Shown one piece after another: positions 1 to 64,000 of a stretch of 64,000 nucleotides of DNA. Location of the stretch: the NCBI GenBank assembly GCA_016188545.1, contig JACPHO010000001.1:419324-483323 (forward strand). Direction: 5' to 3'. This DNA comes from Candidatus Shapirobacteria bacterium (GTDB taxonomy: Bacteria; Patescibacteriota; Microgenomatia; UBA12405). The notes below the pieces were generated by a model. It searched no databases. It saw nothing but the letters and a program-made list of their open reading frames with translations, and was not told the origin of the DNA. The stretch's first letter is position 1. Every line of letters starts with the position of its first letter. The position numbers were made by a program, and so were the translations under genes.

Positions 1-743
1 GAGATACGACATTGGCTAACAGCGTTACCACCCCAGAAAAACTACTTGTAGAAATTAGTCGAAATCTTGAAGCTGAAATCACCAAGATTTTTTCGATCAA
101 CGCCAACTTTGATACTGGACTTGCCGACTTTCAAAAAATATCACTTGAGTTATCAGAGATACTACCATTCACAGAATCAGATCGGGTTAAGCTGGTTACT
201 CAGCTAGAAAAAGAAAATAATCCATCTCAATACATGATCGAATTAGTTAAAACAAAATGGCAAGAACGATCAAATTACTTTGGTAAAGACCTAACCAACG
301 CTATCAGTAGTTACGCCATTATCAAGACAATCGATCCTCTCTGGGTAGAACATCTCACCGCACTTGATGACCTTCGTGATGGTGTCCGTCTCCGAGGTTA
401 TGCTCAAAAAGATCCTCTCGTCGAATACCGAAAGGAAGGCTACGAGATGTTTCAAAAACTCATGGGTCAATACCAATACAACTTGTGTCGAACAATTTTC
501 AGGCTAGAACCAGTCGCTGCTCCCACCATTGAACAACCCAAAAATATTATTGAAGGTAGGGGAAGCGATCTGACTGAAGATGATTCGTCATTGCGAGGAC
601 CCTCCGATTCGGAGGAGACGAAGCAATCTCGTTCGGAATCAAATCAGACCATAGTCAAATCAACATCAATCAATCGTAACGATCCTTGTTGGTGTGGCAG
701 TGGTAAAAAGTGGAAAAAATGCCATTATCCCAAAACAAATTGA
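1..743 (+). CDS. secA: Preprotein translocase SecA, C-terminal part (gene starts upstream of the window)
   Basis: Motif DPLWVEHLTALDDLRDGVRLRGYAQKDPLVEYRKEGYEMF matches the conserved SecA C-terminal region. The terminal CWCGSGKKWKKCH matches the SecA zinc-binding tail. ORF is open to the window edge. Confidence 0.88.
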   Translation, partial: DTTLANSVTTPEKLLVEISRNLEAEITKIFSINANFDTGLADFQKISLELSEILPFTESDRVKLVTQLEKENNPSQYMIELVKTKWQERSNYFGKDLTNAISSYAIIKTIDPLWVEHLTALDDLRDGVRLRGYAQKDPLVEYRKEGYEMFQKLMGQYQYNLCRTIFRLEPVAAPTIEQPKNIIEGRGSDLTEDDSSLRGPSDSEETKQSRSESNQTIVKSTSINRNDPCWCGSGKKWKKCHYPKTN

Positions 744-782
744 CACCTTCTCATATCTTCCAATATCTTCTAACATTATCTA

Positions 783-1751
783 ATGTTTTCGTATCACTTT
801 AATAGTACGTTAGATATAAATAAGCATCTTATAGATATAGAGGCCATCAAAATAAGCTTTGAAAATTCCAAAATACTTCCCCAGCTAGAAGAAAAAATTC
901 TCCGTCAGTCAATATTACGCAGTTCAGTCTTTTCCGCCCGGATTGAAGGCAACCCTCTCAGTCTCCAAAATTATGATCGCTATAATGACGAACATATTCA
1001 TAAAATTGAAATAAATAATCTGTTAAAAACCTACCAAAAGCTAAATAATTCAGATACCGTTCCCATTTTAACAATTAAAAAAATAAAATCCCTACATGAA
1101 GAAGTTATGAACAATCTCTCACCAATGACCGGTAAGTTTCGTCAAGAACCCTGGGCTATTTTTGATCAAAGCGGTAACGTCATTCATCTGGCACCTACAT
1201 TTTTAAAACTACCTGAACTAATGGAGGAATATCTAACATATATCGACAGCATTCAAGATCATCCGGTTATCAAATCAGCTATCGCCCAATTTGTCTTTGA
1301 AAAAATTCATCCTTTTGCAGATGGTAATGGACGCACCGGTCGGCTTATCTCCATGTTAATTTTAAAGCAAGCCAATTATCACTTTCGTGGTATGCTTCCG
1401 TTTGAAGAATATACTGATACTCATCGCCAGGCTTATTACTATGCTCTCGAGCCAAGTACAGATATTACCGAATTTATAGAATATTTTTTAAAGTCATTAG
1501 TTGTTACTGGTAAACAGCTGTTGACAAAAATCAAAAACACTCTTGACTCATTGCCACAACTAAGTCCTCGACGTCAAGAAATATTATCTATTATCACCGA
1601 TCATCCCAATTGCTCTTTTAATTTTCTCCAACGACGATTTTCACAGGTTAATTCAAAAACTCTTCATTATGATCTCTTGCAGCTGATGAAAAAAGGTCTT
1701 GTCATCAAACTTGGAACTACCCGTGCTGTGGTGTATACTATTTCAAAATAA
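783..1751 (+). CDS. Fic/DOC family protein (class II, with intrinsic inhibitory helix and C-terminal winged-helix-like domain)
   Basis: Fic active-site motif HPFADGNGRTGR at nt 1308-1343. Inhibitory SxxxEGN motif (SARIEGN) at nt 934-954. Confidence 0.85.
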   Translation: MFSYHFNSTLDINKHLIDIEAIKISFENSKILPQLEEKILRQSILRSSVFSARIEGNPLSLQNYDRYNDEHIHKIEINNLLKTYQKLNNSDTVPILTIKKIKSLHEEVMNNLSPMTGKFRQEPWAIFDQSGNVIHLAPTFLKLPELMEEYLTYIDSIQDHPVIKSAIAQFVFEKIHPFADGNGRTGRLISMLILKQANYHFRGMLPFEEYTDTHRQAYYYALEPSTDITEFIEYFLKSLVVTGKQLLTKIKNTLDSLPQLSPRRQEILSIITDHPNCSFNFLQRRFSQVNSKTLHYDLLQLMKKGLVIKLGTTRAVVYTISK

Positions 1752-1760
1752 GACTAAGTA

Positions 1761-1789
1761 TTGACATATTCATTACACATACCTATAAT
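1761..1789 (+). promoter_or_regulatory. Consensus sigma70-type promoter (TTGACA-17 nt-TATAAT) upstream of the small ORF at 1804
   Basis: TTGACA at 1761-1766, exact 17-nt spacer, TATAAT at 1784-1789. The ATG at 1804 lies 14 nt downstream of the -10 box. Confidence 0.55.
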
Positions 1790-1803
1790 ACACCATTCAC
1801 ATT

Positions 1804-2118
1804 ATGGCTGCTAAAGACAAAAAAATAAAATTTCCAAACCTTTCTGAGAACGCTAGGACACTTTATAACAAAGTAATGGTGGGTATTCCTTCTTCAACTG
1901 AAGGTGAAAGTGACCCAATCACTCCAAGAGAACATGTTCCTGCTTATAACCTATCAGGTGAAGCTAAAAAGAAGTTGATGTTAGAAGTCATCCCCGATAC
2001 ATTAGCAATAAAATTAGGTATTTCCAGAGAAGAAGCACTACAAATACTCAACGGCAAAGATGTGAAACTACCTGATAATATACTCAAGAAGGACGCACTC
2101 CCACTGGGTAGAGAATAG
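1804..2118 (+). CDS. Hypothetical small soluble protein (104 aa)
   Basis: Intact ORF directly downstream of a perfect consensus promoter. No recognisable motifs. Confidence 0.4.
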   Translation: MAAKDKKIKFPNLSENARTLYNKVMVGIPSSTEGESDPITPREHVPAYNLSGEAKKKLMLEVIPDTLAIKLGISREEALQILNGKDVKLPDNILKKDALPLGRE

Positions 2119-2170
2119 CAGAATTCTCTCGAACCTTTACGACTACAACAAGGATTGTGTACAATAGACC

Positions 2171-3184
2171 GTGATCGATAAGAAAATAACTAGCAAGATT
2201 TTGAAAGAAATCAAACTCTCCGAAAATATTCTGCTCCATCTTCATCCTAGCCCAGACCCTGATAGTATCGGAAGTGCACTGGCACTACAGGAATTTTTGC
2301 TATCACTCGATAAAAAAGTTACCATAATTGCAGGTGATTCAAAAGACAAGAACCATCTAGAGATATTTCCAAATGTCAAGTCAATTAAGGCAAAAAACAT
2401 ATTTGAAACTGACTTGTCGAAACTCGATCTGTTTATTATCCTCGATTCATCTGAACCCAGTCAAATATCAAAACTGGGCGATAGTCAAAAATATATTGCG
2501 AATATAAAAAAAATCGTCATCGATCATCACCCCACAAATAAAAACTTTGGTGATTTAAATTTAGTATTGCCCAAACACACCTCAACGGCCGAAATACTCT
2601 TTGATTTATTTAATCTATGGAAAGTAAAAATAACCACAAATATGGCAATCTGTCTATTTTTGGGAATATATTCAGACACCGGAGGATTTTCAAATCTCAA
2701 CACAACCCCACAATCAATATATAAATGTTCAATACTCGCAAAAAATATAAATAATCTTCCTAGAGTAATGTTTGAGTTTCGCAATAATTCTAGTGCCCAG
2801 GAATTAAAATTTATCAAGTTAGGGCTAGTAAATAATAATATACTTTTTAACAACAAAGTCGCTATTTCAGCCATCACCTTAAAAGATCTTAAAAAAAATA
2901 ACCTAGATGTTGAGTCAATTAACAAAGTTCAATTGTCGGAAACTCTACGTAAATGTAAGGACTGGCAAATTACCATAGCTATGGTAGAAACAAAATCAAA
3001 TTACAACACCCTCTCAATGAGATCTAGAAATGAAAAATATGATCTTACAAAAATTGCCAAAAGATTCTCAGGTGGTGGTCATAAGGTAGCCGCAGGAGCA
3101 TTAATAGAGGCTAGTCCAAAGGAAGCTCTAAAACAGTTAATAGCCGCCATTCATAAATGTTTTCCAGAACTTGGAGAACCATAA
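2171..3184 (+). CDS. DHH/DHHA1 family phosphoesterase (NrnA-like oligoribonuclease/pAp phosphatase); GTG start
   Basis: DHH motif (VIDHHPTN) and DHHA1 GGGH motif (FSGGGHKVAAGA). Confidence 0.75.
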   Translation: MIDKKITSKILKEIKLSENILLHLHPSPDPDSIGSALALQEFLLSLDKKVTIIAGDSKDKNHLEIFPNVKSIKAKNIFETDLSKLDLFIILDSSEPSQISKLGDSQKYIANIKKIVIDHHPTNKNFGDLNLVLPKHTSTAEILFDLFNLWKVKITTNMAICLFLGIYSDTGGFSNLNTTPQSIYKCSILAKNINNLPRVMFEFRNNSSAQELKFIKLGLVNNNILFNNKVAISAITLKDLKKNNLDVESINKVQLSETLRKCKDWQITIAMVETKSNYNTLSMRSRNEKYDLTKIAKRFSGGGHKVAAGALIEASPKEALKQLIAAIHKCFPELGEP

Positions 3185-3201
3185 TCTGCTAACATTAGTT
3201 A

Positions 3202-3603
3202 ATGTCTGACTGTGTCTTTTGTAAAATTGCCGCCAAGGAGCTTCCTTCATATCAAGTCTATGAAGACGACGATTTCATGGCTTTTTTAGATATCCACCCA
3301 ATTGCCAATGGTCATGTCCAAATCATCCCCAAAAAACATTTTCGTTGGACATATGATGTCCCTCAGTTTGGGCGTTATTTTGAAGTCGCTCGTATTGTAG
3401 CTTTAGCCACCAAACGGGCTGTTAACTCCGATTATATATCTTTTGTTACTTTTGGAATTGAAGTTGAGCACGCTCATATCTGGATAGTTCCACGATTTAA
3501 GGGAGATATTCACGAGGGATCTGGGATAAATACTACCAACCGCATAGAATTTACCAAAGATGAGTACATAGCAATTCAGGATAAAGTAGTTCACAATATT
3601 TAA
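3202..3603 (+). CDS. HIT (histidine triad) family hydrolase
   Basis: Histidine triad HAHIWIVPR (HxHxHxx) and the N-terminal CVFCKI pattern typical of Hint proteins. Confidence 0.8.
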   Translation: MSDCVFCKIAAKELPSYQVYEDDDFMAFLDIHPIANGHVQIIPKKHFRWTYDVPQFGRYFEVARIVALATKRAVNSDYISFVTFGIEVEHAHIWIVPRFKGDIHEGSGINTTNRIEFTKDEYIAIQDKVVHNI

Positions 3604-3604
3604 T

Positions 3605-3880
3605 ATGATCACCGAAAGCCAAATCCTCGCCGAACTCCAGAAAATTAACCAGCAGTTGAGTCGTCAAAACTCTTCCGTTCTCAAAAGTTTTTCATTCGGT
3701 TTTTTCCACTCTTTGGGGTATTTTTTTGGAACAGCAGTCATCTTCTTTGTCTTTATCTACCTAGCATCCCAGTTTGATTGGACCCGAGCCCTAAGCAAAT
3801 CACTCGAATCAATGATGTCTCAAGTCAACTGGAACAAGGTTATTCCCACGCCCACAATCGAAATCCCCACCGGTTATTAG
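3605..3880 (+). CDS. Hypothetical small membrane protein
   Basis: 91-aa ORF overlapping the stop of the HIT gene by ATGA. Contains one long hydrophobic segment. Confidence 0.35.
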   Translation: MITESQILAELQKINQQLSRQNSSVLKSFSFGFFHSLGYFFGTAVIFFVFIYLASQFDWTRALSKSLESMMSQVNWNKVIPTPTIEIPTGY

Positions 3881-3922
3881 TTTTATTCTAGTTACAAGTT
3901 ACTTATTTCTTGTTTCTATTTC

Positions 3923-5764
3923 TCACTTTCCTTTTCTTTCAGCTCGAACCCGGTCAACCTTAGTCAAATACTTTTTTCTCAATCTAATAGTTTTTGGAGT
4001 CACATCTATAAGCTCATCGCTTTCAATAAAATCAAGTGACTCTTCAATGCTATATTTGACCGCTGGAGCTAAAGTCAGCGCGTCGTCGTTTCCTGATGAA
4101 CGCATATTGGTCAATTGTTTACCCTTGCACACATTGATTTCCAAATCTCCCTCAACCGGTCGGTAGCCTACAACCTGTCCCTCATAAACCCCTTCAGTGG
4201 GGGACACAAAAGTAATTCCCCGTTTTTGTGCTAGATCAAGTCCAAAGCCAAGTGCTTTTCCGGACTCTGAAGCGATCATAACACCATTTCGTTCACGGAT
4301 AGTATCAACAGTCTTAGGTTCATATCCCATCGACAAATAGCTTAACGATACTGATCCCTTAGTTTCAGATACTAGTATACTTCGCAATCCTAGTGCATTC
4401 TTTTCACTAATCTTGTACATCATCTTAACTCCAGCTTTATCATCTGTACTCATATCAAGCATCTGGGCCCTTCTTTTTCCAAGTTCAGAAGTGATAGCGC
4501 CTACATATTCCTCAGGAGTTAATATTGTAAGTTCGGAGTAAGGTTCACACACCTTACTATCAATAGTTTTCAAAATAACCTCAGGTTTTCCCACTTCCAT
4601 GGCATACCCCTCACGTCGTAATTTTTCGATAAGGATTGCTAAATGGAGCTCTCCTCGTCCAGATACTAAAACTCGAATACTATCAGTCGGATCATCTTCT
4701 AATTTTAGTCCTAAGTTTGTTTCCACTTCTTCCTTTAGACGTTCTTTAAGTTCCCGACTAGTCAAAAATCTAGATTCATCACGAGCAAAAGGGGATGTGT
4801 TTGGACCAAAACTAGCTTTGAGTGTTGGCTCAGCTACTTGAATAGTAGGCATAGCTACTTGGAAGTTTGGGTCAGTTAATGTTTGTCCGATTTCAATCTG
4901 ATATATACCAGCAAGATAGGCTATTTCTCCACTTTCGATTTCTTCAGTTTCCACCTTATTCATCCCCTCATTTACATACATCCTTTCAATCTTAAAGTTG
5001 CCCACTGCAACTTGGTTGGGGTTCAGTTGAGTCACATATTGACCTTTCTTCACTTTTCCTTGATGTACTCTACCAACAGCCAGTCTTCCTAAATAGCCAT
5101 TTTTCTCAAACGCCGAAATTAACATTTGAAATGGTTTGTTTTCATCTTGTCGAGAACTGCTTAAGGTTTTTAAAATTGATTCAAATAGGGGAGTGGTATC
5201 AGCCGGTGCCGTCATATCCTCTGGCATCTTGTCCCACGTCTTACCTTCTCTACCGATTGCGTAAATTATTGGGAAATTCAAAAGTTCCGGATCAGAGGCT
5301 AGAGATAAAAACAAATTCTCAGCATCAGCGACGACTCTCTTAACATCAGCGTCTTTACGATCAATTTTATTGATAACCAAAATAACTTTAAGTCCGTAGT
5401 CCAGGGCTCTTTTAAGTACAAACTTTGTCTGTGATAGCGGACCCTCAGCCGCATCTACAATCAAAAGTACCCCATCTGCCATATTTAAAACTCTTTCAAC
5501 TTCACCACCAAAATCTGCATGACCGGGAGTATCAATGATATTAATTTTTATATCTTTGTAAAAAACTGAAGTGTTTTTAGATAAAATTGTGATTCCCTTT
5601 TCTCTTTCCAAATCGTTACTGTCCATTATTCGTTCTTCTAGCATCTCCGACTGGTTTTCTCGAAAAGTATGGGTTTGTTTTAACATTGCATCTACCAAGG
5701 TTGTTTTACCATGATCGACATGGGCGATGACCGCCACGTTACGGATATCTTTATAATTGGACAT
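3923..5764 (-). CDS. typA: Translational GTPase TypA/BipA
   Basis: G-domain motifs AHVDHGKTTLVD and DTPGHADF, 613 aa, EF-G-like domain layout. Confidence 0.9.
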   Translation of the reverse strand: MSNYKDIRNVAVIAHVDHGKTTLVDAMLKQTHTFRENQSEMLEERIMDSNDLEREKGITILSKNTSVFYKDIKINIIDTPGHADFGGEVERVLNMADGVLLIVDAAEGPLSQTKFVLKRALDYGLKVILVINKIDRKDADVKRVVADAENLFLSLASDPELLNFPIIYAIGREGKTWDKMPEDMTAPADTTPLFESILKTLSSSRQDENKPFQMLISAFEKNGYLGRLAVGRVHQGKVKKGQYVTQLNPNQVAVGNFKIERMYVNEGMNKVETEEIESGEIAYLAGIYQIEIGQTLTDPNFQVAMPTIQVAEPTLKASFGPNTSPFARDESRFLTSRELKERLKEEVETNLGLKLEDDPTDSIRVLVSGRGELHLAILIEKLRREGYAMEVGKPEVILKTIDSKVCEPYSELTILTPEEYVGAITSELGKRRAQMLDMSTDDKAGVKMMYKISEKNALGLRSILVSETKGSVSLSYLSMGYEPKTVDTIRERNGVMIASESGKALGFGLDLAQKRGITFVSPTEGVYEGQVVGYRPVEGDLEINVCKGKQLTNMRSSGNDDALTLAPAVKYSIEESLDFIESDELIDVTPKTIRLRKKYLTKVDRVRAERKGK

Positions 5765-5801
5765 TCCTCCATTTTACCACTAAATAGGATAAAATATAAC
5801 T

Positions 5802-6536
5802 ATGAAAAATATAGCTCTATTACTTATCACCACACTGTTTTTATCGAGTTGTACCCAAAAAATTTCACCTCATATTGAAAAAGCTAAAAGCCTTATCGAA
5901 AATGTCACCGAAACTATCGCACCAGTCCCAACAATAATTCTCGAGTCCGGATTACCAAACAAACACCTTATTAAAACGTCATTTATACCTCAAGCTCCCG
6001 AGAAGAATTGGCATCAACCCTGGCAAGACGCTTGCGAAGAGGCATCTCTTTTGACTTTAAAATATTATTACTCAGGCAAAACTCCGGATGTAGCCACTAT
6101 GGTGGCCGATTATCAGCTTTTATTCAGTTTCGAGAGCGACAATAAATTCAAACACGATATCAACATCGACAACATGAGCACCATATCATCCCAATACTTA
6201 GGACTAACCCCAAACATTTTAGAAAACCCTACAATTAAAGATATAAAAAAAGAACTCTCACTTGACCATCCGGTTATTATCACTGCCAATGGTAAAACTC
6301 TATATAAAGAAAACAAAAACTTTCGCTCCGGAGGTCCCTGGTATCACAGCTTAGTTGTTCTCGGTTATGACGATAACAGCCAAAAATTTATAGTTCACGA
6401 TGTCGGTACCCAGCACGGTGCCTATTTTAAATATTCTTATAATTTGCTACTCGACAGCGTTCATGATTTTCCTGTCTCAGGAAAGAAGGAAGAAATTGAC
6501 ACTGGAGCCAAACGAATCCTTGTTTTGTTAAAATAG
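5802..6536 (+). CDS. Lipoprotein, putative C39-like cysteine peptidase domain
   Basis: Lipobox LFLSSCT. Cys in CEEASLL and His in HSLVVLGYDD are arranged as in Peptidase_C39_2/BtrH-like domains. Confidence 0.45.
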   Translation: MKNIALLLITTLFLSSCTQKISPHIEKAKSLIENVTETIAPVPTIILESGLPNKHLIKTSFIPQAPEKNWHQPWQDACEEASLLTLKYYYSGKTPDVATMVADYQLLFSFESDNKFKHDINIDNMSTISSQYLGLTPNILENPTIKDIKKELSLDHPVIITANGKTLYKENKNFRSGGPWYHSLVVLGYDDNSQKFIVHDVGTQHGAYFKYSYNLLLDSVHDFPVSGKKEEIDTGAKRILVLLK

Positions 6537-6540
6537 ACTA

Positions 6541-7143
6541 ATGAAAAAAATAATTGTTACATCGGTTGCTACTCTTTTATTATCGTCCTGTACTCTTTTT
6601 CCCAAGAATACAGATCAAAATGTAAATTTATCAGTTTCACCTACTCAAAATATGGTTCCTCCTACCTCATCAGGATCACCAAGTCCGACCGTTACTACCC
6701 AAAAAGGCGATACAGTCGTTGCCCTCAAGACCACAGATGGTCAAATAGTTATTAAACTATTTTCCAAGGAAACCCCCGAAACTGTCAAAACATTTATGGG
6801 TAAAGTCAACAGTGGATTTTATAATGGTCTCACTTTTCATCGGGTGATAGAAGGTTTTATGGCTCAAGGCGGAGATCCCACTGGTACCGGTACAGGTGGT
6901 GGTAGTCAAAAGTCAGAAATCAATTCTATACCTTTCGTCCGTGGCTCCCTCGGACTCGCTCGAACCCCAGTCAGCAAAGATATTAGTAACGACTCTCAAT
7001 TCTTCATCTGCTTTACCACTGAAGGTTGTCAGCACTTAACCGGAGACTATGTCAATTTTGGTCAAGTCATTAGTGGCTTAGATATACTCGACAAAATTCA
7101 ACAGGGCGACAAAATATTAGAAATTACTGCCAGTACCAAATGA
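6541..7143 (+). CDS. Secreted/lipoprotein cyclophilin-type peptidyl-prolyl cis-trans isomerase
   Basis: Lipobox LLLSSCT. Cyclophilin signature FHRVIEGFMAQGGDPTGTGTGG. Confidence 0.85.
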   Translation: MKKIIVTSVATLLLSSCTLFPKNTDQNVNLSVSPTQNMVPPTSSGSPSPTVTTQKGDTVVALKTTDGQIVIKLFSKETPETVKTFMGKVNSGFYNGLTFHRVIEGFMAQGGDPTGTGTGGGSQKSEINSIPFVRGSLGLARTPVSKDISNDSQFFICFTTEGCQHLTGDYVNFGQVISGLDILDKIQQGDKILEITASTK

Positions 7144-7517
7144 AAAAAATATTAATTGCCATTGTAGTCATCCTCGTAATAGTCTTCACATTCAAAACCC
7201 TCTCAACTCCACCAAAAACAAAAGGCGTTTCTCAGGAAGAGGCTGAACTCATCCTATTTTGGGGAGATGGCTGTCCCCATTGTAAAATTGTCGATGAGTA
7301 TATAACTAGTAATAAAACAGATGAAAAAGTTAAGATTTCCTACAAGGAAGTCTATTACAACAAGACTAATCAAAACCTGCTCCAAGAAACTGTCAAAAAA
7401 TGTCCTTCCATCGACTCAACCCAGGGAATTGGGGTTCCCCTTGCTTTCGTCAAATCCGATAACACTTGTCTCTATGGAGACACACCTATCATCGATTGGC
7501 TCAAAACCCATCTCTAA
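7140..7517 (+). CDS. Membrane-anchored thioredoxin-fold protein (CxxC)
   Basis: N-terminal TM helix followed by WGDGCPHCK, a thioredoxin/glutaredoxin-like CPHC active site. ATGA overlap with the upstream gene. Confidence 0.6.
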   Translation: MKKILIAIVVILVIVFTFKTLSTPPKTKGVSQEEAELILFWGDGCPHCKIVDEYITSNKTDEKVKISYKEVYYNKTNQNLLQETVKKCPSIDSTQGIGVPLAFVKSDNTCLYGDTPIIDWLKTHL

Positions 7518-7520
7518 CCT

Positions 7521-7537
7521 TCTTTCGTTACGAAAGA
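7521..7537 (+). terminator. Short hairpin immediately after the stop codon (weak intrinsic-terminator candidate)
   Basis: tctttcg-tta-cgaaaga gives a 7-bp perfect stem with a 3-nt loop. It is followed by the AT-rich ttaatatt rather than a clean U-tract. Confidence 0.3.
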
Positions 7538-7687
7538 TTAATATTCCCAAGTGAAAAATATGAATTACGACGAAGTTGTAGTTGGACTACAATAAGGAGT
7601 AATGAATATTTTGCAACAGGAATAGTAATCTTGCAGTAGAATGCAGGTTTAGATATGGGTTTTAAAACTAAAATGCTAAAATAAATC

Positions 7688-8032
7688 GTGACAAAACGTT
7701 CAAAAGGCCAGGAGTTTCACTTTAGTCCTGCGGTACTCCTACGCTTTATAATTTTTGTAATTGTGGTCTATCTTTCAATTAGTTATTTTAGTGCTTCCGA
7801 AGTAACAGTTAATTTACCACTTCCAAACCTTGTTCAATACTTACCTCCCCGTTCACAGCAAGTGTTGGGAGAAACTTCAGAGTATATCAACTCATCTCAA
7901 CTTTCAGACAAATTTACTGAGTTTTCATCCTATGTTCAAGAGTTTCCCCAAAAACATCTAAAACAACTAAAAATTGATATTATCAACCGATTGGCAAAAG
8001 AATTAATAAATCGCATCGACAGTCAGAAATGA
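7688..8032 (+). CDS. Hypothetical membrane protein (GTG start)
   Basis: ORF with one TM segment. Its stop overlaps the prfB start (ATGA). Confidence 0.3.
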
Positions 8033-9102
8033 TCGAACTAAACAAATTAAAACTAAACCTGGAAAGTATTAAGTTAAAACTTAATTATGCACAGTTAGTC
8101 AGTGAGGCTGAAGAACTTAGAGGCAAGTCTGAAAACCCTGATATTTGGAATGACCCAGCAAAGGCCAGCGAGACAATGCAAAGCCTTAGTTCGAGGGACA
8201 AAACTATTCAAAATATTAAAGACGTAGAAAACAAACTAATTGAAGTTACTGAACTTGTTGATGTGTTTGGCCAGTCAAAGGATGAAAACTTTCAAATAGA
8301 GATAGAAAAATCTCATTCTGACATTCAAAAGCGGATTGAAGAACTAGAGCTAGAGACTTACCTCTGTGGTAAGTACGATAAGAACCAGGCTTTTCTCTCA
8401 GTTCACGCCGGGCAAGGCGGCACTGAGGCCATGGATTGGGCGTCCATGCTTCAAAGAATGTATATGCGTTATTTCGAGCGCAAAGAGTGGAAATACGAAA
8501 TGCTTGATATGAATCCGGGAGATGAAGCAGGGATAAAATCAGCCTATTTTAAAATCACTGTCCCAAATTCCTATGGTTATCTTCGAAACGAAAACGGAGC
8601 TCATCGCTTAGTCAGACTTTCCCCATTCAATGCCGATCAGTTGCGTCAAACATCTTTTGCAAAGGTTGAAGTTACCCCAGTAATCAACAATGCGACCGAA
8701 ATTGATATTCGACCCGAAGACATCGAATTTTCAGCCTTTAGAGCCGGCGGACATGGCGGACAGAATGTCAACAAAGTAAGCACTGCAGTTCGACTTACTC
8801 ACACCCCATCTGGACTAACTGTTTCTTGCCAATCACAGCGTTCACAAGATCAAAATAGGCTAGTAGCTATGGAGATGTTATCTTCTAAGCTCTGGGCAAT
8901 GGAACAAGAAAAACAGTCAAAAGAAAATCAATCAATAAAAGGAGACAATATTATCGCCGGGTGGGGACACCAAATCAGGTCTTATGTTCTTCATCCATAC
9001 AAGATGGTCAAAGACCTAAGAACAAAGCACGAAACCTCCGACACAGTTGGTGTTTTAGACGGAGATCTTGATGAATTTATCAAATCCGAGCTAAAATTGT
9101 AA
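8029..9102 (+). CDS. prfB: Peptide chain release factor 2, uninterrupted (no programmed +1 frameshift)
   Basis: SPF motif ([20 protein letters not shown]) and GGQ motif ([26 protein letters not shown]). The N-terminus is in frame with no CTT-TGA-C slippery site. Confidence 0.9.
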
Positions 9103-10124
9103 TGAAAAAAAACATTTTAATTTTAGTTATATTCGTCTTATCGTTTTTACTTTTTATTTTTTACTTTTTATTTTACAAGATATCGTCGTATACACATACC
9201 CGCATTTCTCATTTTCCCACAACATTAATAAAGTCATACCAGCACCCCACTTTAGCTCCTGGTTTTAACTTTGTTATGCTCGGAGTTGATCCCAGAGACG
9301 ACCAGCTTGAGAAAACCCAAGTTTCAGATAGTATTATTGTCGGCCGCCTCACCTCATCTCGGCAAGTCAAACTTATTTCAATACCTCGTGATTTATGGGT
9401 TTATTCACTTGAAACAAAAGTAAACCAAATTTACCCGCTCTCACAAGATAAGGTTAGTCCAGTTCAGAGCTATCAATATATCGAAGACGAATTCACCAAG
9501 TTAACAGGTCAAAAAATAAGCCGAACTTTGATACTAACTACTGACAACCTTATAGAGCTCACAAAAATAATCGGTGGAGTCGATGTTGTTCAGGAGTCGA
9601 CTTACACGGACTTGTTTTATCCAAATCCTGAATATGTTAAAAATCCCTCGCCCAAAATCCCCATCTACAAAACAGTTATCTTTCCCAAGGGTTTACTCCA
9701 CTTAGACGAGTCCAATATTACTGAGTATGTTCGGTCCCGCAAAGGCCAAAATGAAGAAGGAAGTGGTAGTAGCGACCAGGGAAGAATCCAGCGCCAGCAA
9801 CTATTATTGGAAGCTCTGATATCAAAACTAAAATCTCCTGCGTTTATATCAAGTCCAACCAATGTTCTTACTTTATATAATTTTTGGCATCAGAGTATCC
9901 GCACAAATATTAGTGATAGTGATTTATTTAGCCTTCTACTTTCCGGCAAAAAACAGATACTCGGGCTTACCCTAACCAAAACCAATGTTCCGGTAGGAGA
10001 AAACCCCAAGAAAGATATTCTTTATCACCCTCGGTCATTCATCAACAGGCAGTGGGTTTATATCCCAGTCGACAAAGAATATAAAGGTCTTCAGGAGTAT
10101 ATTTCCGGTTTTCTTAACCAATAA
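9102..10124 (+). CDS. LytR-CpsA-Psr (LCP) family cell-envelope glycopolymer ligase
   Basis: N-terminal TM anchor, then MLGVDPRDD...SDSIIVGRL...ISIPRD, as in LCP domains. Confidence 0.75.
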   Translation: MKKNILILVIFVLSFLLFIFYFLFYKISSYTHTRISHFPTTLIKSYQHPTLAPGFNFVMLGVDPRDDQLEKTQVSDSIIVGRLTSSRQVKLISIPRDLWVYSLETKVNQIYPLSQDKVSPVQSYQYIEDEFTKLTGQKISRTLILTTDNLIELTKIIGGVDVVQESTYTDLFYPNPEYVKNPSPKIPIYKTVIFPKGLLHLDESNITEYVRSRKGQNEEGSGSSDQGRIQRQQLLLEALISKLKSPAFISSPTNVLTLYNFWHQSIRTNISDSDLFSLLLSGKKQILGLTLTKTNVPVGENPKKDILYHPRSFINRQWVYIPVDKEYKGLQEYISGFLNQ

Positions 10125-10151
10125 TTTGCTATACTGGATTATTAGCATTTA

Positions 10152-10646
10152 TTGATTCACATGGACATACCCAATCTCTCTACTGATAAGCCAAAAACCC
10201 CACCTGCAGATATAAATTTTTCACTCATGCCTATTGTTATTGTATTAGTTTTGGCGCTTGTTTCCGGATTTTGGATCTCAAGATTTTTCCCAATTAATAA
10301 AACCGTAGCAGACAAAGCTACAACTACCACCACCGAGGGTCAGACCGTAATTTCCACCGATAAAATCAGCAGTGCTGACGAAATTAAAGCTGGCAAGGTA
10401 TATGGCAATGCCGAAAAAAGCTTTAAAGACTCAGCTACTGGCGTCGTTGAGAAGGGATCAATCAATGGTGAGGGTACCCACATACTCAACCGAGAGGGTG
10501 GACTTAGTCAGCGAGCCTCACTAATTTCTTCTACGGTAGACCTAGATTTATTTGTTGGTAAAAAAGTCGAGATCAAAGGTGAAACTAATGCCTCAAATAA
10601 AACATCTTGGCTTTTGGACGTTGGTAGTCTTAAGGTACTTGAATAA
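10152..10646 (+). CDS. Hypothetical membrane-anchored protein
   Basis: Single N-terminal TM segment. The rest is Thr/Ser-rich and presumably extracytoplasmic. Confidence 0.35.
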   Translation: MIHMDIPNLSTDKPKTPPADINFSLMPIVIVLVLALVSGFWISRFFPINKTVADKATTTTTEGQTVISTDKISSADEIKAGKVYGNAEKSFKDSATGVVEKGSINGEGTHILNREGGLSQRASLISSTVDLDLFVGKKVEIKGETNASNKTSWLLDVGSLKVLE

Positions 10647-10648
10647 AA

Positions 10649-11356
10649 ATGAATGTATTATTTAAAGATGTCAGTAAGCACTTTGGTTCTATCAAAGCGC
10701 TCGAAAACCTTAACTTTGAAGTAAAGACAGGTGACTTTGTCTTTATAGTCGGTTCTTCTGGTGCCGGCAAATCTACCTTACTCAAGATGATCTTAAGTCA
10801 GTACCGACCTAGTACCGGCGAAATCTACATAGATGGCCATCTACTTAACTTTAAAAACAAACATCTAATCGACAAACTCCGCCAAAATATCGGCGTAATC
10901 TTTCAAGATTATCAGCTTATAGCTGATAAAACAGTCGAAGAAAATATCGCCCTCGCTTTAGATATCAACGGCTTTCCAAGTAGGGAGATCCCGCAGCGTG
11001 TTGATAAGGCCATAGATCAGGTATTTCTTCAAAGCCGTCGCCACCTTTTCCCGGCTCAGTTATCAGGTGGTGAACTTCAGCGAGCAGCTCTAGCCAGAGC
11101 CCTGGCTATTGATCCAAAGCTTATTCTAGCCGACGAACCCACCGGTAACCTTGATCCTGAAAACTCTTGGAATCTAATTAAGCTTCTAAAGGAAATTAAT
11201 GAGTCAAGGGGAACTACTATTATTATGACTACACACAACTTTGACATTGTTGAGTCACTCAATAAGCGTAAAATTACTATGAAAAATGGAACCATTGTCA
11301 ATGACACAATTAAAAAAGTCGTCAAAAAATTAAAGAAGAAAAAAATCAAAAAATGA
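10649..11356 (+). CDS. ftsE: Cell-division ABC ATPase FtsE
   Basis: Walker A GSSGAGKSTLLK. ABC signature LSGGELQRAALARALAIDPKLILADEPTGNLD. Followed by an FtsX-like permease. Confidence 0.85.
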   Translation: MNVLFKDVSKHFGSIKALENLNFEVKTGDFVFIVGSSGAGKSTLLKMILSQYRPSTGEIYIDGHLLNFKNKHLIDKLRQNIGVIFQDYQLIADKTVEENIALALDINGFPSREIPQRVDKAIDQVFLQSRRHLFPAQLSGGELQRAALARALAIDPKLILADEPTGNLDPENSWNLIKLLKEINESRGTTIIMTTHNFDIVESLNKRKITMKNGTIVNDTIKKVVKKLKKKKIKK

Positions 11357-12225
11357 ACATCTATCGCAACACTTGGCATCACATCCGTCGTTCTCCATTC
11401 CAAAGTATTACGGCGATAGTTACCATGACTCTAAGCTTTTTCGCCTTAAGTACTTTTGCCATAGTCAGTAATGGCATGAATTCTCTACTAAACTATTTCG
11501 AGACCAAGCCCGAAATAACCATCTTTCTTAAAGATGGCCTTGATAAATCCACCATTGAGAACCTCCAGACCGAGATCAGTAATTACACATCGATCAAAGA
11601 AATAAAATTCATCTCAAAAGAAAAAGCCTTGACTATATATAAAGAACAAAATAAAAACAGTCCACTCCTTACCGAGATGGTCACTGCCAGTATCCTTCCC
11701 GCTTCGTTTGAGGTTTCAGTATCTGACGTCAAGGTCCTAGAACAAATCTCTCAAAATTTCTCTGCAAAAAAAGATCAAGTAGACGAGATTATTTATCAAA
11801 AAGATATTATTACCTCCATACTATCCTGGACTAATATTATCCGACAGATTGGTATTGTTACCGTTACTATTTTTAGCGGTTTGACGTTCTTAGTTGTTCT
11901 GGTCATTATCGGTATGAAGATCACCAACCGTAAAGAAGAGATCAATATTAGCCGTCTTTTAGGCGCGTCAAAGGATTATGTTAAAGCCCCGTTTTTAATT
12001 GAAGGAACTATCTATGGTCTAGTAGGTGGATTTCTAGGCCCACTGGTCAGTTTAACGCTCATTAGTATTTATAAGTCACAAATCAATCAGTTCTTCGACC
12101 CAGTATTATTTATTTCGACCGATCTTCAATTCATTCTGGTTATTTGGCTAATCTGCGAAGCAGCCGGGGTCACCATTGGCTATCTTAGTAGCTGGATTGG
12201 CTCAAATAGGTATATAAAATTCTAA
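11353..12225 (+). CDS. ftsX: Cell-division permease FtsX
   Basis: ATGA-coupled to ftsE. N-terminal TM, a large loop, then three C-terminal TM helices, which is the FtsX topology. Confidence 0.7.
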   Translation: MNIYRNTWHHIRRSPFQSITAIVTMTLSFFALSTFAIVSNGMNSLLNYFETKPEITIFLKDGLDKSTIENLQTEISNYTSIKEIKFISKEKALTIYKEQNKNSPLLTEMVTASILPASFEVSVSDVKVLEQISQNFSAKKDQVDEIIYQKDIITSILSWTNIIRQIGIVTVTIFSGLTFLVVLVIIGMKITNRKEEINISRLLGASKDYVKAPFLIEGTIYGLVGGFLGPLVSLTLISIYKSQINQFFDPVLFISTDLQFILVIWLICEAAGVTIGYLSSWIGSNRYIKF

Positions 12226-12229
12226 TCAA

Positions 12230-13339
12230 ATGAAACGAACATTACTATGTTTGTTCCTATGTTTCAGTCTATTTTTACCACAAGTTGTAAGGGCAGAAGA
12301 AACAATCGACGAACTAAAAAATACCATTGCCGAACTTGATAAGAAAATATTAGAACTTGGAAAGGCAAAGGATACCTTAGCCAATCAGATAACTCTTCTC
12401 AATTCTCAAGTTTCCCTTACACTTCTAAAAGTCTCACAAACCGAATCTTCAATCAAAATAACTGAGACAGAAATCATTGACCTTGGGGGTAAAATTAGTG
12501 TCCTCGATACTTCCCTGAATCAGCTTTCATCGAAATTTATTGCCGAAATTATTGAGAACTACAAGTTATCAAAAAAATATTCTGGTCTAAGTATCTTTGT
12601 TTCACATAATTTCAACGAATTCTGGCAACAGTACAAATATATCAGCCTGATTCAAAAAAACAGCCAAGACTCACTTATGAACATGGAAACTGTCAGGTTA
12701 AATTACGACACTCAAAAACAACAAAAGCAGAAGAAACAACAAGAATTAGAAGCCTTAAAAGTCAGGCTCGCCGATCAGAAAAATAGTCTTACTAAGCAAA
12801 AACTTACCAAAGCCAACCTTCTTGAAGTAACGAAAAACAACGAAGCAACATATCAAAAACTCAAAGCAGAAGCACAATCTGAACTTGAAGCCCTTCAAAC
12901 CGCAGTCTTTGACGGCAAACGAACCGTTAAAAAAGGCGATCAACTTGGAATCATGGGTAACACAGGCTTTTCATATGGTGCTCACTTGCACTTTGGTTTA
13001 TACAATCTAACTGAAGGCGGACTATCATCATTCTCATACCCAAATGACATCGACGCTTCAGGATTTTTAAATGCTCACAGTTGGCCAATGAAAGATTACA
13101 TTATTACCCAGGGAAGAGGTCACACTAAATACTCCAGTATGTACAGTGATGGTTTTCACCATGGCATAGATATGGCCTCAAACACCAACAAGACACTGTA
13201 TGCAGTTGAAGACGGCGTTGCTTATTTCTTTAGAGATAAATATCCCGGGAGAAGAGTAGGTAACGGTAATCACGTCAAGCTATTTCACGCCGATGGCAAA
13301 ATGACGCTTTATCTACACTTGGATAAGTTCTACAAGTAA
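12230..13339 (+). CDS. Secreted coiled-coil peptidase M23 (PcsB/EnvC-like FtsEX partner); M23 segments appear in permuted order
   Basis: Signal peptide, ~200 aa coiled coil, then KKGDQLGIMGNTGFSYGAHLHFGLY (M23 C-terminal HxH block) before GFHHGIDMA...LFHADGKMTLYLHL (M23 N-terminal HxxxD block). Confidence 0.8.
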   Translation: MKRTLLCLFLCFSLFLPQVVRAEETIDELKNTIAELDKKILELGKAKDTLANQITLLNSQVSLTLLKVSQTESSIKITETEIIDLGGKISVLDTSLNQLSSKFIAEIIENYKLSKKYSGLSIFVSHNFNEFWQQYKYISLIQKNSQDSLMNMETVRLNYDTQKQQKQKKQQELEALKVRLADQKNSLTKQKLTKANLLEVTKNNEATYQKLKAEAQSELEALQTAVFDGKRTVKKGDQLGIMGNTGFSYGAHLHFGLYNLTEGGLSSFSYPNDIDASGFLNAHSWPMKDYIITQGRGHTKYSSMYSDGFHHGIDMASNTNKTLYAVEDGVAYFFRDKYPGRRVGNGNHVKLFHADGKMTLYLHLDKFYK

Positions 13340-13342
13340 CTT

Positions 13343-13957
13343 TTAGTACCCTCTAATCAATTTTCGGAGCACTAGGGCTCCAGAAGTTAGTGACAAGATA
13401 AAGGCACTATTTAGTATCAAACCTGCAGAGCTACCAGTTACTGGCATTGAAGGTTTCTCCACAAAATAGCTAGCATCATCACAATCGCTGACAGTTACGT
13501 TTTTAGCACAAACGTTGTTGGTCAATTTCATTAATTGAGAATAACTAGTTTTTGGTAAGTCCCTAACTATTGCAATTATGTAGTAATTCTTTTTTTCGCC
13601 AGGTTTTAGTACTGGAATAACTGTCTCGATATTTGTTTTATCTGAAGTTACCTTTCCAAAAAAGTATTGTAGTTTCAAATAAGCAGGTAATCTATCTACG
13701 ACATTCAAATCATAAATAGTGCTTGATCCACGATTATCGATAACTATAGAAAACTCGATTTGATCACCCTCTTTAAAGACGTAGTCTGACTTGGAAACAT
13801 TGTCCAACAGGATGTCTTTGTTAGGCAACTTAATTTTTTTATCTACTACGATAATTGGGGCACTAGAATCATTACCATAATATTGCGCCATGACATTAGA
13901 TGGTGTGTAAAATACACCGATGGCTAAGAGTAAAGCGATAATTGTTTTTGTTTTCAT
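13343..13957 (-). CDS. Secreted DUF11-like surface protein with C-terminal sortase sorting signal (MPVTG)
   Basis: Signal peptide. The pattern FSIVIDNRGSSTIYDLNVVDRLPAYL resembles the DUF11 repeat. C-terminal MPVTG is followed by a hydrophobic stretch and an RKLIRGY tail. Confidence 0.55.
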   Translation of the reverse strand: MKTKTIIALLLAIGVFYTPSNVMAQYYGNDSSAPIIVVDKKIKLPNKDILLDNVSKSDYVFKEGDQIEFSIVIDNRGSSTIYDLNVVDRLPAYLKLQYFFGKVTSDKTNIETVIPVLKPGEKKNYYIIAIVRDLPKTSYSQLMKLTNNVCAKNVTVSDCDDASYFVEKPSMPVTGSSAGLILNSAFILSLTSGALVLRKLIRGY

Positions 13958-14064
13958 AATCTGCTCGCAAATGTGTATAGCAAATAATTACAGGATATTA
14001 TATCAAGCTAAATCCATTTGTCAAGTCACTTCTATATATTTCTTTTTGCTATACTCAAAAATAT
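13958..14064. promoter_or_regulatory. Divergent intergenic region likely holding promoters for the DUF11 surface protein (-) and the glycosylation island (+)
   Basis: 107-bp AT-rich spacer between divergent starts. Contains TTGTCA...TATATA and TTGCTA/TATACT-like hexamers. The island's first ATG is only ~8 nt after TATACT. Confidence 0.3.
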
Positions 14065-14793
14065 ATGTCAGATTACATTCTCGAAAGTCTTTCTGTATTT
14101 TTTCCTTGTTACAACGAAGAAAAAAATATTGAATCAACTTTCAACAAAGCCCTGCCAATATTACAAAAAGTAGCTAAAAACTGGGAAATAATTCTAGTTA
14201 ATGATGGTTCAAAAGATAATACCCTCAAGATCCTTCAAAAACTTAAAAAAGCCCATCCCCAGCAAGTTACGATCGTCAACCATACCCAAAACAGGGGATA
14301 CGGAGCTGCCTTCAAATCAGGTGTCTATACCGCTAAATATCCCTGGATTACCTTTACTGACGCTGATGGCCAGTTTGACTTTAATGAAATACATAAACTA
14401 GTTGCCACTCAGAAAAAAACCAATGCTGACCTGGTCATTGGTTTTTATAACGTCAGACAAGTCCCTGCATTCCGTATTTGGGGTTCAGCAGCCTGGCAAC
14501 TAGCCGTATTTATTCTATTTGGCCTAAGAGTCAAAGATATTGACTGTGGATTTAAGCTTTTTCGCAAAGAAGTCATCGACACCATTCCTCATCTGGAAGC
14601 TGAAAGGGGACCATTTATTTCTTCTGAATTCCTTCTAAAAGCCAAAAAGAAGAAATTTAAAATTGTCGAAATAGGTGTCACTCACTTTAGTCGCCAAGCC
14701 GGTAATGGTACTGGAGCCAACTTTGATGTAGTTTTAGCCGGACTAGTAGATCTTCTTCGTCTTTGGTTCAAAGTCAACTTCACCAAATCATAA
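14065..14793 (+). CDS. GT2 polyprenyl-phosphate sugar synthase (DPM1/GtrB/CsbB-like)
   Basis: CYNEE...NDGSKDNT...TDADGQFD...DCGFKLFRKEV motifs of DPM1-like GT2. Immediately upstream of a GT-C membrane protein. Confidence 0.72.
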   Translation: MSDYILESLSVFFPCYNEEKNIESTFNKALPILQKVAKNWEIILVNDGSKDNTLKILQKLKKAHPQQVTIVNHTQNRGYGAAFKSGVYTAKYPWITFTDADGQFDFNEIHKLVATQKKTNADLVIGFYNVRQVPAFRIWGSAAWQLAVFILFGLRVKDIDCGFKLFRKEVIDTIPHLEAERGPFISSEFLLKAKKKKFKIVEIGVTHFSRQAGNGTGANFDVVLAGLVDLLRLWFKVNFTKS

Positions 14794-14794
14794 A

Positions 14795-16234
14795 ATGATA
14801 TTTTTACGTAAAAATTGGCAAATAATCTTAATTATTCTAATAGCCAGTTTTGTTAGATTTTTCCATCTTTACGATTACGCTGAGTTCCTGGGTGACCAAG
14901 GCCGAGACGTAGTCATTGTTAGAGAGTTTCTCAGACACGGTAATCTTTTCTTTATCGGCCCTCAAACTAGTATTGGCAATATGTATTTGGGACCATTTTA
15001 TTACTATTTGTTTGTCGCCCCCGGACTTATTCTTAGCTGGTTCAATCCAATTGGACCTGCCATTGTAGTGGCTATTCTCGGGGTACTTACTGTCTATCTT
15101 GTCTATACTTACTCCTTAGAATGGTTTGACCATAAAACAGCCATGATCGCCAGTCTTATCTTTGCCCTATCGCCAGTAGTAATTAAATATTCCACATTTT
15201 CGTGGAATCCCAATGTCATGCCTCTGTTTTCGCTATTATTCATCCATTATCTTCTAAAATCTCGATATATTTTAGCCACCATCGCCTTCATAATTTGTCT
15301 CAATGCCCACTTTTTAGCGCTTCTACTTCTACCAGTAGGTTTTATCATTGTTGTTTTCAAAAAACCATTTCCTTACCGTGCCCTAATACTGCCATTTGTC
15401 ATTCTTTTGGCTTCGTTTATACCGCAGTTACTTTTTGATTTTAAACACCAAGGTCAAAATATTAATGCTTTTGTTTCCTTTTTTACCAAAAGAGAAACTA
15501 CTATTAACCTAAAACCATATAAAGCCATACCGCTAATGGTGCCTCTTTTTAATCAAGTTACCACTAGGCTAGTTGCCGGAAAAGACGTAATTGTCGGCTA
15601 CTTTATCAGCACTATCTTTGGCTCAACTTTGATATTTATTCTATACCAGCAGTTTAAAAAACGTAAATTCGACCCTCATTTTCTAATGCTTTCCTCCTGG
15701 CTATTGATTGGTCTAGTAGGATTAGCGTTGTACAAACAGCACATCTATGATCATTACTTTGGCTTTTTGTATCCCGCTATCATTATTCTTTTCGCCTACC
15801 TAATCACACGTTTGCCAAAGTTTTTATCAACTATCATCACCATCTTTGTAGTCATTATATCTTTAGTTCAAAACCCGTTACGCTGGTCACCACCGCGTCA
15901 ATTATGGACAACTCAAGAAATTACTAAGCAAATAGTTGCTTCTTCAGAAAATAAACCATTCAACTTCTCCCTATTAGCAAAAATGAACTATGATCCTGGT
16001 TACCGCTATTTCTTTTCCGAATCAAATGCACCAGTCAGATTACTTCAAGATGAAATAACCGAACAACTCTTTGTCGCTTGTGAGCCTTTTCAAATGGACT
16101 GTAACCCCATCAATAACCCTGAGTGGGGGATAGCTGCCTTTGGCTGGGCTAAAATTGACAAAGAGTGGGAAGTGAATGGAATAAAAATATTCCGTTTAGT
16201 CCACAACCAAACAGGTGAAAAAGTAATAAATTAG
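14795..16234 (+). CDS. Polytopic membrane protein, putative GT-C fold glycosyltransferase (PMT_2-like)
   Basis: ~12 predicted TM segments. First loop FLGDQGRD...GNMYLGPFYYYLF is paralogous to the loop in the 16249..17721 protein. Confidence 0.5.
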   Translation: MIFLRKNWQIILIILIASFVRFFHLYDYAEFLGDQGRDVVIVREFLRHGNLFFIGPQTSIGNMYLGPFYYYLFVAPGLILSWFNPIGPAIVVAILGVLTVYLVYTYSLEWFDHKTAMIASLIFALSPVVIKYSTFSWNPNVMPLFSLLFIHYLLKSRYILATIAFIICLNAHFLALLLLPVGFIIVVFKKPFPYRALILPFVILLASFIPQLLFDFKHQGQNINAFVSFFTKRETTINLKPYKAIPLMVPLFNQVTTRLVAGKDVIVGYFISTIFGSTLIFILYQQFKKRKFDPHFLMLSSWLLIGLVGLALYKQHIYDHYFGFLYPAIIILFAYLITRLPKFLSTIITIFVVIISLVQNPLRWSPPRQLWTTQEITKQIVASSENKPFNFSLLAKMNYDPGYRYFFSESNAPVRLLQDEITEQLFVACEPFQMDCNPINNPEWGIAAFGWAKIDKEWEVNGIKIFRLVHNQTGEKVIN

Positions 16235-16248
16235 TCTTTCTCGACTAG

Positions 16249-17721
16249 TTACTCAGTGTATCCAAGCAATGGATCAAGCTGAGCAGAAGTATTTTTACAG
16301 TCCGCTTCGGTTGCCTTATAGTCACCCGCCACTGGCTTCAAAACTCCAAATCTGCCAAAACTCACCGGCTTTTCATAACGACTAAGTTGCCAAGGAATAG
16401 GAATGTTATATACTGGTACACCCGGTGAACCGGGCTTTACAATATCTACCCCGTAGTACCAAAAGAGATATCTAAACCCAACTCCAACCCCAGGATCCGC
16501 AATGAAGTTAACCGCGATACAGTTATAGTTGTTTTTTTCCTTATCTGCTTTTATATATTCAACTACCTGTCTTCTGTATAAATACGATTGATCTTCATCA
16601 GTTTTAGTAACCAGCCAATAGCTATTAATTACCAGATACAGAAATATCACTAGTATCGCTGCGTTTTTTGTAATAACTTTAGCCAAAAATATTGCCATTA
16701 CCGCAATCACTATTGGTACTGTGTTAGTAAAATAATACTCTGAAACTACTCTTTTTGACACAAACTGTGCGACCATTATAAGTCCAATCCATCCCCACAT
16801 TAAGCCAACTTCCTGCCATTTGATATGTTTTTTCCAAGTTAGGTAACCACAAATTGCGATAAACATCAGCCAGTAAACATAGTTGTTACTGTATTTAAGA
16901 TCAAAAACAATTCGTTGTTGGATCTCCCTACCCGAGGCTTCGATCACCTTTATTAACTTCATTTTACCAGTCGGTGCTCCTATATCCTTTTGAGTTGAGG
17001 CAGCCATGCTCCTAACTTGTGACCAATTATGTTTTAGTTCAAATACAAAGAAAGGAGAAATCGTTATCAAAAATATCAAGATACCTCCCCACACATAACG
17101 ACTAATATTTTTATCAAACAAACTTGAAAATTTATTCTTTCCGACAAAAAATGCCAGAATTGGTAAAGGAACAATCGGCAGCAAAGCTATGTGCAACTGC
17201 CAAATGAACCCAACTAAAAATCCATATATTGGAAGCCATTTCAAATTACCTTTTCCTAATTCCATAATTACTCCCCAAAACCAGATCGACCAGGTTAGGG
17301 TGGGCAGTGTTGGTACTGACCATCTATCAAACCTCGCTATTCCAAACGAAAATGCGTATATTGCTGCAGCTATTAGTCCCGCTCTCATACCCCAATTTCT
17401 TTTAATCACCCAGTAGATACTAACTATATTAAAAATAGAAATTAGTGTTATTGGCACAATAGCCGATAGGGGATTCATCCCAAAAAGTCGATAAAATATC
17501 GCCATGACATAGTAATAAAAACTACCTATAAAAACCCCATCCACACTTGTAATTTGCCCAACTAATCTTTGATGACCGTTAACGATAATGTCTTTAGCAA
17601 TCCACGAATATAGATCCTGATCATGAGCAAAAAAGAAAGATCTTTCAAAAAAAAGCCACCTCATTAATAACCCGGCCCCCAACAAGACTACCCAAATTGG
17701 TACTCTGAACCTAGCTTCCAT
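16249..17721 (-). CDS. Polytopic membrane protein, putative GT-C glycosyltransferase (paralog of 14795..16234)
   Basis: FAHDQDL...GVFIGSFYYYVM loop pattern shared with the 14795 protein. Multi-TM. Confidence 0.5.
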   Translation of the reverse strand: MEARFRVPIWVVLLGAGLLMRWLFFERSFFFAHDQDLYSWIAKDIIVNGHQRLVGQITSVDGVFIGSFYYYVMAIFYRLFGMNPLSAIVPITLISIFNIVSIYWVIKRNWGMRAGLIAAAIYAFSFGIARFDRWSVPTLPTLTWSIWFWGVIMELGKGNLKWLPIYGFLVGFIWQLHIALLPIVPLPILAFFVGKNKFSSLFDKNISRYVWGGILIFLITISPFFVFELKHNWSQVRSMAASTQKDIGAPTGKMKLIKVIEASGREIQQRIVFDLKYSNNYVYWLMFIAICGYLTWKKHIKWQEVGLMWGWIGLIMVAQFVSKRVVSEYYFTNTVPIVIAVMAIFLAKVITKNAAILVIFLYLVINSYWLVTKTDEDQSYLYRRQVVEYIKADKEKNNYNCIAVNFIADPGVGVGFRYLFWYYGVDIVKPGSPGVPVYNIPIPWQLSRYEKPVSFGRFGVLKPVAGDYKATEADCKNTSAQLDPLLGYTE

Positions 17722-17751
17722 AAAACGATAATACCACGTATAATCACTCTT

Positions 17752-18513
17752 ATGACTTCAATCAGTATTGTAATGTCCTGTTACAACGAAGAAAATAATC
17801 TCAAGAGAGGTGTTCTTTCCGAATTAAACGATTACATTTCTAGGTCAAATCTAAACTGGGAAGTTGTTATAACTAATGATCTCTCTACTGACAAAAGCTA
17901 CGAATTATTACTTAGTTTTGCCAAAAAAAACAAAAGCTTTCGAATTTTAAACCTTGAAAAAAAAGGCGGCAAACCAGGTGGTATCTGGAATAGCATCCAA
18001 GCCGCCAAATATCCCTACGTTCTCATGACTGATATTGATCAGTCCACCCCAATTAGTGAATTCGATAAGTTTCTTCCATTTATCAAAGACAGCGATATCG
18101 TCATCGGATCTCGAGGACTTCATCGTAATGGCAATTCGTTTTTAAGGAAAATTGGAGGCCCTGTTTTTCTTACACTACGGCGACTAGTCATTCTTCCCAA
18201 CATTATCGATACCCAGTGCGGCTTTAAACTCCTCAAAACCGAAGTAGCCAAAGAACTGTTTCCCCACCTGCAATTTTTTCAGAAAGAAAAAAACCCGACT
18301 GGTTGGAGAGTTTCTGCATTCGACGTTGAGCTATTATTTATGGCTCGCAAATGGGGTCATCCAATCAAAGAAGTTGAAGTTGACTGGCGTAACGAAGATA
18401 CCAGTAATACCAAGGGAGACGATACTTCCCGCTACAAGAAAGAGTCAGTCCAAATGATTAGGGAAATCATTAGGGTCAAGCGTAACGACATCTTGGGCAA
18501 ATATGAAAAATAA
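17752..18513 (+). CDS. GT2 polyprenyl-phosphate sugar synthase (DPM1/GtrB-like)
   Basis: SCYNEENNL...NDLSTDKS...TDIDQSTP...TQCGFKLLKTEV. Confidence 0.72.
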   Translation: MTSISIVMSCYNEENNLKRGVLSELNDYISRSNLNWEVVITNDLSTDKSYELLLSFAKKNKSFRILNLEKKGGKPGGIWNSIQAAKYPYVLMTDIDQSTPISEFDKFLPFIKDSDIVIGSRGLHRNGNSFLRKIGGPVFLTLRRLVILPNIIDTQCGFKLLKTEVAKELFPHLQFFQKEKNPTGWRVSAFDVELLFMARKWGHPIKEVEVDWRNEDTSNTKGDDTSRYKKESVQMIREIIRVKRNDILGKYEK

Positions 18514-19966
18514 ACTAATACCTGAACTGGGGATAGTTCTATTAATCTCCACTCTCTATTTATTCACACGGGTTCAGTCTCTAACCATTTTACCTGTTTT
18601 TGGCGACGAAGCCATCTATCTTCGCTGGTCACAAATTATCAAAAGCGTCGATACCTTACGTTTTGTTCCCGTAACTGACGGCAAACAACCACTTTTCATG
18701 TGGATCACCGTGGCTTTCTTTAAAATATTTTCTGACCCGTTATTCTCAGGACGCTTATTATCTGTTTTTTCCGGACTATTAAACTTACTCAGTCTTTATT
18801 TTATTGGCCGGTTTTTTATATCTCGAAAAGTAGCCATTATCTCTTCGATTGTTTACCTCATATTACCTTTTACATTTTTTTTCGACAGACTTTCTCTTCC
18901 CGACAGCCTTTTGTCGGCCCTGGGTTCACTGTCCTTATTATTTAGTATTTTACTAGCCAAGTATCCTCGGCTTGATCTAGCCATGATCTTAGGAATAATT
19001 CTTGGTTTATCTTGGCTGACTAAGTCACCGGCGATATATTTTATAACTTTGTCAGCCTTCACTTTTATTCTCTACAATCCTAAAAACATTAAAAAAATCT
19101 ACCTACCAGCTGTTTCAGTCGTGTTCTCATTTGTAATCTACAACATTCTCCGACTTGGTCCTCAGTTTTCGCAGATTAATATTAGAAACCGTGACTATGT
19201 TTGGGGAATTTCTGATATAATCTCGCACCCACTCGATCCTTTTATTCCCCACCTTCGAGACTTATTTGTTTTGTATTCACAATATATTTCTATTCCTTTA
19301 TTAATTGTTTCACTACTGGGAATTTTAATTTATCGCCAAAAACTAAATCACAAAATATTTTTCATTCTTTTATCCTGGTGGGTTCTCCCACTTGTAGCCA
19401 ACATGATGTTTGCCAAAGTTTTCACTGGTAGGTACATTCTTTTCACCGTTCCACCTCTAATCATTCTCATGTCCATCGGACTAAGTCAGTTTAAATTGTC
19501 ACTAAAATATACACTCGTCGTTCTTACAGTACTATGTACTCCCGGACTTATGTTTATTTGGAACATGTCAACCAACCCATTCATAGTCAAGCTCTATAGC
19601 ACTGAAAGTGGTTATGTCTCAAGCTGGACATCGGGCTGGGGGATTCAGGAAGCTTCCACTTATCTTATTAGTCGTTCACACAGTGCCAACGTCATTGTTG
19701 GTACCGAAGGCTATTTTGGCACTCTCCCCGACGGACTTCAAATCTACACAAACCAAATACCTCAGCTTACTGTCTTCGGTGTGGGACTAGATCTAACTTC
19801 AGTTCCTGAAAAACTTATTGATGCTCGTAATCACGGAGACGAAGTCTATATGTTATTTAACCGTTCCCGACTAAAACTCACCCCAAGTGATTCATCTCTG
19901 CTCACAAAAGTATCCTCCTATTCCAAGCCGGATGGAGATGAACTACTATTATTAAAGCTAAACTAA
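18503..19966 (+). CDS. ArnT/PMT-family GT-C membrane glycosyltransferase (GT39/GT83-like)
   Basis: First periplasmic loop FGDEAIYLRW has the ArnT/PMT DE signature. Multi-TM N-terminal domain plus a C-terminal soluble region. Confidence 0.6.
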   Translation: MKNKLIPELGIVLLISTLYLFTRVQSLTILPVFGDEAIYLRWSQIIKSVDTLRFVPVTDGKQPLFMWITVAFFKIFSDPLFSGRLLSVFSGLLNLLSLYFIGRFFISRKVAIISSIVYLILPFTFFFDRLSLPDSLLSALGSLSLLFSILLAKYPRLDLAMILGIILGLSWLTKSPAIYFITLSAFTFILYNPKNIKKIYLPAVSVVFSFVIYNILRLGPQFSQINIRNRDYVWGISDIISHPLDPFIPHLRDLFVLYSQYISIPLLIVSLLGILIYRQKLNHKIFFILLSWWVLPLVANMMFAKVFTGRYILFTVPPLIILMSIGLSQFKLSLKYTLVVLTVLCTPGLMFIWNMSTNPFIVKLYSTESGYVSSWTSGWGIQEASTYLISRSHSANVIVGTEGYFGTLPDGLQIYTNQIPQLTVFGVGLDLTSVPEKLIDARNHGDEVYMLFNRSRLKLTPSDSSLLTKVSSYSKPDGDELLLLKLN

Positions 19967-19967
19967 T

Positions 19968-21659
19968 ATGTTCACCCGCCTCAAGCCACTAATAATCCTG
20001 CTAGTTCTAATAATCCCCAGTATATCTTTCTTTTTTAAACCAGGCGTTTATTGGAACATGCACGATGATATGCAGCTTATTCGACAGTTAGAAATGGAAA
20101 AATGCATCCTCGACGGACAAATTCCTTGTCGTTGGACACCTGACCTTGGCTACGGTTACGGATACCCCTTGTTCAACTTCTACCCACCACTCCCATATTT
20201 TGTTGGTGAGGTGTTTCGAGTATTAGGTTTTTCATTTATATCCACTATCAAACTAACCGCCGCTCTCCAATTCATTGTCGCCGCCTTAGGAATGTATTTA
20301 CTTGTCACTTCTATTTTTGGACCCATCTCCGGACTCGTAGCTTCGCTTCTATACAATTACGCACCGTATCACTCTGTAAACGTTTATATAAGAGGAGCAA
20401 TGAACGAAGCCTGGGCAGCAACATTTTTCCCTTTTATCTTCTACTTTGGACGCCTTGCAATCATCAAAAAAAATCTTTTCTCCCACCTTCTCCTAACCCT
20501 TTCCTATAGTCTATTACTCCTATCTCACAACCCTATGGCGCTTACATTCAGTCCGTTTTTGGGTATCTGGCTACTTTACTGGCTTATCAGCAGTTATGGC
20601 TTTACCAAAGAAACTTTTCTTAGGACTTTTACACTCGGCATATCACTTATTTTTTCAGTTTTAATTTCCGGATTCTTCACCTTCCCAGTCCTATTTGAAT
20701 CTAAAATGGTGCAAATAGAATCCATGTTTCAAAACTACTACCACTTCTCAGTCCATTTTGTCTCTTTTTATCAATTATTTATTAGCAATTTTTGGGGCGA
20801 TGGGCCATCGGTTTGGGGGACTACCGATGGAATGTCATTTTCAGTTGGGTACCTCCATTGGGGTATTGCTCTAATTTCCTTACTTCTAGTATTTTTTAAT
20901 TATCTAAAAACTCGTCGCATCACCTGGCTACCAATCATATTATTTATCGCCTCCTTTTTTAGCATATTCTTAGTCCATGAGCGATCCACACCTATTTGGA
21001 GCGTTATAGGTATCATCCAAAAAGTCCAGTTCCCATGGCGTTTTCTAAACATCTCAGCATTTCTACTGTCCCTACTTGCCGGCACTGTCATTTCACTACT
21101 CCCTCAAAAACCACACATTCGACTTTTTAGTTTATTCACCATCACTCTGCTCATATTTGCTTTATATCAGCCATTATTTACACCTGTCACTTCCGGGCCT
21201 ATAAACGATGACCAGAAATTCGCAGGTAAAGCCTGGGTAAATCAAGTTACCGGAGGTATCTACGATTATCTACCCAAAACTGCTCTTACAGCAGCTAAAG
21301 CACCAGCAAAAGAATATGTTGATGAAATCAACCTCCTTCCAGATGAATATACGTTATCTGGTCAAAAGAAAGGTACTGACTGGATGTTTTTTAATACTAG
21401 CCTAAAAAAACCAGCTAAAGTTACCTTACCTGTTCTTTACTTTCCAAACTTTGTTTTACTCGTTGACAACATCACTACAAGCATCAGCCCTGAATCATCC
21501 CTCGGAAGAATTACTTTTGAATTAACTCCCGGAGATCATCAAGTATATCTAAAACTTCATGACACTCCTGTTAGAACTACCTCTAATATTTTATCCTTAT
21601 TTTCCATACTTCTTTTTTCAAGTCTACTGTTCACCACCCTATGGAAATCCAAGAAGTAG
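19968..21659 (+). CDS. Large polytopic membrane protein, YfhO-like/GT-C candidate (paralog of 41777..43360)
   Basis: N-terminal signature MHDDMQLIRQLEMEKCILDGQIPCRWTPDLGYGYGYPLFNFYPPLPYF is shared with the 41777 protein. ~13 TM segments and a C-terminal domain. Confidence 0.5.
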   Translation: MFTRLKPLIILLVLIIPSISFFFKPGVYWNMHDDMQLIRQLEMEKCILDGQIPCRWTPDLGYGYGYPLFNFYPPLPYFVGEVFRVLGFSFISTIKLTAALQFIVAALGMYLLVTSIFGPISGLVASLLYNYAPYHSVNVYIRGAMNEAWAATFFPFIFYFGRLAIIKKNLFSHLLLTLSYSLLLLSHNPMALTFSPFLGIWLLYWLISSYGFTKETFLRTFTLGISLIFSVLISGFFTFPVLFESKMVQIESMFQNYYHFSVHFVSFYQLFISNFWGDGPSVWGTTDGMSFSVGYLHWGIALISLLLVFFNYLKTRRITWLPIILFIASFFSIFLVHERSTPIWSVIGIIQKVQFPWRFLNISAFLLSLLAGTVISLLPQKPHIRLFSLFTITLLIFALYQPLFTPVTSGPINDDQKFAGKAWVNQVTGGIYDYLPKTALTAAKAPAKEYVDEINLLPDEYTLSGQKKGTDWMFFNTSLKKPAKVTLPVLYFPNFVLLVDNITTSISPESSLGRITFELTPGDHQVYLKLHDTPVRTTSNILSLFSILLFSSLLFTTLWKSKK

Positions 21660-23098
21660 AAAATATAAAAATCAAGACGACCATCAGTATCATTTTTTTA
21701 ACTATAAGGAACTTTGGGATCCAGGCAGTTTCCATGCTTGGTTTTTTTATTCTCACCATTCTACTCGGAACTGGAGAAATTGGGTTATTTGCCATAGTCG
21801 CCGAATCAGTTAGTATTCTTGGATATTTTTCCGATGTTGGTTTAGCACCTACTCTAATCCAACAAAAACACCTACCCACCATAAAGCAACTTCGCACCTC
21901 CTTTTTCATCCAGCAGGTCTTGGTCATAATAGCCTTAATAGTTGTTGCGATCATCTACCCTAAAATAAGTCTTTCGCGTTCCTACGGATCAAAAGAAATG
22001 TGGATCACCATATCACTCTGTTTTTCTTTTTTAGCCGCTTCGCTTAAGACAGTCCCCTCAATTCTTCTAGAAAGGGAATTAAACTTTAAATTACTATCAA
22101 CCATCGACATAATTGAAAATCTTGTTTTCTATATTGTCGCAGTCACCTTTGCCTTTATGGGGTTTGGAGGCTATTCATACGCAATAGCAACTTTTTGTCG
22201 GAGTATCTTAGGTTTGATAATTATTTATTACCGTGCCCCTTGGAGTATTGGCATTTATTTTTCTCTCGATACAGCCAAAGAATTATTTAAGTACGGCATA
22301 CCTTTCCAGCTGAACTCCTTTATTGCCATGGCCAAAGACAGGCTTTCAAACCTACTTGTAGCTGGCATTATTGGTCGTGATTCTTTTGGCCTACTAGCCT
22401 GGTCTCAAAAAGGTCCCCGAATTCCTCTTAACTTTATGGATGCTATTATGAAAGTTACCTTCCCCACCTTTGCTAGAATTCAAGACGAGCCAGAACTTCT
22501 TAAAAAATCCCTGTCTCGAAGTATATTCTTTATTGCAGTAGTTGTATTCCCCGCTCTGGCAGGCATATCGGTAATTGCCCCCGATCTAATTAGCATAATT
22601 CCCAAGTATTCCAAATGGGCACCAGCAATTCTTCCTATGTACTTATTTGCCATCAATGCGGCAATTGCGGCCGTTACTACTCCACTTACCAATGCCTTCA
22701 ACGCGGTAGGTAAAATAACAATTACCACTCGACTGATGATAATGTGGACAGTTTTGACTTGGATATTTTTCCCAATTCTTAGTAAACAGTATGGATATAT
22801 TGGTACTGCCACAGCCAACCTAATTGTTGGGTTGAGTTCTTTTATCGTCTGGCTTATCGCCAGAGATATATTTGGTATAAATGTCCTCAAAACAATTATT
22901 CACCCCCTAATTGCCACTCTCCTGATAGTTATCTCGGCGCTAGCTATAGATATGTTAGAAGTTTCTCACTTGAATAGTATATTTATAAAAATATTCATCG
23001 GGACATTTATTTACATCAGCTACCAATATCGATTTACATTTAACGAGATCACTTGGTTTTATAAACAGCTAAAATGGCTAAAAGTCAAAAAATCATAA
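21641..23098 (+). CDS. Wzx-like oligosaccharide flippase (MOP/polysaccharide biosynthesis protein family)
   Basis: 485 aa, ~12-14 TM helices, Polysacc_synt-like N-terminus (LGTGEIGLFAIVAESVSILGYFSDVGLAPTLIQ). Confidence 0.62.
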   Translation: MEIQEVENIKIKTTISIIFLTIRNFGIQAVSMLGFFILTILLGTGEIGLFAIVAESVSILGYFSDVGLAPTLIQQKHLPTIKQLRTSFFIQQVLVIIALIVVAIIYPKISLSRSYGSKEMWITISLCFSFLAASLKTVPSILLERELNFKLLSTIDIIENLVFYIVAVTFAFMGFGGYSYAIATFCRSILGLIIIYYRAPWSIGIYFSLDTAKELFKYGIPFQLNSFIAMAKDRLSNLLVAGIIGRDSFGLLAWSQKGPRIPLNFMDAIMKVTFPTFARIQDEPELLKKSLSRSIFFIAVVVFPALAGISVIAPDLISIIPKYSKWAPAILPMYLFAINAAIAAVTTPLTNAFNAVGKITITTRLMIMWTVLTWIFFPILSKQYGYIGTATANLIVGLSSFIVWLIARDIFGINVLKTIIHPLIATLLIVISALAIDMLEVSHLNSIFIKIFIGTFIYISYQYRFTFNEITWFYKQLKWLKVKKS

Positions 23099-24759
23099 CT
23101 ATTGTACTATTTATTATCTGCGTTATTATCCAGATAATTCCTCTAATTAAAAGTGGACTAACCTACAGTTATGGTATTGGATATTGGGGAGCCATGGGAC
23201 ATGATGGAGTTTGGCACCAAAGTCTAAGCTCACAAATAACTAATCCATTAAACCTTACCTTACCTATGTACCATTCCACTCCTCTTCAGGGATACCATCC
23301 TTTTTATAACATTTTAGTAAACACACTCCATCGCCTTACGTTTCTGCCTATAAGTCTTATAATATTTCAGGTTATTCCAATATTAACTGCAATTACCTTT
23401 TGTATATTAAGCTATAAAATTGGCGTCCTTTTGACTAAAGAAAAACTTGGTGGATATACGTTACTGATACTTAACACCACTGCCAATTCTTTTGGCTGGA
23501 TAGTCTCTGTCCTGAGAAATGGGACTCTTTCTGGAGAAAGTATGTTTTGGGCTATGCAAGCTCCATCCAATCAAATTAACCCACCATATCAACTTTCTCT
23601 AGTCTTAATACTAGCTCTTATCTACATTCTTCTCCGGGCTCTAAAACTGAAAAGACTAACCCTTCCTTCGTCCCTGACGATAGTTCTAATACTGGTCCTC
23701 CTGCCTATTACTAAAGTTTATTCAGCACCTCTCGGATTTGGACTGTTTTTCTTCTACGCCTTTTATAACATTTACCTATTTAAAAATTTCCGACCTCTAG
23801 TCATCCTGATAGTTTCTTTAATTTTTTCAGCGGCACTTTTCTTTAACTACAACCGAACCAGTTTATCTCTACTAGAGTTTCATCCTTTCTGGTTTATCAA
23901 CAGTATGATTGAGTCACCAGATAGACTATACATTCCTCGTCTGGCAAATATGCGCTATACATTAGAGTCATCTGGAAATATCGGACCCAGATTTCTTGCA
24001 CTCCAATCTCTCACTTTTATTATATTTATCATCGGCAATTTCGGCTGGCGTGTCTTAGGGTTTATTCCCCAAAAGAAGACGAGATACCTTAATTGGGTAC
24101 TTAATATTCTCATTCTACTTACCATCCTAATTCCTACATTTTTTATCCAAAAGGGGACTAGTTGGAACACCATTCAATTTATGTATTATGGTCTTTTTCT
24201 AGGTAACATCGGCCTAACTATATTTATACTTTCTCAAAAGAAACCGATTCGCCATACCCTACTTATAGGCATCATCATTTCATCAGCCCTACCATTAATT
24301 GGTTCTCTCCCTCAATATTTGGGTTCTCTGCCACCATCAGCTCTACCAGCTAACGAAGTAAACGCCCTTACATTTTTGTCATCACAGCCAAAAGGTATAG
24401 TTCTAACAGTCCCCTTCGATTCTTTTCAAAAATATAATTTCGATACTACTCCTATACCACTCTATGCTTATGAAACCACCAGCTATGTCTCAGCCTATTC
24501 AAAACATCCAACATTTCTAGAGGATGAAATGAACTTAGGCAATTCCGGAATTGTATATAAACCGTTGTTAGATGCCTCAACTAAATTTTTTGAACAAAAA
24601 AATGTCTTTCAAGATAGGGGATTCCTAGTAAATAATCAAATAGACTATATCTATCTCACCGGCTTGCAAGTAGCTAAATTCCCCTTAAATAGTCAAGAAC
24701 TTTCGATCAAGGAGATCTATCATCAAGGCGATACACTTATCTACAGAGTCCTTAGATGA
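23074..24759 (+). CDS. Polytopic membrane protein with C-terminal extracytoplasmic domain (possible polymerase/GT-C; unknown)
   Basis: 561 aa with many TM segments and a ~150 aa soluble C-terminus. No recognised motif. Confidence 0.4.
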   Translation: MAKSQKIITIVLFIICVIIQIIPLIKSGLTYSYGIGYWGAMGHDGVWHQSLSSQITNPLNLTLPMYHSTPLQGYHPFYNILVNTLHRLTFLPISLIIFQVIPILTAITFCILSYKIGVLLTKEKLGGYTLLILNTTANSFGWIVSVLRNGTLSGESMFWAMQAPSNQINPPYQLSLVLILALIYILLRALKLKRLTLPSSLTIVLILVLLPITKVYSAPLGFGLFFFYAFYNIYLFKNFRPLVILIVSLIFSAALFFNYNRTSLSLLEFHPFWFINSMIESPDRLYIPRLANMRYTLESSGNIGPRFLALQSLTFIIFIIGNFGWRVLGFIPQKKTRYLNWVLNILILLTILIPTFFIQKGTSWNTIQFMYYGLFLGNIGLTIFILSQKKPIRHTLLIGIIISSALPLIGSLPQYLGSLPPSALPANEVNALTFLSSQPKGIVLTVPFDSFQKYNFDTTPIPLYAYETTSYVSAYSKHPTFLEDEMNLGNSGIVYKPLLDASTKFFEQKNVFQDRGFLVNNQIDYIYLTGLQVAKFPLNSQELSIKEIYHQGDTLIYRVLR

Positions 24760-25712
24760 TAAAATATACACACCTTATGAAACAAAAACCGCTGATTAGC
24801 GCCGTAATAAATGTCCGAAACGAAGGAGAAAATCTTAAAAAATGTCTTAAAACACTAAAAGGGTTTGCCGATGAGGTTATCGTTACCAACATGCATTCCA
24901 CCGATAATAGTCGTGAAATAGCTGTAAACGCCGGAGCCAAGGTGTATGACTATAGATGGCTAAAGCACGTCGAACCTGCCCGTAATTACGGTCTTAGCAA
25001 AGCCTCCGGTAAGTGGATAGTACTTCTCGACCCAGATGAATATCTAAATAAAACGCTCAAAGCTGAACTGCTCAAGATTACCAAACGCTCCGATGTCGAC
25101 TGGGTCCGTATTCCCCGAAAAAACATTATATTCGACAAGTGGATTCGTCACTCGCGTTGTTGGCCTGACTATCTTATTCGTTTTTTCAAAAAAAATCATG
25201 TCACTTGGAAGAATGAAATTCATTCGCAACCTCATACTACAGGTAATGGCTTAACTATTCTCGACAGTGAAAAATTAGCTCTACGTCATATAAATTATTC
25301 CACCATTACTCAATACCTCAACCAAACTATCCGCTATAGCCATATCCAAGCAGACGAGCTCAAAGCTGCGGGTTATAAGCTAAAGATCTCCGACCTTATC
25401 CTCAAACCGATGCAGGAATTCAATAGTCGCTTTTATTTCGCTGAAGGATTCAAAGACGGTATGCACGGACTGGTTTTTTGTCTACTTCAAAGCTTTGCTA
25501 TCGGGTTCATTTACATTCGACTTTGGGAAAAGTACGGTTTTACTGACAAAGTATTATCAAAAGAGTCTTTTGTCTCAGCTACCCAGGAAGGACTTTTTGA
25601 ACATAGTTTCTGGTTTACTAAGTTTTATTTTCAGGAATACTCTCACAATCCCGTCACCAATTTAATTATTCGCATTCGACACTTTTTTTGTCGGCTTACC
25701 AAAAATCTATAA
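24756..25712 (+). CDS. Glycosyltransferase family 2
   Basis: ISAVINVRNEGENLKKCL N-terminus with the LLDPDE DxD-like motif. ATGA overlap with the upstream gene. Confidence 0.7.
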   Translation: MIKYTHLMKQKPLISAVINVRNEGENLKKCLKTLKGFADEVIVTNMHSTDNSREIAVNAGAKVYDYRWLKHVEPARNYGLSKASGKWIVLLDPDEYLNKTLKAELLKITKRSDVDWVRIPRKNIIFDKWIRHSRCWPDYLIRFFKKNHVTWKNEIHSQPHTTGNGLTILDSEKLALRHINYSTITQYLNQTIRYSHIQADELKAAGYKLKISDLILKPMQEFNSRFYFAEGFKDGMHGLVFCLLQSFAIGFIYIRLWEKYGFTDKVLSKESFVSATQEGLFEHSFWFTKFYFQEYSHNPVTNLIIRIRHFFCRLTKNL

Positions 25713-26632
25713 TGGATTACATCAGCATAATTGTCTTAAACTGGAGAACACCTGTCCTAACCATAGATACTGTTTACTCACTACTCAAGATTGAACATAC
25801 GGACTTCAAATACAAAATATTTATTATCGATAATGGCTCAGGTGACGGATCTGTCGATCAATTCAAAAAAGAGTTTTCCAATAACCGGTTAGTTTCCATT
25901 CACGACACCGGATCTAACCTTGGTTATGTCGATGGTAACAATTATGGAATTAATATTGCCATTAAAGAAAAACCTAACTATATACTTGTTATAAATAGCG
26001 ATGTTATCGCCAAAAAAGACTTTCTTTCAGTGCTTCACAGCTTCCTGGTAAAAAACAAAAATTATGGTATGGTTGGACCAAAAATTTACTTCGCACCTGG
26101 TTATGAGTTTCATAAAGAACGATACACCGAAAAGGAAAAAGGCAAAGTATTCTGGAGTGTCGGTGGCAAGATTGATTGGCAAAATGTTTATGGCTCAAAC
26201 CTAGGAATTGACGAGGTCGACCACGGACAGTACGACTCCAACAATCCTTCCATAGACTATCTAAGTGGCTGCTGTCTTCTGATCAGAACCTCGGTCATCA
26301 AAGAAATCGGACCATTTGATAGTCGTTATTTTATGTATTCCGAAGATGCAGATTATTCTAGAAAAATTCTTAAACACGACCACAAGATAGCTTATATTTG
26401 GAAATCAGTTTTATGGCATGTAAACTCTGGTTCATCTGGTAGGGGACCTATTCATGACTATTTTCTGACACGCAACCGACTCCTTTTTGGATTTCGCTAC
26501 TGTTCATTTCGTACCAAGTTTGCCCTTTTCCGAGATTCAATTAAAATCATCCTGTCTTCACCATATCCATGGCAGCGGATTGGAGTTCGTGACTTTTATA
26601 TCAATCGACTCAACAAGGGAAGTTGGAAATGA
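25712..26632 (+). CDS. Glycosyltransferase family 2 (rhamnosyltransferase-like)
   Basis: ISIIVLNWRTP...IIDNGSGDGS...LVINSDV. TAATG overlap, so start taken at 25712. The ORF-track start at 25688 is an alternative. Confidence 0.72.
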   Translation: MDYISIIVLNWRTPVLTIDTVYSLLKIEHTDFKYKIFIIDNGSGDGSVDQFKKEFSNNRLVSIHDTGSNLGYVDGNNYGINIAIKEKPNYILVINSDVIAKKDFLSVLHSFLVKNKNYGMVGPKIYFAPGYEFHKERYTEKEKGKVFWSVGGKIDWQNVYGSNLGIDEVDHGQYDSNNPSIDYLSGCCLLIRTSVIKEIGPFDSRYFMYSEDADYSRKILKHDHKIAYIWKSVLWHVNSGSSGRGPIHDYFLTRNRLLFGFRYCSFRTKFALFRDSIKIILSSPYPWQRIGVRDFYINRLNKGSWK

Positions 26633-27408
26633 AACAGGACTTATCAATAGTCATCATCTCAGGCAACGCCCAAAATAATATTAAAAGATGTCTCGAATCC
26701 TGTACATTTGCCAAAGAAATCATTTTAGTCGCCGCCAATTCTACCGACAACACGGTAAAAATAGCCAAATCAGTTGTTCCAAATGTAAAAATTACCCATT
26801 CTACAGATGGTTACAATCGCAACTTTAGTAAGTGGAGAAATTTGGGATGGAAAATGACTACCAAAAGGTGGATCCTTTATGTAGATACTGATGAGGTCAT
26901 AACCTCAGAACTCCAAGAAGAAATCATCAAGACTATAAATTCAAATAACCAACCCCATTCATACTATGTAATTCCTCGAAAAAACCATTTTTTGGGACAT
27001 CCTGTTAGTCACGGTGGAACATATCCCGATTACGTCAAGCGACTTTTCCACTCTCCCGACTTTCAAGGCTTCAAAGGAATTCTCCACGAAGAACCGGTCG
27101 TCACTGGTAGTTTTGGCTACTTCACGTCAGCATTTCTTCATTTCACACACCAAGACCTCAATTCTATGCTTAAAAAAAGCATTGTCTGGACAGACATGGA
27201 GGCACAAGCACTCTATCACGACAACCACCCACCAGTAGTCTGGTGGCGTTTCCCCCGGATGATGCTTACTAAGTTTTGGGAAAGACTTATTATCCAAAAC
27301 ATGTGGCGTGATGGTATAGTAGGATGGACATCAGTAATTTTTGAAATTTTTGATACATATATGATATATGCCAGATTATTCGAACTACAAAGGAATAACC
27401 ATGCTTAA
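26629..27408 (+). CDS. Glycosyltransferase family 2
   Basis: LSIVIISGNAQNNIKRCL...YVDTDE. ATGA overlap start. Confidence 0.7.
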   Translation: MKQDLSIVIISGNAQNNIKRCLESCTFAKEIILVAANSTDNTVKIAKSVVPNVKITHSTDGYNRNFSKWRNLGWKMTTKRWILYVDTDEVITSELQEEIIKTINSNNQPHSYYVIPRKNHFLGHPVSHGGTYPDYVKRLFHSPDFQGFKGILHEEPVVTGSFGYFTSAFLHFTHQDLNSMLKKSIVWTDMEAQALYHDNHPPVVWWRFPRMMLTKFWERLIIQNMWRDGIVGWTSVIFEIFDTYMIYARLFELQRNNHA

Positions 27409-28579
27409 AGCAGGTATCTATGACCCCTATTTAGATACTTTAGGAGGCGGTGAGCGCTATTGTCTAAGTGTCGTCGAAGTACTTCTAAAAAACAATTACA
27501 ACGTTGATATATTTTGGTCAGGCGACCAGGAAATTCTCCCAAAAGCCGAGAGGCGTTTCGGACTAGAGCTTTCCGGGGCGAACCTTGTTCCTGACATATT
27601 TCAAGAACATCCTCATCAAATAGAGAGTGTCGAAAACCAAGAAATCCTAAGTAGTATTGCCAGTCGTCGTTTTACTACTGACGACAGGATTACAAAAATA
27701 AAGAAAATTGTAAACAAAATAAAAATCACTCAACAATATGATGTTTTCTTCTATATAAGCGATTGGAGTATTCCCTTTCTTTTTTCCCGCAACAATCTAC
27801 TCCACATTCAACTTCCACTTGCCAAATCCATTCCTCTTCCCCAAAAAATAATCAACAAAATTAAACTATACAACTACAATAAAATTCTCTGCAACTCAGA
27901 ATTCACTATGAATGTCGCAGCACCTCGACTCGGATCAAAATGTACAGTCCTCTACCCACCTGTCGACACAAAACAGTTTAATCCCAATGGAACAAAGGAG
28001 AATATCATCCTTTCTGTGGGACGTTTTGACACACTCTTCAACTCGAAAAGACAAGAAGTCTTGATTGAGGCATTTAAAAAAATGTATGATCAAAAAAACA
28101 TTTTAGGCTGGAAACTAGTTTTAGCCGGCGGTGTTCTAAATCACATGGAAGAAAATAGTTTTCTAATCCGGTTAAAAGAAATGGGCAGCGGCTATCCAAT
28201 CGAGTTTCAAATAAATCCAGATTTTACTATTCTTAAAAGTATCTACGAGTCATCCAAAATCTATTGGCACGCTACTGGCTACAACGTTGACCAAGAATTA
28301 CATCCAGAAAATACTGAACATTTTGGTATTGCTCCAGTCGAAGCTATGGCCTCTGGTGCTGTTCCAATCTTAGTCGATAAAGGGGGACTTGGGGAAATTG
28401 TTACTGACGGTATCTCAGGATACCTCTGGAATACAACTGAAGAGCTTGTGGCAAAAACTCAATTACTAATAGGTTCCCCACAAACCATGTTGCAGATATC
28501 TCAAAAATCAATCGAGATAGCCTCGAAATACTCAAAAGAATCATTTGAAACTAACTTTAAAAGTATCTTAAACATATGA
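27401..28579 (+). CDS. Glycosyltransferase family 4 (GT-B, retaining)
   Basis: C-terminal EHFGIAPVEAMASGAVPI motif. N-terminus MLKAGIYDPYLDTLGGGERY. Start chosen at the overlap ATGCTTAA. Confidence 0.75.
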   Translation: MLKAGIYDPYLDTLGGGERYCLSVVEVLLKNNYNVDIFWSGDQEILPKAERRFGLELSGANLVPDIFQEHPHQIESVENQEILSSIASRRFTTDDRITKIKKIVNKIKITQQYDVFFYISDWSIPFLFSRNNLLHIQLPLAKSIPLPQKIINKIKLYNYNKILCNSEFTMNVAAPRLGSKCTVLYPPVDTKQFNPNGTKENIILSVGRFDTLFNSKRQEVLIEAFKKMYDQKNILGWKLVLAGGVLNHMEENSFLIRLKEMGSGYPIEFQINPDFTILKSIYESSKIYWHATGYNVDQELHPENTEHFGIAPVEAMASGAVPILVDKGGLGEIVTDGISGYLWNTTEELVAKTQLLIGSPQTMLQISQKSIEIASKYSKESFETNFKSILNI

Positions 28580-29451
28580 AAAAAATTTCAGTCATAGTCA
28601 CCAATTGGAACACCATCAATTTACTTCAGATGTACTTTATTCATGTTGTCGAAAACTCACCAGAGGCTGATGAAATTATATTTGCAGACGACGCCTCACT
28701 AGACGAAAGTGTCGCCTACATACACACCCTTCAAAAAAAAAACCCAAAAATACGCATTATCACCCACAAGGATAATGTCGGGTTTGGCAAAAACTCAAAC
28801 AATGCTGTAAAAGCAGCCAAAGGTGAATACGTTGTCCTTTTAAACAGCGATATTCTTCCACATAAAGGCTATATCACTTCCGCCTATAAACATATGAGTG
28901 ATCCAAAAGTTTTTGGAGTCGGATTTTGTGAGCTTGGTAACGAAAACTGGTCTCGTATATTTTGGAAAGATGGCTATCTCCAATACAATCGCGGCCAGCC
29001 AGTCAACAAATTACATATCAGCGGCTGGATCTCCGGTGGAGGTGCCATTATAGACAAGGAAAAATTCTTAAAACTAGGCGGCTTTGATAATGTCTATGCA
29101 CCCTTCTATTCTGAGGATGTTGACCTAGGTTACCGCGCCTGGAAATCAGGATACACCCTCCTGTGGGATCCTCAAAGTATTATCGAACATAAGCACAAAT
29201 CAACTATGTCCAAGTTTCCCAAGCGCCATCTAGACTATGTCAAAGAACGTAACCGACTTCTAACTGTTTGGCGCAACATAACTGACCCAAAACTCCTCAG
29301 AGAAAATAATATTACCCAATTTTTCCGAGTAGCCTTTGGACCAAACTACATTAAGATAATCATGGCTGCTAAACGTCAAATAAAATCCAATCCGCCTCCA
29401 ATTGTTTTTCCCGTCAGAACGGACCAGGAAATTTTTGACATGTTCAAATGA
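28576..29451 (+). CDS. Glycosyltransferase family 2 (contains an A10 homopolymer)
   Basis: ISVIVTNWNT...DDASLDES...LLNSDI. A10 run at 28733-28742 inside the CDS. Confidence 0.72.
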   Translation: MKKISVIVTNWNTINLLQMYFIHVVENSPEADEIIFADDASLDESVAYIHTLQKKNPKIRIITHKDNVGFGKNSNNAVKAAKGEYVVLLNSDILPHKGYITSAYKHMSDPKVFGVGFCELGNENWSRIFWKDGYLQYNRGQPVNKLHISGWISGGGAIIDKEKFLKLGGFDNVYAPFYSEDVDLGYRAWKSGYTLLWDPQSIIEHKHKSTMSKFPKRHLDYVKERNRLLTVWRNITDPKLLRENNITQFFRVAFGPNYIKIIMAAKRQIKSNPPPIVFPVRTDQEIFDMFK

Positions 29452-30920
29452 CATCCACTGGGCTTCACTACTTCTTATTCTTCGTTGTCCTTGTAACAGC
29501 TTTCTTTTGTTTCACCTTTAAGCTCCTCCAGATTCCACCTGGCTTGGAAACCGATGAGGGCTCTATAGCCTATAATTCCATTCTCATTTCTCAAAATCTT
29601 CGAGATCAAAATAAGCGATTTTTACCTTTTTTTATTCTATCTAGTGACCGCGTTGACTGGAAACAACCAGTATTAATCTATTCATCTGCTATTTTTTTAA
29701 AAATCTTTGGTGCTAGTCTCACTGGATTTAAACTAGTTAATGTGCTGTATTCTATCGGAGCAACTTTGCTAATTTATTTAATTGCTAGATTACTGATCAA
29801 GGAAAAAAACTACGCACTTTTTGCTATGGCTCTATATGCCATCTCACCGATAGTTATTTCCACTACCCGTATTGGGAATGAAAGTATTCTTCCGGCATTT
29901 TTCGGTTCACTTTGGTTACTATTAATCACTTTGTATTATAAAAAAAATCAAAATAGCTACTTATTTCTAGGAGCTTTAGCCCTTGGAATCGGTTTCTACA
30001 GTTTCAAGGGAATGCGGATTATAATTCCCGTTTGGTCAATTTTGACAATTTTCTTAATCGCGATAAAAAATAGTTTTTCCAAAACCTCTCTCAAGCCTAT
30101 TCTCATCTTCGGATTAACCATGGCTCCTTTTGCTCTTATAATTCCACTTTTAGAATCTAAGTATCCCGGAGCTATCTTTGATAGAAGCTCCATTCCCATT
30201 GAAGGATATCGTTACTACCTTCATTATTGGCTCGCCAATATCAACCTATATGCCTTATTTTCCGAGGCTGATATCGGCAAGATTTATGAAATGAAATATT
30301 TTGGGGCCATGCTGATAAGTACCATGCCCTTACTAATTCTTGGTATCTATGCCCTGGCAATTAAAACCACTTTACACCGATTCATACTGGCTGTCTTTTT
30401 TCTTACCCCAATACTCTTTGGAATTGCCAAATCCACCGAATACGGTCACCGCTTAGTTTCACTAGTTCCCCTCTACTCTCTAATCAGCACTTTTGGGATT
30501 CGCCATATAATTGTTTCCAAACACTTTAAATACAAACAACTATCCTTAATACTTTTAACATTATTTATCGCCTTCAATTCCCTAGATTTTTTCAACTATT
30601 ACTTTTTTGTATATCCAAAACAAATAACCACCCAAAAAGCCTTTTCCAATAACTATTATCCTTTATTCTTAGACCTTTCAAAAGAGTCCCAAGCCAGAAA
30701 CCTTGAACCATATATTCAGTCCGACTTATATTTTGGTCACAATGATGCCAACTTATTTTACGAACAAGCCTATTTTAAAAAACCCATCAACATCTGGAAA
30801 TTAGGTGATCCTATGCCACCAAGGTCAATTCTACTCACCCAGCTAAACCATCTTGATAACGCCACGACCTTAAGAAACGTTTCCACTTTCCCCGATTCAT
30901 ATCTATTAATCACACCATAA
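29448..30920 (+). CDS. ArnT/PMT-family GT-C membrane glycosyltransferase
   Basis: Loop PGLETDEGSIAYNSI carries the DE motif. Multi-TM. A9 run at 29940-29948. Confidence 0.55.
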   Translation: MTSTGLHYFLFFVVLVTAFFCFTFKLLQIPPGLETDEGSIAYNSILISQNLRDQNKRFLPFFILSSDRVDWKQPVLIYSSAIFLKIFGASLTGFKLVNVLYSIGATLLIYLIARLLIKEKNYALFAMALYAISPIVISTTRIGNESILPAFFGSLWLLLITLYYKKNQNSYLFLGALALGIGFYSFKGMRIIIPVWSILTIFLIAIKNSFSKTSLKPILIFGLTMAPFALIIPLLESKYPGAIFDRSSIPIEGYRYYLHYWLANINLYALFSEADIGKIYEMKYFGAMLISTMPLLILGIYALAIKTTLHRFILAVFFLTPILFGIAKSTEYGHRLVSLVPLYSLISTFGIRHIIVSKHFKYKQLSLILLTLFIAFNSLDFFNYYFFVYPKQITTQKAFSNNYYPLFLDLSKESQARNLEPYIQSDLYFGHNDANLFYEQAYFKKPINIWKLGDPMPPRSILLTQLNHLDNATTLRNVSTFPDSYLLITP

Positions 30921-33076
30921 TGTGGTTTTTAGTTTTAGTTTGGAGTGTCTTTTTTTCGCCCTGGATATTTAATCACCTCCATCCTATTCCAAGTGATATT
31001 ATCGCCGGCATGTATTACCCATTTATCGAACAAAAACTAGGACCAGCCGCCGGGATACCAGTCAAAAACCCATTGCTAACTGATACAGTGTCTCAATTTT
31101 GGATCTGGCGAAACTGGGCCATTAACACCCTTAAAGCTGGTGATATAGCGATTTGGAATCCATATTCACTGTCAGGCCAACCAATGTCACCATGGTTTCA
31201 TACCATTCTTTTTTCTCCTCTGAACGTTTTTTATTTTATTTTCAACACTATCAATGCCATGTCAGCGATTGTGGCAGCGCAACTGCTAATCTCACTTATT
31301 TTTTCGTATCTATTTCTCAAAAAAATTACCGCCTCTTCTACAGCGTCAGTTTTTGGCAGTATCTCATTTTCATTTTCCTCGTACTTTATCGGCTGGTTAA
31401 CTTGGGGGACTATCTCAGCCACCTTAGCATTCATCCCCCTTTCTCTTTATGCAGTTCTAAAAACAAAAGAATCTAATCACTTCGGATACAAACTTTTATT
31501 ATTTATTAGCCATCTTTTTGCGTTACTCTCTGGTCATCCTCAAACTTATCTTTACTATTTAATTATTGTCACATCATTTATTTTTTCTCAAAAATTACTT
31601 AAAAAAACTATTCCGAATCTCATTTTATCGCTGGCGGCGAGTTCTTTTGTTCTTTTGCCTAGCACCAATATCTTAAGCCATTCGATCCGCTCACTTGATC
31701 AGTTTATAAAAAGCAATAATTATGGATTTATCCATCCATTCGAAATTATCTGTTCTCTGATAACTCCCGGTTTTTTTGGAACTCCAGCCACTTATAATTA
31801 CTGGGGCATTTATTCAAACTTTCAAGAAAAATTAGTTTGGTTTGGGATAGTTCCTTTTACATTTTGCATTAGCTGGATTATTGATAAGTTTAAGAATAAG
31901 AAATTCGAAGCTGTCGATAAGTGGTTAGCCTTCCTCTTTATTGCCGGGATCTTACTATCCACCAAGTATCCAGTCGGGTTCCTGGTCTACAAACTAAATA
32001 TTCCCTTATTATCAACCTCACCCGCCGGAAGGGGAATCATATTAACCATATTTAGTGGTGTCGTTATGGCAACCAAGCACCTTTCCTCTGGAAAAAAGGT
32101 AAACTTTGTTCTTCCGTTCACAGTAATAGCTTCGCTGTTTTTATCAATATTTATTTACAAATATTCTGGGCTAGTAGAACCTCAAAACTATTCCGTATCC
32201 ATTCGTAATCTGAGTCTTTCTACCGGAATACTTTTTCTATTGTTTGTCCTAGGTATTTTCAAAGGCAAGTTATTTCATGTGGCCGTAATCTGCTTAACCG
32301 TAATTGACTTACTATATTTTTCAATAAAATATACTCCTTTTGCACCTAAGTCATATTTTTTCCCAAAAAATGATTTACTTGATAGCATCCGACCCACAGA
32401 CGACTATTATCGAATTGAAAGAGAAAAGTCAGAACTGCTACCTCCAAATATGTGGCAAGCCTACAATCTCAGCTCTTCCCAAGGCTATGATCCAACACTT
32501 AGCTATTCTTATCTGAAATATCTCCAACTAGAAAAACTTGTCATTGACCCCACTCGTTTTATTGAGTGGAAAACTGATGAAATACCCCTACTTAGTGAAC
32601 TTGGTGTCAAATACGCCTTGGTACTCAAAAAAGATCAGGATAATCACATCAGCCCTAATGGATTGCCACCTCAAACACTTTTAGATGATGGTTGGAAACT
32701 ATATAAGGAGTCCGGTTCGGTTGCTGTGATGACCAATCCCAACTACAAACCCCTTTATCATTTGACACACCCCGGTTCACTAAAGCTAATAAACAAAACC
32801 GATAGTACTTGGGAATTTAAAATATCTACCTCAACAAAAAATAGTTTAGTAATTTTTGAAAACAATGACCCATCAAACTGGTTAGCCAATATCGGTACCA
32901 AAGATATCGTAGTAACAAATTACAAAGGAGCATTTAAATCTGTTGATTTACCTTCTGGAGAATATAACCTCATTCTAAGATATATAAACCGACCATTCTT
33001 ATATGGTATTTACATTTCGTTTCTATCTGTCATAGCCTTTATAATATATTTATACATAATCAGAAAAAAACCATGA
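30920..33076 (+). CDS. YfhO-like large GT-C membrane protein (718 aa) with C-terminal extracytoplasmic domain
   Basis: ~14 TM segments followed by a ~250 aa soluble C-terminal domain and a final TM anchor. The size and layout resemble YfhO. Confidence 0.45.
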   Translation: MWFLVLVWSVFFSPWIFNHLHPIPSDIIAGMYYPFIEQKLGPAAGIPVKNPLLTDTVSQFWIWRNWAINTLKAGDIAIWNPYSLSGQPMSPWFHTILFSPLNVFYFIFNTINAMSAIVAAQLLISLIFSYLFLKKITASSTASVFGSISFSFSSYFIGWLTWGTISATLAFIPLSLYAVLKTKESNHFGYKLLLFISHLFALLSGHPQTYLYYLIIVTSFIFSQKLLKKTIPNLILSLAASSFVLLPSTNILSHSIRSLDQFIKSNNYGFIHPFEIICSLITPGFFGTPATYNYWGIYSNFQEKLVWFGIVPFTFCISWIIDKFKNKKFEAVDKWLAFLFIAGILLSTKYPVGFLVYKLNIPLLSTSPAGRGIILTIFSGVVMATKHLSSGKKVNFVLPFTVIASLFLSIFIYKYSGLVEPQNYSVSIRNLSLSTGILFLLFVLGIFKGKLFHVAVICLTVIDLLYFSIKYTPFAPKSYFFPKNDLLDSIRPTDDYYRIEREKSELLPPNMWQAYNLSSSQGYDPTLSYSYLKYLQLEKLVIDPTRFIEWKTDEIPLLSELGVKYALVLKKDQDNHISPNGLPPQTLLDDGWKLYKESGSVAVMTNPNYKPLYHLTHPGSLKLINKTDSTWEFKISTSTKNSLVIFENNDPSNWLANIGTKDIVVTNYKGAFKSVDLPSGEYNLILRYINRPFLYGIYISFLSVIAFIIYLYIIRKKP

Positions 33077-33882
33077 AACCAAAACTTAGCATAATTATCC
33101 CCACCTGGAATACCGCCGATATTACCCTAAAGTGTATCGACACTCTTCTCAAACACACTCCAAAATGTTTTCTCCAAATAATTATAGTTGATAACGGCTC
33201 TACTGATGATACTCAACAAAAGATAGGTAAGTTAAAAGACATAACCTATGTCCGTAATGATTCTAATCTCGGTTTTAGTAAAGGTAATAACGTTGGTGCT
33301 AAAAAAGCAACTGCTGATACCTTGTTTTTTCTTAATTCCGATATGGAACTAATCGATAGCACCATTGTCGACATGGTGGAATATTTTCTTATCAATCCCA
33401 CTATTGGTTTACTTAGTCCCCGTTTTTTGAATCCCGATCTGACCCCACAAGGCTCGGTAATGCCACCTCAAAACGCCGTAAATGCATTTAAAGAGTATTG
33501 GCTGGGTCAAGAGAGCTCGTATACAAAATACACTCCGAAAACTACTTTGCCAGTACCAGTATGGGCAGTATCTGGCGGGGCAGTCATGATAAGTCTCAGC
33601 GACTACAAAAATGTTGGTGGGTGGGATGAAAAATATTTTTTTTATTACGAAGATTTAGAGCTTTGTCGTCAAATCCGCAATCTCGGAAAACAAGTCATCT
33701 ATTACCCCCAGTGCCAAGTAATTCATCGTCACGGTGCCTCTGGTACAGCGGTAGCCACTGCTCAAAACCAGTGGCGCAGACTTATTCCTAGCAGTATAAA
33801 ATATCATGGCTATTTCACCCACTATTTGATCAATGGAGTTATCTGGCTAAGTCAAAAGCTTCACTTACCCTTAACTAAGTAA
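33073..33882 (+). CDS. Glycosyltransferase family 2
   Basis: LSIIIPTWNTADITLKCI...VDNGSTDDT...LNSDM. Confidence 0.72.
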   Translation: MKPKLSIIIPTWNTADITLKCIDTLLKHTPKCFLQIIIVDNGSTDDTQQKIGKLKDITYVRNDSNLGFSKGNNVGAKKATADTLFFLNSDMELIDSTIVDMVEYFLINPTIGLLSPRFLNPDLTPQGSVMPPQNAVNAFKEYWLGQESSYTKYTPKTTLPVPVWAVSGGAVMISLSDYKNVGGWDEKYFFYYEDLELCRQIRNLGKQVIYYPQCQVIHRHGASGTAVATAQNQWRRLIPSSIKYHGYFTHYLINGVIWLSQKLHLPLTK

Positions 33883-35438
33883 AACACACTGTTCCCATAA
33901 AAATTCCGGACTGTTTTAAGCACCTCAGCATTTTCAGGAGGCTCTTTCTCCAAGTCTCTCAAACCACCGATGTTCTTTTCCTGAGAAAGTAAGTAAAGAG
34001 TCTTATCGTCCAAGTGATTGATGTCAAGATTGTTACTAAAATCCATAAAACACACCTTATCAACACAATAGTTACCCTTATCTTCTAGATCCATAATTAC
34101 TGCTGGGTCAACTCTATTCCAAAACAAATATCGAATTAGTGCCGGTTCATAAGTATTATCAATTAGTACGTGCTCATATGTATCCTTATTTTCATATACA
34201 TAACTCATCGCCGCTTTATACCCAGTATGCCACCATCGCCAAGATTCAGTCCTATAAAAACCCCAATAATAATATTGAAAAAATACAAATTCAAAAACCA
34301 ACACCAACCCCACCAGAATACGCCAATTTTTACCAATCTCTCCAATCCCTTTTGCCGCCAAATAACATAACGGAAATACCAACAAGAACAGCCTGGAACC
34401 ATGGTTATAACCATCAAAAGTCAAACTAGAAGGTATCGGCGCAATCAATAGCCATAACACCATAACTTTATTTGCACTCATTAATCCAATGATGATCAGT
34501 GGCAACATAATCCAATAGAAATAACCTACTTGATGCAGTGAATGTCTAAAGGTCACATCACCAGTTCTAAACAAGAAATCACCAGAAAATGCGTTCGAGT
34601 AATTGAACAATACTCTACGAAATGAAACGTTGTACTTGTTAAAAAAAATCTTTGAGACAAATGAAGAATTATCAGCATTACGATAATCATTGATCTGGGC
34701 GATAATCTCTTTGTTATTGGTAATAGAGACCTTTGAAAACCTCTCAGCAGCATGCCCAAAAAATATTTGGAGTATTAAAGGTAAACATATTAGTATCCCC
34801 GAAACTACCAAAATGGCAGTTTGCTTAAAACTAGCTTTATATATAAGCAATATAACAACACAGAATAATGGTACGTAAATGTTTGCTGTATTGTAGGTAT
34901 ATATTGCAACTGATAAAAGTAATGCAGCTAAAATAATTTGAGTATTTTTCTTCTCAGCTATTCCTATATGCAGAAATGTAATCCCCAATATTAAAACAGC
35001 AGCTAATAATGTCAGCTCAAATGCCGACCGGCTATATTGTATATGCCATGGAGATATTGCTAAAAACAAGACCGACAATAGAGCCACACTTTTTTTTGCT
35101 TTTAATCGAATTAACAACCAGTAAAAACCTATGATAGACAACATTCCAAAAAATACCGGACCAGTCCGTACCCCCCACTCATTTAATCCAAATAACTTTA
35201 TAAAAGGCACCATCGCATACATCATCCCCGGAGCTCTCCATTCCGAAAAGCTTTCCATGTAAGGTGGTAACAGGTTTCCTCTATAATCCCGACCATGTAA
35301 TAGTATCGAGTAGCTCTGATATCCAGCATCTACCTCGTCACCAAAAAGCTCGAGATAATCCAGTTGATACAACCGCAGTCCCATTGCCAATAGCAATATC
35401 AACACTAACCAAATATTTTTTTTGATGATACTCACCAT
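33861..35438 (-). CDS. ArnT/PMT-family GT-C membrane glycosyltransferase (DE-loop subfamily)
   Basis: FGDEVDAGYQSYSILLHGRDYRGNLLP...FIKLFGLNEWGVRTGPVFFG resembles the ArnT N-terminal loop. Confidence 0.6.
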   Translation of the reverse strand: MVSIIKKNIWLVLILLLAMGLRLYQLDYLELFGDEVDAGYQSYSILLHGRDYRGNLLPPYMESFSEWRAPGMMYAMVPFIKLFGLNEWGVRTGPVFFGMLSIIGFYWLLIRLKAKKSVALLSVLFLAISPWHIQYSRSAFELTLLAAVLILGITFLHIGIAEKKNTQIILAALLLSVAIYTYNTANIYVPLFCVVILLIYKASFKQTAILVVSGILICLPLILQIFFGHAAERFSKVSITNNKEIIAQINDYRNADNSSFVSKIFFNKYNVSFRRVLFNYSNAFSGDFLFRTGDVTFRHSLHQVGYFYWIMLPLIIIGLMSANKVMVLWLLIAPIPSSLTFDGYNHGSRLFLLVFPLCYLAAKGIGEIGKNWRILVGLVLVFEFVFFQYYYWGFYRTESWRWWHTGYKAAMSYVYENKDTYEHVLIDNTYEPALIRYLFWNRVDPAVIMDLEDKGNYCVDKVCFMDFSNNLDINHLDDKTLYLLSQEKNIGGLRDLEKEPPENAEVLKTVRNFYGNSVFYLVKGK

Positions 35439-36016
35439 ACTGCCAACACCGAAACCGCTAATGGCAACAATAAAACAATTGGCTGGGACATAACCTTAGA
35501 CATAATGTCTACAAGGCGGGTCATGACGGCACTCACACTGTTCGAATCATAATACTGAATAATATTCACAACTTCATTTTTAGTACCAACCATCAGCTTT
35601 CCGTCAACGTATTTCGTCATTACTACTTCTACTACTAAGTTTTCACCATATACTACTCCTTTTGGCAAATCTACTCTCGCATGTGATGTATCACCTAAGT
35701 TAAAACCCGAGAAATCTTTTTGAACGACTTCAGTCCCGTCAGTCTTTAATATTCTTATCTTCAGCTCATCTCTACTTTCCAAATTAGGGTTTTTAAAAAG
35801 TACATCAATCCGCTCGAGTTCACTATAGCTAGTTCGAAAACTTGTCCTAAGTAAGCGTTTTTCAGACAAGTTATCAAAATAGGTCGGATAATTCTTTGAC
35901 TCTTCAACCGACAACTTTGATGGAATAATCGCTGCCACCATAAACAATCCACCGAGTATTAGTAAGCTACCAATCAACACCGTCAGAATTCTAGAGGTTC
36001 TATCTGTTTTTTTCAC
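35432..36016 (-). CDS. Hypothetical bitopic membrane protein embedded in the GT-C operon
   Basis: TM helices at both ends with a soluble middle. Overlaps both neighbouring genes. Confidence 0.35.
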   Translation of the reverse strand: MKKTDRTSRILTVLIGSLLILGGLFMVAAIIPSKLSVEESKNYPTYFDNLSEKRLLRTSFRTSYSELERIDVLFKNPNLESRDELKIRILKTDGTEVVQKDFSGFNLGDTSHARVDLPKGVVYGENLVVEVVMTKYVDGKLMVGTKNEVVNIIQYYDSNSVSAVMTRLVDIMSKVMSQPIVLLLPLAVSVLAVW

Positions 36017-37220
36017 TTAAAACTTTCCAAAACCAATAACCACTAAGAGCTGCTGCCAAACTATGGAGTAAGTTGGAAAGTAACACCACATCCACCCCAC
36101 GTCCGATCAAAACATCACGAATTAAAGGAAGATTTAAAAGTCCATTATTCAGAGGACTCAATATTCCCCAGTACAAAAATTTATCATCAAATAATAGCAC
36201 CACTCCAAACATCACCCCCACAATCATCAATAGACTTAAAAAATCCTTGCGTCTATGTGCCAGATAGATAGACATAAACGGCAAAACCCATATAAACCAC
36301 TGGGGATGAAAATGTATGAATCCCAAAATTATTAGATTAACTGCAACCAATAACTTAACAATATCTGTTAGAGATTTTCCCACTTTTCTTCTAATAGCCA
36401 CCAGTAATAATATCCCCAGCAGTAACGGTACTATCAATACCCGATCGCCTAGTCCTATATCGATTCCTGCTTCAAACATTCGTGTCGAGAGCCCTGAATA
36501 CAGTACTTCATTTCTAAAATATTCAAATTTTAAAAACGGCGCCATTGTCAGAAAATAAACCACAACACTCGTCACCGCCAACAGGACTCTTTTCCAAACC
36601 GGAAACCTGATATATGTCATCGCCAAATATATTGCCCAAATTAGTGGATATGTTTTAATCCCTCCAGCTATTCCAAAAATGACAAAGGCCACCCAAGGGT
36701 GAGCCGCCAGTAAATACCATCCCAACATAAATGGAGTGATAGCCAGCATATCGTTCTGACCCATTAGAACAGCACTGTATAAAGTGACTGGGTTAAATAA
36801 CCAAATAGTAGCTGCCAGTCTTGATTTATATTTGTCATATCCCTGCTGCAAACAAATTTTATATATTGTCCATCCAGTCAACAGCACCATCACTAATAAT
36901 GGAATTTTTGTAGCTAAGTTATAAAGGAATATGTTTGAGTCATCAAAAGCTTCATTGGCTCCCCGCCGCAACCAGCTATCAAGACCCTCCCCGCCAAACA
37001 TTCTTACAATTGGGTATTCCGCTTTTACCACCCAGTAGTGCACCGGAGGATAGTGAAACTTTGGTGCTGCATCATAGTTTGTATTCAAATAACTATATAT
37101 ATCCCATACTTTCCCGTTTCCTAGTGTCGCGTAATATAAAACCAGTTTATTATCAGGATGATAAGTAAACGGAGCAATAAGTAGATACAGTGTCGCCGCA
37201 AATAACAATATTTTTCTCAT
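36000..37220 (-). CDS. Polytopic membrane protein, possible GT87/DUF2029-like glycosyltransferase
   Basis: 406 aa, ~10 TM segments. Weak resemblance only. Confidence 0.35.
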   Translation of the reverse strand: MRKILLFAATLYLLIAPFTYHPDNKLVLYYATLGNGKVWDIYSYLNTNYDAAPKFHYPPVHYWVVKAEYPIVRMFGGEGLDSWLRRGANEAFDDSNIFLYNLATKIPLLVMVLLTGWTIYKICLQQGYDKYKSRLAATIWLFNPVTLYSAVLMGQNDMLAITPFMLGWYLLAAHPWVAFVIFGIAGGIKTYPLIWAIYLAMTYIRFPVWKRVLLAVTSVVVYFLTMAPFLKFEYFRNEVLYSGLSTRMFEAGIDIGLGDRVLIVPLLLGILLLVAIRRKVGKSLTDIVKLLVAVNLIILGFIHFHPQWFIWVLPFMSIYLAHRRKDFLSLLMIVGVMFGVVLLFDDKFLYWGILSPLNNGLLNLPLIRDVLIGRGVDVVLLSNLLHSLAAALSGYWFWKVLSEKNR

Positions 37221-37221
37221 C

Positions 37222-38874
37222 TTATTCGATGGTTATTATTCTGGCAGTATCGTATAAAGCATTCGGTACTACCATACGTAGTTTAGCACCTGGAATTGAC
37301 TCGATCTCTTCTTTGCTCATAGTATCGTCAGTCCAAACGATTGTATTCTTCAAGAGTCTATCTTTTGGCCAGTCGATTGGTCTAAATACAAACTTTTCAA
37401 AGTTAAAGTTGAGATTTCCCTCAATACCCGGTTTTGGCCGAATATCAGCATACTTATGAACAATATTCGGATCAATTTGTTGATAAAACAATACAAATAT
37501 AAAGCTCTGGGCATGAGGAGAATCAATAATCACCTGATCATAATCTTTTGACAATTCCTTAAGTTCCATCATTCCTTCTCTAAAACCTCCAGGCTGGTAT
37601 TCCCCATGATTTTCGTAAGCACTATAAAGAAGTTCGTTATTAATTGTATAAACCACAGTTACAAACATAACTGCTGCGATGACTCCATACCAAAGTTTGT
37701 TTTTGACTAGTCTTATTATCTCCACTGCACCTAATGCCACAATTATTTCAATTGCCGGGAAAATATTTAATGATCGAAGTGGGTGATACCAAGTCCAAGT
37801 AACTGCGGCTGGAGCAATTCCAGATATCATCCAATATATAAGGTAGCGGTGGAGAAATGATTTCCTTAGGTTTTTTATAACAACTATTAATCCAAACACA
37901 AATACAATTCCCTCTATCCACCCCAACATTCCCATACCAGGAATAAATTGTGGCGACATCTTAACCCAAGCGTAGATTCGGGAGTTCAAATTTATCGGAG
38001 AAAAATATGACATTATATGTCCACTCATAATTCCGCCAAAGTAATACAAAGCATTTGAATTGATAGACAAAAAGGGATTGTTTCCTTCTACTAACTCTTT
38101 AGGTGCGTAAGGATAAAATCGTTTGAAAACATTCTCTTGGTTAAACCGTGTCAATACCAAGCTGCTGTTTGCCATAAACACCGGTATAACCATTGCAACA
38201 AATAGCGCCACCATCCACCACATTTTTTTAATCCCTTTCAAAGTGGAAGTAATCACCTCAGAAACATTTTTCGTCCAAAACCATCTTAGAGGATCGATAC
38301 CCCACAGGATAATTAGAGCCGGTACACTAAGTCTGGCTGAGTGATAACTGTATGCTGACAGTCCGAAAAATAACAAACTCCAAAATATTTTTTTATTTTT
38401 AATCAGGTAGTACGCCCCCATCATAAAAAACGCTGATGACAGGTGAGTCTCAAATGCATTTCTAGAAAAATGCAATCTCCAAGGTTCGAATGATAACCAT
38501 AAAAATATCAGACTACAAACCAATTTGTCCTTAATAAAAACCGACAATAGTTTGTACAAAAACCACAACGAGACTATTCCCGCTAATGCAGATACCATTC
38601 GAACAGCTGACTCATTCAGCCCAAAAAGTTTTATAAAAGGAACAGTTAGATAGCCATACAGTGCTGGCTTAAAATCATTAAAAGAACGTAAAGATATTGG
38701 CAAAAAATTACCATACTCATCTTTCCCAGTCAGTAATAGTGAATAGGCGTTATAACCAAGTGCCGCTTCATCAAACCCCAGTGAAGGAGGGGACTTGTCC
38801 AAACCAGTAAAACGAAGCGCGACTCCTACCACCATAGTCACCACCACAATAATCATGGCTATTTTTTTTCTCAT
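37222..38874 (-). CDS. ArnT/PMT-family GT-C membrane glycosyltransferase (DE-loop subfamily)
   Basis: GFDEAALGYNAYSLLLTGKDEYGNFLPISLRSFNDFKP...FIKLFGLNESAVRM. Confidence 0.6.
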   Translation of the reverse strand: MRKKIAMIIVVVTMVVGVALRFTGLDKSPPSLGFDEAALGYNAYSLLLTGKDEYGNFLPISLRSFNDFKPALYGYLTVPFIKLFGLNESAVRMVSALAGIVSLWFLYKLLSVFIKDKLVCSLIFLWLSFEPWRLHFSRNAFETHLSSAFFMMGAYYLIKNKKIFWSLLFFGLSAYSYHSARLSVPALIILWGIDPLRWFWTKNVSEVITSTLKGIKKMWWMVALFVAMVIPVFMANSSLVLTRFNQENVFKRFYPYAPKELVEGNNPFLSINSNALYYFGGIMSGHIMSYFSPINLNSRIYAWVKMSPQFIPGMGMLGWIEGIVFVFGLIVVIKNLRKSFLHRYLIYWMISGIAPAAVTWTWYHPLRSLNIFPAIEIIVALGAVEIIRLVKNKLWYGVIAAVMFVTVVYTINNELLYSAYENHGEYQPGGFREGMMELKELSKDYDQVIIDSPHAQSFIFVLFYQQIDPNIVHKYADIRPKPGIEGNLNFNFEKFVFRPIDWPKDRLLKNTIVWTDDTMSKEEIESIPGAKLRMVVPNALYDTARIITIE

Positions 38875-40151
38875 TTCTTTATGACTAAACCAATATCATT
38901 ACCGTATTTATAAGCTACAGTATCACGAATATTTTCTTTAGAAATCAAAGTCAGGTCTTTTGCTGGAAGCTGTGAATCCCAGTCTGAACTGAAATCGTTT
39001 TTAAACTTAGGTCCGACAAACTCACCTGCAAAACCTGCATATAGACCGTTATCGATATTACCTGTAGATAGATTGAAACTATTAAAAACAAACTTATCAG
39101 TTTTACATATATCTCCCAAATAAAACCAACAATAATTCTGGCTACTACCAATTAGCGTAGAGACATATATTTTTTCAAAATTTTCTACCCCCAGTGGTTT
39201 TATGCCCGTATACCAGTACTGATAAACTAGTGGCCGATTATCAAGCCAGAAATCAGCCCTCTTAGAAATGTCATAACTATTTACATAAGTTGCATAAAGC
39301 AATACCACCCCCACAACTGCTCCAACATACCTATTGGCAACTAATATTTTTTCAACCCCATATGCCATCAATAGTGACAAGGGTATCAGCAACAATATAA
39401 ATCTCTGATACAAAACAGTGTTTGAAAATAAAAAATCAATAAACGAAATCACCAACAAAACAACCAAAATATTGTTGGAATCATTTTTTAATTTTGAAGT
39501 AACCCAAAAATATATTCCAAATATCAAAATAAATATTTCCGGCCAATAAAATAAAACAACTGATTTTTGTTCCATTGGATGAACCTCCTGGAAATAAAGA
39601 GTTTCCAAATCAAAAAAAGGTAACAACTCAGCCAAAACCTGACGATAAGTTATAAAAAGTTTGTTATATCCAATTCTTCTCCACATAAGTGGCAATTCCA
39701 TTTTGATACGGAGCGTATCCTCAGACATAAATCTGTTATTTACTTCATTTCTAGCGTCGGACATAGTAATTTTCGACAAAATCGCCGGATTTTGTTTCAG
39801 AAAACTCACGTTATAAAAACCCAATCCCACCAATACTAGTAAAATAATCCACCACTTAGTTTTTAGGAATGTTACTACACATAGTACTAGTACCAACTTA
39901 ACTACCATCAGTGGATACGACCACCCGATCCCCCATACCGCCGGGGACATTACTAACAAAATGATCGAAATTACTGAACTTTTTACTGACGCAACTGTCC
40001 TTAACTTATTAAACCAAAACCAAAAAACAATTCCCATTAATAATATTGTCAGTATCCTCAACCACAAAAGACCAATTTCACTACCCGTTCCCGTCTTCAT
40101 CAAAATCCAAATTTGTTCTTCAGTTGGTGGATAATTAAACAGACTAATCAT
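38871..40151 (-). CDS. Polytopic membrane protein of unknown function
   Basis: 426 aa, multi-TM. ATGA-coupled to the upstream GT-C gene. Confidence 0.35.
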   Translation of the reverse strand: MISLFNYPPTEEQIWILMKTGTGSEIGLLWLRILTILLMGIVFWFWFNKLRTVASVKSSVISIILLVMSPAVWGIGWSYPLMVVKLVLVLCVVTFLKTKWWIILLVLVGLGFYNVSFLKQNPAILSKITMSDARNEVNNRFMSEDTLRIKMELPLMWRRIGYNKLFITYRQVLAELLPFFDLETLYFQEVHPMEQKSVVLFYWPEIFILIFGIYFWVTSKLKNDSNNILVVLLVISFIDFLFSNTVLYQRFILLLIPLSLLMAYGVEKILVANRYVGAVVGVVLLYATYVNSYDISKRADFWLDNRPLVYQYWYTGIKPLGVENFEKIYVSTLIGSSQNYCWFYLGDICKTDKFVFNSFNLSTGNIDNGLYAGFAGEFVGPKFKNDFSSDWDSQLPAKDLTLISKENIRDTVAYKYGNDIGLVIKK

Positions 40152-40182
40152 ATAAAGGATGGTATAAAATGAATATTATCAC

Positions 40183-41775
40183 ATGATCAGGCGATTATTA
40201 ACCATCGTTATTTTTGTCACCCTAGCCGTCTTGGCTGTCTATCCACGGATAAGTAATATTACCTCTCTTCCACCATCACTGTTTTCTGACGAAGTCGACG
40301 CTGGCTACCAGGCCAAAACTTTCAACCAAAACCATACTGACTACTTTGGCAATAAATTTCCGGTTCATTTTCAATCTTTTTCCGACTGGCGGACTTCTCT
40401 ATATATATACTCAGTGGCTGCAGTTCAGAATTTTATCTCTTCCCCAGAGTTAAGCGTCAGGCTTCCTTCAGCTATCTTTGGAATATCATCTATTGCGGTA
40501 TTTTTTCTACTAACTAAGTCCATTCCCGCGGCTTTTCTTTTAGCCATTTCTCCCTGGGCTATTCACTATAGTCGCACCGGATTTGAGGTACCCGGAATGC
40601 TATTGAGTCTCTTAACAGGAATATATTTTTGGGAAAAGCATCATCAGAAGCGCAACACAATCCTACTTATAATTTCTATGATTGCCTTTTCACTTTCGGC
40701 CTACTTTTATAGCACCGCCAAACTTTTTATTATTTTTCTGATACCACTTTGCTATCATATTTGGAAACCAAAAACAAAATCACTGATGATCTCCCTTATG
40801 GTGGTTCTTGTAGCGCTTTCTCCACTGGCTATCGACACTATTAAGGGACGGTCTGGCTATCGCTTTTCTTACATCAGTATCTTTACGCTGCCTCATCGCG
40901 AACAGATAACCAACACTCAAAGATATCAAGACATTCTCCTAGAACATCCCAACGAAGTTGGCGTTCCCACCCCACCCCTGTCTTACATCTTTCACAACAA
41001 ATACCAACTAGTGCTCGAACGATTTATCAAAAATTATCTTATATCTTTCTCTCCCGAATTTTTATTTATAGAAGGGGACAAAAACATCCGCCAAGGCTTT
41101 GGCCAACATGGCATGCTCTACGTACTCGACTTTTTTATAATACTCTATGGTCTTTATCTTCACTTTCATAAACCTACTTCTCTGGGCAAGCTTTTTTTTT
41201 GGATGCTCGTCTTGGGACCAATTCCTTTTGCCTTAACTCGTGATTCACTTGGACCTCACGCCACCCGCCTCATTATTATTCTTCCTTCCCTAGTTTACTT
41301 CTCTTCTCTTACCCTTCACAAAATTCCTCTTATTACCCCCATATATTTATTACTCTTTATAAATTTTTGGCATTACTATCAAAACCATTATCCCCAGCTA
41401 TCCGCTAGAACATGGCATACCAATCTAAAAGAAACTGTTTTAGCTACCAATAATTATCCTAAACACCAAATATATTTCTCTGACACAGCCGAACCATTTA
41501 TGCCTTTTTTCCTATATTACTATCCATATCTCCCCACTGATTCCCTCACTTCTCATCTCACCGAAGTGAAATCACCTTATTTTTCCGGTAAGTGTATCGA
41601 CAGTAAGTATTGTTTTGGGCAGATAGACCCGTCTTTCTTTCCACTAACAGCACCACCCTCTCTACTAGTTGTCCCTCAATCACAACAATTTATTCCACCT
41701 ACTGGGTTTACACTTATTAATACTATTCCAAAAAAGTATCAGGAAAGTGAAATATTCTATATCTACTCAAATTAA
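40183..41775 (+). CDS. ArnT/PMT-family GT-C membrane glycosyltransferase (DE-loop subfamily; contains T9 tract)
   Basis: LFSDEVDAGYQAKTF...SVRLPSAIFG. T9 run at 41192-41200. Confidence 0.6.
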   Translation: MIRRLLTIVIFVTLAVLAVYPRISNITSLPPSLFSDEVDAGYQAKTFNQNHTDYFGNKFPVHFQSFSDWRTSLYIYSVAAVQNFISSPELSVRLPSAIFGISSIAVFFLLTKSIPAAFLLAISPWAIHYSRTGFEVPGMLLSLLTGIYFWEKHHQKRNTILLIISMIAFSLSAYFYSTAKLFIIFLIPLCYHIWKPKTKSLMISLMVVLVALSPLAIDTIKGRSGYRFSYISIFTLPHREQITNTQRYQDILLEHPNEVGVPTPPLSYIFHNKYQLVLERFIKNYLISFSPEFLFIEGDKNIRQGFGQHGMLYVLDFFIILYGLYLHFHKPTSLGKLFFWMLVLGPIPFALTRDSLGPHATRLIIILPSLVYFSSLTLHKIPLITPIYLLLFINFWHYYQNHYPQLSARTWHTNLKETVLATNNYPKHQIYFSDTAEPFMPFFLYYYPYLPTDSLTSHLTEVKSPYFSGKCIDSKYCFGQIDPSFFPLTAPPSLLVVPQSQQFIPPTGFTLINTIPKKYQESEIFYIYSN

Positions 41776-41776
41776 A

Positions 41777-43360
41777 ATGTTCAAAAAATTTAATCTTGTA
41801 CTACTAATCCCACTACTTTTCGCACTTCTGGCATCACATCGTTTATGGCGTCCCGGTTATTTTAGTATGCAGGATGATATGCACGTCTTCAGGCTCTCTC
41901 AATTTCACCAATGTCTCCTTGACCGCCAAATACCTTGTCGACTGATTTCCGATGGGGGACTGGGCTACTCTTATCCTCTGTTCAATTTCTATTCTCCACT
42001 ACCTTATGCAGTGGCTGAAAGTTTTCATCTAGTCGGTTTTTCGCTTATCGATAGTCTAAAGATATCTTTTATCATTCCGTTTTTTGTTGGTTCAGTCGGA
42101 ATGTATCTACTCTCTTTTACATTTTTTGGTCCAGTCGGTGGGCTTATTAGTAGTGTCCTTTATACCTTCGCTCCCTACCATGCTCTCGACAGTTTTGTCC
42201 GAGGTGCTCTAGCAGAACACTGGGCTATAAACCTCCTCCCGCTAATTCTCTATTCACTTTATCGCAAAAAATCAAATCTTTTTATATTGTCACTCACAGC
42301 CCTTCTACTAAGTCACAACCTAACCCTGGTCTATTTCCTTCCGGTATTGTTTGTCTTTTCCTTAATCCACAAAAACATTTTATATCTCATCAAAAATTCG
42401 TTGTACTCATTTTTAATGGCATCCTTTTTTATTCTTCCCGCTTTTCTTGAGAAAAACTTAACTACCGTGAGCACTATGACTCAAGGCTATTTTAATTACA
42501 TCATTCACTTTGCCACTCTTTACCAACTGTTTGTTTCCCGGTTCTGGGGTTATGGCGCTTCGCTTTGGGGTCCGATTGATGATCTCTCGCTTCAGGTAGG
42601 ATATCTTCATTGGATACTCCCACTCATTGCTCTAATTTTTGCTATACGTTCTCCTAGCAAAAAAACTATCTTTACTTTTTTTAGTATCGGACTATTCTCA
42701 CTTTTTCTGACACACAACCGTTCCACTTTCATCTGGCAAATGTTTTATTTTATGCCTTATTACCAGTTTCCTTGGCGTTTCTTGGGCTTAGCCATATTCT
42801 GTTTCTCGTTCATTTCTGGGATAGTTACCAAAAGCAAATTTCTTCTCGTCATAATTATTGCCCTAACCGTAGGACTAAATATCAATTACTTCAAAGAAGA
42901 TATTTGGTATCCCAACCTGACGGATAGTCAAAAACTTACCACTGAGGAAGTTTATCGTCAAAGTGGCGCAGGTTTAAAAGACTACTGGCCCAAATATTCC
43001 ACAGAGTTTCCCACTACCATGGCACCTTCACAGCCACAAGTTCTCAACGGTGAAATTTATGCCAGTGACTTCTTCAAGAATTCAAATATTGCCAGCGGTT
43101 CTATTAATATCACTTCCGAAAAAGCCACCATCAATCTCCCTATCGTTTATTTTCCAACCTGGCAGCTAACTGTTAACGGCTATCCATCAGAATACCAAGT
43201 CAACCCATCCACTGGCCAAATGCAACTAACTCTGCCTCAAGGCAGTCACCAGTATAAACTCGAATTCTTAAATACCCCCATCCGCACTTTTGCCAACGTC
43301 CTTAGCCTTATTGGTCTGCTCTTGTTTATAATCAAACTATATCGTGAAGCCAAATCATAA
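41777..43360 (+). CDS. Large polytopic membrane protein, YfhO-like/GT-C candidate (paralog of 19968..21659)
   Basis: MQDDMHVFRLSQFHQCLLDRQIPCRLISDGGLGYSYPLFNFYSPLPYAV. Start taken at the ATG at 41777 rather than the upstream in-frame extension. Confidence 0.5.
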   Translation: MFKKFNLVLLIPLLFALLASHRLWRPGYFSMQDDMHVFRLSQFHQCLLDRQIPCRLISDGGLGYSYPLFNFYSPLPYAVAESFHLVGFSLIDSLKISFIIPFFVGSVGMYLLSFTFFGPVGGLISSVLYTFAPYHALDSFVRGALAEHWAINLLPLILYSLYRKKSNLFILSLTALLLSHNLTLVYFLPVLFVFSLIHKNILYLIKNSLYSFLMASFFILPAFLEKNLTTVSTMTQGYFNYIIHFATLYQLFVSRFWGYGASLWGPIDDLSLQVGYLHWILPLIALIFAIRSPSKKTIFTFFSIGLFSLFLTHNRSTFIWQMFYFMPYYQFPWRFLGLAIFCFSFISGIVTKSKFLLVIIIALTVGLNINYFKEDIWYPNLTDSQKLTTEEVYRQSGAGLKDYWPKYSTEFPTTMAPSQPQVLNGEIYASDFFKNSNIASGSINITSEKATINLPIVYFPTWQLTVNGYPSEYQVNPSTGQMQLTLPQGSHQYKLEFLNTPIRTFANVLSLIGLLLFIIKLYREAKS

Positions 43361-44921
43361 ACTGCTCTTCTGGACAATTCTATTACTGGCCGCTTTTTTC
43401 CGCTTATGGAAATTAGATACCATGCCATCAGGATTAAATTGGGATGAAATTTCTCATGGATACAACGCTTATTCAGTCCTAGAGACAGGACGTGATCAGT
43501 GGGGGACTTCGCTTCCTATTTTTAACTTTAGAGCCTATGGCGATTATCCCACCACCCTAAATCTATACCTCACCATTCCTTTCATTAAGTTACTCGGCCT
43601 AAACGCACTTTCGATCCGTATACCGACTGTTATTTTCTCGTTGTTATTCGTAATCTATACCTATCGCTTTGCACAGTTATTATTCAAAAAGATCCCACCC
43701 TCACTCATCGCCATGTCTTTAGCCGCTTTCCTACCTTGGGCATTTTTCCCTTCTCGTGGTGTTTTTCAGTCCACTTTTTCCCAAACGCTACTTCTGATGG
43801 GTATTTATCACTTTCTAATCGATAAAAACCGGTCCAAGCATTTACTCCTCTCAAGTATTTTTTTTGGACTTTCGATGTATGCCTATCATAACGCCAGGAT
43901 AATTGTTCCTTTACTACTTCCAACTCTATATTTTTTTCACCCAATTAAATTATCTAAAAAAATATTACCCGCAATTATTGTTCTGTTAATACTAGTCATT
44001 CCCAACGTTATTAATCTAATTTCACCTTCCTCCTTTGCTCGCAATCGCTGGGTCGGTATTATCAATCCCAACGCAGTTAATCTAATCAATCTTAAGCGAA
44101 ACTCATTTACCGGCCCGCAAATTATAAATCGACTAATCAACAACCGACCGGTTTATTTTGTTCAAACTCTGTCACTAAACTATCTCAATCAACTTAATCC
44201 TTTTCCTTTATTTTTAAATGGCACCGAAAACCAACAACTATCCGTGCCTCAGACTGGTATTTTATTTCTAATTCTTATGCCATTTTTATATGCCGGACTT
44301 ATTTTCTCACTAAACGACGGACGCTATTTCTATCTACTCCCACTATTATTTATAACCCTACTTCCTGCGGCACTCACCGTCGGTGACTTTCCAGTCCTCA
44401 GATCTAGCACAGCCCTAATTTTTTATATTCTATTCATAACCATAGGGATATCCCTTCTTAAAATTGATTATCGGATAACCATACTAACTATTTTCGTATT
44501 TTTCATATTTTATTGGACAAAATACACAAATTACAGTCAAAAATATTCTTACGCCTGGCAATACGGCTATAGTCAAGCTGTTGAAATTGCCAAAGAAAAT
44601 TATTCGAAATACGACCATATTGTTATAACTAAAAAGTATGGTGAACCGCACGAGTTTTTCCTGTTTTACTGGCCATGGCCTCCGCAGAAGTATCAAAAAG
44701 ACCCCTTACTCTCAACTAATTTTCATTCAGATTGGTACTGGGTAGATGCCTATGATAAGTTTGAATTCAAAAATGACTGGGAAATTAAAGAACTAAATTT
44801 TTCTCCCAAAACTCTACTAATCACCAGCCCAAAAAACTATCCCTCTAATGGAGCCAAACAGTTAAAAACCATTGACTTCCTCGATAGTTCGCCAGCGTTT
44901 GATATCATCAGCTATGACTAG
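43344..44921 (+). CDS. ArnT/PMT-family GT-C membrane glycosyltransferase (DE-loop subfamily)
   Basis: LNWDEISHGYNAYSVLETGRDQWGTSLP...FIKLLGLNALSIRIPTVIFS. Confidence 0.6.
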   Translation: MKPNHKLLFWTILLLAAFFRLWKLDTMPSGLNWDEISHGYNAYSVLETGRDQWGTSLPIFNFRAYGDYPTTLNLYLTIPFIKLLGLNALSIRIPTVIFSLLFVIYTYRFAQLLFKKIPPSLIAMSLAAFLPWAFFPSRGVFQSTFSQTLLLMGIYHFLIDKNRSKHLLLSSIFFGLSMYAYHNARIIVPLLLPTLYFFHPIKLSKKILPAIIVLLILVIPNVINLISPSSFARNRWVGIINPNAVNLINLKRNSFTGPQIINRLINNRPVYFVQTLSLNYLNQLNPFPLFLNGTENQQLSVPQTGILFLILMPFLYAGLIFSLNDGRYFYLLPLLFITLLPAALTVGDFPVLRSSTALIFYILFITIGISLLKIDYRITILTIFVFFIFYWTKYTNYSQKYSYAWQYGYSQAVEIAKENYSKYDHIVITKKYGEPHEFFLFYWPWPPQKYQKDPLLSTNFHSDWYWVDAYDKFEFKNDWEIKELNFSPKTLLITSPKNYPSNGAKQLKTIDFLDSSPAFDIISYD

Positions 44922-46503
44922 GTTTGCAATTATTATCATTACAGTTCTAGCCCTAGCAGTTCGACTCTATAGCTCAAACTACCCCCCATTACTTTGGGAC
45001 GAAGCTTCTATCGGCTACAATGCTTACTCCATCCTTAAAACAGGCAAAGACGAATACGGCACTACTCTACCTCTAGTTTTCAAATCATTTGGTGATTACA
45101 AACCAGGATTATATGTCTATCTCACTGTTCCTTTTGTCGCCTTATTTGGTCTAAACTCCTTGTCGGTTAGACTACCATCGATCATCCTCGGATCACTACT
45201 TCCCCTAATTGCCTACCTACTTGTTCTAAAACTTAGTCCAAAATCAAAAACTATCGCACTACTAACCGCCATTCTTTTAGCCTTCAACCCTTGGAATATT
45301 CACTTTAGTCGGGGAGCGTGGGAGACCAATATCCTTTTATTTGAACTGACCCTAGCTTCACTACTATTTATCAATCAAAAAATAGTCTGGTCCTCCATTA
45401 TGTTTGGTCTTACTTTTTACACCTACCAAGGAGGGAAGATCATGACCCCTCTTTTATTGTCAATTCTTTTCTTTACCCATCTATCTCTTTTCAAATCTTT
45501 CAAAAACATCTTTAAACTCGCCCTTCCTCTGATATTACTAGCTGTTCCCATCCTCTACGGACTTGTAACTCAAAACGATTCCAATCGTCTTAGCGTGTTT
45601 GCACTCTGGAACTACCACCGTCCCGCAAATGACATTAGTCAGATCGTCGGTGAAGGCAATGATCTTAACTTCTCGTTATTTCACAACGAAGCTATCTTTT
45701 TTACTCAAAATTTTTTAACTCGTTACTTCAACCATTTCTCACCAAAGTTTTTATTGTTTGAGGGCGACTGGCAAATCCAACGCCACTCTGCCCCGTATAT
45801 CGGAGTAATTCTCTATCCATCAATTATCTTTATTCTTCTAGGGATATTCTCTACTCTGTCTACATCGCTCAAAAAACCTGGCTTAATATTCTTTCTTTGG
45901 CTTCTCATTAGCCCACTTCCCGGAGCCTTAACGCGGGACATTATTCAACCCGTCAGAACTCTTTCCTTATCTATTCCCCTAATGTATTTTGCCGCCAAAG
46001 GCATTGTCTTTACCCTTAGTAAAATTCCTCAAAAACTATATCATTTTTTTTACTTTTTACTTTTTACTTTTTACTTTTTTTCTTTTGTCTATTACTCCGA
46101 CCTATATTACAATCACCTGACCAAAATCACCCCCTCACATTTACTTTACGGTTATAGCCAAGCAGCCCAGTATGTGATTGATCGTGGTAAAGACAAGCAA
46201 GTCACCTTTACAGATTTTTATGGTCAGCCATATATCTATTATCTTTTTTACTCCAAGTATCCACCTAAAAACTATCAGTCTCAGGCCAATCTTTCAGTCT
46301 CAGGCCAAGATACTGGAAAAATATTAAAGATAGACAATATTAAGTTTGAAGTCCCCAGTTTCAGCTACCAAAAAACACTACCAGGCCAAGTATTAATCCT
46401 TTCCTATGATGACGCCATTAGGCAGGGGATTGATCTAAAAACCCTTACTCCACTAAGTCCCATCAACAATACCTCAACATTTTACGCATATGAAACAAAC
46501 TAA
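44914..46503 (+). CDS. ArnT/PMT-family GT-C membrane glycosyltransferase (DE-loop subfamily; contains 7-bp tandem repeat)
   Basis: LWDEASIGYNAYSILKTGKDEYGTTLP...FGLNSLSVRLPSIILG. Start at 44914 (ATGACTAG overlap). ACTTTTT x4 at 46052-46079. Confidence 0.6.
   Translation: MTRFAIIIITVLALAVRLYSSNYPPLLWDEASIGYNAYSILKTGKDEYGTTLPLVFKSFGDYKPGLYVYLTVPFVALFGLNSLSVRLPSIILGSLLPLIAYLLVLKLSPKSKTIALLTAILLAFNPWNIHFSRGAWETNILLFELTLASLLFINQKIVWSSIMFGLTFYTYQGGKIMTPLLLSILFFTHLSLFKSFKNIFKLALPLILLAVPILYGLVTQNDSNRLSVFALWNYHRPANDISQIVGEGNDLNFSLFHNEAIFFTQNFLTRYFNHFSPKFLLFEGDWQIQRHSAPYIGVILYPSIIFILLGIFSTLSTSLKKPGLIFFLWLLISPLPGALTRDIIQPVRTLSLSIPLMYFAAKGIVFTLSKIPQKLYHFFYFLLFTFYFFSFVYYSDLYYNHLTKITPSHLLYGYSQAAQYVIDRGKDKQVTFTDFYGQPYIYYLFYSKYPPKNYQSQANLSVSGQDTGKILKIDNIKFEVPSFSYQKTLPGQVLILSYDDAIRQGIDLKTLTPLSPINNTSTFYAYETN
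46052..46079. repeat. Perfect heptanucleotide tandem repeat (ACTTTTT)x4 inside a GT-C CDS
   Basis: Read directly: tac ttttt ac ttttt ac ttttt ac ttttt, preceded by a T7 run. Encodes FYFLLFTFYFF. Confidence 0.8.
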
Positions 46504-48094
46504 AATATTTTTACTACTAATACTACTTTTAGCTGCTGTCCTTCGCATATATCGTATCGACACCCTACCTCAACTAAATCCTGATGAAGCAGCGCTTGGT
46601 TACAACGCCTATTCTTTGCTGAAGACCGGTAAAGACGAGCATGGTATCAGCTACCCTCTCCATTTCCGCTCTTTTGGTGACTACAAACCGGGAGGCTACG
46701 TATATCTAGCCATGCCTTTTATAAAGATTTTAGGGCTTACTCCACTGGCCGTCCGTCTACCCAATTTAATTTTCTCTGTTTTAACTATATTTGTTATTTA
46801 TAAACTTGTTTTTCTTTTAACTTTTAACTTTCAACTTTCAACTTTGACCGCCTTTATTTTAGCGGTCAGCCCTTGGCACATCCACTTTAGTCGTGGCGCC
46901 TGGGAGTCTTCAACTGCCCTGTTTTTTGTAATCCTTGGTATCTATTTGTTCTATTCATACATCATAAATCATAAGTCAAGATTCTTTTTCTTCTCATGCC
47001 TCTCTTTTGTCGCCTCACTCTACGTCTATCACTCGGCTCGTATCGTCGCTCCGTTTATTTGTCTTTTTCTACTGGTCACTAATTTTCAATTTTTACTAAG
47101 TCATTTCAAAAAGATTATTCTCCCCACACTTTTTGCTGCAGCAGTCGCTGTTCCAGTACTTGTCTCATTTCTGAACAGTGGTGGCGCTGCCAGATTTGGT
47201 GGGGTAGGATTAACCGCTGACTATGGACCAGTCGCACGCTCAGAAGAATTACTAAATCACCACGGCAACACACTTTTATCCAACCGGATAACTCACAATC
47301 GACGGGTTTTATATCTAATGTCTTGGGCTCAAAAATATGTTTCTCATTTTGATCTTAATTTTCTTTTTCTCAAAGGTGATGAAGTCCCTAGGTCAAAGTC
47401 GCCCGACATTGGCCAGCTCCACTTAATTGAGCTACCTTTATTAATTATCGGTATTGTTTTTCTCCTCAAAGACAAAAATACCAAACGACTTTCCCATCTT
47501 TCGCTGGCACTACTCTTTATATCTCCGCTGGCATCGTCGCTCACTTTTCAAGCCCCATCAGCTCTTCGAGCCTTACCCATGGTCTTACCATTAGCAATTT
47601 TTACAGGTGCCGGTCTTTATAGTCTTATTGAAACCACAAAATCATTTAAGCCACACAACTTATTCGTCATCACCGTTCTCTACATTTATTCCATTTTCTA
47701 CTTTGCCGACGCTTACTTTGTTCATGCTCCCCAACGCTATCCATATGCCTGGAACACTGGCTTCTCTAGCCTGATGCCTTTTATTGATAGTCAAAAGACA
47801 AAATATGACAATATCTACTTCACCTCCACATATGATCAACCTTATATTTTGTATTTATTTTTTACCCGCTATCCGCCTCAAAAAATACAATCTCAAATCC
47901 AGCTAACCCCACCCGATAAATACGGTTTTTCAACAGTAACCATGATAGATAATCTCCATTTTGGTAAAATCAACTGGGATTCCATTCCTCCCAAGAGTTT
48001 AGTAATCGCCGGCGATGAAGAAATAAAAGCTGTACCAATGGCATCTTTAGTTCTTCCCGGAGGAACTATCGGATTCAGAGTTTATGAAAAATAA
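46490..48094 (+). CDS. ArnT/PMT-family GT-C membrane glycosyltransferase (DE-loop subfamily; contains imperfect 7-bp tandem repeat)
   Basis: NPDEAALGYNAYSLLKTGKDEHGISYP...FIKILGLTPLAVRLPNLIFS. 7-mer repeat at 46814-46848. Confidence 0.6.
   Translation: MKQTKIFLLLILLLAAVLRIYRIDTLPQLNPDEAALGYNAYSLLKTGKDEHGISYPLHFRSFGDYKPGGYVYLAMPFIKILGLTPLAVRLPNLIFSVLTIFVIYKLVFLLTFNFQLSTLTAFILAVSPWHIHFSRGAWESSTALFFVILGIYLFYSYIINHKSRFFFFSCLSFVASLYVYHSARIVAPFICLFLLVTNFQFLLSHFKKIILPTLFAAAVAVPVLVSFLNSGGAARFGGVGLTADYGPVARSEELLNHHGNTLLSNRITHNRRVLYLMSWAQKYVSHFDLNFLFLKGDEVPRSKSPDIGQLHLIELPLLIIGIVFLLKDKNTKRLSHLSLALLFISPLASSLTFQAPSALRALPMVLPLAIFTGAGLYSLIETTKSFKPHNLFVITVLYIYSIFYFADAYFVHAPQRYPYAWNTGFSSLMPFIDSQKTKYDNIYFTSTYDQPYILYLFFTRYPPQKIQSQIQLTPPDKYGFSTVTMIDNLHFGKINWDSIPPKSLVIAGDEEIKAVPMASLVLPGGTIGFRVYEK
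46814..46848. repeat. Imperfect heptanucleotide tandem repeat (CTTTTAA/CTTTCAA/CTTTGAC)x5 inside the next GT-C CDS
   Basis: cttttaa cttttaa ctttcaa ctttcaa ctttgac. Confidence 0.7.
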
Positions 48095-49001
48095 CACCCC
48101 ACTTTCCATTGCCATTGCCACATATAATGAATCAGCCAATATCGGTCGTTGTCTAAAAAGCATCGAGGGGCTGGCAAGTGAAATCATAATTGTTGATGGA
48201 CAATCTACCGACGACACTGTGGCTATTGCCAAAAAATACCCGTCTATTAAGGTCATATCGACGACCAACAAACCAAACTTTCACATCAATAAACAGATGG
48301 CCATTGATGAGTGTAAAAACGATTGGGTACTTCTACTCGACGCTGACGAAGCAGTCTCAAAAGAACTTTTTGCAGAAATAAAAAAACTTCTAACCCTCAG
48401 TACCGAAAAAATTGTAGAAGAGTCTAATGCTGTTTTACAATCCCATCCTTTATTTTTACGACATCAACAAATACTTCAGGACAGAGACGGTGAATATGGC
48501 TCTAAGTCAAACGAATACACGGCATTTTTTGTTCCTCGACTAAACTATTTTCTAGGAAGGTTTATCCGCTACGGAGGTGTCTATCCCGATGGCCAAATCC
48601 GACTTTTTAGAAAAAGTGTTAGTCATCAACCAGCTAAGGACGTCCATGAACAAATTCATACTGACGGTCGTGTCGGTTGGTTAAGTTCTGACCTACTCCA
48701 TTTTGCCGACCCCACCTTTTCTAGGTATCTTTTAAGAAATAGTCGCTATACCTCAAATATAGCCACTGAGTTACAAGAAAAGAAACTCCCCATCTCTTTT
48801 ATTTCGTTTTTAAATTATTTTATGGTTAAACCAATTTGGTGGTTTGTACTTACCTACTTTCGACACAAAGGGATCCTTGATGGTTTTTCCGGTTTTGTCT
48901 TCTCCTGGTATTCATCACTCCGTTTCCCGATTGCCTATATAAAATATTTTGAACTCACATCCACCAACCAAAAAATAACTGTTGGCAAGGACTGGGATTA
49001 A
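48084..49001 (+). CDS. Glycosyltransferase family 2
   Basis: LSIAIATYNESANIGRCLKSI...IIVDGQSTDDT...LLLDADE. Confidence 0.72.
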   Translation: MKNNTPLSIAIATYNESANIGRCLKSIEGLASEIIIVDGQSTDDTVAIAKKYPSIKVISTTNKPNFHINKQMAIDECKNDWVLLLDADEAVSKELFAEIKKLLTLSTEKIVEESNAVLQSHPLFLRHQQILQDRDGEYGSKSNEYTAFFVPRLNYFLGRFIRYGGVYPDGQIRLFRKSVSHQPAKDVHEQIHTDGRVGWLSSDLLHFADPTFSRYLLRNSRYTSNIATELQEKKLPISFISFLNYFMVKPIWWFVLTYFRHKGILDGFSGFVFSWYSSLRFPIAYIKYFELTSTNQKITVGKDWD

Positions 49002-49002
49002 C

Positions 49003-50157
49003 ATGAGTAAAATTTTTAGGATCGCTATCGATGTTTCACCTTTAAATGACGGCAACTCCAAAAGGGGGGTGGGTTTTTATACTCGCAACCTGGTTAGCTC
49101 TCTCAAAGAAGAAATTAAATTAAACCCCTTATATAAAAACTTCGAAATTGTTCTAATTGAAAATTGTAAATTCCTGCCTGCCGGCAGGCAGGGTAAAATT
49201 AAAAATTATGACCTGGTTCATTATCCCTATTTTGATCCGTTCTATCTCACTCTCCCCACCAAAAAAGATATCCCTCAAATAATCACCATTCATGACCTAA
49301 TACCCATCCAATTCAAGCAACATTTTCCCTCCGGCATAAGAGGGTTCCTTAAGTGGCAAATTCAAAAACATAAAGCTAAGCAGTCAGATTACATCATTAC
49401 AGTTTCAAATTATTCCAAATATGTCATCGCTGAAAGTCTAGGATTTGCTGCAGATAAAATATACGTGACTTACGAGGGAGCCACCCCTGATTTTAAGAAG
49501 ATCATAGATCACAAAAAGTTATCTCAAATCAAAAAAAAATATAAATTACCTGAAGAGTTTGTTTTTTACACTGGCGATATAAATTGGAATAAAAACATTC
49601 CCTCATTAGTTAAAGCATGCATCGACCTAAACTACCCATTGGTTATCGCCGGTAAACAGGCAATCGATATCGACAATCTCAAACTTGAAAAACCAAGTAT
49701 AGCTAGACCCATGGACTTATTTAGACACTTGTTAGATATTCCCAGTCCTCAGTTAAAACATTTAACAACCCTAAAAAAAATATTTCATAGTCCGCTGGTT
49801 TATAGATTAGGGTTTGTTGATAGTGAAGATTTACCTTTTCTATATAACTTAGCTACAATTTACTGCCAACCTTCATATGCAGAAGGCTTTGGACTTTGCC
49901 CACTGGAAGCTATGCAGTCCGGCACTCCAGTTGTTTACAGTTCTGATACCAGTCTCCCTGAGATCATGGGTGAAGCTGGTATATCATTTAATCCGTATAG
50001 TACTGATGGTCTGATCAGTTCACTCAAAAAACTCTGGATTGACAAAACCTTACAAGACCAACAAATTAAAATGGGTATTAATCGCTCCAAGTTTTTCTCC
50101 TGGAAACAAACAGCCAAGCAAACCTTAGCAGTTTATGACTTAGCTCTCAGTCGATGA
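49003..50157 (+). CDS. Glycosyltransferase family 4 (GT-B)
   Basis: EGFGLCPLEAMQSGTPVV motif. Start taken at the ATG at 49003, just after the upstream stop. Confidence 0.72.
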   Translation: MSKIFRIAIDVSPLNDGNSKRGVGFYTRNLVSSLKEEIKLNPLYKNFEIVLIENCKFLPAGRQGKIKNYDLVHYPYFDPFYLTLPTKKDIPQIITIHDLIPIQFKQHFPSGIRGFLKWQIQKHKAKQSDYIITVSNYSKYVIAESLGFAADKIYVTYEGATPDFKKIIDHKKLSQIKKKYKLPEEFVFYTGDINWNKNIPSLVKACIDLNYPLVIAGKQAIDIDNLKLEKPSIARPMDLFRHLLDIPSPQLKHLTTLKKIFHSPLVYRLGFVDSEDLPFLYNLATIYCQPSYAEGFGLCPLEAMQSGTPVVYSSDTSLPEIMGEAGISFNPYSTDGLISSLKKLWIDKTLQDQQIKMGINRSKFFSWKQTAKQTLAVYDLALSR

Positions 50158-50966
50158 AAAGCCAACTGCATTTTTTATCAGTAATTGTTCCGGTTTATAA
50201 ACAAGAAACTACCATCAGGAAAGACCTAACCACTATTCTCCGGACACTAGAACAGATTCGCTATCCTTTTGAGCTTATCGCTGTTATTGATGGCAAAAGT
50301 ATCGACAACTCATTCAAGATTGCCAGTTCTATCCATCACCCCAACCTAAAAGTCACCGGCTACAACCAGAACCACGGCAAAGGCTATGCTATCCGATATG
50401 GTTGGGCTCATACACACGGAGACTATGTCGCCTTTATCGACTCCGGTATGGAGATCGATCCAAACGGAATTTCTATGCTTCTTGAACACATGGAGTGGTA
50501 TGAAGCAGATATTGTAGTCGGCAGTAAATTTCATCCCGCCTCCCAAATAGCGTATCCATTCCATCGACGAATTATTAGTTTTGGTGCCCACCTAATCTCG
50601 CTTTTTCTTCTCCGCATCAACCTCCACGACACCCAGGCTGGAATCAAAATCTTCAAACAACAAGTGCTCAACAAAATACTCCCCAGGCTTTTAATCAAAA
50701 CTTTTGCCTTCGACCTGGAAGTGTTAGCTGTTTCTAAACATCTGGGTTTTACCCGAATCTACGAAGCACCTATCAAACTAAACTATGATTTTTCCGGAAC
50801 CCATCTTGATGGTTCTTTCCTAAAAACAGTCATGCTTTGTCTCAAAGATGCCCTAGCAGTCTTCTATCGACTATACATTATTCACTACTATGATGACAAA
50901 AACAGACGAAAGTGGGTTTACGACAAAGACTTAGAAATGAGAATCAACACCGGTGAATATGAATAA
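50154..50966 (+). CDS. GT2 polyprenyl-phosphate sugar synthase (DPM1/GtrB-like)
   Basis: LSVIVPVYKQE...VIDGKSIDNS...IDSGMEIDP...TQAGIKIFKQQV...FAFDLEVL. Confidence 0.72.
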   Translation: MKSQLHFLSVIVPVYKQETTIRKDLTTILRTLEQIRYPFELIAVIDGKSIDNSFKIASSIHHPNLKVTGYNQNHGKGYAIRYGWAHTHGDYVAFIDSGMEIDPNGISMLLEHMEWYEADIVVGSKFHPASQIAYPFHRRIISFGAHLISLFLLRINLHDTQAGIKIFKQQVLNKILPRLLIKTFAFDLEVLAVSKHLGFTRIYEAPIKLNYDFSGTHLDGSFLKTVMLCLKDALAVFYRLYIIHYYDDKNRRKWVYDKDLEMRINTGEYE

Positions 50967-51930
50967 ATCACCATTTTTTTCTATTATTATTCCAATACGA
51001 GTAGTTACCCCATATCTTCGGGAAACTATTGCCGCTCTCGAGCACCAAACTTTCAAGAATTTCGAATTGATTATTGTTGATGACAAAATGTCTGGAGTTG
51101 TCTCACCCGCAATCAAAAGGAATCTCGGCACCAAAAAGTCCCAAGGTTCTTACCTTGCTTTTATTGACGATGACTCCTATCCCGACCCAAATTGGTTAAA
51201 AAACATCCACCAGCAAATAAAAATCCATCCTGCCTACGCTGCTTACTGTGGTCCATGTCTAACCCCACCTGAAGATGATGTCTACCAAAAAGCATCTGGT
51301 TTAGTTTGGGCATCCTTTTTGGGCAGTGGGGGAGCCGGTGTCTATCGCAATACAATTAGTAAATCACAAGAAGTCGACGATTTTCCTTCAGTCAATCTAA
51401 TTGTCAAAAAAGCCGACTTCAACTTAGTCCACGGGTTCAATACTCACCACTGGCCAGGAGAAGATACTATTCTTTGCTTAGATCTAACCAAAAAATTACA
51501 TAAGGTCATCTACTATCACCCCTCAATCATTGTTTATCACCATCGTCGGCAAGTCATTATTCCACACCTCCAACAAATAACCAGATATGCCCTCCATCGT
51601 GGTAATTTTGCCCGAATCTACCCTGAGACAAGTTTTCGATTAGGGTATCTTACACCTAGTTTTTTTGCCGTCTATTGCCTACTAATCCCACTTTTCATAA
51701 ACAAACTATTCTACTTTACCTGGCCACTATATCTATATCTGGCTCTACTTTTCGTTACATTAGTAAAGTTCATTGCACAAAGAAACAATATCTACTCGTC
51801 AGCTTTAGCCGCCATCACCATTCCCATCACTCATCTCTATTATGGTTTATTATTTATTTGGGGTTTCTTTTCAGTAAAGTTATTATTCAAACCCCACCGT
51901 CTTTCTCAAGATCAATACCACGGAGGTTGA
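50953..51930 (+). CDS. Glycosyltransferase family 2 with C-terminal membrane anchor
   Basis: FSIIIPIRVVTPYLRETIAALEHQ...FIDDDS, followed by ~3 C-terminal TM helices. Confidence 0.68.
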   Translation: MNMNKSPFFSIIIPIRVVTPYLRETIAALEHQTFKNFELIIVDDKMSGVVSPAIKRNLGTKKSQGSYLAFIDDDSYPDPNWLKNIHQQIKIHPAYAAYCGPCLTPPEDDVYQKASGLVWASFLGSGGAGVYRNTISKSQEVDDFPSVNLIVKKADFNLVHGFNTHHWPGEDTILCLDLTKKLHKVIYYHPSIIVYHHRRQVIIPHLQQITRYALHRGNFARIYPETSFRLGYLTPSFFAVYCLLIPLFINKLFYFTWPLYLYLALLFVTLVKFIAQRNNIYSSALAAITIPITHLYYGLLFIWGFFSVKLLFKPHRLSQDQYHGG

Positions 51931-51961
51931 TTTTATACTCCTATAAATATAGTATTAGTTT

Positions 51962-53476
51962 ATGAAACATCCTTTCTCCATCGCCATTTCTTACCCACCA
52001 CTGGAGAGTTCAAAAGGAATTCCATTTTTAGCTCAAAACAGACAATTTCAGTGGACAAATACGGGCAATGTAATCCTGCCGGTTATCCCCGCATACGGAG
52101 CCTCCGCCTTACATCAATTAGGTTACAAAGTCTATTGGGACGACGCCATTGCTGAAAAAATTTCTTATCAAAAATGGTTAAGCCGCATTATCAAGTGGCG
52201 CCCGTCTCTAGTAGCCATCGAATCAAAAACTCCCACAATTAAGCGTCATTGGGCTATTATCAAAGATCTAAAATCTGCCGCTGCTAAGGACAAAAAGTGG
52301 AAACTAAAAGTAGTTCTTTTTGGTGATCACGTCACTGCTATGCCTGAAGAATCACTCAAAAACTCTCCCGTCGACTATGTCATTACTGGTGGCGACTATG
52401 ACTTCATGTTACTCAACCTAGTTGATCACTTAGTCAACAGCACCAAACTTGAACCCGGCTTCTACTATCGCTCTAACGCTCTAAAGTTCAAAAGTACTAT
52501 TATAAATACTGGTAAATTTGCCCTAAAACATCACAACCTAGATACACTTCCACCAATCAACCGGGAACTAACCAATTGGAAACTATACGGTAACGACAAC
52601 ACCAATTTTAAATATCATCCCGGCGCCTATCTCATGACCGGACGCGACTGTTGGTGGGGAAAATGCACTTTTTGTTCTTGGATCAGCATCTTCCCTGGCA
52701 ACAACTTTCGAAACTTCTCGGTCAAACACACGGTCGACGAAATCGAGTACATGGCTTCTCTTGGTATTCGTGAAATTTTTGATGACGCCGGCACACTCCC
52801 CATTGGCCCCTGGCTTCGAGACTTTTGCAACGAGATGATTAAAAGAGGACTCCACAAAAAGGTTGTTATAGGTTGTAATATGCGCTTTGGTGCCCTCAAC
52901 CAAGAACAATATGATCTGATGGGTAAAGCCGGATTCCGGTTTATCCTCTACGGTCTAGAATCCAGCAACCAAAAGACCCTCGATATGATTGTCAAAAATA
53001 CCAAAGTTGAAGACTCTCGCAAAACCCTAATCATGGCCAAAAAAGCTGGACTAGAACCCCACCTAACAATTATGATTGGCTACCCTTGGGAAACCAAAGA
53101 AGATGCCCAAAACACTCTAGAGGAAGCCCGTAGCTTATTCCGTGATGGTTTAGCCGACAGTATGCAGGCAACTATCGTTGTCCCATATCCTGGCACCCCT
53201 TTGTTCAAACAGTGTCAAGAAAACAATTGGCTAAAAACCGAAGATTGGGACGCCTACGACATGCGTCATCCTATTATGAAGTCACCCCTATCAGACAGTG
53301 AACAGCTTGAGCTTGTCCAGAGTCTCTTCCATGGTATTCTCACCCCACGTTTTCTAATTCGAAAAGTCCTCTCCATCCGCTCGCTTGACGACATTAAACA
53401 TCTTTTTACCTATGCCATCAAATACCTCAAAAAACTCCGCGATTTCCCCATCGCTTCCAAGCCAGCTACTCACTAA
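51962..53476 (+). CDS. B12-binding domain radical SAM protein (class B-like), non-canonical Cx4Cx2C cluster motif
   Basis: N-terminal Rossmann-like cobalamin-binding region, then TGRDCWWGKCTFCSW. C-terminal region is typical of B12-rSAM enzymes. Confidence 0.68.
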   Translation: MKHPFSIAISYPPLESSKGIPFLAQNRQFQWTNTGNVILPVIPAYGASALHQLGYKVYWDDAIAEKISYQKWLSRIIKWRPSLVAIESKTPTIKRHWAIIKDLKSAAAKDKKWKLKVVLFGDHVTAMPEESLKNSPVDYVITGGDYDFMLLNLVDHLVNSTKLEPGFYYRSNALKFKSTIINTGKFALKHHNLDTLPPINRELTNWKLYGNDNTNFKYHPGAYLMTGRDCWWGKCTFCSWISIFPGNNFRNFSVKHTVDEIEYMASLGIREIFDDAGTLPIGPWLRDFCNEMIKRGLHKKVVIGCNMRFGALNQEQYDLMGKAGFRFILYGLESSNQKTLDMIVKNTKVEDSRKTLIMAKKAGLEPHLTIMIGYPWETKEDAQNTLEEARSLFRDGLADSMQATIVVPYPGTPLFKQCQENNWLKTEDWDAYDMRHPIMKSPLSDSEQLELVQSLFHGILTPRFLIRKVLSIRSLDDIKHLFTYAIKYLKKLRDFPIASKPATH

Positions 53477-54182
53477 ATATCGCATCTACGGGTTTTACTG
53501 GACAATCAAATTAACCTTTCAGTTTTTGTATCGTAAACTATTTTTCGAACTACTTCGCCAATCTCACTCTCAATATGGCGAAGACTTGATTATCAGCGAA
53601 ATATTGAAAACCAAAGATATTTTTTATGTTGATATCGGAGCCAACCATCCTAAGAAATTCAACAATACCTATTTTTTCTATCGACACGGTAGTCATGGCA
53701 TAAACATTGAACCAAATCCATATTTGTTGCAACAATATTCAACCGTTCGCTCAGGCGACACCAATCTAAACATAGGCATATCTTCAAAACCAAGTGTCAT
53801 GAAATTCTATCAAATGTACCCCGATGTCAACTCCACTTTTTCAAAAAGTAAATATCTCCACAATCTTCAACACAATTCTTTGCTTGTTGATACGCCCAGT
53901 ATAGAAGTAACAACTCTATCACTGTTATTCGACAGTTATCTACCGCAAAGACAAACCATCGACTTATTATCAATCGATACCGAAGGCCACGATCTAACCG
54001 TTCTCAAAAGTAACAACTGGCAAAAATATTGTCCTAGACTAATTTGTGTTGAGACTCAGTCAGACCACTCATTACATAGTTATCTGCTAAAATTAGGCTA
54101 CAAACAAGTCCACAAGACCCCAATTAATAGCCTATATGTCCAAAAAAGTTATTCTCTTTTTTCCCTCCCCACTTCCCTATGA
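53385..54182 (+). CDS. FkbM-family SAM-dependent methyltransferase (overlaps the upstream gene end; true start uncertain)
   Basis: YVDIGANHPKKFNNTYFF...GINIEPNP matches the FkbM domain. The ORF overlaps 51962..53476 by ~90 nt, so the start may be a non-ATG codon further downstream. Confidence 0.6.
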   Translation: MTTLNIFLPMPSNTSKNSAISPSLPSQLLTKYRIYGFYWTIKLTFQFLYRKLFFELLRQSHSQYGEDLIISEILKTKDIFYVDIGANHPKKFNNTYFFYRHGSHGINIEPNPYLLQQYSTVRSGDTNLNIGISSKPSVMKFYQMYPDVNSTFSKSKYLHNLQHNSLLVDTPSIEVTTLSLLFDSYLPQRQTIDLLSIDTEGHDLTVLKSNNWQKYCPRLICVETQSDHSLHSYLLKLGYKQVHKTPINSLYVQKSYSLFSLPTSL

Positions 54183-55671
54183 AAGAAACTGGCACGGTGT
54201 ACCGCTTGCGCTGTTGGCCATATCCCGCTATCTAGTCAACGAAAATTACGATATTAAGATTTACACCCGTTACCTTCAAAAAAACTACGAACGGAAGCTC
54301 CTAAAATCTGGCAAAAATGCTATTTGTTTGGGAATTAGTGCCATGACTGGACATCAAATATACGACGGGTTGAGACTCGCCAAAAAATTTAAAAAAAAAT
54401 ACCCCAAAGTACCAATTGTTTGGGGTGGCTGGCACCCTTCAATTTTACCCCTTGAGACAATCAAAGACCATCGGGTCGATATTGTAGTCAAAGGACAGGG
54501 TGATATTACCTTCACCGAACTTGTACATGCTCTGGAATCCAAATCAGATCTAAAAAATGTAAAAGGAATTGTCTTCAAGAAAGGTAAAAAAATAATTGCC
54601 ACTCCAGACCGGAGACCAGTCGACCTTACCACGGTGCCGCCCCTTCCCTATCATCTTGTCGATGTTTCCCAGTGCACCATCCCGACTGAGTACGGTCTGC
54701 GAACCGCCCCCTACATTAGCAGTTATGGATGTCCTCATCGTTGTGCGTTTTGTGTCGAAGAGATCGTCAACAAACGTAGCTGGAAAGCCGTTCCTGCCGA
54801 AAAAGTCCTGAATGAATGGGAAGGTTTGTATCGCAATTATGGTGCCGATTCTATTGCTGTCTATGACAGCAACTTTTTTGTAGATGAAAACCGAGTCCGA
54901 GAGATTTGCGAAGGACTAATCCACCGCAATTTACCAATAAAATTTGGTAATGCCAACGGTCGGGCTGGTCAACTAAGTCGCTACAAACCAGAGACTTGGG
55001 AGCTCATGGAAAAGGCCGGGTGCACTATGATTCTCACTGGAGCTGAGTCAGGTGATCAAAAATCTCTCGACTTTATTAGTAAAGACATGAATGTAGAAGA
55101 GATCGTCAAGTTCACAGAACTATGTCACAAGCACAATATTAAAATCCTCTATTCATTTTTGGTTGGACTTCCTTGGTCAAAAGATCCCCAAGAAAATGAT
55201 GAGTTTGTGGCCACAGAGTACCGATCCACTCTTTCCCTTATCGACAGGTTGTTAAAAATATGTAATCGTAACCGGTATACTTATTACGTGTTTTTACCCT
55301 ATCCTGGCGCTGCTTTATACAACCGTGCCGTCGGTCTTGGACTAGAGGCTCCTAAAAGTTTTGAAGATTGGACCAACTACCTTATGTCCCCCGAAAATGC
55401 CTTCAAAGAAACCATTCGTCAACAGTGGATTAGTCCCCATGATGCAAGACTAACCGCAATGTTAACCCAATATATTTTTGGAATAATGGATCGTGACACC
55501 TACACCATGCTATACCCTAGACTTAAAAATCCTATTTCAAGAGCAGCCTTCACATCCGGATATTATATTGCTCTTGCCATGGTGACAGTTCGCTGGAAAC
55601 TCAAGTTTTTTGACTTCCCGTTAGATTATTGGCTGTTTTCTCTTGTACATCGCTATGGCGGCATCCTCTAA
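54136..55671 (+). CDS. B12-binding domain radical SAM protein (canonical CxxxCxxC)
   Basis: Cobalamin-binding-like N-domain (ISAMTGHQ...VWGGWHPS) and SSYGCPHRCAFCVEE. A9 tract at 54391-54399. Confidence 0.75.
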   Translation: MSKKVILFFPSPLPYERNWHGVPLALLAISRYLVNENYDIKIYTRYLQKNYERKLLKSGKNAICLGISAMTGHQIYDGLRLAKKFKKKYPKVPIVWGGWHPSILPLETIKDHRVDIVVKGQGDITFTELVHALESKSDLKNVKGIVFKKGKKIIATPDRRPVDLTTVPPLPYHLVDVSQCTIPTEYGLRTAPYISSYGCPHRCAFCVEEIVNKRSWKAVPAEKVLNEWEGLYRNYGADSIAVYDSNFFVDENRVREICEGLIHRNLPIKFGNANGRAGQLSRYKPETWELMEKAGCTMILTGAESGDQKSLDFISKDMNVEEIVKFTELCHKHNIKILYSFLVGLPWSKDPQENDEFVATEYRSTLSLIDRLLKICNRNRYTYYVFLPYPGAALYNRAVGLGLEAPKSFEDWTNYLMSPENAFKETIRQQWISPHDARLTAMLTQYIFGIMDRDTYTMLYPRLKNPISRAAFTSGYYIALAMVTVRWKLKFFDFPLDYWLFSLVHRYGGIL

Positions 55672-56686
55672 AACACCTTCTATTTCTTTCATCATTCCCA
55701 CCCTAAATTCTGGTGCAGTTTTGATTGATTGTCTTCAGTCAATTGTCGATCAAAAATATCCAAAAGATAAAATAACTATTTTAATAGTTGACGGCGGCTC
55801 ATCTGATTCCACACTTAAGATTGCCAAATTATATCGTACAATAATCATCAATAACCATCTAAAAACAGCGGAATCAGCCAAGTCATTAGGCATCAAGAAA
55901 TCAACAACAGACTTCATCGCCTTAATCGACTCGGATAATATTCTTCCCACCCCAACTTGGCTTGAATCAATGCTCTTACCCCTAACAACAGACCCCGCCA
56001 TTATTGGCTCAGAACCATGGAGCTACACTTATCGACCGGAAGGTGGATTTATAGAGCGATACAGTGCCCTTACTGGGGTCAACGACCCCTACACTTTAGT
56101 CGTCGGAAACTATGATCGTCAAAATGTCCTCACCGGCAAGTGGACCGGACTAAAACTAAATATCGTCGATCATCAATATTACCAAGCAATCCGGTTTAAA
56201 AGTAACTCATCACTTCCCACTATTGGTGCCAACGGCACTATTTACAAAACCATCATCGCTCAACAATATCTAAGCGGTGATTACTTTTTTGATATCGATT
56301 TCTTGTCCACAATTCTATCCAAAAAAAAATCACTTGAGTTTGCCAAGGTCAAGGTTGGAATTATCCACACCTACTGTGAGTCATCAATATCCAAATTTTA
56401 CAAAAAACAGTTACGTCGGGCAGTCGACTTGTATACCCACCAAAACGATCGAACCTACCCCCTAACCAAAAACAATTTCCTCCCCACAGTCATTTTCTGT
56501 CTTTACGTGGTTACCTTGCTTCCCATGACCATCGATACACTCAGAGGCTTTGTAATCAAGCCCGACATTGCTTGGTTCTTTCACCCACTGGCATGTGTTA
56601 TAACTCTATTCACTTACGGCACAACTACCATAAAGTATAAACTTGGTTCACTCAAGCCTCTTGATCGTAAACAATGGCATCAATAA
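55643..56686 (+). CDS. Glycosyltransferase family 2
   Basis: ISFIIPTLNSGAVLIDCLQSIVDQ...VDGGSSDST...LIDSDN. Confidence 0.7.
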   Translation: MYIAMAASSKTPSISFIIPTLNSGAVLIDCLQSIVDQKYPKDKITILIVDGGSSDSTLKIAKLYRTIIINNHLKTAESAKSLGIKKSTTDFIALIDSDNILPTPTWLESMLLPLTTDPAIIGSEPWSYTYRPEGGFIERYSALTGVNDPYTLVVGNYDRQNVLTGKWTGLKLNIVDHQYYQAIRFKSNSSLPTIGANGTIYKTIIAQQYLSGDYFFDIDFLSTILSKKKSLEFAKVKVGIIHTYCESSISKFYKKQLRRAVDLYTHQNDRTYPLTKNNFLPTVIFCLYVVTLLPMTIDTLRGFVIKPDIAWFFHPLACVITLFTYGTTTIKYKLGSLKPLDRKQWHQ

Positions 56687-57792
56687 AAACTATCCTCCAC
56701 ATCACTCCATTTTTCCACCCCAATATTGGAGGGGTCGAAACTCATCTAGACGACCTTACCTATGAACTACACAAAAGGGGATACAAACAGATTGTTCTTA
56801 CTTATTCACCACTATCAACCATTGTTCCCTATCAAAAATCAGAGTTGTCGACCAACTTACTCATTCATCGTTTTTACCTACCTGGTCACAATTTATTTCA
56901 TTCTCTCGAAAAATTTCCTCTATTAAATTTTTTATACATCACCCCTTGTTTACTTTTTCACTCCCTTATTTGGCTTTTGGTCAATCACCCTCACATCGAC
57001 ACCATCCATTCTCACGGTCTAAACTCCGCTCTAATCGGCAATATTATAAAAAAATTCCTGAGAATTCCCAAACATATCACCTCTATCTACTCTACCTATG
57101 ACAATGTTCCCTTAAATTCAACTACTACAAAATTATTTGTCCACATTCTCAACAATACCGACAAAGTTCTTACTCAGTCAGACCAATCAGTTATACAACT
57201 CAGAAATTTAGGAGTTATCAAAAATAAAATCGCCAGATATTATCATTGGATTGATATTACACGCTTTAAACCAATTCCAAAAAAATCATCCAAATTTTCT
57301 GTATTATTTATCGGTCGTCTAATTCCTCAAAAAAACTCCATAACTCTTGCCACATTAGCCCCAGAATTTACTCAGATAAGATTTGATTTTATCGGTACCG
57401 GTCCTGAATTAGAAAATCTCAAAACTTTAGCCAAAAAATATTCCAATATAAATTTAATTGGCGATGTTCCTTATAAAAACTTGCCACAGTTTTATCAACA
57501 AGCAACTGTTTTTTGTATGCCCTCTACCTATCACGAAGGCTGGGGTAGGGTACTTGCCGAATCAGTTGCCTGTGGCACCCCCGTGATTTGTTCAAACTTA
57601 GGCGGCACCACTGAAGCCGTCGACAGTTCTGTAGCAATTATAGTACCTCCCACTTCAGATCATTTCAAAAAATCCATCAAAAAACTATTTGAAAATCCGT
57701 CCCAACTCCGAAAACTTAGATACAATTGCCATACATACGCCAAAAAACACTATTCCTCAGATAATGTTACTTACATCACCCGACACTATTAA
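56674..57792 (+). CDS. Glycosyltransferase family 4 (GT-B)
   Basis: EGWGRVLAESVACGTPVI motif. N-terminal HITPFFHPNIGGVETH. Confidence 0.72.
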   Translation: MASIKTILHITPFFHPNIGGVETHLDDLTYELHKRGYKQIVLTYSPLSTIVPYQKSELSTNLLIHRFYLPGHNLFHSLEKFPLLNFLYITPCLLFHSLIWLLVNHPHIDTIHSHGLNSALIGNIIKKFLRIPKHITSIYSTYDNVPLNSTTTKLFVHILNNTDKVLTQSDQSVIQLRNLGVIKNKIARYYHWIDITRFKPIPKKSSKFSVLFIGRLIPQKNSITLATLAPEFTQIRFDFIGTGPELENLKTLAKKYSNINLIGDVPYKNLPQFYQQATVFCMPSTYHEGWGRVLAESVACGTPVICSNLGGTTEAVDSSVAIIVPPTSDHFKKSIKKLFENPSQLRKLRYNCHTYAKKHYSSDNVTYITRHY

Positions 57793-58412
57793 ACTTTGCT
57801 TGCCTCAATATACAAACCCAGCTCTTGGTGAATCGGTAAGTCAAGAATATCAACATCCTTCATCGAGCTTTTTCTGTATGCCGAATTTTTTATTTTAGTA
57901 AACCCAACTTTATTAATCAGTCGACTAAGGTTTTCAAAATCATACATCCATTGGTGACCTCTGATTGCCGATTTACCAAGACCCATGTTTTTGTCTTTAT
58001 CAAATCCATAAAACTCTCTACAAAAAACATCCGCGTCACCATTTTTTAAGTATTTATCCATTATCTTTTTTAGGTCTGGGACAACCAAACGAATTTTTCC
58101 ATTTTGTTTCAGTACCCGCAAACACTCTTTTAAGAGTTCCTCGGCTTCATATTTTTCAAGATGCTCTAAAAAATTTGAACTATAAATCCAATCAACACTA
58201 TTTGCCATTAAAGGAATTCCTTTTCGAAGATCATGTAATACTACTTCCCTCCAATCTCTTTGATAACTCTTGTCAAGAATACCCAACGACACCAATAATC
58301 TTCGTAATAGTGGAATCTTAGCCAAAAATGGCAACCATCCCCAGTCATAGTTAATCCACCCCTGTACCCCGTCTGGCCCCGAACCCAAGTTAATTCTCAC
58401 TTCCCCTTTCAT
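57789..58412 (-). CDS. Class I SAM-dependent methyltransferase (Methyltransf_11/23-like)
   Basis: LKQNGKIRLVVPD and an overall ~200 aa Rossmann-fold MT pattern. Confidence 0.55.
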   Translation of the reverse strand: MKGEVRINLGSGPDGVQGWINYDWGWLPFLAKIPLLRRLLVSLGILDKSYQRDWREVVLHDLRKGIPLMANSVDWIYSSNFLEHLEKYEAEELLKECLRVLKQNGKIRLVVPDLKKIMDKYLKNGDADVFCREFYGFDKDKNMGLGKSAIRGHQWMYDFENLSRLINKVGFTKIKNSAYRKSSMKDVDILDLPIHQELGLYIEASKV

Positions 58413-58431
58413 AGCTATATAATATCAGAGT

Positions 58432-59625
58432 ATGTCTCTTCCCAAGCTTCTCGTAGTCTGCCACACCAATTTGGGTACCAGCCTCAGCGGAGGAGACAGG
58501 ATTTTTCTAAAACTTATCAAATATTGGCAAAAGTATTTTGAAATAACCGCCCTAGCATCCCCAGAAGCCAAAAAACTTATTCAAAGAAATAAGTTGAATA
58601 TACATATCATCAGTACTACCCATGTCCCAACAATCACTAATTTATCGACTTTCCACTTAGTCCTACACCATACCATTAGATTCCTGACCGCGATTACTTT
58701 CTGTCTTACTCACCCTCCTCTTTTCCAAAAACACACCCACGTCTACACATCTTCTGATTTTTACGGTGACTTTACTTTCGGATTCTTATCCAAATTATTT
58801 AATGGCAAAATTACTTGGTATTGTGGTTACTATCTTTTAGCCCCATTTCCAACAGATACCAATTCTCCTTACCTCACCAACCACCATCCAATTCGTGGAC
58901 TTATCTACTACTTAGCCCAAAGACCAACCATTCTACTTGCTCGACTATTAGCAGATTATGTATTTGTCACTTCCAAACCAGATATTGTCCCATTTAAAAA
59001 TAACCGGTTACCTTCATCAAAAATTATTATCGTCCAGGGCGGTGTCTACATCCCTACCAGCAAAACTATCAAAACACTTCTACCCATTACCAAGAGGGCA
59101 TATGACGGATTTTACCTTGGTCGTCTCCACAACCAGAAAGGTGTTATGGAAATGATCGATATCTGGTCTTTAGTTACCAAAAAAATACCCGCAGCTCGTT
59201 TAGTCATCGTCGGTGACGGAGAGTTAATGTCCCAAATGACCCAGAAAATTGATGCATTAAAACTTCAAAAAAATATTAATGTCATCGGTTTTTTGGTTGG
59301 TCCCAAAAAATTTGCTCTCATCAAAAATAGTAAAATAGTTCTTCACCCTGCCACCTATGACAGTGGGGGAATGGCCGCAGCAGAAGCCATGGCATGGGGA
59401 CTTCCTGGTGTCTCTTTTGACCTCCCATCGCTAAAGACATACTATCCCAAAGGCATGGTCAAAGTACCACTTTCAGATCTAAACAAGTTTGCCAACTTAG
59501 TCGTCAAACTTTTGACAAATAAAGAGTTCTACAAAAAACATTCCCACGACGCCCGGGATCTAACTATTGAAAATTGGAACTGGAAAACCCGGTTTGACAA
59601 TATCTACAAAAAAATCTCAGTGTAA
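58432..59625 (+). CDS. Glycosyltransferase family 4 (GT-B)
   Basis: GGMAAAEAMAWGLPGV motif. GRLHNQKG. Confidence 0.7.
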   Translation: MSLPKLLVVCHTNLGTSLSGGDRIFLKLIKYWQKYFEITALASPEAKKLIQRNKLNIHIISTTHVPTITNLSTFHLVLHHTIRFLTAITFCLTHPPLFQKHTHVYTSSDFYGDFTFGFLSKLFNGKITWYCGYYLLAPFPTDTNSPYLTNHHPIRGLIYYLAQRPTILLARLLADYVFVTSKPDIVPFKNNRLPSSKIIIVQGGVYIPTSKTIKTLLPITKRAYDGFYLGRLHNQKGVMEMIDIWSLVTKKIPAARLVIVGDGELMSQMTQKIDALKLQKNINVIGFLVGPKKFALIKNSKIVLHPATYDSGGMAAAEAMAWGLPGVSFDLPSLKTYYPKGMVKVPLSDLNKFANLVVKLLTNKEFYKKHSHDARDLTIENWNWKTRFDNIYKKISV

Positions 59626-59710
59626 ATACACAGACTTAAAGATTATTTATCTAAAACGCTTATCTCTTACGCTCTAACGTTCTAATGATCTAAAGTTCTA
59701 TCTCGTTCTA

Positions 59711-61159
59711 CTATGCTGTCATCGCCCGATAATACGCTTTCCCAAATGCAATTAGCTTTACCCCAAACGAGTTCCAACCATCTCGCCGAACAATCTCCAT
59801 AACCGTCTCTGCCACCCCCCTTCTTCTGACTCTAGTCTTTAAATAAAGCCAAGCAGCTTTTGGCAAGTTACTCTCAATATCTCGTTTCTTGTAGTCAGGG
59901 TATTCATAGACAGCTGTATTCCCATTGTATTTTCTCCAATCATCGGTCAACAGATTTCCCCGACTCTTCAATAAGTTATAAAAAGGTGTCCCTGGCTGAG
60001 GTGTGCACACCGATGCCTGAAAATCCCACAGCAGCCCTTCTTTTGTTAATTTCTCTATCAAATCCAATGTCTTCCCATCCTCTGTCAGGTTCGAATCAGG
60101 AGAACCAAATGTAAATGTTGCATACATTCTCATCCCCACTTTCTTAGCCATCTTAAGAACTTCAATAATTCGGTCAACATTCACATTTTTTACCATTCCT
60201 AGGGCCGTCTTTACCGATGCTGTCTCAATCCCAATTCTAATTTTGTAATAACCAGCCTTTCTCATCATGGTCAGCATTTCCTCATCGAAAGTCCAATACC
60301 CACACATGGCATCATACTTTAGATCCTGCAATCCATTATCAATTATGGCTTGACACAGTTCCATGACAAACTTTTTGTTCGAATTATGATTTTCTTCATC
60401 AAAGAAAATCCCATCCATTTCCGGATATTTATTCTTAAGATATTTAATTTCATCGATTACATTTTGAACTTCTCGGACTCTAAAATTTGGTTTGCCATAA
60501 TAAGTTTGTCGAGCTACACAAAAGTTACAATTCATCGGACACCCACGGGTTGCAAAGAACTCAATTTCCTTATAGTCACAACCGCCAATTCGGGTATAGT
60601 TCATCCGACTGATATCATCGTCCTCAGGAAAGGGGAGTGTGTGTACATCTAAAAGTTCCTTTACTGGGTTAGGATAAATTCCGTCAATTGTTTTCGGCTT
60701 TTCACCACTAACCAGCTTGACTACAGCCGGTTCGTATTCCCCAGTTGCCACGTAGTCGACACCATCAGCCAACACTTCTTTTGGAAAAGCAGTCGGATGT
60801 TGACCACAAAAAATAATTTTTGTACCGTACTTTTCCTTAAACTTAAGAGCAAATCTAAGATCGTATTTATAGACAACCGATGATGTTTCAACCACCAGAT
60901 AATCAGGCATAAACTTTTTATACTTCTCAAAATATTCCTCGGCTGTTAGTTCTTCATAATTCCCATCTACCATTTTCACTTCCAAGTCTTTGTTTTGCTT
61001 TAACATCGATGACAGATATCCTAGCTCGTATGGATAAAAGTTAAACGATTTGGTTTTTCCAACACAAGTCGACCATCGAGAAGGAAATAAAATGTAATGA
61101 TTTCCATCATCATCTTTACCTACAGAGTTCGCTATCAACACTTTTGTCCTGGATTTCAT
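59711..61159 (-). CDS. B12-binding domain radical SAM protein (canonical CxxxCxxC)
   Basis: ATRGCPMNCNFCVAR. N-terminal cobalamin-binding-like domain. 482 aa. Confidence 0.75.
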   Translation of the reverse strand: MKSRTKVLIANSVGKDDDGNHYILFPSRWSTCVGKTKSFNFYPYELGYLSSMLKQNKDLEVKMVDGNYEELTAEEYFEKYKKFMPDYLVVETSSVVYKYDLRFALKFKEKYGTKIIFCGQHPTAFPKEVLADGVDYVATGEYEPAVVKLVSGEKPKTIDGIYPNPVKELLDVHTLPFPEDDDISRMNYTRIGGCDYKEIEFFATRGCPMNCNFCVARQTYYGKPNFRVREVQNVIDEIKYLKNKYPEMDGIFFDEENHNSNKKFVMELCQAIIDNGLQDLKYDAMCGYWTFDEEMLTMMRKAGYYKIRIGIETASVKTALGMVKNVNVDRIIEVLKMAKKVGMRMYATFTFGSPDSNLTEDGKTLDLIEKLTKEGLLWDFQASVCTPQPGTPFYNLLKSRGNLLTDDWRKYNGNTAVYEYPDYKKRDIESNLPKAAWLYLKTRVRRRGVAETVMEIVRRDGWNSFGVKLIAFGKAYYRAMTA

Positions 61160-61161
61160 TG

Positions 61162-62004
61162 TTAAATCTTACCACTTTTTCCCTCAACCTCAACTACTCC
61201 ATGTTGAGCCACTAAGACCGAAAAGATCCAAAGTATTGGGATAGTTATAGTTTGAAATACAATCATTGTTGGAATAGTTAGTTTAAACCCAAACTTCGAC
61301 AATATTGAGTAGCCCATCACCTGACGATATTCACCAAAATAATTTCTGCTCTTAATATCTTTAAAACCTACATCTTCAAACATCTTGAGTAGACCCGCTT
61401 CACTAAACAAAGTCTGATGATTCGGATAATCCAAATGGTACCAATTAGCACCCGCCAATTTTGCCTCCCACGACTCAACATTTGGCACCCTGACAACTAG
61501 TCTACCCGTAGGTGATAATATCCCTAAAATTTTTCTAATATATTCTGCTGGTTTTTCGATATGTTCCAAAACATGATACATCACCACCAACTCAAACTTT
61601 TCTTTAACTTTATCAATATCGTCAAACAGATGATCTTTTCCTAAGACGTTTTCTATTTGCCTCCTGGCATACTTTGACTTTTCTACACCAAAGACCCGAT
61701 ATCCCATAGATTTAAGAGCTTTTAAAAATTTACCTTCACCAAAACCAATTTCTAAAACCTTATCATTTTTTGACAAACTAAGAGTTTGATATCTATCCCA
61801 AAATGCGAATTTGTCAACAATATTCATTAGCCATCCACTTTTACTCCTACCATAATATTCCTTATCATAGACACTTTTCACCACACCGCTCATCGACACA
61901 CTTCTACACTGTAAGCACTCCACAAAACTTGAATCTATCTTCCACTGACGAGTATTATCTGACTCACATACCAGACATTTTCTTTGCTTCTTTTGTGTAG
62001 CCAT
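61162..62004 (-). CDS. Class I SAM-dependent methyltransferase with N-terminal CxxC-x14-CxxC zinc ribbon
   Basis: CLVCESDNTRQWKIDSSFVECLQC, followed by VLEIGFGEGKFLKAL (SAM-binding motif I). Start chosen at MATQKK; the ORF-track start at 62022 is an alternative. Confidence 0.6.
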   Translation of the reverse strand: MATQKKQRKCLVCESDNTRQWKIDSSFVECLQCRSVSMSGVVKSVYDKEYYGRSKSGWLMNIVDKFAFWDRYQTLSLSKNDKVLEIGFGEGKFLKALKSMGYRVFGVEKSKYARRQIENVLGKDHLFDDIDKVKEKFELVVMYHVLEHIEKPAEYIRKILGILSPTGRLVVRVPNVESWEAKLAGANWYHLDYPNHQTLFSEAGLLKMFEDVGFKDIKSRNYFGEYRQVMGYSILSKFGFKLTIPTMIVFQTITIPILWIFSVLVAQHGVVEVEGKSGKI

Positions 62005-62845
62005 CTGATTTCCACTTAACAACTAACCACTGCATAATTATGTTCGGATAATTGTCAGTTGTTTTAACTATCCACTCCATTATATTTCGAATACGATTCA
62101 TTATTCGCCATTCCAATATCAAGATAATAAATCTACCCAATTTATTTTTAATTAAAAAAGGTAAAAAATTCACCGGCAATTTAGATTTTAAATAATATAA
62201 ACCACGTCCGTGACTAATAAATCTGTTTTTAATATCCTCAAATTTTAATTGATGGAAATGCCAAACTTTAGCGTTGCTATCAAAATATAATTTTAGACCA
62301 TTTATTTTGGCACGATAGGCAAACTCAATATCTTCCCACGCTGCTGTCGGAAATTCTTCACAAAACCACAATTCATTTTTTATTACAAAATTTCTCTTCA
62401 TTGAAAAGTTGCACGTCCACAAATAATACCAAGGTATTCTTCGAATTTTATCGGTATATTTAAATCGATAATTAAAATGTAGCCCACTTTGTCCCACCAA
62501 CCATTTCATCGCATTTATTTTGATTGTCTCAGGGTGATTTTCTGTCAATCCTACCATCCCCGCCGATTCTGATTTATGCCTACTATGAAAATCTAAGTGG
62601 GATTTTATAAACCCAATTTCTATAAAACTATCATCATTTAAAAACAGTAAATATTTTCCCCTTGACCTTTTTATCGCTTCATTTCTAGCCTTTGCGGGTC
62701 CATTATTACCAATTACTATTACGATTTCGTCACGATCTTTGTCAATCTGTGCTTCTAAAAGTGCCAGGGCCTCTTTTAATATCTCTTGTCGCTTAAGTGT
62801 CGGGATAATAATACTAAACCTTACTCTCCTCTGGCTACTTTCCAT
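61964..62845 (-). CDS. Glycosyltransferase family 2
   Basis: FSIIIPTLKRQEILKEALALLEAQ...FLNDDS. Confidence 0.68.
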   Translation of the reverse strand: MESSQRRVRFSIIIPTLKRQEILKEALALLEAQIDKDRDEIVIVIGNNGPAKARNEAIKRSRGKYLLFLNDDSFIEIGFIKSHLDFHSRHKSESAGMVGLTENHPETIKINAMKWLVGQSGLHFNYRFKYTDKIRRIPWYYLWTCNFSMKRNFVIKNELWFCEEFPTAAWEDIEFAYRAKINGLKLYFDSNAKVWHFHQLKFEDIKNRFISHGRGLYYLKSKLPVNFLPFLIKNKLGRFIILILEWRIMNRIRNIMEWIVKTTDNYPNIIMQWLVVKWKSDGYTKEAKKMSGM

Positions 62846-64000
62846 ATCTTTAGAATTATTTTTATGACTATCACTACCGGTGCCGAAATAATCGGTGATT
62901 GCTTCATTATAAACGCCGTGCCCAGTAACATTTTTCGAAGTACTATCATGTCAAAAGAGGATAGATACTTAGTCCTCATGTTACTAATATTTCCATTAAA
63001 TTTATTCCAATCAAAATCTTGAATTAGTCCCGACTTCATGGCATCAGCAAACATTTCCGTCCCAGGGTATGGAGTAATTGTGCTGAACCCTACCGATTCT
63101 GGGTTGAGTCTAACCAAATAATCAAATGTGTTTGACATTGTCTTCAAATTATCATCAGGCAACCCGATTATCATCAAAAAGTGAAGTTTCACTCCAACTT
63201 TTTTGGCAACTTCTCGAATATTTTGAATCGATTCCAAAGTCACTCCCGGCTTACCTTGGTAGATAATCAATTCTTGGTCAAGAGTCTCTATCCCCACATT
63301 AATCCCCAAACACCCAGCCTTTTTCATTATTTTTAAAAGCTCTGGAGTTAATACATTTATCCGTGTCTCACACCACCACCTAATCTTCAGTTTATTTTTT
63401 ATTATCAAGTTACAGAGTTCCTCAGTTCTTTTATTATCCAGAGTAAAAGTTGCATCACGAAATAGCACACTTTTAATTCCCAGTTTACTAATTACTTTTA
63501 ACTCTTTAATTACCCGTTCATTACTCATAGCTCTCCAAGTCTTTCCCTGGACTAGGGGATAAGGACAGTAAAATCCACATGGGTAGGGGCAGCCTCGACT
63601 TGTCTGCATAGTCGTCACCACCCCAGGAAGTAGTACATAGCGATACCGGTCAATTTTGGTTTCCTCTCGAGCTGATAGTGGCAGATCATCGAGATTTTTA
63701 ATCCTATCCTCCACAGTCATTGGCGACAGCCCAACTTTTTCATTATTCCAGTAGACACAGCCCGTTCTTCTTTTTCCACTCAAAAATTCTTCGATGGTTA
63801 AGTCACATTCACCAAAAATTATTAACTCAGCCCCAGAATCCTTAAGCACCCTTTCCAATATTTGTTTATAGTTTATCCCGGTCTTAAAAATTACCCGAAG
63901 ACCTGGGATATTTTCCATCAACTTTCTAGCAAATTCTGTATCTTCCGACACGGTTGGTAATGCCAAACCTGAGATTACAACTTCAATCTTTTTGTTTTTT
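62821..64000 (-). CDS. B12-binding domain radical SAM protein, non-canonical Cx3Cx3C spacing; N-terminus runs off the window
   Basis: TSRGCPYPCGFYCPYP ~125 aa into the visible ORF. The upstream residues look like a partial B12-binding domain, so the true start is probably beyond 64000. Confidence 0.6.
   Translation of the reverse strand, partial: KNKKIEVVISGLALPTVSEDTEFARKLMENIPGLRVIFKTGINYKQILERVLKDSGAELIIFGECDLTIEEFLSGKRRTGCVYWNNEKVGLSPMTVEDRIKNLDDLPLSAREETKIDRYRYVLLPGVVTTMQTSRGCPYPCGFYCPYPLVQGKTWRAMSNERVIKELKVISKLGIKSVLFRDATFTLDNKRTEELCNLIIKNKLKIRWWCETRINVLTPELLKIMKKAGCLGINVGIETLDQELIIYQGKPGVTLESIQNIREVAKKVGVKLHFLMIIGLPDDNLKTMSNTFDYLVRLNPESVGFSTITPYPGTEMFADAMKSGLIQDFDWNKFNGNISNMRTKYLSSFDMIVLRKMLLGTAFIMKQSPIISAPVVIVIKIILKIWKVARGE

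What the first reader, a model, noticed from the sequence alone, without database searches (positions are those of the whole stretch)
12911..13339. Apparent circular permutation of the M23/LytM domain in the FtsEX-associated coiled-coil hydrolase
In canonical M23 domains (LytM, NlpD, EnvC) the HxxxD block (GxHxGxD) comes first. The GxTGxSTGPHxHF block with the HxH pair is near the C-terminal end. Here the order is reversed. KKGDQLGIMGNTGFSYGAHLHFGLY (about nt 12930-13000) precedes GFHHGIDMA...GNGNHVKLFHADGKMTLYLHL (about nt 13150-13330), and the protein ends right after. This looks like a permuted domain, for example from tandem duplication followed by truncation at both ends. It may alter how the active site is gated by the preceding coiled coil.
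Basis: seen in the sequence. Interest (0 to 1): 0.65.

Follow-up and report, generated by a model that had tools for sequence, protein, structure and literature searches.

The report
Circularly permuted M23 hydrolase beside FtsEX
The cell-wall-cutting protein encoded next to the division transporter FtsEX in this candidate-phyla-radiation bacterium has its zinc-peptidase (M23) domain stitched together in swapped order, a real rearrangement conserved in hundreds of related genomes that keeps every catalytic residue and that I found described nowhere in the papers I could search.

Summary
ORF 12230-13339 (+, 369 aa) lies 4 nt after ftsX. It encodes a signal peptide, a long EnvC/PcsB-like coiled coil and an M23 domain in swapped order. 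The last third (beta-hairpin and HxH, residues 226-258) comes first. The first two-thirds (HxxxD to YxHL, residues 284-364) come last, and the protein ends 5 residues later.

Pfam and PDB searches hit two pieces in swapped order. When I re-join the pieces in canonical order, they give one contiguous M23 match (73 versus 63.7 bits). Each profile position occurs once, so this is a true permutation and not a partial duplication.

It is not an artefact. 231 fetched proteins share the same cut point (profile position 60|61), and the genome scan confirmed 201 relatives of the protein. Named sources are all Patescibacteria: Microgenomates lineages, WWE3, CPR3 and Berkelbacteria. ftsE-ftsX-gene order holds in 62 of 66 loci that can be judged. 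All five metal and catalytic residues are conserved.

The most likely reading is an active, FtsEX-coupled septal peptidoglycan endopeptidase derived from the canonical coiled-coil-M23 proteins of the ftsEX cluster.

The parts
10649..11356 (+). ftsE, the ABC ATPase. Its stop overlaps the ftsX start.
   Evidence: Pfam ABC_tran, E = 2.3e-35. It is syntenic in related loci.
11353..12225 (+). ftsX, the permease with an extracellular domain.
   Evidence: Pfam FtsX_ECD (E = 3.4e-15, residues 54-144) and FtsX (E = 3.6e-11).
12230..13339 (+). Whole gene for the coiled-coil plus circularly permuted M23 protein (369 aa), starting 4 nt after the ftsX stop.
   Evidence: The product is 100% identical to P0001, named 'peptidoglycan DD-metalloendopeptidase family protein [Candidatus Shapirobacteria bacterium]'.
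12230..12295 (+). N-terminal signal peptide (residues 1-22, MKRTLLCLFLCFSLFLPQVVRA|EE).
   Evidence: Read directly from the sequence: a hydrophobic core and a VRA site. The AF2 model has a helix at 2-14 followed by a low-confidence stretch at 17-23. No signal-peptide predictor was run.
12299..12898 (+). Antiparallel coiled coil (residues 24-223; helices 26-45, 50-116, 128-201 and 205-223).
   Evidence: AF2 full-length model, pLDDT 87. Best Foldseek PDB hits are EnvC in the FtsEX-EnvC complex (8tzl_E, E = 1.6e-5) and 6tpi_A, followed by the RipA N-terminal domain and PcsB. Family members match Pfam CC_PcsB in the same region.
12905..13003 (+). Relocated C-terminal third of M23 (residues 226-258): the beta-hairpin V..G..VKKGD.LG and GNTG.S.G-H252-L-H254-F.
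   Evidence: It aligns to M23 profile positions 59-96 and to TagE 126-154. H252 and H254 are invariant. The AF2 model has strands at 226-233, 238-242 and 253-258.
13004..13078 (+). Junction (residues 259-283). The old C-terminal tail of M23 (..YPNDIDASGFL) runs straight into the old N-terminal leader.
   Evidence: Zoocin A aligns through query residue 280 (231-280 to chain 99-146). M23 N-terminal leaders align from query residue 279-284 onward. Some homologues carry 13-15 aa insertions exactly here.
13079..13321 (+). Relocated N-terminal two-thirds of M23 (residues 284-364): WP..ITQGRG leader, H310-H-G-I-D314, GNGNH348, and YL-H363-L.
   Evidence: Pfam profile 2-55. PDB M23 alignments. D314 and H363 are invariant, and H310 is conserved in at least 90% of sequences.
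13322..13339 (+). Short C-terminal tail (DKFYK) and the TAA stop. Most homologues end one residue after YxHL.
   Evidence: median of 0 residues after the second HMM hit.

Best explanation
The gene encodes the FtsEX-partner cell-wall hydrolase of this Patescibacteria (Shapirobacteria) genome. It is a secreted protein with an EnvC/PcsB-type antiparallel coiled coil, followed by a catalytically intact but circularly permuted M23 (LytM-type) zinc endopeptidase domain.

Anatomy (shown). The chain break of the domain lies in the loop right after the strand that carries the catalytic His of YxHL (profile position 60|61). The old N- and C-termini are joined head to tail with essentially no spacer. As a result, the last coiled-coil helix (205-223) runs within 2-3 residues into the beta-hairpin that leads to the HxH motif. 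The protein ends 1-6 residues after catalytic His363.

Mechanism (inferred from the E. coli/V. cholerae FtsEX-EnvC, pneumococcal FtsEX-PcsB and mycobacterial FtsEX-RipC paradigms). The coiled coil docks on the FtsX extracellular domain. ATP turnover by FtsE changes the coiled-coil conformation and relieves autoinhibition. The M23 domain then itself cleaves peptidoglycan peptide cross-links at the septum, rather than activating an amidase as the degenerate EnvC domain does.

Origin (inferred). It descends from the canonical coiled-coil-M23 gene of the ftsE-ftsX-(M23)-ctpB cluster, most simply by tandem duplication of the M23 module and loss of the outer parts. This probably happened once, early in Patescibacteria.
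For: Permutation:
- Pfam and PDB matches come as two pieces in swapped order.
- The de-permuted sequence gives one contiguous M23 match with a higher score.
- Profile positions 59-96 and then 2-62 are each covered once.

Reality and conservation:
- 119 of the 120 closest homologues are permuted.
- 231 of 401 fetched proteins are permuted with the same cut point. The first hit starts at median profile position 61, the second ends at median position 60, and a median of 0 residues follow it.
- The genome scan matched 211 stretches, and 201 of them encode a relative of the query. Record titles name Shapiro-, Woese-, Collier-, Levy-, Pace- and Roizmanbacteria and WWE3. CPR3 and Berkelbacteria appear.
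- The SecA next to the distant member P0229 groups with Patescibacteria and Berkelbacteria.
- The window protein and P0229 align colinearly end to end, permuted order included (E = 7e-29).

FtsEX link:
- Gene order ftsE-ftsX-gene with 4 nt between ftsX and this gene.
- The same order in 62 of 66 loci with enough flank and in three distant loci.

Catalytic competence:
- H252, H254, D314 and H363 are invariant and H310 is conserved in at least 90% of 52 sequences at 51-87% identity.

Architecture:
- AF2 full-length model pLDDT 87, with best PDB matches EnvC in FtsEX complexes.
- Domain-only model pLDDT 94.2, pTM 0.90, containing all canonical M23 strands in permuted order.

Descent from canonical coiled-coil-M23:
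- The next-best relatives of P0229 are canonical-order proteins of Bacillota and others named EnvC-family.
- They are colinear in the coiled coil and in the HxxxD-YxH part, with the HxH part transposed.
- CC_PcsB is shared.
- The spacing between pieces (median 43 residues) is about the canonical tail (15) plus leader, and is similar to natural tandem M23-M23 proteins (median 52).
Against: - No biochemical data exist for any member.
- The window protein itself does not reach any threshold for Pfam CC_PcsB. It scores far below the NCBIfam EnvC cut-off (16.6 against 270), so FtsX binding rests on gene order and fold analogy.
- A neighbour-joining tree of de-permuted domains puts 5 consensus-like permuted sequences outside the main permuted clade of 65. 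A single origin is therefore not resolved.
- No coiled-coil-M23-M23 intermediate was seen.
Confidence: 0.8

Rival explanations
1. It is a non-catalytic amidase activator like E. coli EnvC. The permuted LytM domain would only bind and activate another hydrolase.
For: The overall architecture and the best structural matches are EnvC in FtsEX complexes. Some source annotations call relatives 'septal ring factor EnvC (AmiA/AmiB activator)' or 'murein hydrolase activator EnvC family protein'.
Against: EnvC-type activators have lost the metal ligands. Here the HxxxD, YxH and HxH residues are invariant or nearly invariant across the family. The NCBIfam EnvC model scores 16.6 against a cut-off of 270. 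No amidase was looked for outside this window.
Confidence: 0.12
2. It is a sequencing, assembly or annotation artefact, or a decaying gene. Examples would be a frameshift that merged two genes, or a truncated tandem duplicate.
For: None was found. The idea is only raised by the unusual motif order.
Against: The same arrangement, the same cut point and the same C-terminus occur in 231 independent proteins from many assemblies and sources, down to about 27% identity. There is one uninterrupted ORF, and a convergent gene ends 3 nt downstream, leaving no room for a lost 3' part. Each M23 profile position is present exactly once.
Confidence: 0.01
3. The two pieces do not fold together within one chain. 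The protein would complete its M23 fold by domain swapping in a dimer, with the HxH piece of one chain pairing with the HxxxD/YxH piece of another. Assembly of the active site would then depend on FtsEX-driven dimer geometry.
For: FtsX is a dimer. The structural check against PDB was inconclusive. The free C-terminal strand carries a catalytic His.
Against: The AF2 monomer model of the domain is compact and very confident (pLDDT 94.2, pTM 0.90). The junction retains a full tail and leader that connect the pieces in cis. In the EnvC complexes that were the best structural matches (8tzl, 6tpi), one EnvC binds an FtsX dimer; that stoichiometry is from my recollection of the published structures and was not checked here.
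Confidence: 0.05
4. The permuted form arose several times independently, because the 60|61 loop is the only permissive cut site. It would then not be a single Patescibacteria-wide event.
For: Five consensus-like permuted sequences fall among canonical domains in the neighbour-joining tree. Tandem M23-M23 raw material is common.
Against: The cut point and architecture are identical, and full-length alignment between the most distant subfamilies is colinear. All members with a taxonomic label are Patescibacteria. The 96-column NJ tree has little resolving power and is prone to long-branch effects.
Confidence: 0.15

Closest known systems
Canonical coiled-coil + M23 proteins encoded after ftsEX in Bacillota and other phyla. 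They are annotated 'murein hydrolase activator EnvC family protein' or 'peptidoglycan DD-metalloendopeptidase family protein', for example P0349 and P0353 of Keratinibaculum.
   Same: They share the signal peptide, a CC_PcsB-type coiled coil of the same length, intact HxxxD/YxH/HxH residues and a total length of 370-400 aa. They also share the position after ftsE-ftsX and often before a ctpB-like S41 protease.
   Different: Their M23 domain is in the canonical order (one Pfam stretch, 2-96). In the window protein the last 36 profile positions are moved in front of the first 60, and the protein ends at YxHL.
E. coli / V. cholerae / P. aeruginosa EnvC (FtsEX-EnvC-amidase system; PDB 6TPI, 8TZL)
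   Same: It is the best structural match to the full-length model. Both have a long antiparallel coiled coil that binds the FtsX extracellular domain, followed by a LytM-type domain.
   Different: From published work on EnvC (not tested here), its LytM domain is canonical in order but degenerate, with no metal ligands, and it activates the amidases AmiA and AmiB. Tested here: the window protein keeps its ligands, its order is permuted, and the NCBIfam EnvC model is far below threshold.
PcsB (S. pneumoniae), CwlO (B. subtilis), RipC/RipA (mycobacteria): FtsEX-dependent hydrolases
   Same: All are a coiled-coil lever plus a catalytic peptidoglycan hydrolase domain controlled by FtsEX. The PcsB and RipA coiled coils appear among the Foldseek hits. 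Pfam CC_PcsB is detected in family members.
   Different: Their catalytic domain is CHAP or NlpC/P60 (a cysteine peptidase), not an M23 zinc peptidase.
Circularly permuted NlpC/P60 families (YaeF/poxvirus G6R and LRAT-like; Anantharaman and Aravind 2003, as cited in PMC6403190)
   Same: They are a precedent for a cell-wall peptidase superfamily in which the catalytic residues are swapped in sequence by circular permutation.
   Different: They have a different fold and chemistry and no FtsEX coupling.
[quoted passage not shown]
   Same: That paper includes an M23 peptidase (A0A0E3QUJ6) in its structure-derived alignment of HABAS domains and reports three HABAS topologies related by circular permutation. 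The relocated piece contains the GD-box-like hairpin.
   Different: The passages I read assign variant topologies to NusG and the RNA-polymerase beta-uD5 domain, not to M23. Those permutations relate different families. This one lies within the M23 family, with all catalytic residues retained.

Membership tests
Peptidase family M23 (Pfam PF01551; LytM/lysostaphin type) | Sequence match above the curated Pfam gathering score. | tested here: met
   59.8 bits against a cut-off of 28.7, in two stretches. The de-permuted sequence scores 73 bits in one stretch.
Peptidase family M23 (Pfam PF01551; LytM/lysostaphin type) | Zinc ligands: H and D of HxxxD, and the second H of HxH. | tested here: met
   H310 and D314 (HHGID) and H254 (HLH) are present. 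D314 and H254 are invariant and H310 is at least 90% conserved in 52 homologues.
Peptidase family M23 (Pfam PF01551; LytM/lysostaphin type) | Catalytic histidines: the first H of HxH and the H of YxH. | tested here: met
   H252 and H363 are invariant. The assignment of their roles comes from LytM literature knowledge (H291 and H260) and was not tested here.
Peptidase family M23 (Pfam PF01551; LytM/lysostaphin type) | Canonical linear order HxxxD, then YxH, then HxH. | tested here: not met
   The order here is HxH (252), HxxxD (310), YxH (361-363).
Peptidase family M23 (Pfam PF01551; LytM/lysostaphin type) | The M23 three-dimensional fold with the five residues around one metal site. | tested here: inconclusive
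Peptidase family M23 (Pfam PF01551; LytM/lysostaphin type) | Zinc-dependent peptidoglycan endopeptidase activity. | not testable with these tools
   This needs biochemistry.
EnvC (murein hydrolase activator, NCBIfam NF008644) | Match to the curated EnvC model. | tested here: not met
   16.6 bits against a cut-off of 270, in the coiled-coil region only.
EnvC (murein hydrolase activator, NCBIfam NF008644) | Signal peptide plus a long antiparallel coiled coil of the FtsX-binding type. | tested here: met
   AF2 helices at 26-116 and 128-201. The top Foldseek hits are 8tzl_E and 6tpi_A.
EnvC (murein hydrolase activator, NCBIfam NF008644) | A degenerate LytM domain lacking metal ligands that activates amidases. 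| tested here: not met
   The ligands are intact and conserved. Amidase activation is not testable here.
FtsEX-dependent hydrolase systems (EnvC, PcsB, CwlO, RipC) | Functional or genetic coupling to ftsE-ftsX. | tested here: met
   The gene is adjacent, with a 4-nt gap. Synteny holds in 62 of 66 related loci and in 3 distant loci. Physical interaction was not tested.
FtsEX-dependent hydrolase systems (EnvC, PcsB, CwlO, RipC) | A PcsB-type coiled-coil module (Pfam PF24568, CC_PcsB). | tested here: inconclusive
   It is not reported for the window protein even at E <= 10. It is above threshold in the permuted relative P0140 (30.2 against 27) and sub-threshold in P0160 and P0287, at the equivalent position.

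The most novel reading that the evidence does not exclude
The permutation is not neutral. It is a rewiring of FtsEX control.

The chain break sits in the loop next to the catalytic His of YxHL. The coiled-coil lever is therefore welded directly to the active-site hairpin, and the His363-bearing strand becomes a free C-terminal end. FtsEX-driven movement of the coiled coil could then assemble or distort the catalytic centre itself. That would be a gating mechanism distinct from the restraining-arm occlusion of EnvC.

The arrangement would also be a deep shared derived character of a large part of the Patescibacteria.
Probability: 0.2. Interest if true: 0.75.

Novelty: new variant of a known kind. 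Interest (0 to 1): 0.55.

Why it matters
M23/LytM peptidases are among the best-studied cell-wall hydrolases, for example lysostaphin, LytM, ShyA, MepM and EnvC. As far as I could find, they are always described with one linear motif order. This family shows that the fold tolerates a cut right beside a catalytic histidine.

The variant has replaced the canonical form in the one M23 protein that is wired to the division ABC transporter FtsEX, across several major lineages of the candidate phyla radiation.

Three practical consequences follow:
- Annotation. Domain models report two half-hits or a truncated domain, and motif-order rules would mis-score these proteins.
- Mechanism. It offers a natural experiment on how coiled-coil movement is transmitted to a hydrolase active site.
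- Taxonomy. It gives a discrete, easily scored character for Patescibacteria phylogeny.

It is not a new kind of system. The parts and the likely function are known.

Tried and rejected
1. Structural confirmation.
- Foldseek of the domain model against PDB returned only noise, with best E = 2. I treat this as inconclusive and not as evidence against the fold, because more than 25 PDB M23 chains match by sequence.
- Foldseek against viral models returned cyanopodovirus virion proteins with TMq 0.5-0.6. I checked Synechococcus phage P60 gp33: it has no HxH or HxxxD motif and no M23 HMM hit. This is not a phage M23 relative.

2. Phage homologues by tblastn. Only the HxH part plus tail matches, inside Arthrobacter phage tape-measure proteins. 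No permuted phage copy was found.

3. A second M23 gene or a leftover fragment in the window. None was found in the six-frame ORFs.

4. Single-origin test by a neighbour-joining tree of de-permuted domains. The result is unresolved: 65 of 70 sequences form one pure clade and 5 consensus-like sequences fall outside it.

5. Organism names for the distant subfamilies through cluster look-ups. These gave almost no names. SecA of the neighbouring gene was used instead.

6. Literature. Five full-text searches combined permutation terms with M23, LytM, peptidase M23 and EnvC, and CPR with M23. None found a description of a permuted M23. The held library is incomplete, so this is absence of evidence only.

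7. Rejected readings:
- The first block belongs to another domain (rejected).
- Frameshift or gene fusion (rejected).
- Partial tandem duplication (rejected because profile coverage is exactly once).

Full report
**The locus.** Three tightly packed genes lie on the + strand.
- ftsE is at 10649-11356 (Pfam ABC_tran).
- ftsX is at 11353-12225 (Pfam FtsX_ECD and FtsX).
- A 369-codon ORF follows at 12230-13339, four nucleotides after ftsX.
- A convergent DUF11 gene ends at 13343, three nucleotides after the ORF's TAA.
- The window is 38% G+C.
- The ORF product is 100% identical to a protein on a 564-kb contig labelled Candidatus Shapirobacteria.

**Checking the observation.** The protein reads as signal peptide (1-22), then about 200 residues of helix, then ...VFDGKRTVKKGDQLGIMGNTGFSYGAHLHFGLY (226-258). 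After that come ...NDIDASGFLNAHSWPMKDYIITQGRGHTKYSSMYSDGFHHGIDMA...GNGNHVKLFHADGKMTLYLHLDKFYK and the stop.
- Pfam Peptidase_M23 is well above threshold but split into two stretches, the best being residues 309-367 on profile 2-55 of 96.
- phmmer against PDB chains shows the swap directly. In TagE (5j1l_A), chain residues 63-119 align to query 308-367 and chain residues 126-154 align to query 232-260. Four further M23 chains were printed: two show both pieces clearly, and in the other two the second piece is very weak.
- I built an HMM in canonical order from canonical and de-permuted domains. It hits the ORF at profile 59-96 first and 2-62 second, so the domain is present exactly once and nothing is duplicated.
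- I then cut and re-joined the sequence in silico (residues 284-369 followed by 226-283). Pfam then reports one stretch covering profile 2-89 at 73 bits, against 63.7 bits in two stretches for the native order.
- PDB M23 domains align across the artificial junction without a gap, for example ...YLHLDKFYK|VFDGKRTVKKGD to ...YAHLNKIV-VKTG-EFVKKGQ. E improves from 4e-07 for the whole native protein to 5e-12.

**Not an artefact.**
- The whole-protein search returned 286 homologues. All of the best 120 cover 91-100% of the query, and 119 of them have HxH before HxxxD. Most end one residue after YxHL.
- Across all 401 proteins fetched by that point, 231 are permuted, 138 canonical and 20 tandem.
- In the permuted ones the first HMM hit starts at median profile position 61. 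The second ends at median position 60, with a median of zero residues after it.
- The cut site is therefore the same everywhere, between ...YAHLS and KLKVKEGQ... of the consensus.
- In a 52-sequence alignment (51-87% identity to the window protein), H252, H254, D314 and H363 are invariant and H310 is at least 90% conserved.

**Distribution.**
- The scan of species-representative genomes matched 211 stretches, of which 201 encode a relative. Informative record titles name Shapiro-, Woese-, Collier-, Levy-, Pace- and Roizmanbacteria, WWE3 and 'Patescibacteria group'. Many MAGs from one project carry an implausible 'Gammaproteobacteria' placeholder.
- An exhaustive search with the domain alone placed about 60 permuted clusters (at 50% identity) among the best 150 hits. 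These include a CPR3 protein and a subfamily with a Cys-rich insert and HPAxD in place of HxGxD.
- A consensus-like distant member, P0229, has 49 further permuted relatives, including a Berkelbacteria protein. Only after those come canonical-order proteins of Bacillota, Syntrophomonadaceae and others.
- SecA encoded next to P0229 is closest to Patescibacteria and Berkelbacteria SecA.
- Every member with a usable label is therefore from the candidate phyla radiation. A 'Patescibacteria group' protein with a canonical-type C-terminus also exists (P0376; my motif rule could not class it).

**Context.**
- ftsE-ftsX-gene order holds in 62 of the 66 related loci that have enough upstream sequence.
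- It also holds in three distant loci, two of which continue with a ctpB-like S41 protease.
- In the window, a release factor gene, a LytR_cpsA_psr gene and a small membrane protein precede ftsE.

**Architecture.**
- The full-length AlphaFold model (pLDDT 87) has helices 26-45, 50-116, 128-201 and 205-223, and then the beta domain.
- Its best PDB matches are EnvC in the V. cholerae FtsEX-EnvC complex and E. coli EnvC bound to the FtsX periplasmic domain. The RipA N-terminal domain and PcsB follow.
- The domain-only model is very confident (pLDDT 94.2, pTM 0.90). It contains, in permuted order, the hairpin, the HLHF strand, the short tail helices and the five strands of the HxxxD-to-YxHL part.
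- The viral library returned cyanophage virion proteins that turned out to lack any M23 signature.
- This is the main gap in the case.

**The junction and the origin.**
- The stretch after HLHF aligns with the canonical M23 C-terminal tail up to about residue 280, for example to zoocin A.
- Canonical N-terminal leaders (WP..g.it..fG) align from residue 279-284.
- The old ends are therefore joined head to tail with about four residues between the conserved tail and leader motifs.
- Some homologues carry 13-15-residue insertions exactly there, as expected for a newly made surface link.
- The distance from the end of the HxH part to the start of the HxxxD part has a median of 43 residues. That is roughly the canonical tail (median 15) plus the leader, and it is similar to the inter-domain distance in natural tandem M23-M23 proteins (median 52).
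- Tandem M23-M23 proteins are common in the library.
- Against a canonical Bacillota relative, the window protein is colinear through the coiled coil and the HxxxD-YxH part, while its HxH segment matches the relative's C-terminus.
- Against the distant permuted P0229 it is colinear end to end (E = 7e-29).
- All this fits duplication of the M23 module followed by loss of the outer parts, probably once. No intermediate was found, and a neighbour-joining tree of the 96 domain columns cannot settle single against multiple origin.

**Function.**
- Shown: the gene order, the EnvC/PcsB-like coiled coil and conserved catalytic residues.
- Inferred from the FtsEX-EnvC, FtsEX-PcsB and FtsEX-RipC paradigms: the coiled coil binds the FtsX extracellular domain, and ATP turnover by FtsE switches the hydrolase on.
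- Because the metal ligands and catalytic histidines are retained, I expect the protein to cut peptidoglycan cross-links itself rather than to activate an amidase.
- A geometric consequence follows directly from homology. In the canonical domain, residues equivalent to 364-369 and 224-226 are covalently adjacent. Here, therefore, the end of the last coiled-coil helix and the free C-terminus both sit next to the catalytic His363.
- Whether this is exploited for gating is speculation.

**Novelty.**
- Members are in public databases under generic M23 or EnvC names.
- Five full-text searches found no description of a permuted M23/LytM domain.
- Known precedents are the permuted NlpC/P60 families and permutation among hybrid-motif (HABAS) domains. 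The HABAS paper includes an M23 peptidase in its structural alignment of those domains.
- I class this as a new variant of a known kind. It is moderately interesting for structural evolution, annotation and the mechanics of FtsEX-controlled hydrolases.

Noticed in passing
window 13343-13957 (-): A convergent 204-aa DUF11-domain protein ends in ...EKPSMPVTGSSAGLILNSAFILSLTSGALVLRKLIRGY. That is an LPXTG-like (PVTG) motif, a hydrophobic segment and a basic tail, which looks like a sortase-type cell-wall sorting signal. Its stop is 3 nt from the M23 gene's stop.
   Followed up: no
window 8029-10646 (+): A peptide-chain release factor gene (PCRF + RF-1), a LytR_cpsA_psr gene and a 164-aa single-pass membrane protein with no Pfam match lie directly upstream of ftsE. 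A release factor gene also precedes ftsEX in the distant locus L085.
   Followed up: partly
window 1-64000: There is no tRNA gene and no Rfam family at gathering threshold in the whole 64 kb.
   Followed up: no
proteins P0140, P0143, P0144, P0149, P0165, P0216 (representative library): A permuted subfamily has HPAxD in place of HxGxD. It also carries Cys-rich additions (..W.TGC.....C[KR]NC.GDG[GA]NG..), which could form disulfides or a second metal site. Its taxonomy is unknown.
   Followed up: no
alignment A1, columns about 340-355 (P0091, P0104, P0108, P0117): Cys-containing insertions of 13-15 residues sit exactly at the junction between the old C-terminal tail and the old N-terminal leader of the permuted domain.
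   Followed up: no
proteins P0148, P0162, P0180, P0223, P0233, P0249 and others: Natural tandem M23-M23 proteins, some fused to other modules, are frequent among relatives. 20 of the 401 fetched proteins are of this kind. They are the raw material for permutation by duplication.
   Followed up: partly
L083 6934-8181 and L085 6167-7372: In distant permuted loci a ctpB-like PDZ + S41 protease gene lies just downstream of the M23 gene: directly after it in L085, and after one 240-aa gene with no Pfam match in L083. The window has no such gene there.
   Followed up: no
BFVD hits A0A510E7V3_3, H6WFX6 (cyanophage S-TIM5), L0CQF1 (Synechococcus phage P60 gp33; L086 22777-25779): The permuted-domain model aligns over its full length (TMq 0.48-0.61) to a domain of roughly 1000-aa cyanophage virion proteins, one of them from the T7-like (Autographiviridae) phage P60. 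P60 gp33 has no M23 motifs and no M23 HMM hit. The resemblance is unexplained.
   Followed up: partly
window 14065-16234 (+): A family-2 glycosyltransferase is followed by a 479-aa protein with no Pfam match whose sequence looks strongly hydrophobic by eye (no transmembrane prediction was run). It might be a lipid-linked-sugar transferase.
   Followed up: no
loci L011-L014, L018, L020 and others (genome contigs): Many MAGs that carry this Patescibacteria-type gene cluster have record titles reading 'uncultured Gammaproteobacteria bacterium'. The label appears to be a placeholder or a mislabel in those submissions.
   Followed up: no

Follow-up and report, generated by a model that had tools for sequence, protein, structure and literature searches.

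Layout of the locus

In cryo-TEM images, ultrasmall groundwater cells inferred to be CPR or DPANN members (not specifically Shapirobacteria) lack an outer membrane and carry a periodic surface layer (PMC7906910). Among described enzymes, the polyprenyl-phosphate sugar synthases GtrB and ArnC are among the nearest structural relatives of GT2 enzymes reported here, which differ from them in having no C-terminal transmembrane (TM) helices. The genes lie in a 64-kb stretch of the tiny genome of a Candidatus Shapirobacteria bacterium (hereafter the window), about 50 kb of which (positions 14065-64000) forms a single uninterrupted run of sugar-attaching and sugar-modifying genes. Judging from the loci of relatives, the full block is probably about 60 kb long. 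We read it, with a probability of roughly 0.7, as a conserved composite super-locus for envelope-glycoconjugate biosynthesis in a monoderm CPR bacterium, with at least three modules lying end to end.

All ORFs of 100 aa or more were examined by Pfam, NCBIfam, PDB and profile searches. The 41 ORFs within 14065-64000 comprise 12 GT2, four GT4, 16 GT-C-type proteins, one bitopic membrane protein, one Wzx/MOP flippase, four radical-SAM enzymes and three SAM methyltransferases. The initial annotation had come close to these figures, with 15 soluble GT2/GT4 enzymes (now 16), about 16 membrane proteins (now 17) and identical numbers for the last three classes. Its description of the membrane proteins as mostly GT-C-like was borne out by HMM and profile searches (16 of 17), and the family searches support the view that the locus is dedicated to cell-surface glycosylation and is unusual in its size and its content of GT-C paralogues. 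A crude hydropathy scan found no TM segment in 11 of the 16 GT2/GT4 enzymes, three C-terminal ones in the GT2 at 50953 and one hydrophobic peak each in 24756, 55643 and 56674.

Intergenic gaps within the block reach 85 bp at most and the ATGA-type overlaps noted earlier are present, at 1-4 bp, at many gene junctions; from this tight packing, a few very long operons may reasonably be inferred. Genes run on the plus strand from 14065 to 33882, on the minus strand from 33861 to 40151, on the plus strand from 40183 to 57792 and on both thereafter, as previously described except for one minus-strand gene (16249-17721) inside the first plus run. No nucleotide-sugar, housekeeping, tRNA or Rfam feature was found inside 14065-64000. 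The earlier statement that no housekeeping gene interrupts the run thus holds for all 41 ORFs, while that on nucleotide-sugar genes is correct inside the window but fails just past its edge in one relative, L062 (Gmd, a GDP-sugar reductase/epimerase and an SDR).

The left part

The first gene of the block (14065-14793, +) encodes a 242-aa GT2 of the polyprenyl-phosphate sugar synthase-like (GtrB/ArnC/DPM1) type without TM segments (Pfam Glycos_transf_2, E 6e-33). Its best PDB matches are ArnC, GtrB sll0501 and DPMS (residues 7-215), its best NCBIfam matches, all below cut-off, are ArnC, a dolichyl-P hexose transferase and PpgS, and it is kept in about 38 Shapirobacteria loci. A second such GT2, of 253 aa (17752-18513, +; Pfam GT2 E 1e-21), is closest to GtrB and DPMS in PDB and to PgfS in NCBIfam. 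For both, the alignment to ArnC, GtrB and DPMS spans the whole catalytic domain, and each gene directly adjoins a GT-C gene, the two being separated by 1 bp or overlapping by 11 bp.

Four GT-C genes accompany this pair. The 479-aa protein at 14795-16234 (+), with about nine TM segments, had no Pfam match; hhalign related it to 16249 (99.5%) and to the GT39-like family (96%), and it has a weak TIGR03663/Agl23 match (E 7.6e-5) and keeps the loop-1 Asp. The genes at 16249-17721 (-) and 18503-19966 (+) encode PMT_2 proteins (E 3.9e-10, 40.6 bits, and E 1.2e-14, respectively); synteny is kept for the latter, and the slot of the former is variable among relatives, the gene being present, missing or swapped. 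A YfhO-like (PTPS_related) protein follows at 19968-21659 (+; PF10131 E 7e-8; hhalign 97.8% to the YfhO family) and is a paralogue, at 36% identity, of that encoded at 41669.

The Wzx/MOP-family flippase (21641-23098, +; Polysacc_synt_3 E 2.7e-45) matches the MOP flippase, TuaB and O-glycosylation Wzx models of NCBIfam. Directly after it, a 561-aa protein (23074-24759, +) is confidently assigned a GT-C fold, and its C-terminal domain is AglB-like. The two genes are neighbours wherever the loci of relatives reach that far, and one relative (P0353) carries a fusion of Wzx with a 23074-like protein. This previously unannotated GT-C family adjoining Wzx is a new point.

The middle part

The middle part opens on the plus strand with three GT2 genes (24756-25712, Leloir-type, Pfam GT2 E 4.5e-17; 25688-26632, Glyco_tranf_2_3 E 1.3e-15; 26623-27408, Pfam GT2 E 1.2e-15), a GT4 (27368-28579, Glycos_transf_1 E 3.6e-19), a fourth GT2 (28576-29451, Pfam GT2 E 3.6e-23) and a GT-C of the PMT_2/PMT type (29448-30920, PMT_2 E 4.2e-12). 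The 718-aa GT-C that follows (30920-33076, +), 100% identical to NCBI HYV64_02695 of Ca. Shapirobacteria, had no direct Pfam match and was placed in the YfhO family by PF09586, found in nearly all of 64 homologues. Three block proteins are 100% identical to counterparts in a Candidatus Shapirobacteria MAG (Microgenomates/CPR). A further GT2 (33073-33882, +; Pfam GT2 E 1.6e-23) closes this run.

Six GT39-like GT-C paralogues, 24-34% identical to one another, lie beyond: 33861-35438 (-; PMT_2 E 5e-9, PMT E 3.5e-6), 37222-38874 (-; PMT_2 weak at 21.7 bits, BLAST to 44872 6e-43), 40183-41775 (+; PMT_2 25.8 bits, BLAST to 33861 7e-46), 43344-44921 (+; PMT_2 E 3.9e-9), 44872-46503 (+; PMT E 1.3e-10) and 46490-48094 (+; PMT_2 and PMT matches). 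The last is at least 56% identical to all 120 matches listed, of which the named sources are Shapirobacteria or Microgenomates. Among ten aligned GT39/PMT_2-like paralogues, the loop-1 Asp is invariant (followed by Glu in eight) and at least nine retain Arg135; since the loop-1 Asp and Arg135 are kept, these proteins look catalytically competent.

Interspersed with them are a 194-aa bitopic membrane protein with TM segments at both ends (35432-36016, -), without a match in family searches and kept in one relative (L056) at 59% identity, and a 406-aa GT-C-type, PIG-M-like protein (36000-37220, -; profile against PDB GPI mannosyltransferase 1, E 1e-4) with conserved N-terminal HPD and YPP motifs. 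By hhalign, a divergent GT-C-like membrane protein of 426 aa (38871-40151, -) matches columns 277-389 in the alignment of GT39-like paralogues (95.4%); the similarity is confined to the C-terminal TM part and family searches gave no other match. The YfhO-like (PTPS_related) GT-C at 41669-43360 (+; PF10131 weak, hhalign 96.7% to YfhO) probably starts downstream of its annotated start, alternative starts being present.

The right part and its radical-SAM enzymes

Plus-strand genes continue with a GT2 (48084-49001, Pfam GT2 E 2.9e-21), a GT4 (48982-50157, Glycos_transf_1 E 1e-19), a polyprenyl-phosphate sugar synthase-like GT2 that clusters with 14065 and 17752 (50154-50966, Pfam GT2 E 2e-22; NCBIfam best PpgS and AglJ) and the GT2 with C-terminal TM segments (50953-51930, GT2 and Glyco_trans_2_3 matches). 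An FkbM-family methyltransferase (53385-54182, +; Methyltransf_21 E 9e-20, TIGR01444 above cut-off), missing from one relative (L068), precedes a GT2 (55643-56686, +; Pfam GT2 E 2e-20) and a GT4 (56674-57792, +; Glycos_transf_1 E 2.4e-32). Two class I SAM methyltransferases (57789-58412, -, Methyltransf_11 E 5e-8; 61162-62022, -, Methyltransf_23 E 6.5e-24), a GT4 (58432-59625, +; Glycos_transf_1 E 5.8e-22) and a GT2 (61964-62845, -; Pfam GT2 E 4.9e-13) complete the set.

The four radical-SAM enzymes had all been taken for B12-dependent ones; the number stands, but the B12-binding domain exceeds the Pfam cut-off in one only. This enzyme (54136-55671, +; class B, CX3CX2C; B12-binding 41.1 bits, with Radical_SAM) has TokK methyltransferase as its best PDB match (E 1.9e-13). 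Two others have a B12-like domain below cut-off (E about 1e-5 to 1e-6): 51962-53476 (+; N-terminal domain 25.8 bits, CX4CX2C, Radical_SAM E 2e-14), with HpnJ as best NCBIfam match (134 bits against a cut-off of 578), and 59711-61159 (-; CX3CX2C), likewise best matched by HpnJ (143 bits, below cut-off). The latter has 591 homologues at E<=1e-10, the named ones including other CPR phyla, Omnitrophica and Acidobacteriota. The fourth (62821-64000, -; CX3CX3C) is AprD4-like (NCBIfam 230.7 bits against a cut-off of 500; PDB 6FD2 AprD4, E 5.5e-50). Its ORF is open to the window edge, which cuts off the N-terminus, and full-length orthologues of 464 aa occur in L059 and L062. An AprD4-like radical-SAM enzyme within a glycan locus is also a new point.

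Generic class-B similarity is all that three of the four enzymes show (HpnJ/BchE, 105-143 bits against NCBIfam cut-offs of about 480-580), so lipids instead of sugars could be their substrates. Under the reading preferred here, sugar residues would be modified by the radical-SAM enzymes through AprD4-like dehydration and TokK-like C-methylation.

In close relatives, the only genomes in which this is seen, the locus extends about 10 kb past position 64000. There L062 encodes a TPR-GT-C protein, an SDR, a Wzm/Wzt-like exporter (ABC2_membrane and ABC_tran), Gmd (GDP-mannose 4,6-dehydratase, E 6e-154) and an epimerase/reductase; its radical-SAM enzyme is 94% identical to that of the window, and the layout in L059 matches.

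Conservation among Shapirobacteria

The initial annotation had considered the island probably variable, which comparison with relatives does not support. About 40 species-level Shapirobacteria genomes keep the left module (first ~10 kb) in synteny at 50-68% identity, in the order GT2, GT-C, GT2, GT-C, GT-C, Wzx, GT-C, adjacent to ftsEX and an M23 peptidase gene and with both GT2/GT-C pairs. The rest of the block is collinear gene-for-gene in five independent assemblies (~87-97%, 74-97%, 50-86% and ~59% protein identity), and variation among relatives is limited to single genes or small blocks. Mean identity to the closest GTDB relative is about 83% for block proteins versus about 87% for flanking housekeeping proteins, GC content is 0.36-0.42 throughout without a compositional break, no tRNA gene was found in the whole window and no window ORF matched an integrase or transposase family. 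Because of the synteny and near-housekeeping identity, the block is best regarded, on comparative grounds, as a conserved core part of the Shapirobacteria cell-envelope machinery rather than a strain-variable island. Transporter identities for its membrane proteins were rejected in favour of GT-C-type enzymes, and a chimeric assembly was rejected because every junction recurs in independent assemblies of relatives (L001/L025, L056, L061, L068, L060/L059 and L062) and GC is uniform.

Proposed mechanism

Gene identities come from the searches; from these we infer the chemistry, substrates and links between modules, and the three-module split from gene classes and depth of conservation. In module 1 (14.0-24.8 kb, the lineage-wide core), the two soluble GtrB/ArnC/DPM1-like GT2s would charge polyprenyl phosphate with single sugars on the cytoplasmic side of the membrane, and the GT-C proteins 14795, 16249, 18503 and 19968 would spend these lipid-linked sugars at the outer face. 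Wzx would export a lipid-linked oligosaccharide, for which 23074 is the best candidate handling enzyme. The polyprenyl-phosphate route is suggested by the structural kin of 14065 and 17752, the abutment and conservation of the GT2-GT-C pairs and the kept catalytic residues. Several results count against the explanation of the locus as a whole: the GtrB-like GT2s have none of the C-terminal TM helices of GtrB and ArnC and score far below all NCBIfam equivalog cut-offs, polyprenyl-phosphate sugars have no small flippase of the GtrA/GtcA type, neither the window nor the ~10 kb seen past it yielded a priming phosphoglycosyltransferase of the WecA/MraY or WbaP type, and a Wzy polymerase, a chain-length regulator and an O-antigen-ligase-type enzyme were likewise not recognised.

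In module 2 (24.8-48.1 kb), five GT2s and one GT4 may assemble a lipid-linked glycan in the cytoplasm, and eleven further GT-C-type proteins (the six GT39-like paralogues, 29448, YfhO, YfhO-like, PIG-M-like and one truncated form) may extend or decorate an acceptor stepwise outside the membrane. Module 3 (48.1 to ~73 kb, partly past the window) combines GT2, GT4, three methyltransferases and four radical-SAM enzymes with, judging from relatives, GDP-mannose 4,6-dehydratase, a reductase and the Wzm/Wzt-like ABC exporter, and would use an ABC-transporter-dependent route to make a polymer that is methylated and contains deoxy sugars. GT2/GT4-built lipid-linked glycans would exit through Wzx or the ABC exporter, their sugars would be tailored by the methyltransferases as well as the radical-SAM enzymes, and the end products may reside on peptidoglycan, a membrane glycolipid or surface proteins.

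Attachment to peptidoglycan would involve a LytR-CpsA-Psr (LCP) ligase encoded upstream of the block (9102-10124, +; LytR_cpsA_psr E 1e-17), a possible downstream partner. The gene is conserved upstream of ftsEX in relatives. A DUF11 surface-repeat protein gene (13343-13957, -; DUF11 E 1.8e-7), flanked by the first GT2 on one side and the M23 peptidase gene on the other, is kept in nearly all Shapirobacteria loci examined.

Gene content and extent of the locus

All 59 non-nested open reading frames (ORFs) of at least 100 aa in the window were scanned against Pfam, with eight short nested ORFs left out. From position 14065, where the glycosylation block begins, to the end of the window lie 41 ORFs, named here by their start positions. 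They encode 12 GT2 and four GT4 glycosyltransferases, 17 membrane proteins, one Wzx/MOP flippase, four radical-SAM enzymes and three SAM methyltransferases. The counts in the initial annotation (15 GT2/GT4 enzymes, about 16 membrane proteins, one, four and three) were almost exact when compared with the 16, 17, one, four and three found, and its strand layout agrees with ours except at 16249-17721, which is on the minus strand. The genes are tightly packed, with a maximum intergenic gap of 85 bp within the 50-kb block and overlaps of 1-4 bp at many junctions. The GC content stays between 0.36 and 0.42 all along the window, both GC content and GC skew are uniform, and neither tRNA genes nor Rfam families were found within the window by a tRNA scan and an Rfam scan. 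The flank at 1-13957 contains genes assigned by Pfam to housekeeping functions, namely the SecA C-terminus, Fic, DHH phosphoesterase, HIT, BipA, C39-like peptidase, cyclophilin, a thioredoxin-like protein, class I release factor, LytR-CpsA-Psr (LCP) ligase, FtsE, FtsX, M23 peptidase and a DUF11 protein.

Two divergent gene pairs within the locus, at 17721-17752 and 40151-40183, are spaced by just 30-31 bp. This is too little for two conventional promoters, so these would lie inside coding sequence or be of an unconventional kind. The plus-strand GC skew is negative in all 2-kb bins of 1-64000 (-0.06 to -0.32) and remains negative in the minus-strand gene block at 33.9-40.2 kb; about 80% of the genes are on the plus strand. 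Thus, the coding strand does not set the skew, and the usual skew rule would put most genes of the window on the lagging strand.

The last radical-SAM ORF is truncated, as its reading frame is still open at the window edge. In L062, a metagenome contig whose corresponding AprD4-like enzyme is 94% identical to that of the window, the locus continues outward with a complete radical-SAM gene (464 aa), followed by genes for a GT-C protein with TPR repeats (572 aa), a CofD/YvcK-like protein, an SDR, an ABC-2 permease and ABC ATPase resembling Wzm/Wzt or TagGH, GDP-mannose 4,6-dehydratase (Gmd; E 6e-154), a second NAD-dependent epimerase/reductase and a DUF115/MptE-like protein. The same layout past the edge is repeated in L059. 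The absence of nucleotide-sugar genes, as described in the initial annotation, therefore applies within the window and fails for this continuation, which includes Gmd and the epimerase/reductase. Likewise, the Wzm/Wzt-like pair is absent from the window and lies in L062 and L059 about 3.7-5.7 kb past the equivalent of the window edge. With this continuation, known from relatives, the locus would extend over about 60 kb; 50-60 kb corresponds to some 9-11% of the 563,806-bp source contig, and the main contig of a relative is about 1 Mb. Three proteins of the block (30920, 46490 and 59711) match NCBI proteins encoded on that contig, from a Candidatus Shapirobacteria bacterium (locus tags HYV64_), with 100% identity. 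A small variable slot is present inside the exporter pair: between the permease and ATPase genes, L062 carries a 118-aa 23S-rRNA-intervening-sequence/bAvd-like protein (4863-5219, minus strand), and the equivalent spot in L059 is taken by an NYN-domain protein (1108-1623, minus strand).

GT-C membrane proteins

By sequence comparison, 16 of the 17 membrane proteins of the block are of the GT-C type. The exception is 35432, a bitopic protein of 194 aa with no family match in Pfam and the other family and profile searches. A crude Kyte-Doolittle scan gave five to nine hydrophobic peaks in each of the 16, in keeping with polytopic proteins. Matches to PMT_2/PMT above the Pfam cut-off were found for 16249, 18503, 29448, 33861, 43344, 44872 and 46490, and 19968 matched PTPS_related above its cut-off. 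Three others (37222, 40183 and 41669) are clear paralogues, by BLAST, of GT-C proteins above the Pfam cut-off. The paralogue family of 33861, 37222, 40183, 43344, 44872 and 46490 shares 24-34% mutual identity; these GT39-like paralogues are old, not recent duplicates.

The remaining members were placed through homologues and profiles. The 718-aa protein 30920 has no direct Pfam match, while PF09586 (YfhO) was found on nearly all of its 64 homologues. Profile-profile comparison with hhalign related 14795 to 16249 at 99.5% and to the GT39-like family at 96%, and it related the PTPS_related pair to YfhO at 97-98%. A small profile of 36000 matched GPI mannosyltransferase 1 (PIG-M, a GT-C enzyme) in the PDB at E 1e-4, and its HPD motif is conserved; its single-sequence AF2 model (pLDDT 47) was unusable. 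The match of 38871 is partial and confined to the C-terminal membrane portion of the GT39-like paralogues (95% in profile comparison). Its profile had no match among PDB sequences, and TM1, together with the acidic residue of the first loop, is absent. Assignment of the membrane proteins to transporters, the case that the initial annotation had named as contrary to its own, was rejected on these Pfam, BLAST and profile results.

The first-loop Asp (Asp32 in 46490 numbering) is invariant in 10 of 10 aligned GT39/PMT_2-like paralogues, eight of which have Asp-Glu, and Arg135 (same numbering) is kept in at least nine of the 10. This conservation is consistent with active GT-C enzymes. The family membership of the 16 proteins and the adjacent GtrB-like GT2 genes suggest that they would use polyprenyl-phosphate-linked sugar donors extracytoplasmically.

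A GT-C family adjoining Wzx

The flippase 21641 was identified as Wzx by Pfam (Polysacc_synt_3, E 2.7e-45) and as a MOP flippase by NCBIfam. In loci that reach that far, it is directly followed by a homologue of 23074, a member of an unannotated GT-C family that comprises 857 cluster representatives and in which D44 and H48 are invariant. The confident AF2 model of 23074 has a multi-helix membrane domain and a C-terminal globular domain of the AglB/STT3 type. Its structural neighbours include AftA, AftB, AftD and PimE, at sequence identities of about 10%. At the sequence level, 23074 is not a member of the STT3/AglB/PglB family, and inspection of its sequence revealed no WWDYG motif; filing it as an STT3/PglB-family oligosaccharyltransferase (OST) was rejected for both reasons. 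A 43-sequence profile of the family had no match among PDB sequences, and a Pfam scan of the 43 members gave only scattered matches at chance level.

In one relative, a single protein of 1639 aa (P0353) consists of Wzx, an N-terminal-type domain and a 23074-like GT-C, in that order. The adjacency to Wzx, this fusion and the OST-like architecture of the model make 23074 the best candidate for the enzyme acting on the Wzx-flipped glycan. In other Microgenomates, among them Daviesbacteria, the 23074-like GT-C makes up the C-terminal half of larger proteins, about 1000-1160 aa long (P0320, P0340 and others). The N-terminal 450-590 aa of these fusions constitute a conserved, mostly soluble domain with a single-TM anchor, for which no Pfam match and no relative among the window or island proteins were found.

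Radical-SAM enzymes

The four radical-SAM enzymes of the window are heterogeneous. The truncated 62821- (minus strand) aligned with the radical-SAM diol dehydratase AprD4 (PDB 6FD2) over about 340 residues (residues 9-351; E 5.5e-50). Its cluster motif, CPYPCGFYC at residues 126-134 (numbered from the TTG start at 63966), is CX3CX3C instead of the canonical CX3CX2C, and we take CX3CX3C to be the cluster motif of AprD4 itself. The NCBIfam score for AprD4 was 230.7 bits on the sequence truncated by the window, compared with an equivalog cut-off of 500; thus, 62821- is AprD4-like rather than an AprD4 equivalog. Its likeness to the enzyme of apramycin biosynthesis lies in the long alignment and the shared motif, whereas AprD4 sits in an aminoglycoside cluster and 62821- in a glycan locus of a CPR bacterium. 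The SDR gene near the equivalents of 62821- in relatives is presumably comparable to that of AprD3, the reductase partner of AprD4.

The B12-binding domain scored above the Pfam cut-off of 32.1 bits in 54136 (41.1) and below it in 59711 (29.1) and 51962 (25.8). The Cys motif is CX3CX2C in 54136 and 59711 and CX4CX2C in 51962. Among PDB entries, the nearest to 54136 is TokK, a B12-dependent methylase, and 51962 and 59711 have just generic similarity, at the level of HpnJ/BchE, in NCBIfam. HpnJ, BchE and TokK are the best named relatives of the three, all far below cut-off. A fifth radical-SAM gene, of 520-522 aa and with a strong B12-binding domain, is present on the minus strand in L059 (8388-9950) and L062 (12756-14324), between the equivalents of 61162 and 59711, which are 2 bp apart in the window. 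Nothing pertinent on radical-SAM enzymes in glycan loci was found in the literature.

Proposed glycan assembly and nature of the product

Three GT2 enzymes, 14065, 17752 and 50154, cluster together. The top PDB matches of 14065 (E 1.7e-15 to 5e-13) and 17752 (E 4e-9 to 8e-8) are ArnC, GtrB and DPMS, with the entire catalytic domain aligned. The best NCBIfam matches of 50154 are PpgS and AglJ. Taken together, the NCBIfam matches of the three are ArnC, dolichyl-P hexose transferase, PpgS, PgfS and AglJ, all below cut-off. The best equivalog score was 74.8 bits compared with a cut-off of 529 for ArnC, so the similarity to GtrB/ArnC/DPM1 is at class level only. The C-terminal membrane helices of the GtrB/ArnC type were not found in these proteins, which are of 242-270 aa with no TM predicted; a peripheral location, as for human DPM1 or the catalytic domain of Ppm1, is conceivable. 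Both 14065 and 17752 directly abut a GT-C gene, and 50154 is followed by 50953, a membrane-anchored GT2.

In the simplest reading, 14065, 17752 and 50154 would supply the GT-C enzymes with polyprenyl-phosphate monosaccharides. The remaining nine GT2 enzymes and the four GT4 enzymes, which are of the Leloir type, presumably build lipid-linked glycans that may exit via Wzx (21641) or the ABC exporter known from relatives. The three methyltransferases, the radical-SAM enzymes and the Gmd route suggest a methylated, deoxy-sugar-rich product. No GtrA-type small flippase was matched by Pfam among the window ORFs, and gaps of at most 85 bp leave no spare coding space. Neither a priming phosphoglycosyltransferase, a Wzy polymerase nor a chain-length regulator was found in the window or in the flank of L062, with no match to Wzy_C, Wzz, Bac_transf or Glycos_transf_4 in the 59 window ORFs or that flank. 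Wzy is hard to detect by sequence, yet all polytopic proteins came out as GT-C-type. The LCP ligase conserved upstream suggests peptidoglycan as the attachment site of at least one product. In cryo-TEM, ultrasmall cells from groundwater, assigned by inference to CPR/DPANN and not to Shapirobacteria specifically, showed a periodic surface layer and no outer membrane (PMC7906910), which makes surface proteins plausible acceptors as well.

These elements could be combined into a single-locus bacterial analogue of a dolichol-type pathway, a tentative reading to which we would give about one chance in five. Cytoplasmic GT4 and GT2 enzymes would assemble a lipid-linked oligosaccharide, Wzx would flip it over the membrane, and the GT-C paralogues would elongate it outside from polyprenyl-phosphate sugars. 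The OST-like 23074 family would then move the glycan en bloc onto surface proteins or the wall. In addition, the AprD4-like dehydratase and the B12-type methylases may deoxygenate or C-methylate sugars already on the lipid-linked or polymeric glycan. Such radical-SAM editing, if true, would replace nucleotide-sugar tailoring pathways that this reduced genome may lack.

All enzyme classes in the locus are known, and their logic resembles that of four described types of system. The dolichol pathway uses ALG GT4 enzymes, DPM1/ALG5, an RFT1/Wzx-like flippase, the lumenal GT-C enzymes ALG3/9/12/6/8/10 and an STT3/AglB oligosaccharyltransferase. The block resembles it in fold and logic and not by orthology: the WWDYG motif is missing, a primer of the ALG7/WecA type was not found, and en bloc transfer is here a candidate step. 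In mycobacteria and corynebacteria, lipomannan, lipoarabinomannan and arabinogalactan are assembled by Ppm1 with the GT-C enzymes PimE, MptA-C, Emb and Aft. To our knowledge, this is the only well-studied bacterial assembly of glycans outside the membrane by many GT-C enzymes from polyprenyl-phosphate sugars. It shares with the block the many GT-C paralogues and the structural neighbours of 23074 (AftA, AftB, AftD and PimE). However, no orthology is detectable at identities around 10%, no DPA pathway is present here, and the mycobacterial genes are scattered over a genome of more than 4 Mb, whereas the 16 GT-C genes occupy one 34-kb stretch.

The three-component transmembrane systems that glycosylate cell-wall polymers in Gram-positive bacteria combine a CsbB/GtrB GT2, a GtcA/GtrA flippase and a YfhO/GtrC GT-C. 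The block has GT2 enzymes of that class beside GT-C enzymes, the YfhO member 30920 with two YfhO-like proteins, a monoderm envelope and an LCP ligase nearby. It differs in having no GtrA/GtcA flippase, GT2 enzymes without membrane helices and 16 GT-C enzymes instead of one per system, and no teichoic-acid backbone genes were seen. ABC-dependent loci with methylated chain termini include those for E. coli O8/O9a and the P. aeruginosa CPA D-rhamnan as well as the Geobacillus S-layer glycan cluster. The block shares with such loci GT4, GT2 and SAM methyltransferases and, in relatives, Gmd with a reductase and a Wzm/Wzt-like pair. It differs by four or five radical-SAM enzymes interleaved with glycosyltransferases and by exporter and GDP-sugar genes placed beyond the window; neither a Wzt carbohydrate-binding module nor a WbdD-like terminator was identified.

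Alternatively, the whole locus may serve protein glycosylation, with GT39-like, TPR-bearing and OST-like GT-C enzymes O- or N-glycosylating S-layer proteins, pilins and other secreted proteins, and with no wall polysaccharide or lipoglycan as product. In Actinobacteria, the bacterial GT39 enzymes act as protein O-mannosyltransferases, and the PMT/GT39 Pfam matches would fit this role. However, PMT_2 also includes ArnT-type lipid and polysaccharide transferases, and YfhO relatives reportedly glycosylate teichoic acids. The modelled resemblance of 23074 to STT3, AglB and PglB, which extends to the AglB C-terminal domain, likewise speaks for this reading, and the missing WWDYG motif against it. 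A TPR-fused GT-C just past the window edge in relatives, the PgfS and AglJ of protein-glycosylation pathways among the best or near-best NCBIfam matches of the GT2 enzymes, and a DUF11 surface protein conserved at the locus boundary also point to this function. Against it, polymer products are what an LCP ligase upstream and an ABC exporter would suggest, and 16 GT-C enzymes exceed the needs of a protein-initiation function. On balance, exclusive protein glycosylation appears rather unlikely.

Conservation of the locus among relatives

A scan for FtsX in GTDB species representatives yielded 46 loci of the Shapirobacteria/Microgenomates type, some of which are labelled otherwise in their records. 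Essentially every locus of sufficient length has the same order, namely FtsX, M23 peptidase, DUF11 (minus strand), GT2 (14065), GT-C (14795), a variable slot, GT2 (17752), GT-C (18503), GT-C (19968), Wzx and a 23074-like gene, with protein identities of 50-68%. In L056, on a JBAZZE contig with 96% FtsX identity, window positions 19.9-43 kb are matched gene for gene. The Logan assembly L061 matches 36-58 kb at 73-97% protein identity. The L060/L059 genome of about 1 Mb (78% FtsX identity) matches about 40-64 kb and beyond, and another Logan assembly, L068, matches 36-59 kb, including the minus-strand block, with about 59% identity for the 46490 orthologue. Relative to the closest GTDB relative, mean identity is about 83% for island proteins and about 87% for flanking housekeeping proteins. 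The retained order and the divergence similar to that of housekeeping genes indicate a vertically inherited, conserved core feature with a few variable slots, neither a variable island nor a chimera.

The suggestion in the initial annotation that the locus is probably variable was not borne out, as synteny extends throughout the lineage and only single genes or small blocks differ. A strain-variable surface-antigen island, horizontally acquired or fast diversifying for phage evasion or host matching, would account for these differences: 16249 is present, absent or replaced among relatives, L060 has other membrane proteins in place of the minus-strand block at 33.9-40.2 kb, a further B12 radical-SAM gene is found in L059 and L062, and the two radical-SAM genes of L068 have no FkbM methyltransferase gene between them. 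A few proteins also diverge faster, such as 27368 (63% identity in L056) and 35432 (59%). However, order and content are kept from the relative with 96% FtsX identity to those at about 59% identity, mean divergence is like that of flanking housekeeping genes, and the paralogues are old (24-34% identity). No compositional deviation or GC break, tRNA gene, integrase or patchy distribution was found, and integrase and transposase families had no Pfam match among the window ORFs. Such an island is therefore improbable and is largely refuted at the genus and family level.

The right-hand module (48-64 kb and beyond) could also be read as a small-molecule or glycolipid cluster rather than one for a surface polymer, with an aminoglycoside-like or modified-lipid product and with radical-SAM enzymes acting on a lipid or natural-product scaffold. 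AprD4 and TokK are natural-product enzymes, models of HpnJ, HpnR and ladderane-type lipid radical-SAM enzymes are among the best NCBIfam matches, and a UbiG-like methyltransferase match was obtained in NCBIfam. However, no scaffold genes (cyclitol synthase, aminotransferase, PKS/NRPS or hopanoid) were found, the module is embedded among GT2/GT4 genes, with a Wzm/Wzt-like exporter and Gmd at its end in relatives, and it is conserved together with the GT-C array, all of which makes this cluster very improbable. An assembly chimera of separate glycosylation loci, the other contrary case named in the initial annotation, has nothing in its favour and is refuted for practical purposes, as GC content and GC skew are uniform and all junctions were found again in independent assemblies that come from different samples and pipelines (NCBI/JGI JBAZZE, Logan SRR22216445 and SRR8925805, NCBI JBAQFH and JGI Ga0172379).

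The envelope make-up of CPR/Patescibacteria is largely unknown, and their host-attached life makes the surface matter. A conserved locus of this size beside cell-division and wall genes suggests that, in Shapirobacteria, a complex glycoconjugate at the cell surface belongs to the core features and is probably essential. Unusual aspects of the locus are the 16 GT-C-type genes within 34 kb of a very small genome, lineage-wide conservation adjoining divisome genes, an unannotated GT-C family coupled to Wzx and four or five radical-SAM enzymes, one of them AprD4-like, in a glycan locus. Full-text literature searches found no paper describing CPR glycosylation machinery, nor an account of any of these aspects for CPR. 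The 23074 family offers expressible targets, and the dense set of GT-C paralogues is fit for studies of specificity. The radical-SAM enzymes possibly act as sugar editors within a glycan pathway; so far, such chemistry has mainly been described for the biosynthesis of antibiotics.

Genes flanking the locus

The DUF11 surface-repeat protein (13343-13957, minus strand; 204 aa) is found at 30-82% identity in nearly all Shapirobacteria loci examined, where its gene is flanked by those for the M23 peptidase and the first GT2. The glycosylation core may have it as a substrate or partner. Farther upstream, at 5802-7517, a trio of C39-like peptidase, lipoprotein cyclophilin and thioredoxin-like protein is conserved between the BipA and release-factor genes in all relatives examined and may form an extracytoplasmic protein-folding or maturation set. 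At 7688-9102, a conserved 114-aa ORF with no family match runs 4 bp into the beginning of the release-factor gene (8029-9102). It was found at 33-80% identity in several relatives and was not detected in L003, L005 and L007. Its interpretation as the short leader of a frameshifted prfB was ruled out, as the release-factor ORF is already full length. Finally, the Fic-domain gene (783-1751) and a 104-aa ORF (1804-2118), which together span 783-2118, have no counterpart at this site in the closest relative, L025, where the SecA gene is directly followed by a DHH gene of just 27% identity. The two ORFs represent a small variable insertion, with the housekeeping region otherwise syntenic.

Follow-up and report, generated by a model that had tools for sequence, protein, structure and literature searches.

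Predicted transmembrane glycosylation modules in a large cell-envelope glycan locus of Candidatus Shapirobacteria

What is the role of short GT2 glycosyltransferases that are encoded directly beside large membrane proteins in Candidatus Shapirobacteria (Microgenomates, CPR), a candidate phylum with a tiny genome? The question arises from a window of 64,000 nucleotides, the whole stretch of DNA analyzed here, for which a preliminary description proposed that three such enzymes load a sugar onto a polyprenyl phosphate; all open reading frames agree with that description in their coordinates. We consider it probable that a large locus for cell-envelope glycans in the window contains two transmembrane glycosylation modules of several components each, and that they operate by the steps proposed below. 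The combination of a donor synthase with GT-C enzymes is well known elsewhere, and was previously undescribed in Shapirobacteria.

The three enzymes, all on the forward strand, are GT2#1 (14065..14793, 242 amino acids, DPM1/GtrB/ArnC-like), GT2#2 (17752..18513, 253 amino acids, GtrB/DPMS-like) and GT2#3 (50154..50966, 270 amino acids, a divergent DPM1-like GT2). They match Pfam Glycos_transf_2 (PF00535) with E-values of 6e-33, 1e-21 and 2e-22, and are mutual best paralogs within the window, with 23-29% identity over nearly their full length. None of the three has a predicted transmembrane (TM) helix; a simple hydropathy scan gives the neighbouring membrane proteins at least 5 to 10. Being short and TM-less, the GT2 are therefore not processive synthases, in line with the preliminary description. 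The best solved relatives of GT2#1 are ArnC (9bhc, 1.7e-15, residues 7-215), GtrB (5ekp, 7e-15) and PfDPMS (5mlz, 5e-13), and the match runs through the entire catalytic domain and covers the acceptor-loop region; those of GT2#2 are GtrB (4e-9) and PfDPMS (8e-8), and that of GT2#3 is PfDPMS (1e-9). On sequence comparison, the three short GT2 group with polyprenyl-phosphate glycosyltransferases, which supports the family assignment first proposed for them, and GT2#1 and GT2#2 are predicted polyprenyl-phosphate sugar synthases.

The finer comparison separates the third enzyme from the other two. GT2#1 contains the motifs TDADGQFD and DIDCGFKL, and GT2#2 the motifs TDIDQSTP (D-I-D-Q) and DTQCGFKL. 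The corresponding motifs of GT2#3 are IDSGMEID and DTQAGIKI: DSG replaces DxD and the second Asp is missing, so that the statement that all three carry the DxD and (T/D)xCGFKL signatures is true for two of them and holds only loosely for the third. GT2#3 also lacks the loop Arg residues, with a Lys at the position of GtrB Arg122, and adjoins no GT-C. GT2#1 has relatives in more than 450 species, at 56-71% identity; few genes nearby are as well conserved, and none spans so narrow a range of identities. Invariant in this family are D160-CGFK together with E18, D47, D99, D101, Q103, R131, D158 and H207/R210; the latter residues have their counterparts in PfDPMS (E12, 89-DADLQ-93 and the A-loop Arg) and in GtrB (D94, D96, D157 and R200). 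In GT2#1 itself, Tyr128 stands where GtrB R122 and PfDPMS R117 bind the acceptor phosphate; in GT2#2, a GSRxxxR motif aligns with GtrB R122/R125. From the sequence alone, residues 220-237 of GT2#1 are predicted to form a C-terminal amphipathic helix.

The NCBIfam models with matches along the greater part of the catalytic domain all describe polyprenyl- or dolichyl-phosphate transferases: ArnC, Dol-P hexose transferase, PpgS and AglJ, to which PgfS can be added with a match of about two thirds. Matches of the PgaC type are confined to the N-terminal half, and the weak N-terminal matches include soluble enzymes such as glucosyl-3-phosphoglycerate synthase. Every score lies far under its curated cut-off, and the GT2 are therefore not orthologs of any characterized enzyme.

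We now turn to the membrane proteins. Pfam, hhalign or AlphaFold/Foldseek identifies four of them, 14795, 16249(-), 18503 and 19968, as GT-C enzymes, and each has an acidic motif directly past TM1, in the first outer loop, in agreement with the expectation that the neighbours of the GT2 carry catalytic-type residues of GT-C enzymes. The first (14795..16234, forward strand, 479 amino acids) has no Pfam match of its own, and its orthologs mostly match PMT_2. Its AF2 model (pLDDT 88.5, pTM 0.89) has an ArnT-like fold, with ArnT 5f15 as the best Foldseek match in the PDB (E 9e-7, TM 0.61), followed by ALG12, AglB, STT3, PMT, AftA and Emb; GDQGRD (D34, D38) is invariant in its family. The second (16249..17721, reverse strand, 490 amino acids; PMT_2, 3.9e-10) is a paralog of the first, aligned to its family by hhalign with probability 98.6% (E 6e-16, 374 columns), and has the motif HDQD. 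Its minus-strand orthologs are variably present, 13 of 84 related loci being listed with one (L003, L013, L017 and L019, for example). The third (18503..19966, forward strand, 487 amino acids; PMT_2, 1.2e-14) has the motif GDEA and weakly matches ArnT 5ezm (E 0.006).

The fourth, 19968 (19968..21659, forward strand, 563 amino acids), had been called YfhO-like. This family identity is rejected: the Pfam match is PTPS_related (PF10131, 7e-8), its orthologs match PF10131 or PF13231, and by fold the protein is a GT-C that ends in a beta-sandwich and one last TM helix. All significant Foldseek matches of its AF2 model (pLDDT 86.2, pTM 0.90) in the PDB are GT-C enzymes, namely EmbB, STT3, PglB, Pmt4, AftA/D and ArnT, and HDDM (D33, D34) is invariant in its family. 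Its paralog in the window is 41669 (36% identity, E 5e-102).

The pairing of GT2 with GT-C, also part of the preliminary description, is strongly conserved. Among the 84 related loci, a 14795-like GT-C lies directly 3' of GT2#1 in 76 of 78, and an 18503-like GT-C directly 3' of GT2#2 in 61 of 64; a 19968-like gene comes next in 41 of 43, and then, downstream of the second module, a MOP flippase in 29 of 31. The order GT2-GT-C ... GT2-GT-C-GT-C-MOP flippase is kept across Shapirobacteria, Woesebacteria and other Microgenomates, an arrangement far beyond chance. Adjoining genes are joined by gaps of 2 nt or overlaps of 11 to 25 nt: the start codon of 14795 is 2 nt past the stop of GT2#1, and 18503 overlaps GT2#2 by 11 nt.

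The flippase (21641..23098, forward strand, 485 amino acids), whose start overlaps the 3' end of 19968, belongs to the MOP/Wzx family, as announced (Pfam Polysacc_synt_3, 2.7e-45); its NCBIfam matches, all under cut-off, are to the MOP flippase family, TuaB and O-glycosylation Wzx. Neither the window nor the 84 related loci contain a small flippase of the GtrA/GtcA type, for which a check had been suggested, or a GacJ/DUF2304-like partner. The MOP/Wzx-type protein is the only candidate third component in cis, and it may just as well act as a classical Wzx on a lipid-PP-oligosaccharide. It is followed by a conserved polytopic membrane protein, 23074 (23074..24759, forward strand, about 8 TM helices), which has no Pfam match even at E<=5 and no similarity found to PDB entries, A1 or A2. 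Among its 857 relatives in the library, fusions with an N-terminal secreted domain are frequent, and P0409 is joined to a MOP flippase as well; D44, within GHDGxWH past TM1, is invariant in the family.

The surroundings are those of a larger pathway. The window contains neither an initiating phosphoglycosyltransferase nor genes for nucleotide sugars. It encodes 13 cytoplasmic Leloir glycosyltransferases (9 GT2 and 4 GT4), against 12 assigned GT-Cs and 4 more candidates, and a LytR-CpsA-Psr (LCP) protein (9102..10124, forward strand; Pfam LytR_cpsA_psr, 1e-17), likely the ligase that joins the completed glycopolymer to the wall. Together with the MOP flippase, the Leloir enzymes and the LCP protein fit a lipid-linked precursor that is made inside and extended or decorated outside, so that a glycan built mostly outside, one sugar at a time, does not follow from the gene content. 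Upstream, the synteny RF1-LCP-FtsE-FtsX-M23-DUF11 is kept in related loci. The DUF11/CLIPPER gene divergently adjoins GT2#1 in nearly all of them, and its product has a signal peptide and a C-terminus resembling a sorting signal (MPVTG and a hydrophobic tail). A small membrane-anchored protein with a short Thr-rich stretch is encoded upstream, at 10152-10646.

From these data we infer the enzymatic activities, the kinds of sugar donor and acceptor, the flippase and the sharing of the donor, in the following scheme. GT2#1 and GT2#2 would sit at the inner face of the membrane through amphipathic helices, possibly also through a partner protein, and each would use a nucleotide sugar to load polyprenyl phosphate with a single sugar. 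Either the adjoining MOP/Wzx-type protein, in the way suggested for GacK, or another flippase would then flip the lipid-monophosphate sugar. At the outer face, 14795, 16249(-), 18503 and 19968 would pass the sugar to a wall glycopolymer, a lipoglycan or a surface protein, one donor probably serving several GT-Cs, as mycobacterial polyprenyl-P-mannose does. The downstream Leloir enzymes would probably make the acceptor backbone in the cytoplasm, and after its export the LCP protein would probably link it to the wall.

There is a rather small chance that the modules serve protein O-glycosylation, the GT-Cs placing the lipid-linked sugar on Ser/Thr of secreted or wall-anchored proteins; the neighbouring DUF11 surface protein, pili or a surface layer would be candidate acceptors. 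Actinobacterial Ppm1/Pmt, and streptococcal systems acting on Ser/Thr-rich disordered regions, do transfer a lipid-linked sugar to protein Ser/Thr, and for streptococci a GtrB-type GT2 and a GT-C that glycosylate proteins are on record (PMC12041528). The GT-Cs match the protein mannosyltransferase families PMT_2/PMT of Pfam, many with the D-E motif typical of PMT, and both the DUF11 gene and the Thr-rich protein are close at hand. However, 14795 is structurally nearest to the lipid A transferase ArnT, its PMT matches being weaker and partial; GacL, CsdD and GtsC, all members of PMT_2, work on polysaccharides; the DUF11 protein has no long Ser/Thr-rich region; and the LCP ligase, MOP flippase and 13 Leloir enzymes make up a typical wall polysaccharide cluster.

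The short GT2 might also be ordinary cytoplasmic Leloir enzymes acting on a lipid-PP-oligosaccharide or a small phosphorylated acceptor, with GT-Cs that use another donor, such as an exported lipid-PP-glycan, as polymerases, ligases or oligosaccharyltransferases; in this reading the flippase would act as a conventional Wzx, with 23074 as a Wzy-like polymerase. The missing TM anchor, the NCBIfam scores with their soluble enzymes, the absence of the first acceptor-phosphate Arg in GT2#1 and of a full DxD in GT2#3, and matches to STT3, PglB and AglB, which use lipid-PP-oligosaccharides, would all suit it, as would the flippase and 23074, which resemble a Wzx/Wzy pair. We nevertheless find it very improbable: the solved structures nearest to the GT2 along the entire catalytic domain are all polyprenyl-phosphate transferases, the GT2#1 family shows no variation at the DADxQ and A-loop residues of that subfamily, TM-less polyprenyl-P sugar synthases exist (GacI, the catalytic domain of Ppm1, PpgS), and a GT-C that follows its GT2 almost universally, across a coupled junction, is the hallmark of a donor and transferase pair.

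Of the known systems, the streptococcal GacI/J/K/L variant and mycobacterial Ppm1, which supplies many GT-Cs, come nearest to these modules. With the former they share a cytoplasmic TM-less GT2, predicted here to make a polyprenyl-P-sugar, a Wzx-type (MOP) flippase in the cluster, a PMT_2-type GT-C and, as the presumed ligase of the polymer, an LCP protein. They differ in the absence of the small GacJ-like partner, in having at least two GT-Cs per GT2, one of them PTPS_related, where the streptococcal system has one, in the lack of orthology and in the host, a CPR bacterium and not a Firmicute. Mycobacterial Ppm1 is a polyprenyl-P-mannose synthase, and its single lipid donor feeds many GT-Cs that extend and branch a glycan outside the membrane: PimE, MptA, MptB, MptC and Pmt in mycobacteria and corynebacteria, to which PpgS/Rv3632/Rv3779 can be added. 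There, too, the GT2 domain with the catalytic site may stand alone as a protein without TM helices; the window has three donor-type GT2 against 12 assigned GT-Cs and 4 further candidates. However, mycobacterial GT-C genes are mostly dispersed, whereas here GT2 is translationally coupled to GT-C, and the partner of Ppm1 is a membrane protein, Ppm2, of which no counterpart is seen here.

The preliminary description had compared the layout with GtrA/GtrB/GtrC, CsbB/GtcA/YfhO and ArnC/ArnT (with its flippase, ArnC/ArnE-F/ArnT). Their two-step logic, a GT2 charging polyprenyl phosphate with a sugar on the inside and a GT-C passing that sugar on at the outside, stands; among solved structures, ArnC and GtrB come closest to the GT2, and ArnT to the fold of 14795. 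The two systems above are nevertheless closer analogues: GtrB, CsbB and ArnC have two C-terminal TM helices (as in the GtrB structure) that the GT2 lack, no GtrA/GtcA-type flippase is encoded in cis, and 19968 is not YfhO. A last comparison is with the GT136 pentofuranose systems of Citrobacter youngae O antigens. Their donor synthase is a polyprenyl phosphoribose synthase that uses PRPP, not a GT2, and their GT-C belongs to a different family (GT136), but there, as may be the case here, a MOP-superfamily (MATE) transporter takes the place of GtrA, flipping the polyprenyl-P-sugar that the GT-C uses after polymerization.

The ORF map of the window agrees exactly with the coordinates of the preliminary description, and Pfam profiles, hydropathy scans and fold comparisons concur with its observation that GT2 genes lie beside genes of GT-C membrane proteins. 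Three GT2 genes are of interest here: GT2#1 at 14065-14793 (+), GT2#2 at 17752-18513 (+) and GT2#3 at 50154-50966 (+), whose products match the Pfam profile Glycos_transf_2 with E-values of 6e-33, 1e-21 and 2e-22, respectively. When phmmer is used to compare them with the sequences of the PDB, GT2#1 is closest to ArnC (1.7e-15, residues 7-215), followed by GtrB (7e-15) and PfDPMS (5e-13); the top matches are GtrB and PfDPMS for GT2#2, and PfDPMS, ArnC and GtrB, in that order, for GT2#3. The three proteins are mutual best paralogs in the window, identical at 23-29% of positions across almost the whole chain, and are distinct from its nine other GT2 genes; the G+C content is about 38% throughout.

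Among the NCBIfam models, those of ArnC, dolichyl-phosphate hexose transferase, PpgS and AglJ match over most of the GT2 catalytic domain, that of PgfS spans about two thirds of it, and those of processive synthases, such as PgaC, match the N-terminal half only. Since all these scores lie far under the curated cut-offs, the GT2 proteins are orthologs of no named enzyme: for ArnC, a score of 75 bits compares with a cut-off of 529. Nor are they processive synthases with transmembrane domains, since all three are short and the hydropathy scan predicts 0 transmembrane helices in each.

In PfDPMS, the metal is bound by D91 and Q93 of the motif 89-DADLQH-94, and the acceptor phosphate by R117, R131 and S135, the site being completed by R202 and K208 of the A-loop and by E12; the key residues of GtrB are D94, D96, R122, D157 and R200, along with two amphipathic juxtamembrane helices. 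The residues of GT2#1 that are invariant across 36 relatives, which include E18, D47, D99, D101, Q103, R131, D158, D160-C-G-F-K, H207 and R210, align to key positions of these two enzymes, and the DADxQ form, D99-A-D101-G-Q103, is among them. At the position of GtrB R122, which together with R200 binds the acceptor phosphate, GT2#1 has Y128; R131 and the loop residues H207 and R210 are kept, all three invariant. The metal and donor motif of GT2#2 reads D-I-D-Q, its Gln being displaced by one position, and both Arg of GSRxxxR, which align to GtrB R122 and R125, are kept. The signatures of a donor synthase had been ascribed to all three proteins: they hold for GT2#1 and, in this altered form, for GT2#2, and fail for GT2#3, where the sequence alignment has D-S-G-M-E in place of DADxQ. 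There, Lys also replaces the first acceptor-phosphate Arg, and a clear loop Arg is not seen; the changed motif and the Lys make GT2#3 the least secure donor synthase of the three.

GT2#1 has a hydrophobic stretch at residues 137-154 and, at its C-terminus, an amphipathic stretch at 220-237 with a hydrophobic moment of 0.50, both read from the sequence alone; the chain stops after this amphipathic helix. GtrB, ArnC and PfDPMS have a transmembrane anchor in the same chain; class members free of transmembrane helices are human DPM1, GacI, the separate Ppm1 catalytic domain and PpgS.

The genes beside GT2#1 and GT2#2, which start at 14795, 16249(-), 18503 and 19968, encode proteins with at least 5 to 10 transmembrane helices according to the hydropathy scan. 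Pfam assigns 16249(-) and 18503 to PMT_2 (4e-10 and 1e-14) and finds no match for 14795; most orthologs of the latter, at 53-68% identity, match PMT_2, and several bear a GT39 or ArnT-like annotation. The alignment by hhalign of the 14795 family with 16249(-), with a probability of 98.6% and an E-value of 6e-16, makes 16249(-) a clear paralog of that family. Searches against PDB sequences yield a weak ArnT match for 18503 (E 0.006), nothing for the profile of 19968, and no match for the profiles A1, A2 and A4 of GT-C and 23074 type: such searches being uninformative for the GT-C families, a comparison of folds is required. The AlphaFold2 model of 14795, computed with 49 sequences (pLDDT 88.5, pTM 0.89), has ArnT as its best fold match in the PDB (5f15, E 9e-7, TM 0.61), and then ALG12, AglB, ALG9, STT3, PMT, AftA and Emb. 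For the AlphaFold2 model of 19968 (pLDDT 86.2, pTM 0.90), which has a C-terminal beta-sandwich followed by the last transmembrane helix, the significant matches are all GT-C proteins: EmbB, STT3, PglB, Pmt4, AftA, AftD and ArnT, with TM scores of 0.33-0.46. The description of 19968 as YfhO-like has to be given up: its own match is PTPS_related (PF10131, 7e-8; no other profile at E<=0.01), and its orthologs match PF10131 and/or PF13231 (PMT_2), and never the YfhO family, PF09586.

The neighbours do not lack candidate GT-C catalytic residues, since an acidic motif directly follows the first transmembrane helix in each of the four: GDQGRD in 14795 (D34 and D38 invariant in 49 sequences), HDQD in 16249(-), GDEA in 18503, and HDDM in 19968 (D33 and D34 invariant in 50 sequences). 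With GT2 proteins nearest to ArnC, GtrB and PfDPMS, and neighbours that Pfam, hhalign and fold comparison place among the GT-C proteins, the core of donor synthase and GT-C transferase that was first proposed appears sound as a prediction.

Gaps of 2 nucleotides separate 14065 from 14795, and 18503 from 19968; overlaps of 11, 19 and 25 nucleotides join, respectively, 17752 to 18503, 19968 to 21641, and 21641 to 23074. When each GTDB species is represented by a single genome, close relatives of GT2#1 turn up in at least 454 species, and the best 80 relatives, at 56-71% identity, come from records of Shapirobacteria, Woesebacteria and other Microgenomates. The order common to four homolog-derived loci is BipA ... 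RF1-LCP-(small protein)-FtsE-FtsX-M23-DUF11(-)-GT2-GT-C-...-GT2-GT-C-GT-C-MOP. A gene similar to 14795 directly follows GT2#1 in 76 of 78 loci, and one similar to 18503 directly follows GT2#2 in 61 of 64; next come a gene similar to 19968 (41 of 43 loci) and the MOP flippase (29 of 31). GT2#1 and GT2#2 are separated by a single GT-C gene in 36 loci, by two in 21, by three in 12 and by five in 1. Across loci, identities range over 56-71% for GT2#1, 34-51% for LCP, 29-68% for the GT-C proteins and 48-78% for FtsX: few neighbouring genes are as conserved as GT2#1, whose narrow range mostly exceeds those of LCP and the GT-C proteins and resembles that of FtsX. These comparisons show that Microgenomates share, as part of a conserved core, the predicted donor-synthase/GT-C operon that lies beside the genes for LCP, FtsEX and M23.

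Genes for RF1, LCP, a small Thr-rich membrane protein (10152), FtsE, FtsX and an M23 peptidase occupy 8029-13339 (+), directly upstream of the glycosylation modules. The string is kept in relatives, and the modules thus adjoin genes that control cell division and wall hydrolases. Between the two, at 13343-13957 (-), lies a gene that almost all relatives keep in divergent orientation to GT2#1. It encodes a DUF11/CLIPPER surface protein in which a signal peptide is combined with a C-terminus that resembles a sorting signal (MPVTG, a hydrophobic tail, RKLIRGY); it is possible that this protein is a glycosylation acceptor or is anchored to the wall. A perfect consensus promoter, TTGACA-16-TATAAT with a TG extension, precedes the gene at 13997-14024 (-). 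Promoters and terminators in 13300-25000 show no excess over shuffled sequence (33 against 35.1 expected, and 7 against 7.1), and their counts consequently carry no information on operon boundaries, save for this promoter. Public MAG records with the title "uncultured Gammaproteobacteria bacterium", and one with the title "Nevskiaceae", contain loci L006, L010, L014, L017 and about 30 others; on loci of Microgenomates type with identical gene order, these titles look like mislabels.

Within the module, only the MOP/Wzx-type protein at 21641 (Pfam Polysacc_synt_3, 3e-45) is a transporter. The preliminary description had likened the layout to three-component systems, in which a small flippase of the GtrA or GtcA type, with 3-4 transmembrane helices, is expected. 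A scan for ORFs of 60-220 amino acids with at least three hydrophobic helices gives a single ORF in the window, at 11077-11403 (-); it runs antisense within the FtsE gene, and was judged spurious. No small polytopic ORF of the GtrA/GtcA or GacJ kind recurs in the 84 related loci, and in this the locus differs from GtrABC and from CsbB-GtcA-YfhO. It is similar to the streptococcal GacI/J/K/L system in having a soluble GT2, a Wzx-type flippase and a PMT_2 GT-C in one cluster with conserved gene order, and unlike it in that a partner resembling GacJ (DUF2304, 113 amino acids) was not found in the window or the related loci, a test that rests on hydropathy scans, since the Pfam scans took in only ORFs of at least 120 amino acids. 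The second likeness is to mycobacteria, where Ppm1 feeds PimE and MptA/B/C: with only three donor-type GT2 proteins against many GT-C proteins, each donor must serve several of them, if the model is right, as in the Ppm1 scheme. The system is thus closest in composition to GacI/J/K/L and in logic to Ppm1 with multiple GT-C proteins, and its predicted components place it among the known multi-component transmembrane glycosylation systems.

The literature has precedents in which a MOP-type protein would serve lipid-monophosphate sugars, namely GacK of GacI/J/K/L and the MATE transporter of GT136 systems. For the protein at 21641, the role of a classical Wzx is just as possible. Also encoded in the window are the LCP protein and 13 cytoplasmic Leloir glycosyltransferases, nine of family GT2 (24756, 25688, 26623, 28576, 33073, 48084, 50953, 55643 and 61964(-)) and four of GT4 (27368, 48982, 56674 and 58432); no initiating phosphoglycosyltransferase family is matched in the Pfam scans of its ORFs of at least 120 amino acids. 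Consequently, the view that the glycan is mostly made outside the cytoplasm is unsupported, and the data fit a glycan whose backbone would be made inside and which would be extended or decorated outside.

The gene that overlaps the flippase gene, at 23074-24759 (+), encodes a conserved polytopic protein of 561 amino acids that belongs to no Pfam family. A similar gene directly follows the MOP flippase in many Microgenomates relatives. The representative library contains 857 relatives of the protein; many of them carry an N-terminal secreted domain in addition, and in one protein, P0409 (1639 amino acids), a MOP flippase is fused to an N-terminal secreted domain and a 23074-like domain. An invariant Asp, D44 in GHDGxWH, follows the first transmembrane helix. 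The family shows no relationship to solved structures in searches of PDB sequences, and its hhalign comparisons with two GT-C families are insignificant; its members may be polymerases of the Wzy kind, or may form a new family similar to GT-C.

A bolder reading, which we consider unlikely, is that much of the envelope glycan of Microgenomates is polymerised and branched outside, by 12-16 diversifying GT-C proteins encoded in 64 kb and supplied by 2-3 soluble polyprenyl-phosphate-sugar synthases. The GT-C battery would then be large and rapidly diversifying, a convergent, mycobacterium-like strategy in a bacterium with an ultra-small genome; the MOP protein would flip lipid-monophosphate sugars and not a lipid-PP-oligosaccharide; and 23074 would represent a new family of extracytoplasmic transferases or polymerases, fused to MOP proteins in some genomes.

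CPR bacteria, or Patescibacteria, are regarded as living attached to host cells; to our knowledge, almost nothing is established about their surface chemistry. The locus supplies concrete candidates for the building of the envelope glycan in Microgenomates, and singles out the 23074 family as conserved membrane proteins physically linked to MOP flippases. The literature on CPR genomes remarks in passing on multiple copies of "dolichol-phosphate mannosyltransferase"; in the literature searched, we found no published link between Patescibacteria or Shapirobacteria and GT-C glycosyltransferases. The mechanism is well known in Firmicutes, Actinobacteria and Proteobacteria, so that the finding extends a known kind and reveals no new one: it is noteworthy mainly because the operon belongs to the conserved core of a lineage that is uncultured and poorly understood.

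The window holds 12 assigned GT-C genes (14795, 16249(-), 18503, 19968, 29448, 33861(-), 37222(-), 40183, 41669, 43344, 44872 and 46490). Seven of them, 29448, 33861(-), 37222(-), 40183, 43344, 44872 and 46490, are PMT_2-type paralogs, located at 29448-30920 (+) and, on both strands, in 33861-48094; their pairwise BLASTP identities are 22-34%, and all have an xDE motif after the first transmembrane helix. Four of the seven are in tandem, with 41669, a paralog of 19968 (36% identity), interposed. Such a GT-C expansion is unusually dense for a genome that probably measures less than 1 Mb. The TTG start listed for this gene, 41669-43360 (+), gives a 36-residue N-terminal extension and an overlap of 107 nucleotides with the upstream gene; comparison with 19968 suggests that the true start is the Met at about 41777, right after the stop of 40183-41775. 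Four further polytopic proteins have no assigned family and no Pfam match at E<=5: 23074 and the products of 30920-33076 (+), 36000-37220 (-) and 38871-40151 (-). For 30920, the hhalign probability with the 19968 family is 59%, no more than suggestive; 36000(-) has HPD and HYPP motifs, which we take to be reminiscent of GT87/PIG-type mannosyltransferases.

At the end of the glycan locus, in 51962-55671 (+), 59711-61159 (-) and 62821-63966 (-), together with 53385-54182 (+), 57789-58412 (-) and 61162-62022 (-), the genes of four radical SAM enzymes are intermingled with those of SAM methyltransferases, of the FkbM type and others, as well as with GT2 and GT4 genes. Three of the four have B12-binding domains, and 62821(-) shows the radical SAM domain only. 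This set suggests unusual sugar modifications, for example C-methylation.
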